A DNA stretch of 40,499 nt from Bdellovibrionales bacterium (GTDB taxonomy: Bacteria > Bdellovibrionota > UBA1018 > CAIMNF01). A program made the translations under genes and the position numbers. The DNA lies in contig JBEIJY010000022.1 of NCBI GenBank assembly GCA_040380025.1, positions 1-40,499 of the forward strand, given 5' to 3'. Below the pieces are notes generated by a model, which saw nothing but the letters and a program-made list of their open reading frames with translations, was not told the DNA's origin and searched no databases. Shown here piece after piece: positions 1 through 40,499 of this stretch (position 1 is its first letter; every line of letters begins with the position of its first letter).

Positions 1-2
1 AC

Positions 3-140
3 CCGAACGGAAATCTCGCCGAGAACGACCGTTCCCCTGCTTCGGATCAGGCCGCGGTGATCGGACGGAACAAGAATATTTTTCACGAGGTCCACAAGCG
101 CTATGAGCTCAAGGCCAAACAAGGCGCTGTGGTGTTCTGA
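3..140 (+). CDS. 3' end of a truncated hypothetical, probably exported protein (...NDRSPASDQAAVIGRNKNIFHEVHKRYELKAKQGAVVF*)
   Basis: Open frame from position 3 to TGA at 138-140, translated by hand. Contains RSPAS and a C-terminal NIFxxVxxRY motif like that of the next gene. Followed by a purine-rich RBS (GAGGGGGGGG) and the ATG at 172. Confidence 0.7.
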   Translation, partial: PNGNLAENDRSPASDQAAVIGRNKNIFHEVHKRYELKAKQGAVVF

Positions 141-171
141 GTCAGGGCTCAGAAGATGAGGGGGGGGAATC

Positions 172-1524
172 ATGAAACCAAAAATTCGAATCGGAATCTC
201 GATGGTCCTGATGGCAGGACTGGTGCTAGAACCGGTTTTTCTGCCGGTGCAAGCGCAGGCGGGTTTGTTCTGTACGGCTGAAGACTTCAAAGCGGTCTGC
301 TCGGATGTGCTGCAGAACCAAAACACACAAGGCCCGAATGCCCCGCCTCTTGATGTCAGCTCGGAGTGCAAGCTTGCTGAACTTGCGCGCAAAAAAAGAA
401 ACGTCCAGCAGATCAAGTCCATCACCTACACTGCGCTGACCGCAACGCTTATCGGGCTGATTTTTGCGCCCGGAGCAGACCCGGTCTGCCAGGGGCTCTC
501 GGCAGCGGCAGCGCTTTCGGACCTTGCTCTTGATCAGGTCTTCAAAAACGATGCCGAGTCCGCAGTGGGAACCATGATCACCTCGATTTCGGGAATGGCC
601 GAGATGGGGTATTCGGGTGCAACACTCCTGAAGCTCCTGAAAGGGGGTGGAGCTGCATCCGGGGGTTCTGCGGGGGCAGGAATAGCCGGAGACTCAAAAA
701 CTGTCGCATCCCAGCAGTCCGCAAACCGAAGCATGGGCTGCGCCCTCTCTGCCGGAATCAGCGGCGTGATCGCGGCGAAAGCCTGGATCGAACTCGGAAT
801 CGCCGATCAGTTCCTGCACAAACGCACCGAGACCGCGAGAAATCTCAAGCTGAATCACGCCACGGTCGCCGCCACCTATGTTGGCACCGACGCTGCTCCG
901 GCAGGCTCGATCGACGGAGCCGTGAATGCCGCCGCCACCACCCAAACACGATCCGCAAACCCTTGCGAGAACCTCTCGGGGAATGCTTATCTGAACTGCC
1001 ACGCCGATGTGTCGTCCGATCCGCAACTCTCAGCCCTGATCTCGAATGGCGATTTTGACAGGCTCCTGACCAAGGTCTCGGGCAAGAACCTGGGCGACCT
1101 CGTCAAAGGGTACAAAGGCAATGGATCACTCGGCAGCATCGCGGACTACGCCTCTCGGGCCATGGGCCTTCCTGCCGGAGCATCATCGGCGTTCGGAACG
1201 CTCATGGATAAGGCAAAAGACATCGCCGCGAAGGATCTCGGAGACTCCTCGGGCGGTGTCTACAAGCCGATCACCAAGAACGACGACACCGCCCCGAAAT
1301 CAGACGACACGGACTTAAGCAAGCTCATGGGCGGACTTTTAAAGCAACTGAACCCCGAAGCAAAAGTCGCTCCCGGCGAGAATCCGGCCGAGGCCGTGTA
1401 CCGGAAGCTCGATCTCTTGCCGAAAGAACAGATCGAAACCAACCGCGACATCAGCATCTTTGCGCGCGTGGGGTATCGGTATCGCAAAAAGAGCGAGTCC
1501 CTCGGGGAATCGAAGCGTCACTGA
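172..1524 (+). CDS. Hypothetical secreted protein, 450 aa (signal peptide, Cys pairs, Gly/Ala-rich hydrophobic segments)
   Basis: N-terminus MKPKIRIGISMVLMAGLVLEPVFLPVQAQA looks like a Sec signal. RBS upstream. C-terminal DISIFARVGYRY. Overlaps the convergent dnaE end by 7 bp. Confidence 0.8.
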   Translation: MKPKIRIGISMVLMAGLVLEPVFLPVQAQAGLFCTAEDFKAVCSDVLQNQNTQGPNAPPLDVSSECKLAELARKKRNVQQIKSITYTALTATLIGLIFAPGADPVCQGLSAAAALSDLALDQVFKNDAESAVGTMITSISGMAEMGYSGATLLKLLKGGGAASGGSAGAGIAGDSKTVASQQSANRSMGCALSAGISGVIAAKAWIELGIADQFLHKRTETARNLKLNHATVAATYVGTDAAPAGSIDGAVNAAATTQTRSANPCENLSGNAYLNCHADVSSDPQLSALISNGDFDRLLTKVSGKNLGDLVKGYKGNGSLGSIADYASRAMGLPAGASSAFGTLMDKAKDIAAKDLGDSSGGVYKPITKNDDTAPKSDDTDLSKLMGGLLKQLNPEAKVAPGENPAEAVYRKLDLLPKEQIETNRDISIFARVGYRYRKKSESLGESKRH

Positions 1525-4500
1525 AGGCGCGCAACCCGCTGACCGAAGATGCGGTTCACCTCGGCCGCGAACTGGGGCGTTCCCTCGACCCGAAGCTCCT
1601 TCGGTAGTTCGAGCCGTCCGCTCCAATCGCGGGCCGAGAACAGCAGATTCACCGGCGATTTACCGCGGCTTTTTAACACGTGCTGTTTGAAGGATCGCAA
1701 CTGCTCGACTCCGACCGAATCGGGATCGAACTCGATCACGACCGTGACCGTGCGCCCGCTGTGGGCGTCCTCGAGACGCGCGATCGAACCGGCCAGGATC
1801 TTCGGCTCGCCTTCTTTGACGTCGAACTCACCCGTGATCAGCAGAGGATCGGGCGATTCTTTTGCCGACTGCAACAAGGCCTGATTCTGGGCGTAGAACT
1901 CGGGGAAGGCGATCACCTCGACCCTTCCGTGCAGGTCTTCGACCTGCAAAAACGCCATTTTGGAGCCCTTTTTGGTGGTGATCTCCTTGAACTCCGTCAC
2001 GATTCCCGCGAACTTCACCTCTTTGCGGCGGGGCCGCTGGCCGTTCGGGCCCCAAGATTGTGGGTGCGCAGATTGCTGGGGCGCGGATTCCTTGGGCGCC
2101 TTTGCGGCAAGATCGCGCAGGCTTGCGGTCGTCGCTCCGAGCCAGTCCTCGCACACCGGCTGCCAGTTCTGCATCGGATGCCCCGAGATGAAGAACCCGA
2201 GCACCTGCTTTTCAGAAAGCAGGCGCTTTGAGAGCGGCCATTCCGGCTCTTTTTTGATGAGCGAGTCGACCGGCACCGAGAGCTTCACTTCTTCGGCCTT
2301 GAACTCATCAAAGAGCGAGCTTTGCCCGAGCTCGGCCTTGGCCTGCTCGTCCTGCCCGTACTGAATCAGATTCTCGATCGAGGCCGCCATCGAGGCGCGG
2401 TTCAGGCCCTGGGCCGCGGTCAGGGCATCAAAGCCACCCGACAAAATGAGCGACTCGAGCACCTTTTTGTTCACCTTGCGCATTCCGGTGCGCTTTGCAA
2501 AATCGAGCAGTGACGAGAACGGCCCGGCCGTGCGGGCCTCGAGGATCGCATCGACGGCCGTTCCGCCGACTCCCTTGATCGCCTCAAGTCCGAAGCGAAT
2601 TGCCTTGCTGAACCCGCTCACCGGCGCCGGCAAAGACTCGACCGTGAACGCATGAATTGAGCGGTTCACATCGGGCGCAAGCACCGTGATGCCCATGGCG
2701 CGCGCATCGGCCGTGTATTTGGCGAGCTTGTCGGTGTCGCTCATCTCGGTCGTCATCAGGGCGGCCATGAACTCGACCGGGAAATATGTTTTGAGATAGG
2801 CCGTCTGGTAGGTGATCACCCCGTAGGCGGCCGAGTGGGACTTGTTGAACCCGTACTCGGCGAACTTCGCCATGAGGTCGAACAAATCGCCCGCTTTTTT
2901 GGCGTCGACGCCGCGACCCGTGGCCCCTTGCACGAAGATCTCTTTGTGCTTGGCCATCTCGTCGGCTTTTTTCTTGCCCATCGCACGACGGAGCATGTCG
3001 GCTTGCCCGAGGGTGTAGCCTGCCACATCGCGGGCGATTTGCATCACCTGCTCCTGGTACAAAATCACCCCGTAGGTGTCGCGCAAAATGGGCTCGAGTT
3101 CGGGAAGCTCGTAGCGGGTTTCGAGCCGCCCGTGCTTTCGGTCGATGAAGTCATCGACCATGCCCGAACCGAGCGGGCCCGGACGATAGAGCGCATTGAT
3201 CGCGGTGATGTCCTCGAGGCTGTTCGGGATGATCCTCTTGCAGAGGTCCTTCATTCCGTCCGATTCGACCTGGAACACGCCGTTCGTGTTCCCGCTCGAG
3301 ATCAGATCGAACACCTTTTTGTCTTTGTACGACACCGCGTTCAGGTCGAACTCACGGAACTCTTCTTGGGCGCGAATGAATCGCACGGCGTTGTCGATGA
3401 CGGTCAGGGTCTTGAGCCCGAGGAAGTCGAACTTCACGAGCCCGATTTTCTCGGCGTAGTCCTTGTCGAACTGCGTGACGACGTCGCCGTCTTTCGACAC
3501 ATACATCGGGCAATAGGTGACGATCGGCTCTTCGGTGATGATCACGCCGGCCGCGTGCATTCCGGCGTTCCGGTACAGGCCCTCGAGCCGGAGCGCGTAT
3601 TCCCACACCTTTTGGAGCTTCGGATCGCTCTCGATCTTGCCGCGAAGATCGGCGCTCTGCTCGAGCGCGTCTTTTAATTTGATATTGAGCTCATCCGGAA
3701 AGAGCTTCGTGATCTGGTCGGTCTCGGAGAACTGCACCCCGAGCACGCGGCCCACGTCCTTCACGACCGCCTTGGCCTGGAGTTTTCCGAAGGTGATGAT
3801 CTGGGATACGTTCTCTTTGCCGTACTTTTGTTCGACGTACTCGATCACCCGCCCCCGGCGGTCCTGGCAAAAATCGATATCGAAATCCGGCATCGAAACC
3901 CGCTCGGGGTTGATGAACCGCTCGAAGAGGAGCTTGAACTCGATCGGGTCGATGTCGGTGATGAACAGCACGTATGCGACAAGCGAGCCTGCGCCCGAGC
4001 CCCGCCCGGGGCCGACCGGGATGTTCTGCGCCTTGGCCCACTTGATGAAATCCGAGACGATCAAAAAGTACCCGGCAAAGCCGGTGCGCTCGATCATCGA
4101 GAGCTCTTCTTCGAGGCGCGCGCGGTACTGCTGTTCGAGCGCGGGCCAATCGGGGTGCGATTTTTTTCCGTCCGGGCCCGAGAAGCCGGGCTCCCGGAAG
4201 CGCTGTTCGAGGCCTTCCCGCGACTGCTCCCGAAAGAACGCGACCGAGTCGAAGGGCTCGCCCTTCTTCACGCCATCGGGCCGGAAGTTCGGCAGATGAT
4301 AAATGGCTTTCCCGGCCTCGTCCTTGAACTTGAACTTCAGGTCGCACTTCTCGGCGATTTTGAGGGCGTTCTCGTAGGCGTCGGGATACGCCTCGAGGCG
4401 CTCGCGCATGGTCTTTGCGGGCTTGAACCAGAACTCCGGCGGCACGAGCGATTTCGGCCGCCCGAAATCGAGAGTCCGCCCGAGCGGAATGCACTGAAGC

Positions 4501-5210
4501 ACCTCTTGCGCCTCGGCATATGAGGGATCCAGATAAAACGTCTCGCTCGTGCCCACGAGGGGGACTCCGAGCCGCTGGCTGATCTCGGCAAGACGCTGGT
4601 TCACCGACTCCTGCTCGGGGATGCCGTTATCGACGACCTCGAGATAAAAATCATCGCCGAAGCGTTTTCGGTACCATTCGATCGAGGCAAGGGCCGCGTC
4701 TTCGTTGCCTTGGAGCAAATGAAACCCCACCTCGCCGCGAATCGACGAGCTCAGCACCACGAGGCCATCTCCGTATTGATTCAGAAGCTCGCGATCGACC
4801 ACCCCGCGCACCAGATCCGAGAGCGGGGTCTTGTTCGTGGCGCCGTCCAGAAACGCCCGGGTCAGGAGCTGGGCGAGATTCTGATAACCCTGCATGTTCT
4901 TGCAAAGAACGACGAGGGAATGAAGTTGCTTTTTTTGCTCGAAGACCTGATCGCGGCCGTCCGGGCAGAACACCAGGTCACAACCGATGATGGGCTTGAT
5001 TCCGGCATCTTTGCAGGCGAAGTAAAACTCGATCGCACCGAAAACGTTGTTCGTGTCGGTCAGGGCGACCGCAGGCATCCCCTCTTCCTTCGCCCGCTTG
5101 ACGAGATCGCCGATCTTGATCGTCGAGGCAAGAAAGCTGTTGTGCGTGTGAACATGAAGATGAACGAACGGCTTCCCCCCACCCGGCTCCTGAGCCTCCA
5201 TAGCCTCCAT
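1518..5210 (-). CDS. dnaE: DNA polymerase III alpha subunit
   Basis: PHP N-terminus HLHVHT; GPGRGSGAGS; catalytic SMPDFDIDF; KFDFLGLKTLT; YGFNKSHSAAY; C-terminal OB fold; 1230 aa. Confidence 0.98.
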   Translation of the reverse strand: MEAMEAQEPGGGKPFVHLHVHTHNSFLASTIKIGDLVKRAKEEGMPAVALTDTNNVFGAIEFYFACKDAGIKPIIGCDLVFCPDGRDQVFEQKKQLHSLVVLCKNMQGYQNLAQLLTRAFLDGATNKTPLSDLVRGVVDRELLNQYGDGLVVLSSSIRGEVGFHLLQGNEDAALASIEWYRKRFGDDFYLEVVDNGIPEQESVNQRLAEISQRLGVPLVGTSETFYLDPSYAEAQEVLQCIPLGRTLDFGRPKSLVPPEFWFKPAKTMRERLEAYPDAYENALKIAEKCDLKFKFKDEAGKAIYHLPNFRPDGVKKGEPFDSVAFFREQSREGLEQRFREPGFSGPDGKKSHPDWPALEQQYRARLEEELSMIERTGFAGYFLIVSDFIKWAKAQNIPVGPGRGSGAGSLVAYVLFITDIDPIEFKLLFERFINPERVSMPDFDIDFCQDRRGRVIEYVEQKYGKENVSQIITFGKLQAKAVVKDVGRVLGVQFSETDQITKLFPDELNIKLKDALEQSADLRGKIESDPKLQKVWEYALRLEGLYRNAGMHAAGVIITEEPIVTYCPMYVSKDGDVVTQFDKDYAEKIGLVKFDFLGLKTLTVIDNAVRFIRAQEEFREFDLNAVSYKDKKVFDLISSGNTNGVFQVESDGMKDLCKRIIPNSLEDITAINALYRPGPLGSGMVDDFIDRKHGRLETRYELPELEPILRDTYGVILYQEQVMQIARDVAGYTLGQADMLRRAMGKKKADEMAKHKEIFVQGATGRGVDAKKAGDLFDLMAKFAEYGFNKSHSAAYGVITYQTAYLKTYFPVEFMAALMTTEMSDTDKLAKYTADARAMGITVLAPDVNRSIHAFTVESLPAPVSGFSKAIRFGLEAIKGVGGTAVDAILEARTAGPFSSLLDFAKRTGMRKVNKKVLESLILSGGFDALTAAQGLNRASMAASIENLIQYGQDEQAKAELGQSSLFDEFKAEEVKLSVPVDSLIKKEPEWPLSKRLLSEKQVLGFFISGHPMQNWQPVCEDWLGATTASLRDLAAKAPKESAPQQSAHPQSWGPNGQRPRRKEVKFAGIVTEFKEITTKKGSKMAFLQVEDLHGRVEVIAFPEFYAQNQALLQSAKESPDPLLITGEFDVKEGEPKILAGSIARLEDAHSGRTVTVVIEFDPDSVGVEQLRSFKQHVLKSRGKSPVNLLFSARDWSGRLELPKELRVEGTPQFAAEVNRIFGQRVARLQ

Positions 5211-5213
5211 GGA

Positions 5214-5831
5214 TCAGTCGCGATCCCCGGAGTGATCATCGCCGCAACAGTCGTCATGGTCGTGATCGTGGTAATCGTCATCGTGCTCATCGCCGAACAG
5301 ATGATCGAATTCTTCGTTGTAGAACTTCGCATCGCCGACATAGTTGTCGGCCGAGGACTTCAGCATCGAGACCTCCTCGGGGGTCAGCTCGCGCACGACC
5401 TTGGCCGGGGAGCCCTGGATGAGGGAGCGCGGCGGAAAGGTTTTGTCTTTGGTGACGAGCGCGCCTGCGGCCACGATCGAGTCGTCGTTGATGACCGCGC
5501 CGTCCAGAATCGTGGCGCCCATGCCGACCAGAATGCGGTTCTTCAGAGTGCATCCGTGGAGCGTCACGCGGTGCCCGATCGTCACGTCATCGCCGATTTT
5601 GAGCGGTGCGCCTTTCATGGGCATTTTATCGCGGGTGACATGAAGGACCGAGCCATCCTGGATGTTCGTGCGCGATCCGATCCGGATGGAGTTCACATCG
5701 CCCCGGATCACGACCTGAAACCAGGCCGAGCTTTCTTCGCCCATGATGACATCTCCGATGATGTCGGCCGAGGGCGCGATGAAACAGCTTTCCGGAATGA
5801 CCGGGTTGATGCCTTTGTGCGGAAGAATCAT
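5214..5831 (-). CDS. Gamma-class carbonic anhydrase family protein (YrdA/PaaY-like) with a His/Asp/Cys-rich tail
   Basis: Hexapeptide repeats; RGDVNSIRIG, TNIQDGSVLH and IGHRVTLHGC supply the three His ligands. Start overlaps the miaB stop (ATGA). Confidence 0.95.
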   Translation of the reverse strand: MILPHKGINPVIPESCFIAPSADIIGDVIMGEESSAWFQVVIRGDVNSIRIGSRTNIQDGSVLHVTRDKMPMKGAPLKIGDDVTIGHRVTLHGCTLKNRILVGMGATILDGAVINDDSIVAAGALVTKDKTFPPRSLIQGSPAKVVRELTPEEVSMLKSSADNYVGDAKFYNEEFDHLFGDEHDDDYHDHDHDDCCGDDHSGDRD

Positions 5832-7387
5832 GGGACAATCTCCGATGTCGAATAGGATGCAGAATACTGGATACCCGAATCGTTCCGTTCTGCAAAGTGG
5901 GGATCATGAATGAGTTCGCCCGAGAGCGCGAGCGCGGTGGAACCCGTGATTTTCACAAGCATAAATCGCCCGAGATGATTCCGCCCGGAGCGGTCGATGA
6001 AGTTCACCACGCGGTTGCAAGTGGTGCGGCCGGTCCAGACGCGGCCGGAGTCGCCTTCGGCTACGAGATTCTGATTCTTCGCGACCCCTTCGATCAGGAT
6101 TTCCATAGTTTGCCCGACCCGCGTTGCGTACCGGCGCCGGGAGATCTGCTGCTGGTGCGCCAGAAGCTCGTTCAGGCGACGGCTTTTTTCTTCGGCGGGC
6201 ACATCATCGGCGAGCTTCGCGGCACGCGTTCCGGGCCTCGGCGAATACATGAAGGCGTAAATCTGATCGAACTCGATCTCGTCGAGAAGCCTTCGCGTCT
6301 CGAGGTACTCTTCTTCGGTCTCGGTCGGAAACCCCACGATCAGATCGGTCGAAAGGCCGATCTCGGGGCAGAGCTCCTTCAGGCGCTTCATTTGCGCAAT
6401 GTAGTTTTCGATTTGATGGTGGCGCCCCATCTTGGTGAGCACGCGGTTCGAGCCGCTTTGCACGGGCAAATGCAAATGCTTTGCGAGCTTCGAGACGCCG
6501 CCCTGTTCTTTCGGGCCGTAGCAAGCGATCAGCTCGTCACTGAAATCGAGCGGATGCGACGAGGTGAAGCGAATCCGGCGGATTCCCTGAAGCCTCGGGT
6601 CGGTTTCGATCGCATGAAGAAGCTGGGGGAAATTCTCTTCGCCAGCGCGAGGCCCCACCTTGCCGATCGGGTTATGGAGCTCGCGGGGCTCATAGCCGTT
6701 CTGGTTCGGGTTCCCTTTGCCGAAGGAATTCACGTTTTGCCCAAGAAGCGTCACCTCGCGCACGCCCTTTTCAGCCAAGCCCGCAAGGTCATCGAGCACC
6801 TCCCGGATGGTGCGGGATTTTTCGCGGCCGCGGGTGAAGGGAACAATGCAGTAGGTGCAGTACTTGTCACAGCCCTTCATGATGTTCACGAAGGCCTGGG
6901 CTTTCGACCCTTGGATCTTGGTCTCGGTCGAGTAGGACAGGGTTTTGTCGAATTCGGCCGCCACAAAATGCCGCGACCCGGTTTCGGCGCGGTGAACGAG
7001 CTCGGGAAGCTGATCGATCGCATCGGGACCGAATACGAAATCAAGGTAGGGCGCGCGCTTAAAGACTTCGCCGCGATCGAGCTGACCCACGCAGCCGCCA
7101 AGCGCCAGAATGGGGCCCTTCTCGCCCTTGGTTTTTTTCAGGACTTGTTGCTCGCCCAGAAACGAGATCGCCTTGTGGACGGCCTTCTCGCGCACCGAAC
7201 AGCCGTTGATGAGAATCACATCGGCCTCGGAAGGCTCATTCGTGGGCTCCATGCCCCGCTCTCCCATCAGGGCGATCATGCGCTCCGTATCGGCCACGTT
7301 CATCTGACAGCCGAAGGTTTTCACCAAAACTTTTTTGGCGGCGGATTCGGGTACTTTTTTAGGAGATTCAGGGGTTTGGGTGTTCAT
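5828..7387 (-). CDS. miaB: tRNA-2-methylthio-N6-dimethylallyladenosine synthase
   Basis: TFGCQMN, CSVREKA, radical-SAM GCDKYCTYC, LLGQNVNS, RFTSSHP, HLPVQSGS, C-terminal TRAM domain. Confidence 0.96.
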   Translation of the reverse strand: MNTQTPESPKKVPESAAKKVLVKTFGCQMNVADTERMIALMGERGMEPTNEPSEADVILINGCSVREKAVHKAISFLGEQQVLKKTKGEKGPILALGGCVGQLDRGEVFKRAPYLDFVFGPDAIDQLPELVHRAETGSRHFVAAEFDKTLSYSTETKIQGSKAQAFVNIMKGCDKYCTYCIVPFTRGREKSRTIREVLDDLAGLAEKGVREVTLLGQNVNSFGKGNPNQNGYEPRELHNPIGKVGPRAGEENFPQLLHAIETDPRLQGIRRIRFTSSHPLDFSDELIACYGPKEQGGVSKLAKHLHLPVQSGSNRVLTKMGRHHQIENYIAQMKRLKELCPEIGLSTDLIVGFPTETEEEYLETRRLLDEIEFDQIYAFMYSPRPGTRAAKLADDVPAEEKSRRLNELLAHQQQISRRRYATRVGQTMEILIEGVAKNQNLVAEGDSGRVWTGRTTCNRVVNFIDRSGRNHLGRFMLVKITGSTALALSGELIHDPHFAERNDSGIQYSASYSTSEIVP

Positions 7388-7490
7388 GATTGAAGTCCCC
7401 GGAGACTACCACGAAGTCGCCCGCCCCGCCAGAAAAAGGCTCTTTTTTCGTTGGAAGCCCCGATCCCTTTTGTTAAGACGAGGTTGAACC

Positions 7491-10097
7491 ATGACCTTCC
7501 GCCTTGATCCTGCAGCACCAGAGTGTTCCACTCCGCTGATGAAGCAATTCATCCAGTTGAAGGGACAAGCCGAAGGCGCCATCCTGTTTTTTCGGATGGG
7601 CGACTTTTATGAGCTTTTCGGCCAGGATGCGGTCGTCGCGGCGCCGATTTTGGGCGTCACCCTCACCTCGCGCGACAAAAAAAGCGAAAACCCCGTTCCG
7701 ATGGCGGGGATCCCCTTTCACAGCGCCACTGCTTATTTGCAAAAACTCCTCGATGCGGGCCACAAGGTCGCAATCGCCGAGCAAATCCTCCCCGAGGGAA
7801 TGACGGCCGATCAGATCAAGGGAATCGTCGAGCGCAAGATCGTGCGCGTCTTCACGCCGGCCGTGCAGTTCGAGCTGGGCGAGAGCACACGCCCGCGCTT
7901 TCTTGCCACCCTCGTCCCCGCCCCGCGCAATCAGTTCGTGCTGGCGCTTCTTGAGCCCGCCACCGGAGAGATCCGCATTTCGGGCCCTCTCGGAGCGCGA
8001 GAAGTTCTTTCTGAAAAACGCCTCCTCGAAATCCGGCATTTTTTGAAATTCTCGGACTCGATCCCGCACGAGGTCTTGCGCGCGCTCGAGTCGATGGACG
8101 AGCTTCTGATCGAAGAAATCGCAGAAAACTTCGTTTCGAGCTCGGACGTCGTGCCTCTTCTGCAAAAGCAGTACGGACGGCTCGCCCTGCCTCCGCTCCT
8201 GGACGACCCCGCTCCGGCCCGTGCGCTCGCGTTCTTGCTTCGCTATGTGCTTAGGACCCAGGGCCGCGAGACCCTTCCCCATCTTCGGGAGCCGAAGCCC
8301 CTGCACGAGCGCGATCGCCTCGAAGTGGGCCCGCACACGCATACGCACCTCGATACCGATGCCCTCTTCCGGACGATCCAAAAAACGGCGACCTCGATGG
8401 GCGCGCGCTTTCTGCGCTCGGAACTCGAAGCCCCGCTTCGGGATCTTCCGGCGCTCCGGGAGCGACAGGAGTCCGTGCGCGAGCTCTCGAGCGTGCCACG
8501 GATTTCGGAGCAAATCCATGCGGTGCTCTCGAAGGTTTATGACCTTGATCGCATCCTGGGCCGGGTGGCGGCGGGCCTTGCCCACCCCCGCGACACCTAC
8601 GCGCTGGGATCGAGCCTCTCGGCCGCATTCGAGCTGTGCGGGCCGATTTCGCGGTTCCGGTCGCAAGAGCTCTTGGCCATTGCGACGGCCCTGAAATCGA
8701 CCGGGAAAGTCCTTTTGCCCCTGGCTGAGCGCATTTTGAAGACTCAAAAACCCGATGCCCCGACCCACACCCGCGAAGGTGGCATCTTCGAGCGCGGCGC
8801 GGATCCGGGCCTGGACCGCTTGCTCGATCTGACCTCGCAGGGCGAGCGATTTTTGATCGAGCTCGAGACGCGCGAGCGCGAAGCGACCGGAATTTCATCG
8901 CTCAAAGTGCGCTACAACCGCGTGTTCGGGTATTTCATCGAGATTTCGAGCGCGAACTTGAAGAGCGTGCCCGCGCATTACCAGCGCAAGCAAACGATGG
9001 TCGGAGGAGAGCGGTTCTTCACCGAAGAACTGAAGCGCTTTGAAGAAGAAATCCTGAGCGCCTCTTCGCGCCAGAAAACGCTCGAAGCGAAGCTCTTTCA
9101 GGACCTTCTCGAGGCAATTCAGGCCGCATCCGAGGCGAGCAAGGAGCTCTCGCAGGCGATCGCAAAGCTCGACGCGTTCGGAAGCCTTGCCTTTCTTGCC
9201 GCCCGTCCGGGCTGGTCGTTTCCCGAGATCGACGACTCGTTCGAGTTCCGCCTGCGCGGCTCCCGCCACCCCGTGGTCGAAGCCGCGATGAAGGGCGATT
9301 TCGTGCCGAACGACATGGATCTCTCTCCCGAAGAGGGCCGGACGATTCTGATCACGGGGCCGAACATGGGCGGAAAATCCACGCTCATGCGCCAGATGGC
9401 GCTCATTCTGCTTTTGGGCCAGATCGGCGCGCCTGTTCCGGCCAGCGAGGCCCGCTGGGGGATTTTTCATTCCCTCTACACGCGGATCGGCGCGCAGGAT
9501 GCGATCGCGAAGGGCCAGAGCACCTTCATGGTCGAGATGGTCGAACTTGCGCATATTTTGCATCACGCGGACGCGCGATCGTTCGTCGTGCTCGATGAGA
9601 TCGGCCGGGGCACGAGCACCTACGACGGCATGAGCGTGGCCCAGGCGGCGCTCGAATACCTGCACGCGAATTCGGCCGCACGGATCGTGTTCGCCACCCA
9701 CTACCATGAGCTGACCTCGCTCGAAGACGAGATTCCGGGAATCCGGAACGCCCACATGAAGGTGCTCGATCAGGACGGAAGTCTGACTTTTCTGTATGAG
9801 ATCGCTCCCGGCAAATCCTCGAAGAGCTTCGGAATCCAGGTCGCCGAGCTGGCGGGACTTCCGAAGTCGGTCGTGAAGAAATCGTGGCAGATCCTGAAGC
9901 GTCTCGAGAGCAAGGCGAAGGAAGCCGCCGAAAAGACCCCGTCTCCGCAACTGTCGCTGTTTGAAGCGGCTCCGGTTTTGGAGCCCAAACCCGATTTTTT
10001 AAGAGAAGAGCTGGAATCGATCGATGTCGATCTTTTGCGTCCGATCGATGCCCTGCAGATTCTCTCGAGACTCCGGGAAACCCACCTGAAGAACTGA
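7491..10097 (+). CDS. mutS: DNA mismatch repair protein MutS
   Basis: TPLMKQF, FFRMGDFYELF, Walker A ITGPNMGGKST, STFMVEM, LDEIGRGTSTYDG, FATHYHEL. Confidence 0.98.
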   Translation: MTFRLDPAAPECSTPLMKQFIQLKGQAEGAILFFRMGDFYELFGQDAVVAAPILGVTLTSRDKKSENPVPMAGIPFHSATAYLQKLLDAGHKVAIAEQILPEGMTADQIKGIVERKIVRVFTPAVQFELGESTRPRFLATLVPAPRNQFVLALLEPATGEIRISGPLGAREVLSEKRLLEIRHFLKFSDSIPHEVLRALESMDELLIEEIAENFVSSSDVVPLLQKQYGRLALPPLLDDPAPARALAFLLRYVLRTQGRETLPHLREPKPLHERDRLEVGPHTHTHLDTDALFRTIQKTATSMGARFLRSELEAPLRDLPALRERQESVRELSSVPRISEQIHAVLSKVYDLDRILGRVAAGLAHPRDTYALGSSLSAAFELCGPISRFRSQELLAIATALKSTGKVLLPLAERILKTQKPDAPTHTREGGIFERGADPGLDRLLDLTSQGERFLIELETREREATGISSLKVRYNRVFGYFIEISSANLKSVPAHYQRKQTMVGGERFFTEELKRFEEEILSASSRQKTLEAKLFQDLLEAIQAASEASKELSQAIAKLDAFGSLAFLAARPGWSFPEIDDSFEFRLRGSRHPVVEAAMKGDFVPNDMDLSPEEGRTILITGPNMGGKSTLMRQMALILLLGQIGAPVPASEARWGIFHSLYTRIGAQDAIAKGQSTFMVEMVELAHILHHADARSFVVLDEIGRGTSTYDGMSVAQAALEYLHANSAARIVFATHYHELTSLEDEIPGIRNAHMKVLDQDGSLTFLYEIAPGKSSKSFGIQVAELAGLPKSVVKKSWQILKRLESKAKEAAEKTPSPQLSLFEAAPVLEPKPDFLREELESIDVDLLRPIDALQILSRLRETHLKN

Positions 10098-10104
10098 CCC
10101 TGTC

Positions 10105-12000
10105 ATGGACAAATCAAACCAAAAAAGACTCCTCCCCCTGACCCTTGGCGCCCTCGGAGTGGTGTTCGGCGACATCGGAACGAGCCCCCTTTACACCATC
10201 CAGGAATGCGTGCATCCCGGCCGCGGAGTGGATGGATCCGTCGAAAGCAATGTCTTCGGTCTCGTGTCGCTCATCTTCTGGTCGCTCCTGATGATCGTCA
10301 CCCTGAAGTACATTTTCTTCTTGATGCGCGCCGATAACCGCGGCGAAGGCGGGATCATGGCGCTCATGGCCCTTTTGCCCGAGAGCCTGAAGGTCCCGAG
10401 CCCGGGAAAAATCGGCGTTGCCGCCCTGTTCGTGATCGCCGGGGCCTCGCTCCTGTTCGGCGATGGAATCATCACGCCCGCGATTTCGGTTCTTTCGGCC
10501 GTCGAAGGACTCAAGGTCGTGTCGCCCGATCTCGAACATTTCGTGGTGCCATTGACGGTCGGGATCCTGATTGCGCTGTTCTCGGTGCAAAAAAAGGGAA
10601 CCCACCGGATCGGAAACTACTTCGGACCCGTGATGCTGGCCTGGTTTGGCTCGCTCGGGATCCTCGGAGTCATGCACATCGTGGATGCGCCCCGGGTGCT
10701 CCTGGCCCTCTCGCCCTCGTATGCGATTCAGTTCTTCTCGGACCACGGGTTCCACGCCTTCCGCATGCTCGGCTCGGTCGTCCTTGCCGTGACCGGAGGC
10801 GAGGCCCTGTATGCCGACATGGGACACTTCGGACGAAAGCCCATCCAAGTGGCGTGGCTGTTTTTGGTGTTTCCGTGTTTGATCCTGAATTATCTCGGAC
10901 AGGGCGCGTATCTGCTCAGTCACCCCGGGCATCAGGAGAGCGCCTTCTTTGGCATGGTTCCGACTCCGCTCCTGTACCCCATGATCTTCCTCGCCACCGC
11001 GGCCACGGTGATCGCATCGCAAGCCTTGATCTCGGGCGCGTTCTCGCTCTCGAGTCAGGCGATCCGCCTCGGGTATTTTCCGCGGCTCACGGTGAAGCAC
11101 ACCTCGGCCGAGGGGGAAGGCCAGATTTACGTGCCGCTCATCAACTCGGTGCTTGCGATTCTTTGCGTGGCGCTCGTGCTTTTGTTTCCGGCCTCGACCA
11201 AGCTTGCTTCGGCTTACGGACTTGCCGTGACGGGCACGATGACGATCACCTCGGTGATCTTCTTTTTGGTGATCCGGCACCGCTGGAAGTGGAATGCGAT
11301 CACCTCGTACGGGATTCTGATCCTGTTTTTGTGCTTCGATTTGCCGTTCTTGGGAGCAAATGCGCTTAAAATCCTGGACGGCGGCTGGATTCCGCTCTTT
11401 GTCGGGACCTTCTTTTTCTTGATCATGTGGGTATGGAAGATGGGACGGAGCCTGCTCGGCCGGCACTTTGTGCTGACCTCTGTGCCCATGGATGACTTCC
11501 TTGCGCGGATTCACACGCACGTGAAGTTCCGGATTTCGGGCACCGGGGTCTTCATGGCCTCGACCTCTAGCGGCGTTCCCCCCGTGCTCATGCGCATGGT
11601 GAATCGCTTTCAGTCCCTCCACGAAACGGTCATTCTGCTCACCGTGACCTCCGAAAACGTGCCGTTTTACTGCCGCTCGAAAGAAGAAACCGACCGGGTC
11701 GAGGTGTTCACTCTCCCCCATGGTTTTTACCGCGTGATCGTGCGCTACGGGTTCATGGAAAGCCCCGATATTCCGGTGTGCATGGGAGTGGCACTCCAGA
11801 AGCTGAAGCTCGGGACCTCGCCCAAGGATGTGCAGTATGTGCTCGGGCATGAGACCTTCGTCGAATACGAGAGCGGACAGATGTCGCGCTCGAAGCAGGC
11901 GATCTTCTCGTTTCTTTCGAGAAACGCCCGGAACGCCACCGATTACTTCGGACTTCCCCCTTCGCAGGTGGTGGAGCTCGGGACACACATCGATTTGTAG
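10105..12000 (+). CDS. kup: KUP/HAK/KT potassium transporter
   Basis: LGVVFGDIGTSPLY, ADNRGEGG, GDGIITPAISVLSAVEG, EALYADMGHF, terminal VVELGTHI. Confidence 0.97.
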   Translation: MDKSNQKRLLPLTLGALGVVFGDIGTSPLYTIQECVHPGRGVDGSVESNVFGLVSLIFWSLLMIVTLKYIFFLMRADNRGEGGIMALMALLPESLKVPSPGKIGVAALFVIAGASLLFGDGIITPAISVLSAVEGLKVVSPDLEHFVVPLTVGILIALFSVQKKGTHRIGNYFGPVMLAWFGSLGILGVMHIVDAPRVLLALSPSYAIQFFSDHGFHAFRMLGSVVLAVTGGEALYADMGHFGRKPIQVAWLFLVFPCLILNYLGQGAYLLSHPGHQESAFFGMVPTPLLYPMIFLATAATVIASQALISGAFSLSSQAIRLGYFPRLTVKHTSAEGEGQIYVPLINSVLAILCVALVLLFPASTKLASAYGLAVTGTMTITSVIFFLVIRHRWKWNAITSYGILILFLCFDLPFLGANALKILDGGWIPLFVGTFFFLIMWVWKMGRSLLGRHFVLTSVPMDDFLARIHTHVKFRISGTGVFMASTSSGVPPVLMRMVNRFQSLHETVILLTVTSENVPFYCRSKEETDRVEVFTLPHGFYRVIVRYGFMESPDIPVCMGVALQKLKLGTSPKDVQYVLGHETFVEYESGQMSRSKQAIFSFLSRNARNATDYFGLPPSQVVELGTHIDL

Positions 12001-12017
12001 GAAGATTGCGGGTTTTC

Positions 12018-12218
12018 AAACTGTCCCCTTTCATTGTGCTTGTTTCATGGAGGGGATCGGGAGAGGTCTCGGGCATGATTCCGTTTTTACCTCCATGCCG
12101 CGTCCTGCGGCCTCGCTTGCGGCTGTCCTGCCTCGCGAGAGTCGGCAAAAACCGAATCATGCCCGAGACCTCTCCCGATCCCTCCACCTGAATCGAGCAC
12201 AATGAAAGGGGACAGTTT
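12018..12218. repeat. Palindromic intergenic element copy 1: ~70-bp inverted arms around a divergent 58-bp core (12089-12146)
   Basis: 12018-12040 AAACTGTCCCCTTTCATTGTGCT is the exact reverse complement of 12196-12218. Inner arm GGGATCGGGAGAGGTCTCGGGCATGATTC pairs with GAATCATGCCCGAGACCTCTCCCGATCCC. The core aligns to copies 2-4 with about 9 substitutions and 1 indel. Confidence 0.95.
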
Positions 12219-12297
12219 TTGAATCCACGATCGCGCCAGCCCATGTACGGGGAAAGAAGCCCGCCTCTTCCGTGCCGATTTGTGATAGAAACCCCTT

Positions 12298-13332
12298 ATG
12301 TCTACCGCAGAAACCGGAGTCCTTCTTTTGAATCTCGGATCCCCCCGCAGTCCTGACCCTGCTGATGTGCGCGCCTATTTGAAGCAATTTTTGAATGATC
12401 CGTATGTGATCGACATTCCCTGGTTCTTCCGCAAGCTTCTTGTCGATGGAATCATCCTGAACACGAGGCCAAAAAAATCCGCCGAGGCCTATTCGCAGAT
12501 CTGGACCAAAGAAGGCTCGCCGCTGATCGAACACACCAAGGGCCTTGCAAGCAAGGTCCGCTCGAAGCTCGATCAGCCGTCGCGGCCGGTGTCGCTCAAG
12601 ATGGCCATGCGCTACGGATCCCCTTCGATTGAAGAGGCGCTCCGCGAATTCCAGAACGAAGGCGTGCGGGAGCTCGTGTTCCTGCCGCTCTACCCGCAGT
12701 ACTCGTATGCGGCAAGCGAGAGCTCGATTGCGGAATTTGAACGCATTCAGCAATCGATTCTGCCCCATGTGAAAACCCGCGTGATCGAGGACTTTTTTTC
12801 GGAACCCGATTTCCTGACCGCGCTCGCCGCGACCCTGAAGCCGGTACTGGAAGAACAGAAGCCGGATTTGCTGCTTCTGAGCTACCACGGCGTCCCCGAG
12901 CGACAGCTCACGAAAGTGCGGACGAAGCCCGCGGAATGCGGCTCACCCGGATGTTGCGATCACTGGAGCGAGAAGAACCTGAAGTGCTACCGCGCCCAGT
13001 GCTTTGAGACCTCTCGGCGAATCACGCGCGAGCTTGGGCTTGCGCCCGAAAAAGTCATGACGACGTTTCAGTCCCGCCTCGGGCGGACGAAATGGATCGA
13101 GCCCTACACCGATGTGGTTCTCGAAGACCTGCCGAAGCGCGGGATCAAGAACCTCGTCGTGGCATCGCCCTCGTTCACGGCCGACTGCCTCGAGACGCTC
13201 GAAGAAATCCAGATCCGCTACCGAGAGCTGTTTTTGGAATCGGGCGGCGAGCGCTTCACGTATGTGCCGTGCTTGAACTCGCGCGATGATTTCGCCGACT
13301 TCCTGGCGGAACTCGTGCTTCCCTCGAACTGA
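12298..13332 (+). CDS. hemH: Ferrochelatase
   Basis: LLLNLGSP, AMRYGSPSI, PLYPQYS, SYHGVP, FQSRLG, WIEPYT, FTADCLETLEEI. Confidence 0.97.
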   Translation: MSTAETGVLLLNLGSPRSPDPADVRAYLKQFLNDPYVIDIPWFFRKLLVDGIILNTRPKKSAEAYSQIWTKEGSPLIEHTKGLASKVRSKLDQPSRPVSLKMAMRYGSPSIEEALREFQNEGVRELVFLPLYPQYSYAASESSIAEFERIQQSILPHVKTRVIEDFFSEPDFLTALAATLKPVLEEQKPDLLLLSYHGVPERQLTKVRTKPAECGSPGCCDHWSEKNLKCYRAQCFETSRRITRELGLAPEKVMTTFQSRLGRTKWIEPYTDVVLEDLPKRGIKNLVVASPSFTADCLETLEEIQIRYRELFLESGGERFTYVPCLNSRDDFADFLAELVLPSN

Positions 13333-14339
13333 GGCAGCAAAGCAAGGCGCGCAAGCGCCTTCCGGACGGGTGCCGGAACTCCCGGCGGATTCGCGACTTC
13401 GAACCACGCGTTCCGGAGCTTGTCTTCGTTTGTTCTCCTTGAGCATCGAAACACCCGGTGCGTGCGTTCGACCTTGTGCCGGGTCACCACGTACGAAAGA
13501 TCGAATTCGCTCAAAAGGGCAAGCCCCGTTTCATCCGGCGCAAGCGTCGCGGGAAAATCCCAAAGTCCCTCGCGCCACGCGCCCGCCCCGTTTTTTTGAA
13601 GGAGCACCTCAAGGCCCCGGTCTCCGCTTCGCACGAGCACCATGCGCGTCTCGCGCAGATGCTTCCATTCTTTTTTTGCCTTGGGCGCCGGGAAGGCCTG
13701 AGGAGCGGATTTGCCGGTGCATTCCGAGGCCACCGGGCACGCTTCGCACTTCGGACTCTTCGGCGTGCAGACCACGGCTCCGAGCTCCATCAGCGCCTGA
13801 TTGAGCACGCGCGGATCGGCGTTTTTGGTTTCGACGAGCGAGCGCGCAAGGTTCCAGATCTCGGTTTTCTTCGAGTCGAGGGTTGCGATCGAGTGCAGAC
13901 GCGAGAGCACGCGAACGACGTTTCCGTCGACGATCGGTTCTCGTTGTCCGAGCGCGATCGAGCACACGGCACCGGCCGTGTATTCGCCGACCCCCGGAAT
14001 CGCAAGCCACTCCGCGCGGTTTGCCGGAAATCCCTCGTTTCGTTCAAGGCGCGCGGCAATCGCCTTCGCACCCCGATGAAGATTCCGCGCCCGGGAGTAG
14101 TACCCGAGCCCCGCCCAGAGGCGGAACACCCGCTCCTCGTCAGCCCGTGCGAGATCGCCAATGGCCGGAAATTCTTGAAGAAACCGCTCAAAATACGGGA
14201 TCACCGTTGCGACCCTCGTTTGCTGGAGCATGACCTCCGAGAGCCACACGCGGTAGGGATCGGGGGTCTTGCGCCAGGGCAGGTCGCGCGCGTTTTTTTC
14301 GAACCAGATGCTCAGTTTTTTGACGATTTTGACGCTCAC
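13218..14339 (-). CDS. mutY: A/G-specific adenine glycosylase (start reassigned to GTG 14339)
   Basis: RDLPWR, SEVMLQQT, WAGLGYYSRARNL, HhH IPGVGEYTAGA, VDGNVVRV, FCL motif CTPKSPKCEACPVASEC. The longer ORF start (14453) overlaps the divergent amidase gene. Confidence 0.93.
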   Translation of the reverse strand: MSVKIVKKLSIWFEKNARDLPWRKTPDPYRVWLSEVMLQQTRVATVIPYFERFLQEFPAIGDLARADEERVFRLWAGLGYYSRARNLHRGAKAIAARLERNEGFPANRAEWLAIPGVGEYTAGAVCSIALGQREPIVDGNVVRVLSRLHSIATLDSKKTEIWNLARSLVETKNADPRVLNQALMELGAVVCTPKSPKCEACPVASECTGKSAPQAFPAPKAKKEWKHLRETRMVLVRSGDRGLEVLLQKNGAGAWREGLWDFPATLAPDETGLALLSEFDLSYVVTRHKVERTHRVFRCSRRTNEDKLRNAWFEVANPPGVPAPVRKALARLALLPQFEGSTSSARKSAKSSREFKHGTYVKRSPPDSKNSSR

Positions 14340-14367
14340 AAGGAGCGCATGATATCCTCGAACAGGC

Positions 14368-15204
14368 GTGACGAGGAAATCATTTTTTACCGCATTTCTG
14401 CCCCTTCTGATCGGGACTCTCGGCAGTCTCCCCGCGCGCGGCACATCCGGCAACCCGAAATTCCTGGTCGTGATCGATCCAGGGCACGGCGGCTCCGACC
14501 GGGGTGCGGTTCACCAATCGGGCTCGGTCACACTGACCGAAAAGCACTTCACGCTTTTGCTGGCACGCGATCTTGCGCGCGAGCTGATCATCCGCGGACA
14601 CAATGTGATTCTGACCCGGAACGATGACCGCGATGTGCTGTTGAGCGACCGGACCGCGCTCGCCAACCGCGTGAAGGCCGATATTTTCATCTCGCTTCAT
14701 CTGAATTCGAGCGAAGAACAGATCCGCTCGGGCGGGATGGAGACCTTCATTCTGAATCATGCGAGCGATGCGACCTCGCGCCGGCTTGCCGAGTTCGAGA
14801 ATTCCGTGCTGAAGGAATCACAGGCGAATTCGGATTCGTCGAACGTGTCGCTCATCATGAAGGACCTCATGCTCGATGCGAACCTGACTCCGTCACGGGA
14901 CCTTGCCTGCTCGGTGCAATCGCGGATCAGCGTGAATGCGCGCGATCGCGGCGTGAAACAAGCGCTCTTTTATGTGCTTCTCGGGGCCGACATGCCGAGC
15001 ATCCTGATCGAATCGGGATTCATGAATTCCAAAGAAGACCGGGACCGGATTCTCTTCACCCGTCCCCGCATGGTGCTCGCGGCGCAAATCGCGCGCGCGG
15101 TCGATGATTACCGGCTCAAACGGAAACTCGCCCCCTGCAACGTGCTGAGCGAAAAACAGTTCCAACGAAAAGCGGAATTGCCGCGTCCCCGGAATCAGAT
15201 CTGA
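14368..15204 (+). CDS. N-acetylmuramoyl-L-alanine amidase (Amidase_3 catalytic domain with signal peptide)
   Basis: VVIDPGHGG, TEK, LTRNDD, FISLHLN, PSILIESGF; hydrophobic N-terminus. Confidence 0.93.
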   Translation: MTRKSFFTAFLPLLIGTLGSLPARGTSGNPKFLVVIDPGHGGSDRGAVHQSGSVTLTEKHFTLLLARDLARELIIRGHNVILTRNDDRDVLLSDRTALANRVKADIFISLHLNSSEEQIRSGGMETFILNHASDATSRRLAEFENSVLKESQANSDSSNVSLIMKDLMLDANLTPSRDLACSVQSRISVNARDRGVKQALFYVLLGADMPSILIESGFMNSKEDRDRILFTRPRMVLAAQIARAVDDYRLKRKLAPCNVLSEKQFQRKAELPRPRNQI

Positions 15205-15234
15205 TTCCAGTCTCGCGTTTCTTCCCTCATTCGC

Positions 15235-15741
15235 TCAGGCATCCATGGAAAGCCATTTTTTGATCTGATCCGGCAGATCCGGTGTATTGAGATCGGCATT
15301 CACATGCCGGAGCACTTCGGCCGGCGGAAGATTCCGCTGATCCCCCCGGAACAGCGACTTCACGAGCGCTACGGCAATCGTGCGGTTTTTTCGTTCGAAA
15401 CGCTGCTCGATGTAGAACCACTTTTCGTCCCAACCGAGGAGCCTCGTACGGAGACGGTAGCGCTGGAACGGCAAAAGCGACATCTTGTAGCGGATGTTCA
15501 CCGCCCCCGCCAGCGGTTGCCAGCGATGACGCAGAAGGGTCGGAGCAAGCCCGGTCCGGATCAGCAAATCGAGCCTTCCGAGATCCATCACGGCGAGAAA
15601 TCGCCCGTTGTTCATGTGCAGATTGAAATCCAGATCGTTCGGACACACCCTGAGGTTCAGGACTGATTCTTCAAGCGGCGCAATCCTGCTCCGGAAGCAC
15701 GCCCGGACCACCACCCCGATCAGACGGATCAGGAGATTCAT
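15235..15741 (-). CDS. Hot-dog fold thioesterase (4HBT-like)
   Basis: DLDFNLHMNNGRFL and WDEKWFYIEQRF. ATG 15741 overlaps the holA stop (ATGA), so I chose it over 15786. Confidence 0.88.
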   Translation of the reverse strand: MNLLIRLIGVVVRACFRSRIAPLEESVLNLRVCPNDLDFNLHMNNGRFLAVMDLGRLDLLIRTGLAPTLLRHRWQPLAGAVNIRYKMSLLPFQRYRLRTRLLGWDEKWFYIEQRFERKNRTIAVALVKSLFRGDQRNLPPAEVLRHVNADLNTPDLPDQIKKWLSMDA

Positions 15742-16748
15742 GAAGCCCCGCCGGGACGTTTCGAGTCGAACACGAGGGAGGTCCAAAGGCCAAGTCCCTC
15801 GAGGCGCGTATTTTTGAGCGAAAAATCGACCTCAAACAACGCATGCTCGAGGCTCCGGATGCTCGTGGAGTTCCAGAAGCGGGACCAGCGCTCGAGCTTC
15901 GGCTGAAGTGCGGGATTCCGGCGCTCAGTCGCAGGGGCTCGGGATTCGCGTTCCAACAAAAACTGCTTCAGTTGCCGCAGATTCCATGCAAGAAGCCCGA
16001 GAAACGGAAGCTGGGTCTCGAGGTCATCCGAAAAAAGATGCACCAGCGCAAGCGCACGCTTCGAGTCGCGGACGAAGATCGCATCGAGGAACTCGTCGCG
16101 GGCATGGGCTGTGATTCCGGTGCGAAGAATCTCGGATCGCAGATGCTCATCGGAGCCCACAAGCTCGAGTTTCGAGATTTCCTGATCGATGATCTCGAGG
16201 CTCCAAGGCTCAAGGCCCCGAAGCTCCAGACGCTCAGAATCGGTCAGCTTGAAGTTCCGGCGCTTCGCCAAAAAATCGATCCATGCCTCGCGCTCCGCCT
16301 CCTTCACCTCTTCGCAGGGAACGGCAGCGGCGAGCTCGGTGATCGTCTTTGCGGCTTTTTTGCGTCCATCGAGGGAGTTTGCAACGAACACGAGAACGCT
16401 CGTGAATTCCTCGGGCGCGGCGGGCTTGGTCGAGGCGAGAGATTCAAGATATTCGGCCAAGGGGTCGAGTGCACGGATCTCGCCCGCATTGCGCACCACC
16501 ATGAGCTTCGTACCGCCCATCATGGAGGGACTCTGGGCCGAGTCGAGCAGGGCCTGAAGCGGAGCCTCGGAGGAATCCCAGCGCTCGGAGTTGAAATCAT
16601 TGGGTGTTTGATCCTGAAGGACTGCCTTTTGGATCTTCTTCATGAGCTCGCGGGCTTTCATGCGCTCGGGCCCGAAGAGGAAGTACACGGGGCGGACCAG
16701 GCCCTTTTCGAGCTCTTTTTGGACGGCTTTGGGCTCCAGCTTTGGCAT
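15738..16748 (-). CDS. holA: DNA polymerase III delta subunit
   Basis: PVYFLFGPE, DFN...D, SMMGGTKLMVVRNA, LDGRKK, QEISKL, EVDFSLKN; 336 aa. Confidence 0.85.
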   Translation of the reverse strand: MPKLEPKAVQKELEKGLVRPVYFLFGPERMKARELMKKIQKAVLQDQTPNDFNSERWDSSEAPLQALLDSAQSPSMMGGTKLMVVRNAGEIRALDPLAEYLESLASTKPAAPEEFTSVLVFVANSLDGRKKAAKTITELAAAVPCEEVKEAEREAWIDFLAKRRNFKLTDSERLELRGLEPWSLEIIDQEISKLELVGSDEHLRSEILRTGITAHARDEFLDAIFVRDSKRALALVHLFSDDLETQLPFLGLLAWNLRQLKQFLLERESRAPATERRNPALQPKLERWSRFWNSTSIRSLEHALFEVDFSLKNTRLEGLGLWTSLVFDSKRPGGAS

Positions 16749-16896
16749 AGGGATGAAAAAGTTGTACCGAGGGCCCCCGCATTTGGAAAGGCAAAAGCCC
16801 GGGCGGGTTCAGGGAGGCGCGAGGACGGTTCCTTCTTCGCCTGTGCCGGGGATGCGGAGTGCTGGTTGAGATGGGGAGGCACATCAAGAAGGGATT

Positions 16897-16953
16897 GCCT
16901 CCGAGCCGGGTCCTCCGGCCTCGCTTTCGCCATCCTGGCTCGCGAGAGTCGGC
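16897..16953. repeat. Intergenic element copy 2: 57-bp core without matching inverted arms
   Basis: GCCTCCGAGCCGGGTCCTCCGGCCTCGCTTTCGCCATCCTGGCTCGCGAGAGTCGGC is the exact reverse complement of 40414-40470 and 55/57 identical to 36485-36541. Confidence 0.95.
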
Positions 16954-17034
16954 GAAAACTAAATCATTCCCACCCCCTTGGGCGCACACGCAGGGCGCAA
17001 AAGCACATCGAAAGGGAGCAGTTTGGAATCTCCC

Positions 17035-18384
17035 CTACAGGAGATTCGAGGCAAGCTCCGAGAGCTTCGAGCGCTCCCCCTTCACGAAGGTCACGTGCGC
17101 CGCGATCGACTGATCCTTGAACCGGTCGACGAGGTACACGAGCCCGTTGTTCGCGGCATCGACGTACGGATTGTCGATCTGGAACGAGTCCCCGGTCAGC
17201 ACGATCTTGGTGTCATCGCCCGCGCGGGTGATGATCGTCTTGATTTCGTGCGGAGTCAGGTTCTGGGATTCATCGACGATCAGATACTGCTGGGGAATCG
17301 TGCGACCCCGAATGTAAGTGAGCGGCTCGATCTGCAAAAGCCCCTGATTCATGAGCTCCTGCGCGCCCTTCCCCGCTCCCCTGCGGTTCCGGTTCGCGGA
17401 GGATCCGAACAGGAAATCGACGTTGTCGTAGATCGGCTGCATCCAGGGATTCAGCTTTTCTTCGACGGTTCCGGGGAGGAACCCGATGTCTTTTCCGAGC
17501 GGGAATACGGGGCGCGAGACGAGAAGCCGGTGATACACGCCCTCGTCGACCGTCTTGACCAGACCGGCCGCGATGGCAAAGAGGGTTTTCCCCGTTCCGG
17601 CTTTTCCGAGAAGGCTCACGAGCTTCACTTCGTCATTCAAGAGCGCATCGACCGCGAACGCCTGCTCGGCGTTTTTGGGAAAAATCCCCCAGAGGCCTTC
17701 GGGCGGCTTCACGAGCGGCACGATCGATTCGAGTTCTTTCGAGAACCGCCCCATCGCCGTGTGGGTCGGATTCGCATAGTCCTTCAGAATCACGTACTGG
17801 TTCGGGTACAGCGATTTCGGTACTTCTTTTTCGTGCTCGAAGATGCGCTCGGAGAACGGAATGCGCTTGTTCGCATAAAACTCATCGACGAGTCCCGGAT
17901 CGACCCGGATGGTCGAGGAACCGGTATAGAGCTGTTCGGGCTCGACATTCGAGGGTTCGTAGTCTTCGGCCACGACACCCAAGGCATCGGCTTTGATCCG
18001 GAGATTCGCGTCTTTCGTGAGAAACACGATCGGGCGTCTCGGCTGTTCTTTTTTGAGCATGAGGGCAAGACCGAGAATCTTGTTGTCGGCCTTGTCCATT
18101 CCGAGCTCGGAGGGAAGCGGAACATCGCCGCCGCCGAGCTCCACCGTGAGCTGACCGCCGTTCGGGAGCCTCACCCCTTTGGAGAGCTCCCCCGTGGAGC
18201 GCATCTCGTCGATGAGCCGCGAGAAGTGACGCGCATGACGGCCGTTTTCGCTCATCTCGCGCTTGAAACGGTCGATCTCCTCGATCACGACGATGGGAAT
18301 GATCACATCGTTGGACCCGAGCTTGAAAATCGCGAGCGGATCGAACAAGAGAACATTGGTGTCGAGAATGAACGCTTTTTTCAA
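17035..18384 (-). CDS. PIN-domain PhoH-family protein (PhoH2/YlaK type); start TTG 18384
   Basis: PIN motif FILDTNVLL; ADNKIL; TKDANLRIKA; Walker A GKAGTGKT; IGFLPG; LTYIRGRT; IVDESQNLT. AAGGAG RBS precedes the TTG. Confidence 0.93.
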   Translation of the reverse strand: MKKAFILDTNVLLFDPLAIFKLGSNDVIIPIVVIEEIDRFKREMSENGRHARHFSRLIDEMRSTGELSKGVRLPNGGQLTVELGGGDVPLPSELGMDKADNKILGLALMLKKEQPRRPIVFLTKDANLRIKADALGVVAEDYEPSNVEPEQLYTGSSTIRVDPGLVDEFYANKRIPFSERIFEHEKEVPKSLYPNQYVILKDYANPTHTAMGRFSKELESIVPLVKPPEGLWGIFPKNAEQAFAVDALLNDEVKLVSLLGKAGTGKTLFAIAAGLVKTVDEGVYHRLLVSRPVFPLGKDIGFLPGTVEEKLNPWMQPIYDNVDFLFGSSANRNRRGAGKGAQELMNQGLLQIEPLTYIRGRTIPQQYLIVDESQNLTPHEIKTIITRAGDDTKIVLTGDSFQIDNPYVDAANNGLVYLVDRFKDQSIAAHVTFVKGERSKLSELASNLL

Positions 18385-18490
18385 TGGATGCTCCTTCTTG
18401 GCTAGCCGACGGAGAGGGGGTTGGAAAAACGCTCCCCGTTCCCTGAAAAATATCATACGATCGCAAGCACGCGAGCTGAAAAAACAAGAC

Positions 18491-21106
18491 ATGAAAGAAT
18501 TTTTGGATTGGTTGAAAGAAGAGTGCCTGCCCGGGATCTGGTCGAAGGGAGTCCAGGCCTCGCGGAGTGCGAAGTCGATCGAGAAGATCTCTCCCGAGCA
18601 TGAGACCCGCGAACTCCGGTTCAAGGTGACGAGTCCCGAGCGCGTGATCGCGTTCGAAGTCACGCTCTGGCCCGGAGACCAGGATGCCCACTGCAATTGT
18701 GGCAACAAAGCCCAGCCTTGTCATCATATCGTTTCGGCCGCGCTGGCCGTGGCGAACGGAACCCTGCGGGCATCTTCGGACGCCGCGGAGGCATCCCCTG
18801 CTCCGAAGCTCGTATATCGCTGGGAATACCGAAGCGATCCGGACGGTTCGGGAAAGCTCTCGCTCCGGCGAAGCATCGCAAGCGGGGGAACCGAAACTCC
18901 CGTTCCCTCGTCGCTGATCGCCTGGATCGGAGGAATCAAGAGCGGCCGGATCAAGGGGGCGCTTCCGGCGGTGACTGCGAACGACCTCGCGCTCGATGAG
19001 CTTTACGCGCGGGAGACTCCGGAGTGGCCCGAGGTTCTGAGGATTCTTCGGAATTTCCCGCCGATTCCGCTCGAAGGACACCCCGAATGGCGCGAGCTCA
19101 CGGTCCGGGCGCAGTCCGGCGTTCCGGTTCTTCAGGTCCGGGCGCTTGCAATAAACACATTTCGAATCGGACCTCTCGAGGATGAATCGCGAGGGGAAAT
19201 CCTGAAAAACGGACTCCGGATCCGCGACGGAATGCTCGAGTGCGGGAGTACGAGGCCGGTCTTCCGGGAGCGGGTTCTTCGATCTTCGGAAATCACAGAG
19301 TTTGTTTTGAATGAATTGCCACGTCTTCGCGAGGAGTACGAAGTTCTCGATCCGGACGGCGCCCTTCCCGCCATCCACGACGGAACGCCCGGAATTCAAA
19401 TCAAGATCGAAGCCCTCGCCGGGGAGCGCTTTGCCGTGACCGCGGTGCTCGAATATGATCCGCCCCCCGAAGGATCGGTTCTTCGGAGAAATGCGAGCGC
19501 GGAGCGGACCCTGGCGCGCGAGGTCCGCGATTCAATGAATCTCTCCCCCGGAGACCCGCGGATCGTCACCGCATCGGAATTGCTGAACCTGAGAGAAAAA
19601 ACCCGATTTCCGGGAGCAAAAGAGGCTTTTGATGGAGTTCTGGGCGCCTATCTGGACCGCACTGCCGGAATCTCGATCGAGTCGGCGCTTCCTTGCCTCG
19701 AATCCGTGCGAGCCATTCTGCGAATCCGCGAGTCGCAGCCCGCGGAACGGGACCGCACCGGGGCGCTGTTGTCGAGACTCGTGGCGCGAGTTCCCGTTCC
19801 CGAAAAAGAACGTTCCGGTTTGATCCCGCAGACGATCGCAGGCGTACTCCGCGAATATCAAAAAACGGGGGTGAATTGGCTCTCGGACCGCTCCCGCCAT
19901 CTGGGCGGTGCCATTCTTGCGGACGACATGGGACTCGGAAAAACCCTGCAAACCCTGGCCGTGCTCGAAGCACCGTCGCTCGTCGTGGTGCCGACCTCGC
20001 TCCTCGGCGGCTGGAAGTCCGAGGCCGCACGGTTCAGGCCTGATCTGAGCGTGTCGGTTTATCACGGACCGGACCGCGCGTGGAATCCGGCGAGTGGCCT
20101 GACCCTGACCACCTATGCTCTTTTGCGTCAGGAATCGGAGCGGTTTTCGAGTCAGGACTGGAAGTGCGTGGTGCTCGATGAAGCACATTTGATCCGGAAC
20201 CCCGAAACGCAGGCCGCGATCGCAGCCTGCTCCTTGAACGGGAATTTCAGGCTGGCGCTCACGGGAACCCCGATTCAAAACCGGAAACGCGATCTGGAGA
20301 GTCTCTTCCAGTTCATCGCTCCCGGATTGTTCCAAGACGAGTCGGAGCTCCGCGCGGATCTGATCGCGCCGTTTGTGTTGCGCAGAACCAAGGAACAGGT
20401 GCTTCCGGAGCTTCCTCCGAAAACCCGGATCGAACACGGCATTCTTCTTCGCGAGGAGGAGCGGAGATTTTACGATTCGCTTTTTCTTGCCGCAAAAAAG
20501 GAAATTCTATCGCGACTCGATGGAGGAGAGACGCTCTCCCCGCTCACTTTTTTTGAAGTTCTTTTGCGCTCGCGCCAGGCATGCAGTCACAGGAGGCTGA
20601 TCCGGCCTTCGGAGGGAACACCCCGCTCCTCGAAACTGGATGCCATTCTGGGGCTTCTCTCGGAGCTGAACGAGGCGGGACACTCGGTTCTGGTGTATTC
20701 GCAGTGGACGGGGTTTTTGGATCTGCTTGAAGAGGAACTCCGGGGCCGCACCCCCTGCCACCGGCTCGACGGTGCGACTCGGGACCGCGAGGGCGTGGTA
20801 CGGGGATTTCAGGAAGACTCCTCGCCCTCGGTATTCCTGCTCTCGCTCCATGCGGGCGGCGTGGGACTGAATCTCGTCAAAGCGACCCATGTCGTGTTCT
20901 GCGAACCTTGGTGGAACCCGCAGGTGGAATTGCAAGCGGAAGACCGCGCCTTCCGGATGGGGCAGGAAAAACCGGTCACCATTCATCGGTTTTTGGCCAC
21001 GGACACCGTGGAGATGGCGATTCGCGACCTGCAAAAACAGAAACTGGCGCTCGGAGAGGAATGGTTCACCGCCACTGAACTCCGGAAGTTGGTTTTGGAG
21101 GAATGA
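18491..21106 (+). CDS. SWIM zinc-finger SNF2/DEAD-like helicase (start reassigned to ATG 18491)
   Basis: SWIM CNC...PCHH; LADDMGLGKT; LDEAH; LTGTP; HAGGVGLNL; PWWNP; QAEDRAFRMGQ. The upstream extension would overlap the PhoH gene. Confidence 0.92.
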   Translation: MKEFLDWLKEECLPGIWSKGVQASRSAKSIEKISPEHETRELRFKVTSPERVIAFEVTLWPGDQDAHCNCGNKAQPCHHIVSAALAVANGTLRASSDAAEASPAPKLVYRWEYRSDPDGSGKLSLRRSIASGGTETPVPSSLIAWIGGIKSGRIKGALPAVTANDLALDELYARETPEWPEVLRILRNFPPIPLEGHPEWRELTVRAQSGVPVLQVRALAINTFRIGPLEDESRGEILKNGLRIRDGMLECGSTRPVFRERVLRSSEITEFVLNELPRLREEYEVLDPDGALPAIHDGTPGIQIKIEALAGERFAVTAVLEYDPPPEGSVLRRNASAERTLAREVRDSMNLSPGDPRIVTASELLNLREKTRFPGAKEAFDGVLGAYLDRTAGISIESALPCLESVRAILRIRESQPAERDRTGALLSRLVARVPVPEKERSGLIPQTIAGVLREYQKTGVNWLSDRSRHLGGAILADDMGLGKTLQTLAVLEAPSLVVVPTSLLGGWKSEAARFRPDLSVSVYHGPDRAWNPASGLTLTTYALLRQESERFSSQDWKCVVLDEAHLIRNPETQAAIAACSLNGNFRLALTGTPIQNRKRDLESLFQFIAPGLFQDESELRADLIAPFVLRRTKEQVLPELPPKTRIEHGILLREEERRFYDSLFLAAKKEILSRLDGGETLSPLTFFEVLLRSRQACSHRRLIRPSEGTPRSSKLDAILGLLSELNEAGHSVLVYSQWTGFLDLLEEELRGRTPCHRLDGATRDREGVVRGFQEDSSPSVFLLSLHAGGVGLNLVKATHVVFCEPWWNPQVELQAEDRAFRMGQEKPVTIHRFLATDTVEMAIRDLQKQKLALGEEWFTATELRKLVLEE

Positions 21107-21190
21107 CGGGGCGTTTTTTCTGATCCGCGGGACATTTTATCTGACGTAAACACATGGTCTTTTGATCTTTCTTCGGGACGCCAGATGTCA

Positions 21191-21196
21191 TATGAT
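21191..21196 (+). promoter_or_regulatory. Probable -10 box (TATGAT) of glmS, leaderless or near-leaderless
   Basis: TATGAT lies 8 nt before ATG 21205 and there is no Shine-Dalgarno. Confidence 0.45.
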
Positions 21197-21204
21197 CTGG
21201 CCCC

Positions 21205-23052
21205 ATGTGCGGAATTGTTGGTTATGTCGGACAAAAGCAAGCCCTTCCTGTTCTCCTCGACGGACTGAAACGTCTGGAATACCGCGGTTATGACTCGGCG
21301 GGATTCGCCCTCTATTCGAAGGGGGAGTTTGCGATCAAGCGGAATGCGGGTCCCGTGGAGGGCCTGGTGGAAGCCAGCACCGGAATGGGAAAAACCGAGA
21401 CCCAAGGCATCGCCCACACCCGCTGGGCCACCCATGGCGCTCCGAACGAGACCAATGCCCATCCTCACCGGGCCGGCGAGATCGTGCTCGTTCACAACGG
21501 GATCATCGAAAACTATGCTGAGCTGAAATCCATGCTCGAGGCGCGCGGAGTGGCGTTCTCGTCACAGACCGACACCGAAGTATTCGCCCAGCTGATCGAA
21601 TACCGGAGAACGCTTGCTCAGGAATCGGGAGCGGCCGGCGGACCGGAGGAGATCTTGCTTCGGGCCATGAGGGAAGCGGCGGATGAGGTCGAAGGACACT
21701 ATGCGATTGTCCTGATGTCACGGTCGATTCCCGGAAAAATCTTCGGAATCCAGAACGGAGCTCCGCTCGTCGGCGCAAACTTGAAAGACGGAGTCCTGCT
21801 TGCAAGCGACCTGCAGGCCGTCATCCCCTACCACAACGAAGTGGGGTTTCTCCCGAAAGGCGTGATCTTCACTGCCGATGAAAAAGGGATTTCCTGCCCC
21901 GGACTTCGCTTCGAAAAAATCGACTGGACTGCCGACAAAGTCGAGAAAAACGGCTTTGAGAGCTTCATGCTGAAAGAGATTTTCCAGCAACCCATGGTCG
22001 TGGCCGACACCCTGACCGGAAGACTTCCGCCGGGAGAGACCAGCTCGTTTATCTGGGACCATCAGAAGGCGCACGAGGTGCTCTGGAAGAACGTGAAGCG
22101 CCTGTACCTCATCGCCTGCGGAACGAGCAGTCATGCGGCGATGGCGGCGAAGTACTTTTTCGAGCGCTGGGCGCGGCTCGACTGCCAGGTCGACATTGCG
22201 AGTGAGTTCCGCTACCGGGATCCGGTATTCGAGCCGGGCACGGTGGTCGGCGTGATCTCGCAATCGGGTGAGACGGCCGACACGCTTGCGGCGCTCCGAC
22301 TTGCGAACCAGGCGGGAATCTCGACGTTCTCGATTTGCAATGTCCCGAACTCGACGATCGCCCGGGAGAGCGGATTCCAGTATCCCACGAAGGCAGGCCC
22401 AGAAATCGGCGTCGCATCGACGAAGGCCTTCACCTCGCAGATCACAATTCTATGCGCGCTTGCGCTCGACGTGGCGCGCCTGCGCGGCATCCGCGCCGTG
22501 CACGAGGAATCGATCCAGAATTCCTTTCATGGCCTGGCAAGGCTTCCGCAAGATCTCGATCAGATTCTCTCGAAAAGCGAGACCTTCCTGAAAATCGGAG
22601 AGACCCTGAAGGACCAGCGGATCATTCTTTTTGTTGGCCGCGGAACCATGCACCCGATCGCGCTCGAGGGTGCCTTGAAGTTCAAGGAGCTCACCTATTT
22701 GCCCGCGGAAGGCTTCGCGGCCGGAGAGCTGAAGCACGGACCGATTGCGTACATCGATCCGAAAGTCTCGGTCATCGTTCTTGCGCCGAAAGATGAGTGG
22801 TATTCGAAGACCATCTCGAATCTCGAAGAGATCCGCGCGCGGGGCGGTCACATCATCACGATCGGAACCGAAGGCGATGAGTTGGCACGGACTCTTTCAA
22901 ACGAGTTCATCGGACTTCCTGCTTCCTCGTGGGGGACGCAGCCGATTCTTTCGGTGGTGCCGCTCCAACTCCTGGCCTATGGCTGTGCCCGCGCTCTCGG
23001 ACGAAACATCGACAAACCGCGGAACCTCGCGAAATCGGTGACGGTGGAATAA
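21205..23052 (+). CDS. glmS: Glutamine-fructose-6-phosphate aminotransferase
   Basis: MCGIVGY, LEYRGYDSAG, HTRWATHG, SQSGETADT, GVASTKAF, GELKHGP, terminal PRNLAKSVTVE. Confidence 0.98.
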   Translation: MCGIVGYVGQKQALPVLLDGLKRLEYRGYDSAGFALYSKGEFAIKRNAGPVEGLVEASTGMGKTETQGIAHTRWATHGAPNETNAHPHRAGEIVLVHNGIIENYAELKSMLEARGVAFSSQTDTEVFAQLIEYRRTLAQESGAAGGPEEILLRAMREAADEVEGHYAIVLMSRSIPGKIFGIQNGAPLVGANLKDGVLLASDLQAVIPYHNEVGFLPKGVIFTADEKGISCPGLRFEKIDWTADKVEKNGFESFMLKEIFQQPMVVADTLTGRLPPGETSSFIWDHQKAHEVLWKNVKRLYLIACGTSSHAAMAAKYFFERWARLDCQVDIASEFRYRDPVFEPGTVVGVISQSGETADTLAALRLANQAGISTFSICNVPNSTIARESGFQYPTKAGPEIGVASTKAFTSQITILCALALDVARLRGIRAVHEESIQNSFHGLARLPQDLDQILSKSETFLKIGETLKDQRIILFVGRGTMHPIALEGALKFKELTYLPAEGFAAGELKHGPIAYIDPKVSVIVLAPKDEWYSKTISNLEEIRARGGHIITIGTEGDELARTLSNEFIGLPASSWGTQPILSVVPLQLLAYGCARALGRNIDKPRNLAKSVTVE

Positions 23053-23054
23053 GC

Positions 23055-23405
23055 TTAGAGCAGTCCGATTCCGAACTTTTTGATGAAGGCGGCGAAAAGG
23101 CCGAAACAGACCGCCGTGACGGCGACACAAGCCGCAAGCGTCGCCCAGAAGCCGATCCGGGGCAACAGAACCGGAAAAATCAAAAACATCGGAAGCGTCG
23201 GAATCACATACCAGAACGTATAGTATGCGTGGTTCGCGATTTTCTCGTCGCCCTGGTTTTCGATCCGGAGCCAGATCAGGGTCAGGATCGTGACCAAGGG
23301 AAGAGCCGCCACGAACCCGCCCCATTTGTCGCTTCGTTTGGCCAGTTCGGAAATCAGCACCACCAGGAAGGCGGTCAATGCATACTTGATGAGGATCCAG
23401 GTCAT
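23055..23405 (-). CDS. Small membrane protein, DUF3147-like (start likely ATG 23405)
   Basis: LVVLISELAKRS, GGFVAALPL and YYTFWYVIPTLPMF; four hydrophobic segments. Confidence 0.82.
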   Translation of the reverse strand: MTWILIKYALTAFLVVLISELAKRSDKWGGFVAALPLVTILTLIWLRIENQGDEKIANHAYYTFWYVIPTLPMFLIFPVLLPRIGFWATLAACVAVTAVCFGLFAAFIKKFGIGLL

Positions 23406-23453
23406 ACGTGAGAAATACACCAAGCGGATTTGGTTTTCCATGCCCGCCCCCGC

Positions 23454-23482
23454 TTGCGCGAACGGAGACCGCGGTCTAGACT
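23454..23482 (+). promoter_or_regulatory. Sigma70-type promoter giving a leaderless transcript for the 23489 gene
   Basis: TTGCGC-N17-TAGACT-N6-ATG; no Shine-Dalgarno. Confidence 0.65.
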
Positions 23483-23488
23483 TTCTTC

Positions 23489-24340
23489 ATGAAATTGCGG
23501 ATCGCCCCTCTTCTGCTCGTGACCCTCTGCCTTGAATCCACCCCCGCACTCGCGACAGCCGAAACTCCCGAGGCTCTTTTGACCCGCTCGCAGGAGCTGT
23601 TCCAGAAAGAAGACCATGACGGCGCGCTGAAAATGCTCCAGAAATACATGGGGAAACTCATGGGTCTTCCGAAGCAAAGAACACGCACCCGGCTCCGGTT
23701 CCTCGCGATCGCGGCGATGGGACGGATCCATCTGCAGTATAAGCGCGACCCGAAAGGAGCGATCGCCTGGTTCGAGAAAATCCGGAAAGACCAGTCCTTG
23801 ACCGATGCCGAGCAGGACATCGTGAACGGATGGATCGCGGCCGCCGAGGACTGGATCAAACTCGGACGATTCCCCGAGGCGACTTCATCCGAAAAAGAAC
23901 TGTTTGAAATCGGAAAACGATATTATGAGTCCGGACGGAAAAAACAGAAATACACCATGGATCAGGCAGGCACCGCCGACTTCAGCATCGCGCAGACGTA
24001 TTTCATTCCGTTTTTGATGAACTACGACAAGAGCGCCAACATCGGAGAAGTGCTGTTCATGATGGGCGACATGAGACGCCGTCTCTGGACGACAAACCGG
24101 TTCTGGAGCGGAAACCACTATCTTTCCGAAACCATCCGGCGGTTCCCCGACTCTCCTCTCGCAGTGCGTGCCTACGATGCGCTGAAGGAAGACGTCGAAT
24201 TCGCCTACTCGGGCTCGAGCGGAACCCATGTTCCCCGCTCTTGGAACGAATTGCTCGTGGTCCTTGACCGGATGGCCCACGGAAAAGACCGCTTGGACGG
24301 ACCTGCGCCAACGCCCGCTCCGCCGAAACCGGTGAATTAG
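23489..24340 (+). CDS. Hypothetical exported alpha-helical (TPR-like) protein, 283 aa
   Basis: Signal peptide MKLRIAPLLLVTLCLESTPALA; TPR-like helices (GAIAWFEKI, ETIRRFPDSPLAVRAY); promoter upstream; 13 bp before the next gene. Confidence 0.78.
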   Translation: MKLRIAPLLLVTLCLESTPALATAETPEALLTRSQELFQKEDHDGALKMLQKYMGKLMGLPKQRTRTRLRFLAIAAMGRIHLQYKRDPKGAIAWFEKIRKDQSLTDAEQDIVNGWIAAAEDWIKLGRFPEATSSEKELFEIGKRYYESGRKKQKYTMDQAGTADFSIAQTYFIPFLMNYDKSANIGEVLFMMGDMRRRLWTTNRFWSGNHYLSETIRRFPDSPLAVRAYDALKEDVEFAYSGSSGTHVPRSWNELLVVLDRMAHGKDRLDGPAPTPAPPKPVN

Positions 24341-24353
24341 GAGCGAGGGAATC

Positions 24354-25637
24354 ATGATCGCCTCCCTTCCGTATGTCACCGCAGAAGAAGCGTTCTCGGT
24401 CCTGCGTCCCGGGATGCGGGTTTTTTTGCACGGAAGCGCCTGCACTCCCCTTCACTTTTGCTCGGAGCTTGCGAGACTCCATGAGCGGATGCAGGGCCTT
24501 GAACTCGTTTCGATCTCGCTCTTCGGGGACATCTCGATCGATAAGCCCGGATTCGAGAACCACTTCCGTTTGAACAGTCTGTTTGTTTCGGCCTCGCTCC
24601 GCGAAGCGGTGAATGCGGGACGCGCGGATTTCACTCCCGTGTTCTTGAGCGACATTCCCGATCTTTTCAGAAACGGAGTGCTTCCCCTCGATGTTGCGAT
24701 GGTGCAGGTTTCGCCGCCGGATGCGCACGGATTCTGCTCGCTCGGGCTTTCGGTCGATGTGGCGCGTTCTGCCGTGAACGAGGCGAAACTGGTCCTGGCG
24801 CTCGTGAACCCGCAAATGCCTCGCACCCACGGAGACGGACAGATCCATGTGAGCCGGATCACAAAAGCGGTGTTTCATGACTCTCCCTTGCCCGAGGTTT
24901 CGTATTCGGCAAAGGCGCGCCCCGAGGAACGGAAAGTCGGAGAGGAAGTCGCAAAGCTGATTCCGGATCGGGCGACACTGCAAATGGGAATCGGAACCAT
25001 TCCGGATGCGACGCTCGCGGCGCTCGGGAATCATCGGGATCTCGGCGTGCACACCGAGATGTGCAGTGACGGCGTGATGGACCTGATCGAACGCGGAGTG
25101 ATCACGAATCGCCACAAGCGCATCCACCCGAACAAGACCGTGACGAGCTTTGCAGCGGGATCAAGACGGTTTTACGGGTTCCTTCATGATCACCCGGGCT
25201 TTGCGTTTCTCGACATCGATTATGTGAATGATCCGCATGTGATCCGCCGGAATGATCTCGTGATGGCGGTGAATTGCGCGCTTGAAATCGATCTCACGGG
25301 TCAGGTCTGTGCCGACAGTCTCGGAACGCATCAATACAGTGGCATCGGCGGGCAGATGGACTTCATGAGGGGGGCCGCACTCAGTGCCGGAGGAAAGCCC
25401 ATCATCGCCCTTACCTCGCGCACCAAATCGGGCCAGTCCCGGATCGTGCCGGTGTTGAAGTCCGGCGCAGGGGTGGTGACCACGCGCGGACACGTGCACT
25501 TTGTCGTGACCGAGTACGGAAGCGTGAATCTTTTCGGGAAAAGCCTACGTGAGCGGGCCAAAGCCCTGATCGGAATCGCGCATCCGGAAGATCGGGAAGC
25601 GCTCGCCCGCGAGGCATTTGACCGGCTTCACTGCTGA
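24354..25637 (+). CDS. Acetyl-CoA hydrolase / 4-hydroxybutyrate CoA-transferase family
   Basis: VSPPDAHGFCSLG, NPQMPRTHGD, LQMGIG, LGVHTEM, SGIGGQMDFMRGA, VVTEYG, IAHPEDRE; AGGAG RBS. Confidence 0.95.
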   Translation: MIASLPYVTAEEAFSVLRPGMRVFLHGSACTPLHFCSELARLHERMQGLELVSISLFGDISIDKPGFENHFRLNSLFVSASLREAVNAGRADFTPVFLSDIPDLFRNGVLPLDVAMVQVSPPDAHGFCSLGLSVDVARSAVNEAKLVLALVNPQMPRTHGDGQIHVSRITKAVFHDSPLPEVSYSAKARPEERKVGEEVAKLIPDRATLQMGIGTIPDATLAALGNHRDLGVHTEMCSDGVMDLIERGVITNRHKRIHPNKTVTSFAAGSRRFYGFLHDHPGFAFLDIDYVNDPHVIRRNDLVMAVNCALEIDLTGQVCADSLGTHQYSGIGGQMDFMRGAALSAGGKPIIALTSRTKSGQSRIVPVLKSGAGVVTTRGHVHFVVTEYGSVNLFGKSLRERAKALIGIAHPEDREALAREAFDRLHC

Positions 25638-25662
25638 TTTCACAACTGATTTCACTGCTGAG
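25627..25662. repeat. Three tandem 12-bp units spanning the stop codons of two convergent genes
   Basis: TTCACTGCTGAT / TTCACAACTGAT / TTCACTGCTGAG. Confidence 0.85.
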
Positions 25663-28600
25663 TCTGATTGTATCCCCGATGAAGAAAAATCGGAGCAGTT
25701 CCGGCCGTGATGGCATGATCCCACCCCCCGTCCGCCGATCGTGCGAACCGGACTCCGTGGTACTGGTGGGATGCGATGATCCGCAAGGCCTCGGGGTGCG
25801 GCCGCCAGTCCCGTGCCGCTTGCAGGATGAGATTCCGGTACCGGTCGCGTTGTCTCGCATTGGCAACAGGCAGTGCGGAACCCGCCTCATCGAGCGGAAT
25901 GCGAAGTCCGCATTCTTTTGCGAAAAGAATGTTTTTCGCATTCTCGAGGGCGGGAACCACCTCCCGGAGAGCCTTGACCCGGACGGATTCCCCGACTGGC
26001 ATCATGTACCCGAAGAGAGATCCGTAGCGATCGAGGCTTCGATGGTACTCGCGGACTCCTTGGGCAAGACCGTCGCGGACCTCCCGGATGACGGGAGTGA
26101 AAAACTGGCTCACGGCCCGATCCGGAAGCCCGTAGAGTGGCCTTCGGGAGAAGGAAGCATCGGAAGAACTGTGCTCCCGTGTCGGCGCGGCATGAGAGAG
26201 GAAGTTCGCATAAAAATTCAAAAACGCAGCGAATTCCACACCCCCCTTGCGGAGCGACCGGTGCTCGTCCTCGATTCGCTCGCGAATCTGCCCGGCATGG
26301 ACCAGCTCGTGTCCGACCGTGATCAGCTGGATCAGCGGACTTTGTTCGCGCGCGATCCAGAGAAACCGCTCGCTCTCTGACATGAGACCGTGCTTGCTCC
26401 GCTTGCGGGCGAAACTCTCGCCCGCGGCATCGCAATCCAAACCCGCGCGGACCCGCTGTTCGCGGGTCAGAATGGCGATCCGCTCGGGAACCAGATCAGA
26501 ACAGAAAAGTTCCGCGATCGGAACCCCCTGCTCTTCGGCGAATCTCCTCAGATTCCATGCCGCATAGGGAAGAACCGCCATGAGATTCTGGAGATCGCGG
26601 ACAACGGCGGTCGTGCCCGCTCCGGCGGGATCTGTTCCGGCCGGCACCCTTGTCCGTCGATCCAGAAGATTCTGGATCTCCGCGATCCTCGGGTGGTGTT
26701 TGAAGTGCTTTCCTCTTGCCTCTTCCAGGAATCGCGCCCGTTGTTGCTCGGGGACTCCATCAGCCTCTTCGAGAACATCGAGCCAGGCGCTCCGGATGAC
26801 CCGGATCGTGGGATCGATCCGATCGGAGTCCGTGAGGAGAAGCGAATGGGCCTGCTCCCATTCCGAAGAGAGCGTCTCGCGGTACACCGGAAGCGTGGCA
26901 CTCCGGTGATTCCGAAAAATCGCTGAAAAAACCGTGCTCCGCGGGGAAGCGGAAAGTCGCTTCGCCGCGAGATCGGAGAACCGGTTCACCCCGGACTCGA
27001 TCCTTCTTCGAAGAGAGGGGCCCATTCCGCGAGCCGGAAAGCGAAGCCGAACCAGCTCCCGCAAAATCGTCTGAAGCCGTTGGATCTGGCTCCTGCCTCC
27101 GGAATGACGGTTTGCGAGCTCCGACAAATGCACCGCGATTTCGCGAAGCCGTGCCTGATCCTGCCGCCTCATCTCTTCGGAGTATCCGTCCCCATCAGCA
27201 TCGGGCCCAAGGACCACGAGTCCATCGAGCAGATCATAGAAATCCTCGTCCAGAACGGAATCTGCCTGAAGGAGGATCGACACCAACCATGCTTGCAGGG
27301 AGTGTCGCTTCAGGGAATAAGCTGCAACGGATTTTCGGTCGATCCGCCGCTCGATCAGGGACGATAGCTTCAGAATCGTCTCGACACATTCTGGATGCAG
27401 GAACGACGCGGACTCGCGCACTTGAAGCCGGATCGCCTCCAGGATTTCGGCAACCCGTTGGGCGCCTTCTCGCGGATCGCGGATCACGGTGCGAAGGAGC
27501 CCCAGAAGGTTCGCGATCTGGACGAGCTGTGCTCCCGCAAATGCCGGAACCGGAGCAGAGAGCGGAAGAGGCACCACGGGATTCGCAGCATCGCGAGCCG
27601 GGATGGATCCTGTGAAGCCCGCATCGTCGATCACGAGGAACGGAGCGTAGCCGCCACCTTTGGAGGTGTTCACGATGGCGCTTCCCGGCCCTTTTTCTCC
27701 CGGAGCGAACCGCACGAGCGCGTTGTGCGTGAGTTTCGGTACTGATCCCGATCCGCCATAAAACACCCACATCCGGAGATCAGCAGCGAGATTCGCGAGG
27801 CGAAATGGACCGGAATGATTCACGCGAGAGCGCCCGGTGCCCTCCTCACGGAACCGCCCGGTGCCATCATCACGGATGGCCACCGGGATCCGTCCGATCC
27901 TCACCACTTTCTGGTACGCGAACTTTTCGGGCTGGCGCTTCGCCTTTGCGATCACCTGTCTCCGTTCGCGCGCATCCAACGCCATCAACACATGAACACC
28001 CGTTCCGCCCGAGAGATTCGGTGCCTTGATGACCCAATCCTCGGGATTCCGCTCGATCCGTTCCGGCGATCCGGCCTGCGAGGGAAGCGATTCGGGAGGG
28101 CGGAGCATGGCGCGGGGAATCCCGAGCCCGAGGGCTTCGATGTCTTTCTGGAAGTAGCGCGGAGCATGGGTGGTCAGGATCTCGAGTAGAATCTTGTTAT
28201 CGAGCAGACGATTCAATCCTCCGAGGTAGAGCTTCCGCGAATGAATCGCCGACAACGCGCCGGGCACGGCATAATCTGATTCGAGGGGCACGGGTCTTCC
28301 CGATCCGTCGCGAAGAAGTTCGGGGCTCGAGGACCTCCAGGGCTTCAGCACATCCACGCAATACAAAGGACGTCCGCTGTCGGGGTCGCGAAGCAGGATT
28401 CCTTTTTCAGGATCGAAAAGCGCACTATCGCTGTTCACCCTCGAATAGATGGCCGTCACCACGGGATCCACCCCGTCCGAGGACCGCATGCGGATCCACC
28501 CGTCCTCATCGCGAAACAACTGCCCGGGATCGCAATACAAAAGCCCGGAACACGATGCGAGCTGATGGATCTCGGGCGCGGCGCCGTTCGCTCCTCCCGG

Positions 28601-29410
28601 AGGCAGGATCACCTGAATTCCGTCATGGCGACCCGTCCAGGACTCACCCAAAGACTGATAGGTGTGGCGCAGAGTCTCGAAGTGATCGTTCGGGAACACT
28701 CTGCCGAGGGAATCCAGACTGCCCGGATCCTCGCGCAGGAGTCCCTCGAGAATCGTCATGTTGTTCGACGCCCCCGAAGGAGAGCCCGCATTCAACTCGA
28801 GAAGACGAAACGGCAATTTTGCAAGACCCGTCGAATGCCCCGGATTCTCGTCCACGAGCACCAGATCGAGTCCCACGTTGTCGAAGAAGGGATACTCCCT
28901 CATGACTTCATGATGAAGCGCCGGCAGATAGTGCGGGGATTCCCGGGTGGCACGAAGAAACGCATCACGCGCCCCCGCCGGAAGCGAGCGGACGAACCGG
29001 CTCTCTCCCGGCGAGCGGGCACCGTAAAAGTCCTGCAGCACCTTCCGGAGCGACACCACGAGCACCTGCGCAGCCCGCTCAATCGCCTGGAACGAGGACT
29101 TCGGCAGGGGCACGACGGAGGAACTGACCGGTACCGTGAAGATCCGGTAAAATCCGTTCGCATCGAGTTTTTGGAACGTGAGATCGCGGTTTTTCAGGAA
29201 GCGGGTGAGATTCCGGCCGAGGAGATAATGCTCGCGCGCGGGACGCGCAAGAACCATACGCGCGGGTGCGGAGGCGGATTGCTTGCCCGCGGGAAAAAGA
29301 TAGTTCGCAACGCGGACCTCCCTCTCCCCGATGTATCCCCGGTACGGATCATAGCCCGGCCGTTTTTTCCGCTTTGCTTTTTCTGAGATCCTGATCCAGT
29401 TTCCCGCCAC
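25652..29410 (-). CDS. Circularly permuted (type 2) ATP-grasp amidoligase with a long C-terminal extension containing HExxH, 1252 aa
   Basis: Family motifs in order: GLDLV, RLLELNAGSPSG, TAIYSRVNSD, LDNK, WVIKAPNLSGGTGV, AYQKVV, DLRMWV, LVRFA...IVNTSKGGG. GHELVH near residue 1034. GTG start with AGGAG RBS. Confidence 0.85.
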   Translation of the reverse strand: MAGNWIRISEKAKRKKRPGYDPYRGYIGEREVRVANYLFPAGKQSASAPARMVLARPAREHYLLGRNLTRFLKNRDLTFQKLDANGFYRIFTVPVSSSVVPLPKSSFQAIERAAQVLVVSLRKVLQDFYGARSPGESRFVRSLPAGARDAFLRATRESPHYLPALHHEVMREYPFFDNVGLDLVLVDENPGHSTGLAKLPFRLLELNAGSPSGASNNMTILEGLLREDPGSLDSLGRVFPNDHFETLRHTYQSLGESWTGRHDGIQVILPPGGANGAAPEIHQLASCSGLLYCDPGQLFRDEDGWIRMRSSDGVDPVVTAIYSRVNSDSALFDPEKGILLRDPDSGRPLYCVDVLKPWRSSSPELLRDGSGRPVPLESDYAVPGALSAIHSRKLYLGGLNRLLDNKILLEILTTHAPRYFQKDIEALGLGIPRAMLRPPESLPSQAGSPERIERNPEDWVIKAPNLSGGTGVHVLMALDARERRQVIAKAKRQPEKFAYQKVVRIGRIPVAIRDDGTGRFREEGTGRSRVNHSGPFRLANLAADLRMWVFYGGSGSVPKLTHNALVRFAPGEKGPGSAIVNTSKGGGYAPFLVIDDAGFTGSIPARDAANPVVPLPLSAPVPAFAGAQLVQIANLLGLLRTVIRDPREGAQRVAEILEAIRLQVRESASFLHPECVETILKLSSLIERRIDRKSVAAYSLKRHSLQAWLVSILLQADSVLDEDFYDLLDGLVVLGPDADGDGYSEEMRRQDQARLREIAVHLSELANRHSGGRSQIQRLQTILRELVRLRFPARGMGPSLRRRIESGVNRFSDLAAKRLSASPRSTVFSAIFRNHRSATLPVYRETLSSEWEQAHSLLLTDSDRIDPTIRVIRSAWLDVLEEADGVPEQQRARFLEEARGKHFKHHPRIAEIQNLLDRRTRVPAGTDPAGAGTTAVVRDLQNLMAVLPYAAWNLRRFAEEQGVPIAELFCSDLVPERIAILTREQRVRAGLDCDAAGESFARKRSKHGLMSESERFLWIAREQSPLIQLITVGHELVHAGQIRERIEDEHRSLRKGGVEFAAFLNFYANFLSHAAPTREHSSSDASFSRRPLYGLPDRAVSQFFTPVIREVRDGLAQGVREYHRSLDRYGSLFGYMMPVGESVRVKALREVVPALENAKNILFAKECGLRIPLDEAGSALPVANARQRDRYRNLILQAARDWRPHPEALRIIASHQYHGVRFARSADGGWDHAITAGTAPIFLHRGYNQTQQ

Positions 29411-29430
29411 CCGAACTCCTCCCCGCGAAC

Positions 29431-29452
29431 CCCGGTGATGCGGATCACATTT
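29431..29452. promoter_or_regulatory. CRP/FNR-family transcription factor binding site
   Basis: Minus strand AAATGTGA-TCCGCA-TCACC matches TGTGA-N6-TCACA at 9/10 positions, with an AAA flank. Lies in the short divergent intergenic region. Confidence 0.6.
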
Positions 29453-29454
29453 AA

Positions 29455-31593
29455 TTGTTTGACCCGCCCCCGAAATCCCGATTAATCACTCACCCCGTGA
29501 AGCCGAAGCCTCCCCTAACACTGGCCCCGAGACCTCGACCACTCGTCTATCCGGACACGGAGCTCCTGTCGCTGACCGGAATCAAAACTCCCGAAAAGGA
29601 CTTCGAGGATGCGATCGCATCGATCGTCTTCGACGGAGGCGCTTCGCGGATCGATCCTGCACCGGGGGCGCTTCCGGTATTCCGGACCGGACGGACGGCG
29701 GGCTATGATCTGTACCGGAACGCGAAGATGCTCGCGAACCTTCGGATCGGACTCACCGCCGGCGGAACGTTCGTGATCCAGTGGAGGATTCTCGACGGGG
29801 AATCGTCGTGGATCTCGCATCATTACGCGAAGGACGGTCGCTTCCGGTTCACGGAGGGCCCGATCGCGGGGGAATTCGCGGTCCTGCCCGAACGGACCTT
29901 CGAGCCGGGTTGTCCGGTGCTGAATTATTTGTACAACGTGGCGGCGGAGGAATATCCGAAAGCGCGCGAGGGAACGGCGGACTCGGTCTTGCTCCATCTG
30001 ATCGAACGCACACTCCGGGGAATCGCACACCATCGCTGGCGGGAGTTCTCGGCAAGCAAGGGGATCTTTGACCCGATTGTGCGAAAACGGAACCGGGAAA
30101 TCCTCCTTCTGGACCGGGATCCGGTCTACACCAGACGGGAACGCGCGGAACTCGAGAAAAAAATCCGGAAGGAGCGAAGTCTCCTTCTTCGCACGAAGAG
30201 GCGAATTCACGGAAGGAGTGTTCTTTCGGGCCTGATCGCGTCGATGCTTCGCGATTTCGCGTTGGGAATCCTGCGATGGCTGCGGCACCCCGGTCGTCAA
30301 CTGGCCGCCCTGGCCGGAGCGGTCGTGCTGGATCCTTTGCTCTGGTTTGTGAATCTGGTGCGGGGGAACCTTGGCTATTCGGTTGCCCTGGCCATTTATA
30401 GCCCCTTCACGTTTTTCTTCATCACCCAGCCCATGAATCCCCACGCGATGTGGGCCGTGGGCAAGGTCCGTTCCGCATGGGTTGGGCGCTCGGAAGCCGC
30501 GCCTGAAATCAGGAAGAATACGGAAAGTCCCACAGGGACCTCACTCGAGTCGATCCGGCCCCAAACCGCGGGGATTCTGCTTGCGAGCGATGTGCCCGAG
30601 GTGGCAACGCAGAGCTGGGAAGAACGGATGAGTCGCTTCAAGGCGATGGAGATCGCCTACGAATCGGACCTGGAGCTTGCAGCCCGGATGGGACGACTGG
30701 AGCATCTGGAGACCCAGCTGAACTGGTCCATCGTGATCGAGAGCGCTTGGTCCGAGAATGAACGATTGTGGTCACTCTTGGAGTTCCTTCTCTCGGATTC
30801 AGCGAAATACCAGCCGAAATTCGTGGAATTCCTGAAGCACGAACAAATGCGGGTGATGCGATCCGGTCTGTACCTCTGGGACCGGAGCATCCGGTTTCTT
30901 CTGGATCATCCCTTTGTGCTTCTAAACGGATCGCGCGAGCAAAAAGAGCTCGATCCGTACTCGCTCCGGATTTTTCCCGTGCTTCGCGAGATGACCGGGA
31001 CTCTCACGAAGCGGCACCCCGGACTCCGCCTTCCGGAAGGGTACGGGGAATTGGCAGCCGCAGGATCACAAATCGAATCAAAATATCATCCGGAGGGATC
31101 GGTCCTCGATCGGCTGCACGCAAATTCGAAGCTGTTCTCGGAGGCAGATCAAAATCATACAAATCCGCATGATCCCGATGCGCTCCGCTCGCGACTGAAA
31201 CGCCAATGGGAGATTTTATACCTGCTTCAGAACCGTGCGCAGGAATCGGCGAATGCGGGACTGCAGATGTATGTCTGGTCGGTCCGGAATACCGCCCACC
31301 TTTTGCAATCCCTTTCTTCAGCGAAACGCGAAGAGATCTCGACCCTCGCCCTGGCCTACCTGAAGGAATCGTCCCACACCCTGCTCCCCTCTAGCGAGGC
31401 TCTGCGCCGGATTGATTCCCAGTATGAAGCGCTCTTTCATATGATGGTGCTCGAATTTACCTCCATCCGAAAGGAACTTTCCCACGCACTCGGAAAAGAC
31501 ATCGAATCGATCCAACGGCAGACGCTGATCGAAGACCTGCGATCATTTTTGCGGGAGCGCGAAGCGCTCCGGAAGGAGGCCCATGAGAACTGA
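29455..31593 (+). CDS. Hypothetical membrane-anchored protein, ~700 aa (start TTG 29455 or GTG 29497)
   Basis: Long ORF with central hydrophobic segments (LAALAGAVVLDPLLWFV, YSVALAIYSPFTFFFI) and a helical C-terminal half. Overlaps the next gene by 11 bp. TTGACC-N17-TTAATC lies upstream of GTG 29497. Confidence 0.78.
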   Translation: MFDPPPKSRLITHPVKPKPPLTLAPRPRPLVYPDTELLSLTGIKTPEKDFEDAIASIVFDGGASRIDPAPGALPVFRTGRTAGYDLYRNAKMLANLRIGLTAGGTFVIQWRILDGESSWISHHYAKDGRFRFTEGPIAGEFAVLPERTFEPGCPVLNYLYNVAAEEYPKAREGTADSVLLHLIERTLRGIAHHRWREFSASKGIFDPIVRKRNREILLLDRDPVYTRRERAELEKKIRKERSLLLRTKRRIHGRSVLSGLIASMLRDFALGILRWLRHPGRQLAALAGAVVLDPLLWFVNLVRGNLGYSVALAIYSPFTFFFITQPMNPHAMWAVGKVRSAWVGRSEAAPEIRKNTESPTGTSLESIRPQTAGILLASDVPEVATQSWEERMSRFKAMEIAYESDLELAARMGRLEHLETQLNWSIVIESAWSENERLWSLLEFLLSDSAKYQPKFVEFLKHEQMRVMRSGLYLWDRSIRFLLDHPFVLLNGSREQKELDPYSLRIFPVLREMTGTLTKRHPGLRLPEGYGELAAAGSQIESKYHPEGSVLDRLHANSKLFSEADQNHTNPHDPDALRSRLKRQWEILYLLQNRAQESANAGLQMYVWSVRNTAHLLQSLSSAKREEISTLALAYLKESSHTLLPSSEALRRIDSQYEALFHMMVLEFTSIRKELSHALGKDIESIQRQTLIEDLRSFLREREALRKEAHEN

Positions 31594-32515
31594 TCCCCGG
31601 ATTCTTTTTTTTGTGCTGATGATCACGGCCGGATCGGCCGTGACGGTCCGGGCCCGCGCAGAAACTCCGGCCACAGGAGTGATCCGGTCTTCGCTCGAAT
31701 TCCCGCCGCCACGGGAACCGCGCACGATGCCCGGAATCGGCGAGATCCTCGGGGGATTTCATGGTCTGTATGCGGCCTCGTTCATGGGCCCGCGCCTTGC
31801 CGGGGGCCCCGGGGAGACCTACAATGTTTTCTTGGGCGATACCGCGAGCATGCAGGTGTTCCATTCCTTCCAGCTTGGCTACGAGGTGAACGAACACCTG
31901 CGCATGGGCTTCGGAGGCGATCTTGCCCAAACCCTGTTCGACGGAGTCCGCGGGGACGATGGAACCGCCCGAAGCCGGTCTGTCGATTGGTTCGACCCGT
32001 ACGTGTTTTTTCAGTTCCCGGATCTGATTCGCATCCCTGGCTGGTCGGTATTCACGGCCGCTGCGCTCAGCCTCCCGATGACCCGAACCTCGGTGGAGTC
32101 GCTCCGGATCACCTCGCTCACCCTGCAACAGAGCTGGAATCTGGCCCTGAACGGACCCTGGCGACTCGGGGTGAATTTCTTTTTGAACCCGGTCCTCCTC
32201 GGATATCCCGCTCCCGAGCGATTTCCGAGACGAAGAACGTTCTATGCGTCCGTCGGTCCGAATTTCGGCTACGCACTCTCGAGCGAATGGAACGTCGGAA
32301 TCAGCACGAACTTCAACTTCGACCACACTTCGCCGGATCCGGAAGGGTCGCTTCATTTCGATCCCGCGATCGGGGATTTCGCCCAGTTGAGCCTTGCCTA
32401 CTCGAAAACCGTGGGAGGCGTGACCCTCGGAGTTTCGACGTATTACCAGAGTCTGATTGAAAAACCCTCCCCTGCCACTTCGATTCTAGGCGCGGGATTC
32501 TCGGTGTCCTTTTGA
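31583..32515 (+). CDS. Hypothetical outer-membrane beta-barrel protein, 310 aa
   Basis: Signal peptide ending in ARA; alternating aromatic/hydrophobic strands; C-terminal LGAGFSVSF resembles a BAM signal; AGGAGG RBS. Confidence 0.75.
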   Translation: MRTDPRILFFVLMITAGSAVTVRARAETPATGVIRSSLEFPPPREPRTMPGIGEILGGFHGLYAASFMGPRLAGGPGETYNVFLGDTASMQVFHSFQLGYEVNEHLRMGFGGDLAQTLFDGVRGDDGTARSRSVDWFDPYVFFQFPDLIRIPGWSVFTAAALSLPMTRTSVESLRITSLTLQQSWNLALNGPWRLGVNFFLNPVLLGYPAPERFPRRRTFYASVGPNFGYALSSEWNVGISTNFNFDHTSPDPEGSLHFDPAIGDFAQLSLAYSKTVGGVTLGVSTYYQSLIEKPSPATSILGAGFSVSF

Positions 32516-32519
32516 CCAC

Positions 32520-33290
32520 TCAGGAGCGGATCTTGATCAGCCGCGTGAGGTAGATCGGACCCGTTCCGCCGGATCGATCGGGAAAAATCTGAAACCCGTG
32601 CGCGGTTGCCTCGAGATCGGAAAGATCATCCTGCGTCGGATCATGCGCGACGATCGCGGATTTCCGCTCAAGAACGCGTGCGATCACTCCGTCGTTCTCG
32701 AGCGGAGAAATCGAACAGGTCGAGTACACCAGGACTCCGCCCTCCTTTAGCGCAAGAATCGCCGAGCACAACAGGGAATACTGCCGCATCGCAAGCTGGC
32801 GGGTTCGCGAATCCTTCCATTCGGGAACCTCGGGGTCCTCTGCGATCAGATGGGCCTCGCTCGAGCAAGGCGCATCGAGCAGGATGCGGTCGAATGTATT
32901 TTTTTTCTTCAGTCCGAAGAGATTTCCGTCGAATCCCGTCACGCGAATCAGCGTTCGCGAAGCGGGAGGCACATGGGATTCGATCACATCCGAAAGCCGG
33001 CGCCGTCTCGCCATCGAGAGCTCGTTTGCGGTCAGTGATCCCCGTCCCTGCAAATCCTCGGCAAGAATCAGCGTCTTTCCGCCGGGGGCGGCGCAGAGGT
33101 CGAGCACGGAATCCCCGGGGGCGACCTTCAGGGCCTTGGCCGCACGAATCGAGGCCTGATCGAGAACATACCGGGAGTACCCTCCGAAGCATTCCCGCTC
33201 GACCTTGGGAGCGGGATTCTTCATCGCCTCGAAAAGCCCGCTCCACCGCTCGCCGTACACTGCCTCGAAATGTCGGTGAAACCCGCTCAT
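32520..33290 (-). CDS. RsmB/RsmF (NOL1/NOP2/Sun) family RNA m5C methyltransferase
   Basis: VLDLCAAPGGKT, ANELS, FDRILLDAPCS, LVYSTCSISPLEN. ATG 33290 overlaps the upstream stop (ATGA). Confidence 0.93.
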   Translation of the reverse strand: MSGFHRHFEAVYGERWSGLFEAMKNPAPKVERECFGGYSRYVLDQASIRAAKALKVAPGDSVLDLCAAPGGKTLILAEDLQGRGSLTANELSMARRRRLSDVIESHVPPASRTLIRVTGFDGNLFGLKKKNTFDRILLDAPCSSEAHLIAEDPEVPEWKDSRTRQLAMRQYSLLCSAILALKEGGVLVYSTCSISPLENDGVIARVLERKSAIVAHDPTQDDLSDLEATAHGFQIFPDRSGGTGPIYLTRLIKIRS

Positions 33291-34738
33291 GGGAAGAGGG
33301 CCTTCCGGAACAGGAACACCGATCGCGAAGCCCACTGACGGGAGGCCACGGCTTCTTGCGAGTAGTCGCCGCGAATGCGATTCAAGAGCCCGGGAAGCAA
33401 GTTCTCATCGAGAATGAGCACATCGGCATCGAGCAAGGGCGGGAGATTCTTTTGGGAATGATATCCCACCCGGCGAACCGGCCCCAAAAGATAGGGCAAC
33501 GGCCAGGTGAATTCGCTGACCACCTGGACCCGAAGGGTGGAGGCGAGCGCGGGCTCGTTCTTGATTTTTTTTAAGATCCGCTCCACCGGCGGGAGAAAAT
33601 CGGCATAGGTCTGACCGTAAATGTAGGGATGCCCGTCCTGATCGGGGTCGATCCAGGACACTTGAACCGTCTGCCAGGCAGACGCGATCGCGGCAAAGGC
33701 CACCAGGGCAATCGCCGCGAGGCGAAGGCCTCCTGAAGCGACACGCGAACTCATCCACGAAAACGCACCCGAAATCGCAGAAGCTCCGAACACGGCAAGG
33801 AACCACGCAAACGAGAGCATGCACCACGGAGTCTTGTACGGAACCGCGGAATACATGAACCAGAGGACTGCTCCGATCACGCCGGCCAGCCGGGCATCGC
33901 GATCTGCCCGTTTGGCAAGAAACGGAAGTGCCAGAAGCCCCACTAAGGGAAGCCATTCGTACCGGAACAGAAGCCCGATCCAATACCAGAAGGGCTTTTG
34001 GTGGCCGTTGCCGTGGGAGCCGGTTTCGAACCACTTCAGGAAGGCCTCGAAGAACTTCGCAAACCCCGCCCATTCCTGGAAAAACCCTGTGAAGAACACC
34101 AAGACGGGAATCAAGGAGAGCCCGAGACAGGCGAAAGCTCCGGGCCAGAAGGCCCGTGTGAACACACGCGAAACCCGACGGTCGGACCGCCAAACGGCAA
34201 GCTCGGCGATTCCGAGCGCGGCACCGAAGATCGCGAAATTCTCTTTCAGCGAAGCCATGAGACCGACCGTGAGCGAAAGCCATGCGATTCTTGGGCCCGT
34301 CCACCCGTCCTCGCGGATTCGGAGCCATTGATGAAAAAACAACACGCAAGCGAGCGCGAATCCCGTTTCGTGAATCGCATACCGCGAGTAAAACACGAAG
34401 GCCGGCGACACCGAGAGGAACAGCGCCGCAATCCATGCGGTCAGGAATCCGATTCGTTTCCGGAACAACAGAGGGCTCAACGAAAGAAGCGTCCCGAAAA
34501 GGGCCGCGGGAATCCGGAGCGCGATCACGTCTCTTCCGAAAATCGATTCCGAGAGCGCCAGCAGATAGAAGAACAAGGGCCCATGGTAGTTGTTCGGATC
34601 ATACGAGTAAAACCCCTCGCGGAACAATCCGTCGACAAACCATCCATTCACCGCCTCATCGTGATGAATCGGACGGGCATCGAGAAAAACAAAGCGCAAA
34701 AGGGCCAGAACAAGCAGTGGAAGCACGGAACGGAACAT
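33287..34738 (-). CDS. GT-C/PMT-like polytopic glycosyltransferase (TIGR03663/Agl23-like)
   Basis: RPIHHDEAVN, YSYDPNNYHGP, FYSRYAIHE, KEN, PYKTPW, WPLPY; many TM helices. Confidence 0.82.
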   Translation of the reverse strand: MFRSVLPLLVLALLRFVFLDARPIHHDEAVNGWFVDGLFREGFYSYDPNNYHGPLFFYLLALSESIFGRDVIALRIPAALFGTLLSLSPLLFRKRIGFLTAWIAALFLSVSPAFVFYSRYAIHETGFALACVLFFHQWLRIREDGWTGPRIAWLSLTVGLMASLKENFAIFGAALGIAELAVWRSDRRVSRVFTRAFWPGAFACLGLSLIPVLVFFTGFFQEWAGFAKFFEAFLKWFETGSHGNGHQKPFWYWIGLLFRYEWLPLVGLLALPFLAKRADRDARLAGVIGAVLWFMYSAVPYKTPWCMLSFAWFLAVFGASAISGAFSWMSSRVASGGLRLAAIALVAFAAIASAWQTVQVSWIDPDQDGHPYIYGQTYADFLPPVERILKKIKNEPALASTLRVQVVSEFTWPLPYLLGPVRRVGYHSQKNLPPLLDADVLILDENLLPGLLNRIRGDYSQEAVASRQWASRSVFLFRKALFP

Positions 34739-34744
34739 GCTTCA

Positions 34745-34750
34745 ATGCTA
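34745..34750 (-). promoter_or_regulatory. Probable -10 box (TAGCAT) for leaderless transcription of the 34738 gene
   Basis: Minus strand TAGCAT-TGAAGC-ATG (6-nt spacer); no Shine-Dalgarno on that strand. Confidence 0.5.
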
Positions 34751-34766
34751 ACGGAGGAGGTTTGAC

Positions 34767-36416
34767 ATGAAAATGTCTTTTCGGCCGGTGCACGCGGTTT
34801 TGGCCGTGTGTTCGATCGCGATCGCCGGGGTGTTCCTCTCCCTCTTCGGAACCGGACCGGACGGGTCGTGGATGCTCCGGAGTTATGCGGTCTGGGGCGA
34901 CTGGTCGGCGCACCTGAGTCTGATTTCGGCCTTCCGGGAACGCGGCATCGGCTGGGTGACCGGTGAGAATCCGCTGTTTCACGGGGCGGGTTTTCAGTAT
35001 CCCTTCTTGAGCCATCTTCTCACGGCAGGCCTAGCCGAAATCACCGGGTGCGACACCCTTGGCGTCACCCTTGCCCTCAGTTTGATTTTTCTCCTCGCCC
35101 TGCCCTTTCTTTTGTACCGGTTCTATCGGATCTTCCGGCTGAGCCGGGTGGCATCTCTTTATTCGTGCCTCGTGTTTTTGTTTCTCGGTGGATTCCAGAT
35201 TTTTGACCGGACTCTGCCTGAGAGCGGACCGGTCACGAATCAATTCGATTCGGGCTCGGTCTTCACCCAGCTGCTTTTGTTCGAATTCATTCCCCAGCGT
35301 GCCTTCCTGTTCGGCATGGCTCTGGTTCTCGGCTTGATCACCCATATGGGAGCCGCCCGGTCCGGACCGAAAAAAACGGCATGGATTGCGTCCTGCCTCC
35401 TCGGTGTCACACCGCTCGTGCATCTTCACTCCTGGCCTGCGCTCGGGGTGCTTTTGCTGGCATTCCTCGCCTTCCCGGCTCCGGGGAAATCTCCCCTCGC
35501 TTCGCGCAAGTCGGTCCTGTCCCACGGACTCCTGATCCTCGCCCTCTCGGGCCCGATCGCCGCCGCTCTTTTACTGCACAAGCACGCAGCTACGGCCTCT
35601 TCGTGGGAGGTCTGGTTTCCGGGATGGGCGCAAAATGCGGGAGCCGGACTTCCGGCAGCCGCGATGATGAACCCGATCTGGTTCTGGCTCTACAACACGG
35701 GAGTGTTTCTGCCGCTCTGTTTGTTCGGCGTTTTTTTGGCCTCGCGAACCCGAAGCGGCGGAGCGACTCCGGAACTTCGGAGCCTCGGCGCACCGGGACT
35801 CGCCGGAGCGGTGCTCTTCGTGATTGCACTCCTGTTCCGGACCCAGCCCAATTTTTATGACAACCTGAAGATCTTCACTTGGGCGTTCTTGTTCTTGGCG
35901 CCGTTTGCGGGCATTGCGCTCGAGCGCATCCAAAAACGATTCTGGCCGGCGGCGGTTGCGATTCTGATTCTGCAAACAGCCTCGGCCGTACGGGATTTTT
36001 CGTTCTTCGTGAGCCCGGGACAGCCGGTGACCTGGCTCGAATCGTCCGAGGTCGATCTCGCCCGGGAGTTCAAAACGATCCGATCGTCGGCGGATGAATT
36101 GGTGCTGATCCAGCCCCGTCACAATCACTGGGTTCCGATGCTCACCGGAAACCCCGTGGTCATGGGATATGCGGGATGGCTTTGGAGCTGGGGGATCGCG
36201 TACCGGGAGACGGAGCAGAAGATCGACCGGATTTTGCTTGGAGCTCCGGATGCGGCGGAGCTCGTGCGGGAGCTTCATCCGCGCTGGATCGTCCTCGATC
36301 GGCGGACGCGCGTGCGGGGGCGGGAGATCGATTTCGATTTTTTTGATCGGCACTACCGAAGGGTCCTCGAGCGGGACGCCTGGGTGGTTTTCTCGGTGGA
36401 GGATTCAGCGAAGTGA
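34767..36416 (+). CDS. Polytopic membrane protein, probable GT-C fold glycosyltransferase
   Basis: More than 10 hydrophobic segments; first external loop WGDWSAH...YPFLSH; PQRAFLFG; soluble C-terminal domain with GYAGWLWSWG; GGAGGAGG RBS. Confidence 0.68.
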   Translation: MKMSFRPVHAVLAVCSIAIAGVFLSLFGTGPDGSWMLRSYAVWGDWSAHLSLISAFRERGIGWVTGENPLFHGAGFQYPFLSHLLTAGLAEITGCDTLGVTLALSLIFLLALPFLLYRFYRIFRLSRVASLYSCLVFLFLGGFQIFDRTLPESGPVTNQFDSGSVFTQLLLFEFIPQRAFLFGMALVLGLITHMGAARSGPKKTAWIASCLLGVTPLVHLHSWPALGVLLLAFLAFPAPGKSPLASRKSVLSHGLLILALSGPIAAALLLHKHAATASSWEVWFPGWAQNAGAGLPAAAMMNPIWFWLYNTGVFLPLCLFGVFLASRTRSGGATPELRSLGAPGLAGAVLFVIALLFRTQPNFYDNLKIFTWAFLFLAPFAGIALERIQKRFWPAAVAILILQTASAVRDFSFFVSPGQPVTWLESSEVDLAREFKTIRSSADELVLIQPRHNHWVPMLTGNPVVMGYAGWLWSWGIAYRETEQKIDRILLGAPDAAELVRELHPRWIVLDRRTRVRGREIDFDFFDRHYRRVLERDAWVVFSVEDSAK

Positions 36417-36443
36417 GAAATGATTTCGATGGTGTCTGAAACG

Positions 36444-36582
36444 GGAGCGGGTCGGGAATGGGGCTGGGACAGGAAAATCGGATTGCCTCCGAGCCGGGTC
36501 GTCCGGCCTCGCTTTCGCCTTCCTGGCTCGCGAGAGTCGGCAATCCGATTTTCCTGTCCCAGCCCCATTCCCGACCCGCTCC
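36444..36582. repeat. Palindromic intergenic element copy 3: perfect 41-bp inverted arms around a 57-bp core (36485-36541)
   Basis: 36444-36484 GGAGCGGGTCGGGAATGGGGCTGGGACAGGAAAATCGGATT is the exact reverse complement of 36542-36582. Degenerate pairing extends to about 36422/36607. Confidence 0.97.
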
Positions 36583-36611
36583 TCGATTCCAGTCACAACC
36601 AGAAATCCGAC

Positions 36612-38231
36612 TCATTTCGCTGATTCCGCCACGAGATCGCCCTCGCGGTCCGTCCGGCGGACTCTGCCGGCGAACCGTTCAAGCCTCTCGAGAACCTCGG
36701 GAGCAGGATGACGGTAGCGGTTTTTTCGTCCGACCGAGATCCAGAACTCTGCGGGGTTGATCTCTCGCAGGACTTCCGGATCGGATGAGAATCTCGATCC
36801 ATGATGACCGATCTTGAAGATGCGGCGGGTGTGTGCGCGGATTTCGGGTTCGAATTCGGCAAGAAACTTCTTCTCCTGGATCGCATCTCCGTCCCCGAGC
36901 GCGAGGTACAAGACTCCACTCGAGGCCGAGGCGATGCCCGCCATCCATTCATTTCCTTTCTGGCCTTTTCGCTTGCTTTCGAACCACTCCACCCGCGCAT
37001 TTCGAATGCAGCCTCTCGACACCACCGCGATTGCGGGATGGGTGTGTGCAATCCAATCAAGAATGCGCGCGCCCCGCTCCTCGCGTTGATGCGGCTCCCC
37101 GATCTCGATGCACCCGACCGGGAACAACGCAAGAAGCACGGGCAGCGCCCCGATGTGATCTTCGTCCAGATGTGTGAGCAACACTCCGTCCACGCGACTC
37201 ACCCCGTGCCTCGAAAGCGTGCGGATCCACCGATCGGGCGACTGGACCCGAAGGCTCCCCGCATCGATCAGCTCGATTCTTCCGGGCCGAATCAGGAGCG
37301 CTGAATCGCCCTGCCCCACATCGAGCTGGACGGTCGCCTGAGTATTTTTTTCGGGGGTGAACGCCCGCGAAGCGAGCAAAAGAAGGAACAACGGAACCAG
37401 CAGGATCGGCCGTTTTCGGAAGCGGAACACGAGCGCACCGCAGATCAGGACGATCGGAAAAAAACGAATCCCCGCCGTGACCGGGGGTGGAAGAACCTCG
37501 GCAAGAGCGATCATTGCCTGAAGAAAAAGACTCCAAAGCGAGAGGAGCCATTCCGGAGTGCCTCCCGTGAGCGCGTGCGCGATCAGCGTGACCGGGTAGA
37601 GCCCCATGCTGATCGGAGTGATTGATACGAGGTTCAGCACGGGTGTTGATGCGACGATCAGACGGTCCCGGAACAAGTCGAGCAGCGCGATCGGAACCCA
37701 CGAGAATACCGCCATGCGGACATGCGTGCGGAATCCGCTCTCGCGAACACCCCCGGGCCGGGACAACGCAAGAAGGGATCCCCCCACGGCGAGATAATAA
37801 TGAACGGCTCCGTGTGAAAGGCCCTCGGGAATGCGGAGCAAACACTCCGTCAAAAAAACCACGAAGAGCGGAAGCAGGATCGGGGTCCGGAATCCGGTCG
37901 CGCGGACGCCCATCCGGATCAGCACCGAAAAGAGCGGACGGAAGAGCGAGAAGTGAAACCCCTCGATCTTCCAGACCAGAAGACAGACCGAAAAAAACAG
38001 AACATGGATCCCCGGACGGACCACCCGAATCGGAATCCCAAGCGCCATCCCCCCTCGCTTGCACGCCAGTTCGATCCAAAAAAACAGAGCAAGCAAATGA
38101 ATCCCGCTTGCCGAGAACAAATGCACGAACCCGAGGTCGCGGAAGAATCCGTCAAACCGCGAGGGCACCGGCTCATGAAACAGAAGCGCACGGACGAGGT
38201 CGAGCGATGCGGAGCGTAGGGGTTCGGTCAT
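36612..38231 (-). CDS. comEC: ComEC/Rec2 competence DNA-uptake channel (start likely ATG 38231)
   Basis: Competence motif HLFSASGIHL; TM region; MBL domain LDVGQGDS, LIDAG, THLDEDH, GHHGS, SVGRKNRYRHP. The ORF-track extension to 38624 overlaps the J-domain gene. Confidence 0.9.
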   Translation of the reverse strand: MTEPLRSASLDLVRALLFHEPVPSRFDGFFRDLGFVHLFSASGIHLLALFFWIELACKRGGMALGIPIRVVRPGIHVLFFSVCLLVWKIEGFHFSLFRPLFSVLIRMGVRATGFRTPILLPLFVVFLTECLLRIPEGLSHGAVHYYLAVGGSLLALSRPGGVRESGFRTHVRMAVFSWVPIALLDLFRDRLIVASTPVLNLVSITPISMGLYPVTLIAHALTGGTPEWLLSLWSLFLQAMIALAEVLPPPVTAGIRFFPIVLICGALVFRFRKRPILLVPLFLLLLASRAFTPEKNTQATVQLDVGQGDSALLIRPGRIELIDAGSLRVQSPDRWIRTLSRHGVSRVDGVLLTHLDEDHIGALPVLLALFPVGCIEIGEPHQREERGARILDWIAHTHPAIAVVSRGCIRNARVEWFESKRKGQKGNEWMAGIASASSGVLYLALGDGDAIQEKKFLAEFEPEIRAHTRRIFKIGHHGSRFSSDPEVLREINPAEFWISVGRKNRYRHPAPEVLERLERFAGRVRRTDREGDLVAESAK

Positions 38232-38244
38232 CACGGGAAACCCT

Positions 38245-38273
38245 TTGCTTGCATAAATCGGGCCCCGTATACT
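38245..38273 (+). promoter_or_regulatory. Sigma70-type promoter giving a leaderless transcript for the J-domain gene
   Basis: TTGCTT-N17-TATACT-N6-ATG (38280); no Shine-Dalgarno. Confidence 0.7.
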
Positions 38274-38279
38274 GGTCGT

Positions 38280-38750
38280 ATGGAGATCGCGGAATGGATT
38301 GCGCGAAATTTCGAGACCATTCAGAAGGGAATCCTGATCCTGGGACTCCTGTCCGCGCTGTGGTTCCTGAGAATCCGTCAAAACCCATCGCAGTTCCGGG
38401 CGCGCGAGGCGGACCGCTCGGATCTGGACCGGTTCCTGAACTCGAGTCCGGAATCCGGACGCTCTTCGAGAGCCCCGGGACCGAGAAAAAACCGTCCGCC
38501 GCCCCCGCTCCTCCTGCCCGGAATCCGACTGACGGGTGAGCCCCATGAGATTCTCGGGATTCCCGAGAACTCGACCGAGCTCGAGATTCTTCGCGCCTAC
38601 AAAGAGGCGATCAAGCGCTTTCATCCCGACACGATTCAGGGTTCGGCGCGCGAGCAGATGCGGTTTTACGAAGAAGCGTCCGCCCGGATCAACGACGCAA
38701 AAGAAACAATGATCCGCAGGCTGAGAAATCAGGGCGGCCGTTCTTACTGA
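38280..38750 (+). CDS. Membrane-anchored J-domain (DnaJ-like) protein
   Basis: N-terminal TM (GILILGLLSALWFL); PHEILGI...ILRAYKEAIKRFHPD...INDA J-domain with HPD. Confidence 0.9.
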   Translation: MEIAEWIARNFETIQKGILILGLLSALWFLRIRQNPSQFRAREADRSDLDRFLNSSPESGRSSRAPGPRKNRPPPPLLLPGIRLTGEPHEILGIPENSTELEILRAYKEAIKRFHPDTIQGSAREQMRFYEEASARINDAKETMIRRLRNQGGRSY

Positions 38751-38802
38751 TTACAAACTGCGCACTTTGAGCTGAGCACGGGCCTTGCAATCAATTTGAT
38801 TG

Positions 38803-40335
38803 ATGCAGATTCACTCGCTCTTTGTCTCTGACACACAACCCGAGCTGATCACGATCGAGTACAGCTCCCGGTTCCAGGTTCCCGGGTTTCAGATTCTCGG
38901 GCTCCCTGCTCCCGAGATTCAGGAGGCGCGCGAGCGGATCGCCTCGTCGTTTCAGGCGGCCGGATACGAGTTCCCGAAAAAAAAAGTCCTCGTCAATCTC
39001 TCGCCGGCATCCGTACGAAAATCAGGAACCGGCCATGATCTCGCAATCGCACTGAAGATCCTGTCCGAGACCCTCGATCTCTCCTGGCCCGAGAAAGTCC
39101 TTGCCCGCGGCGAGCTCGGGCTCGATGGTTCGATCCGCTCCGTCGGAAAGATCGCCCATCTGATCGAGCTTCTTCTCACCCGATTCGAGCGAGGCTCCCT
39201 TCCCGCGCTGATTCTTGCTCCTGCGGACCACATCGAGTTCTTGCGCCTCTGCCAGTGGCGGGCCGAGAAAAACCTTCCCGTGCCGGAACCCGCGACCCTG
39301 TACCGGATCTCGAACCTGAGCGAGCTTTCATCGGTCCTCGCCACGCGCCCATCCTCGACGAACCTCGAGGAAGCGCTCGCCCCGCTCGCCCTGCACGAGA
39401 GGAGTGCAGCCGTTCTTTTGCCGCTTCCGCGATTCCAGGAAAGAATCGTGAAGCTCGGAAGCATCGGCCGCCACCACGTGCTGGTGCTCGGACCGAAAGG
39501 AGTCGGAAAATCCACCTCGTTTGACTGGTTCCGGGCCCTTGCACCACACCCCGGCCCCGATCAGGCGTGGGAGCGCGCGCTTTTTTTGGAAAGCCGGAAC
39601 GAAAGGCCGGCCTTTGATGCTCCGGTGCGACGGGTGCATGCGCAGGTGAAACCTCCGCATCTGCTCGGATCCTACGGCATGCACGGATTCCGCGCGGGGG
39701 AACTCTCCCTTGCGCATGGTGGGATTCTGTTCGCCGATGAATTCATGGAATGGCCACGCGATTCGAAAGAATGCCTGCGGGAGCCGCTTCAGACCGAGAC
39801 ACTGATTTTGACGAGGGTCAAAGGGACTCTCGAAGCAAAGTGCGACATCCAGCTGATCGCGAGCGGCAACCTCTGTCCCTGCGGGGGATTTCCGCCCCAG
39901 CTGAAAGCGTTCGGGTATACGAGTTCGCTCCGCTGTCGTTGCTCGACACCCGAGATCCAAAGTTATCTGCAAAGGCTCTCGGGCCCGATTCTCGATCGGA
40001 TTGATCTTGTGGCCTTGTTCACAGATACGCCGGTCCCGCAGGAGGAGCACACCCGCACGGCCTCGGATCTTCGTGGCGAGATCGAAGCCGCCCGAACCCT
40101 GGTCCTCGGACGCTATGGGTGTTTTCCGGCGAAGATCCCGCCGCAGAATCTCGAAAAACTGATCCCCCGCACGGGTCCGACGTCAAAACTTCTCTCTGAG
40201 ATCGGCAGTCTCCGCTCGCGACACAAAACCATCCGGGTCGCCCTTTCGATCCAGGCGCTCGAGGGGGCCTCCGAGCTCAGGGAGGAGCATGTGCTGGAGT
40301 CCCGCTCGTACCGGTTTCTGGATTCGTGGATTTGA
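38803..40335 (+). CDS. comM: ComM/YifB Mg-chelatase-like AAA+ ATPase (divergent)
   Basis: ILGLP...EARERI, VNLSPASVRKSGTGHDLAIA, GELGLDG, Walker A GPKGVGKST, GELSLAHGGILFADEF, NLCPCG, CRC, LSGPILDRIDL. Confidence 0.88.
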   Translation: MQIHSLFVSDTQPELITIEYSSRFQVPGFQILGLPAPEIQEARERIASSFQAAGYEFPKKKVLVNLSPASVRKSGTGHDLAIALKILSETLDLSWPEKVLARGELGLDGSIRSVGKIAHLIELLLTRFERGSLPALILAPADHIEFLRLCQWRAEKNLPVPEPATLYRISNLSELSSVLATRPSSTNLEEALAPLALHERSAAVLLPLPRFQERIVKLGSIGRHHVLVLGPKGVGKSTSFDWFRALAPHPGPDQAWERALFLESRNERPAFDAPVRRVHAQVKPPHLLGSYGMHGFRAGELSLAHGGILFADEFMEWPRDSKECLREPLQTETLILTRVKGTLEAKCDIQLIASGNLCPCGGFPPQLKAFGYTSSLRCRCSTPEIQSYLQRLSGPILDRIDLVALFTDTPVPQEEHTRTASDLRGEIEAARTLVLGRYGCFPAKIPPQNLEKLIPRTGPTSKLLSEIGSLRSRHKTIRVALSIQALEGASELREEHVLESRSYRFLDSWI

Positions 40336-40384
40336 CCGGAGAAACCGCACTCTTCGCTTGTGCTTGAGGAAAGTGCGGGATGGG

Positions 40385-40499
40385 GGGAAGGGATCTGGAA
40401 GGATTCAGTTTTTGCCGACTCTCGCGAGCCAGGATGGCGAAAGCGAGGCCGGAGGACCCGGCTCGGAGGCAAAAACCGAATCCTTCCAGATCCCTTCCC
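40385..40499. repeat. Palindromic intergenic element copy 4 (inverted orientation), running to the window end: 29-bp arms around a 57-bp core (40414-40470)
   Basis: 40385-40413 and 40471-40499 are reverse complements with 1 mismatch. The core is the exact reverse complement of the copy 2 core. Confidence 0.95.

Follow-up and report, generated by a model that had tools for sequence, protein, structure and literature searches.

The dispersed repeat found four times in the window (the whole 40,499-nt stretch of DNA analysed here, from a Bdellovibrio-like bacterium) is a MITE: it is short, carries no gene (and so no transposase gene) and occurs in many copies. The assignment is based on its IS-type termini, its 9-bp target duplications and its empty orthologous sites. 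On balance, we favour a reading in which this ~197-bp element is moved by an IS1-like enzyme and its core is conserved, flips after insertion and is likely read by a host protein as a folded single strand.

The repeat unit and its copies in the window

Each unit consists of two ~70-bp arms around a 57-base core, and each arm ends in a conserved terminus of ~22 bp. A core search of the whole genome (G000) returned 89 matches, 34 of which lie near contig ends and are partly double-counted. The window holds the following features:

12017–12219, + strand: copy 1, a complete element between kup and hemH, with IS-type termini at 12019 and 12217 and ~70-nt arms
12089–12146, orientation +, folded GGA-loop strand minus: core of copy 1, 58 nt
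16826–16896, + strand: left arm of copy 2, part of the holA–nrdR copy; partner arm on contig C49
16897–16953, orientation +, folded strand minus: core of copy 2, 57 nt, the commonest variant (13 identical matches); chimeric join point
16954–17025, + strand: right arm of copy 2, with IS-type terminus, part of the copy beside phoH; partner arm on contig C51
36390–36416, + strand: 3' end of a 549-aa gene, an inverted near-copy of the comEC 3' end across copy 3
36417–36613, + strand: copy 3, an old copy with decayed termini and inner arms perfect over 44 bp
36485–36541, orientation +, folded strand minus: core of copy 3, 1 difference from its nearest paralogue
36612–36638, − strand: comEC 3' end, an inverted near-copy of 36390–36416
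40343–40499, − strand: copy 4, after a YifB-like gene, with its core at 40414–40470; cut by the contig end

The preliminary description had placed the four cores at these positions, with copy 4 inverted, and had related them correctly: cores 2 and 4 are identical, core 3 agrees with them at 55/57 positions and core 1 is more diverged. Its claim of near-perfect arms within each copy stands for copy 1 (39 nt at 95% and 44 nt at 82%), copy 3 (44 nt at 100%) and copy 4 (32 nt at 97%), but not for copy 2, whose arms do not match (20/40). Copy 2 lacks matching arms because the contig is chimeric; judging from arm identities and synteny, this copy is an assembly chimera and the holA–phoH adjacency in the window is false. 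Its left arm agrees with the contig-end arm of C49 at 40/40 positions and its right arm with that of C51 at 39/40, while in 5/5 relatives nrdR (on C49) is the neighbour of holA, and phoH that of the last gene on C51. The window does end inside copy 4, whose missing arm was found at the end of contig C39. Contigs from four sequencing runs of one study break at the cores and supplied no informative joint. Chimeric joins arise at this repeat, and assemblies call for caution there.

The repeat had been described as inside-out, with termini that are not conserved; in fact, IS-type inverted repeats are conserved at its ends. A consensus 20-mer at the outer end of the arms is shared across copies, and whole ~70-nt arms, said to be unrelated beyond ~12 bp, average 50–68% identity between copies. 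At the gathering score, Rfam matched no family in the 40,499-nt window, the cores included; at E ≤ 5, copies 1 and 3 returned only generic miRNA-hairpin models, below threshold. Literature searches found no account of this repeat family. A pattern scan for cores covered 45/64 parts of a genome collection, and its matches outside Bdellovibrionota-titled or pond-MAG records lack arms and look like chance. A terminator reading of the hairpin was rejected, as T runs, read from the sequence, come before the hairpin on both strands.

Insertion sites and a candidate IS1-like transposase

The earlier suggestion of a non-autonomous mobile element is borne out by IS-shared termini, 9-bp duplications and empty sites. 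Both termini exceed 10 bits in 25/55 fully flanked copies. Target duplications of 9 bp flank 5/25 copies with intact termini, versus 1/600 controls; the other 20/25 lack them, as do 16/17 IS copies. The reported lack of a clear target duplication therefore holds for window copies 1–3, where none was found, but not genome-wide. The IS1 family makes target duplications of 8–9 bp. The orthologous loci of the copy-3 site are empty in 5/5 relatives, and the C25 site is empty in G002, where the 9-mer region is present once; the copy-1 site is not syntenic in 4/4 relatives. For IS-ended copies, the empty copy-3 and C25 sites rule out the proposal that one arm is pre-existing target DNA or was copied from the target during insertion. 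Copies insert beside stop codons (19/25 copies versus 7% expected, with gene ends for this and the orientation counts below taken from a home-made gene caller), and the IS1-like transposase possibly targets these codons.

No transposase had been noted in the window; a candidate cognate gene lies elsewhere in the genome. The repeat is likely moved in trans by this IS1-like transposase of the same lineage, a proposal made because the repeat termini match the ends of its IS. The candidate IS has one ~305-aa ORF in an element of 964–1166 bp, and 17/29 transposase loci have an IS of this length bearing such termini. At ≥18/22 positions, 23/48 G002 arms match the G010/G013 IS end, and 0/48 match the C46 IS end of G000. 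Against the C46 end, the only conventional IS end found in G000, the element termini of that genome have a median of 15/22, and an exact match there comes from the C5/C12 copies, which makes the comparison circular. The C5 transposase gene of G000 has a full core-bearing copy on each side.

The Zn-finger/HTH part of the protein matches the IS1 model NF033558 (residues 46–167, E 1.2e-10) with conserved cysteines. The label "IS1-like" is used because this match scores 41.7 bits, below the family cut-off of 100, and DDE_Tnp_IS1 had no match in 44 family members. The nearest Pfam-bearing Atlas clusters are DDE_Tnp_IS1, and the RNase H-like fold matches DDE transposases and integrases, with ISCth4 the best. 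Invariant acidic residues (D134, D135, E137 and D213) form two acidic sites; the third catalytic position appears to be N259/H260 and not a glutamate in the expected helix. The candidate termini (NNAACTG) differ from the IS1 start. As the IS1 family is described in PMC12903888, the candidate resembles it in its zinc finger, HTH, RNase H-like catalytic domain and ~22–30-bp imperfect TIRs, but differs in its single ORF, its apparently non-Glu third catalytic residue and its sub-threshold NCBIfam score. The same source reports activity of IS1 in trans on mini-elements (PMC12903888).

For the bacterial MITEs Nezha/ISNpu3, Correia/nemis and IMU, a cognate IS is known (reviewed in PMC3184786). Like these, as that review presents them, the repeat is <400 bp, with IS-shared TIRs, target duplications, empty and filled sites and a long stem-loop. 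Unlike them, its homologous ~70-bp arms evolve in concert, and its core outlasts the termini at old sites, inverts in place and also rides non-IS carriers. A further likeness is to bcr1 of the Bacillus cereus group, a ~155-bp MITE-like repeat in which compensatory changes keep a branched fold on a long stem (PMC3184786). However, bcr1 is described there with 5-bp repeats and a non-conserved genomic distribution, whereas here old copies persist across species, the core is conserved and there is a candidate transposase.

Matched arms around an invertible core

Homogenisation of the arms within each copy, as proposed earlier, is supported by their symmetry: identity at positions 11–30 is 0.86–0.87 within and 0.59–0.61 between copies. 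A few conserved arm classes had been named as the contrary outcome. Arm families do exist among the 55 copies (37 clusters at 85% identity, 18 at 75%), yet the own opposite arm is the best match in 31/55. At old sites the termini decay, yet the inner 24–38 bp of both arms stay matched. At copy 3, inverted copying reaches past the element into the ends of the two flanking genes, whose proteins have the C-termini VEDSAK (549-aa gene) and VAESAK (comEC). Wobble pairs in the arms show no bias to the transcribed strand (26:22).

The core is inverted in place at 4/10 orthologous loci, with one of the four flips resting on a single conserved flank and another on a single homologous arm. Both the matching of the arms and the inversion of the core would follow from template switching or from recombination of one arm with the other; in the favoured reading, fold-back copying keeps the arms paired. 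In yeast, template switching between inverted repeats is reported to homogenise arms and invert spacers of 2–5 bp (PMC8604942), and in Wolbachia, TIR–TIR inversion of a whole IS is described for ISWpi1 (PMC3004938). Compared with these cases, the spacer here is a 57-nt structured core that is probably under selection.

The preliminary picture of a core displayed atop a long stem holds. The core folds on one strand (minus), which presents two GGA loops ~23 nt apart and an invariant GGAGG; helix cells are Watson-Crick in 1012/1040 cases, with 17 G.T pairs on the minus strand versus 2. A K-turn reading of the GA/GNNA internal loop was set aside as a misfit to the K-turn consensus. The core is also more conserved than the arms, as claimed: cores are intact where termini have lost 17.5/40 positions, and differences from the nearest paralogue number 1.0 in 12 copies with decayed termini and 1.1 in 20 intact copies. 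Between species, orthologous cores differ at 0–7 of 58 positions (mean 3.2, 10 pairs; 7 core differences in two lineages of the ten pairs), and four-fold sites between the same species are 51–64% identical. In 7/10 cross-species pairs, a core resembles its orthologue more than it does the nearest paralogue sampled in either genome; therefore, locus-specific core variants are kept, not converted, and this in either orientation. The 57-nt core is thus likely under purifying selection and read by the cell, a proposal made from sequence comparison because the core has hardly changed at old sites, where the ends decay, and flips in place.

Readers and origins of the core

In our preferred reading, selection would act on a predicted protein-binding structure, most likely read on DNA, and the arms would help to open the hairpin or cruciform that displays the core. 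A core read in this form would be indifferent to orientation. As the putative reader, a protein that binds folded DNA is given slight preference over CsrA; the analysis identified no DNA-binding protein that would read the core. The GGA loops are no less compatible with an RNA reader than with a DNA-binding one.

It is rather doubtful, though worth weighing, that the same MITE with the same arm copying instead acts through RNA, its minus strand binding CsrA as a dispersed sponge or 3'-UTR switch. GGA occupies the first loop in 66/80 cores and the second in 66/80, the G.T wobble falls on the GGA strand, and copies sit right behind stop codons. The loops of the tRNA-tail cores described below read CANGGANG, on the same strand as the GGA loops, the form given in PMC4894983 as high-affinity for CsrA/RsmE, with 18–21-nt spacing. 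csrA occurs in 5/5 genomes, weak support from so widespread a gene. However, core orientation relative to read-through transcription is 24:19, so that by the same gene caller the GGA strand is read through in only 19/43 copies, and core decay does not differ by transcribed strand. Flipped orthologues keep the core (0–5 differences), a G000 subfamily has CGA/UGA loops in place of GGA, and where a copy is linked to a tRNA, its GGA strand runs antisense to that tRNA.

Related cores also occur in hairpins that lack IS ends, behind tRNA-Gln, -Arg and -Pro (G000) and tRNA-Ser and -Pro (G016, G011 and G007); the search pattern contained helix 3 and the 3' end, so conservation there is partly circular. 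In most of these hairpins, either the 3' end of the tRNA or its tail recurs in inverted form. Non-IS arms surround cores in 3 genomes of another family, and at C7:7861 a core lies between unrelated arms. The IS is therefore a carrier of the core, not its origin. These carriers, together with the gene ends copied in inverted form at copy 3, would suit a core that is itself a selfish unit triggering fold-back copying of ~65–70 nt of adjacent DNA into arms, an IS end yielding the MITE and a tRNA 3' end the tRNA-tail hairpins. We regard this as unlikely for the present element: IS-ended copies insert whole with direct duplications, selection on old cores is left unexplained, and no enzyme was found. 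Reverse transcriptase, not found in G000 or G010, is present in 3/5 genomes checked, and the first HUH histidine is missing from the two Y1-type genes of G000. As an account of the element's origin, the selfish core may be true.

Still less probable is that the repeat is a plain MITE, its long hairpin at the 3' ends of mRNAs being either tolerated or of some use, with core similarity reflecting recency or conversion. Long stems are common in MITEs, bcr1 provides a precedent for compensatory changes (PMC3184786), and the 13 identical cores lie in unlike arms. Nevertheless, the orthologue comparison (7/10 pairs) largely refutes this reading, and cores that stay intact beside decayed termini speak against it too.

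A REPIN-type element moved by a HUH (RAYT-like) transposase is refuted as tested in the assembled sequence: although a copy lies just downstream of both G000 Y1-type genes, the core is hairpin-rich like the hairpin-forming repeats near genes described in PMC8049555, and the G000 transposase gene between two copies resembles a RAYT locus, the HUH motif is degenerate in G000, G002 and G010, orthologues of the Y1-type genes lack the repeat, no core was found near 20 Y1 loci scanned in relatives, and the repeat has TIRs, target duplications, a DDE-type enzyme and a conserved spacer where PMC8049555 describes diverse REPIN spacers.

More broadly, and only tentatively, the core may be an ancient Y-shaped module that travels on varied carriers, both IS1-like ends and tRNA tails. 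A transposase that targets stop codons would bring it to gene ends, where the host would keep it as a binding site that can invert and works in both orientations, serving as a landmark of folded DNA or as a CsrA sponge dispersed over the genome. Evidence that selection acts on single copies of a dispersed repeat is rare, and why bacteria retain such repeats remains an open question. Here, orthologous copies retain ~95% core identity in either orientation where neutral sites have changed by nearly half. The repeat thus offers a small, defined element with a named candidate enzyme, as well as a natural record of how arms are homogenised and spacers inverted.

Copies of the element and joins in the assembly

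The repeat is a gene-less element of ~197 bp that presents a folded core of 57-58 nt between two arms. The preliminary description placed four cores in the window, two of them identical (copies 2 and 4), and reported matching arms within copies 1, 3 and 4; sequence comparison confirmed the positions, the identities and the arms.

12089-12146, core of copy 1, between kup and hemH
16897-16953, core of copy 2, between holA and phoH (whole copy 16826-17025)
36485-36541, core of copy 3, beside comEC
40414-40470, inverted core of copy 4, after a YifB-like gene

The window is the entire contig C22 of an assembly (G000) totaling 2.35 Mb, and the suspected break inside copy 4 proved correct, as the rest of that copy was found on C39. 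Across the genome, an iterated profile gave 89 core matches, 34 of them no more than 120 nt from the end of a contig; some broken copies are therefore counted twice. The two arms of copy 2 do not match each other (20/40). The left one corresponds to the arm that closes C49 (40/40), the right one to the terminal arm of C51 (39/40). In 5/5 relatives, holA lies beside nrdR (here on C49) and phoH beside the last gene of C51. Copy 2, and with it the holA-phoH adjacency, is thus probably a misassembly across the identical core; it may instead be a real rearrangement, since none of the public contigs spans the core. Mismatched arms also occur at C1:133328, C15:53653 and C4:45063, which may be chimeras or recombinants.

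Termini, insertion sites and a candidate mover

Anatomy was read from the 55 of 89 matches with 140 nt of flank on either side. The arms measure ~70 nt, their outer ends being a conserved terminus that starts NNAACTG, and both termini are intact in 25/55 copies. Target duplications of IS1 are 8-9 bp long; here, 5/25 copies have a 9-bp direct repeat two bases outward of the AACTG motif, against 1/600 shuffled pairings, and a local-alignment test for duplications over all 55 copies gave 5 versus 0.03%. Most copies, including copies 1-3 of the window, have no target duplication. With gene ends from a home-made caller, of the 25 copies that lie between two genes, 19 end no more than 21 nt away from a stop codon, compared with 7% of intergenic positions, a null that ignores selection against promoter damage. 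A mobile element had been suspected, and the site of copy 3 is indeed empty in 5/5 relatives; the C25 site is empty in the related genome G002. We consider the element very probably a MITE. According to PMC3184786, MITEs with a cognate IS and MITEs with compensated folds are already known. The family had been taken as undescribed: an Rfam search gave no match, and no description was found in the open literature.

Core-less deletion derivatives keeping both termini occur in G000 at C2:109543, C7:7722, C9:89233, C13:35204, C18:24702, C42:9805 and C44:2992. G002 carries a second ~197-bp family (search pattern restricted to 181-211 bp) with IS-type termini, asymmetric interiors and no core pattern, at C1:137813, C3:156595, C4:76310 and C4:174582.

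When lone termini were followed up, they pointed to a protein of ~305 aa, encoded on C12 and C5 and present as fragments on C46, C38 and C20. On C5, its gene is flanked at either side by a complete copy that includes the core; on C12, the gene is accompanied by core-less elements that share those termini. Homologues were identified in 15/41 genomes, and 17/29 transposase loci contain an IS of 964-1166 bp with such termini, only one of the 17 having a 9/9 duplication. The protein matches the IS1 model under the cut-off, its nearest Atlas clusters are mostly Bdellovibrionota, those nearest among the Pfam-bearing ones being DDE_Tnp_IS1, and one homologue is assigned to Bdellovibrionales. Its predicted structure (mean pLDDT 79.5) resembles DDE transposases; we term it IS1-like because the third catalytic position, by our reading, is N/H and not the expected E. 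At a threshold of at least 18/22, 23/48 G002 arms match the IS end of the related genomes G010/G013 and 0/48 that of G000 C46; by such sequence matches, the termini of the element follow the local IS. The non-circular comparison for G000 arms is weaker, with a median of 15/22 to the C46 IS end. Within the genus, the core pattern occurs in 7/10 genomes with the IS and 0/7 without, counts that are not independent among kin. IS1 can mobilize mini-elements in trans (PMC12903888).

At three transposase loci (C5:99903-101243, C12:43758-45070 and L015), the gene's own ends are apparently replaced by mini-elements, a likeness to RAYT loci, and the reading frame terminates within the downstream terminus. 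In 4/17 IS (left ends of L017, L019, L040 and L041; strict pattern), and by eye in both G000 copies (C5, C12), a motif resembling a sigma-54 promoter lies directly upstream of the transposase gene. By eye, the upstream stop codon is often a few bases from the IS start, as with the MITE (L014, L019, L022, L030, L031, L035, L041). A Y1-type (HUH) mover was rejected, both G000 genes having a degenerate HUH motif and the scanned Y1 loci of relatives carrying no core; these Y1_Tnp-like genes (C13:34583-35182 and C25:18392-18895), kept across the genus and partly syntenic, possibly encode domesticated non-catalytic proteins. No reverse transcriptase, one of the candidates envisaged earlier, was found in G000.

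Probable copying and flipping in place

At positions 11-30 from the core, left and right arms are 0.86-0.87 identical within a copy and 0.59-0.61 between copies, falling to 0.62 and 0.50 at positions 41-50. The best match of an arm is its own copy's second arm in 31/55; arms also group into families, clustering at 85% giving 37 and clustering at 75% giving 18. Among cores sampled from G002 (29), G010 (14) and G013 (17), 10 orthologous loci have homologous arms, three more shared sites with unlike arms being left out, and a hand count over pairs found the core flipped with respect to its arms and flanks at 4. In the cleanest flip (L240/L254), both flanks match and the arms are 96-98% identical; of the others, one is supported by a single flank and another by a single arm. 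At copy 3, the symmetry reaches ~26 nt past the element, entering the ends of both genes and giving their proteins almost identical C-terminal peptides; extensions scoring at least 12 occur in 2/55 copies and no control pairing. Copying and flipping in place are likely. Arm homogenization and core flips probably proceed either via template switching, which homogenizes arms and inverts spacers (PMC8604942), or via TIR-TIR recombination, which inverts IS (PMC3004938); the data fail to separate the two.

The folded core and its possible reader

Eighty parsed unique cores (from 91 unique among 122) were analyzed. Helix cells are Watson-Crick in 1012/1040 cases and compensatory swaps are present in all three helices, helix 3 and the 3' end having belonged to the pattern used to search for relatives' cores. 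G.T pairs number 17 on the minus strand and 2 on the plus strand; arm mismatches are biased the same way (66:38 de-duplicated, mainly G000). The minus strand is Y-shaped and has a GA/GNNA internal loop, a near-invariant GGAGG and, in 66/80 copies of each of two loops, GGA. Long variants at C40:12670-12783 and C40:2425 of G000 carry a ~57-nt extra branched insert within the internal loop.

In 12 copies whose termini have lost 17.5/40 positions, the core is 1.0 base from its nearest paralogue, compared with 1.1 in 20 intact copies. Between G002 and G010/G013, orthologous cores (10 pairs, 6 loci) differ at 0-7/58 positions, 3.2 on average, against identities of 99/193 and 192/301 at four-fold sites of the flanks. 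The orthologue is nearer than the nearest sampled paralogue of either genome in 7/10 pairs. This proximity and the low divergence point to selection on the core at each site, rather than conversion.

The core pattern occurs in 10/116 genomes of the order, three from another family, where the arms around cores mostly lack IS ends. In G000, hairpins capped by related cores follow tRNA-Gln, tRNA-Arg and tRNA-Pro; in relatives, they follow tRNA-Ser and tRNA-Pro. Most of these hairpins include the 3' end or tail of the tRNA as an inverted copy. From these non-IS arms and tRNA-tail hairpins, we infer that the core predates its IS carrier. Downstream of five G000 tRNA genes (C1:102085, C5:23139, C26:3376, C29:181, C1:113071) lie long hairpins or inverted 3'-end copies, in some cases in alternation with a second structured unit that is GC-rich.

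As a close rival, the core would be a putative RNA target bound by CsrA: its loops agree with the CANGGANG form, and with the spacing, given in PMC4894983, and csrA is present in 5/5 genomes, but one G000 subfamily lacks GGA in either loop. Core orientation to read-through transcription is 24:19, decay shows no dependence on the transcribed strand, and the core is preserved in flipped orthologues. Because its conservation ignores orientation, we favor a role in which a protein would read the folded DNA strand.
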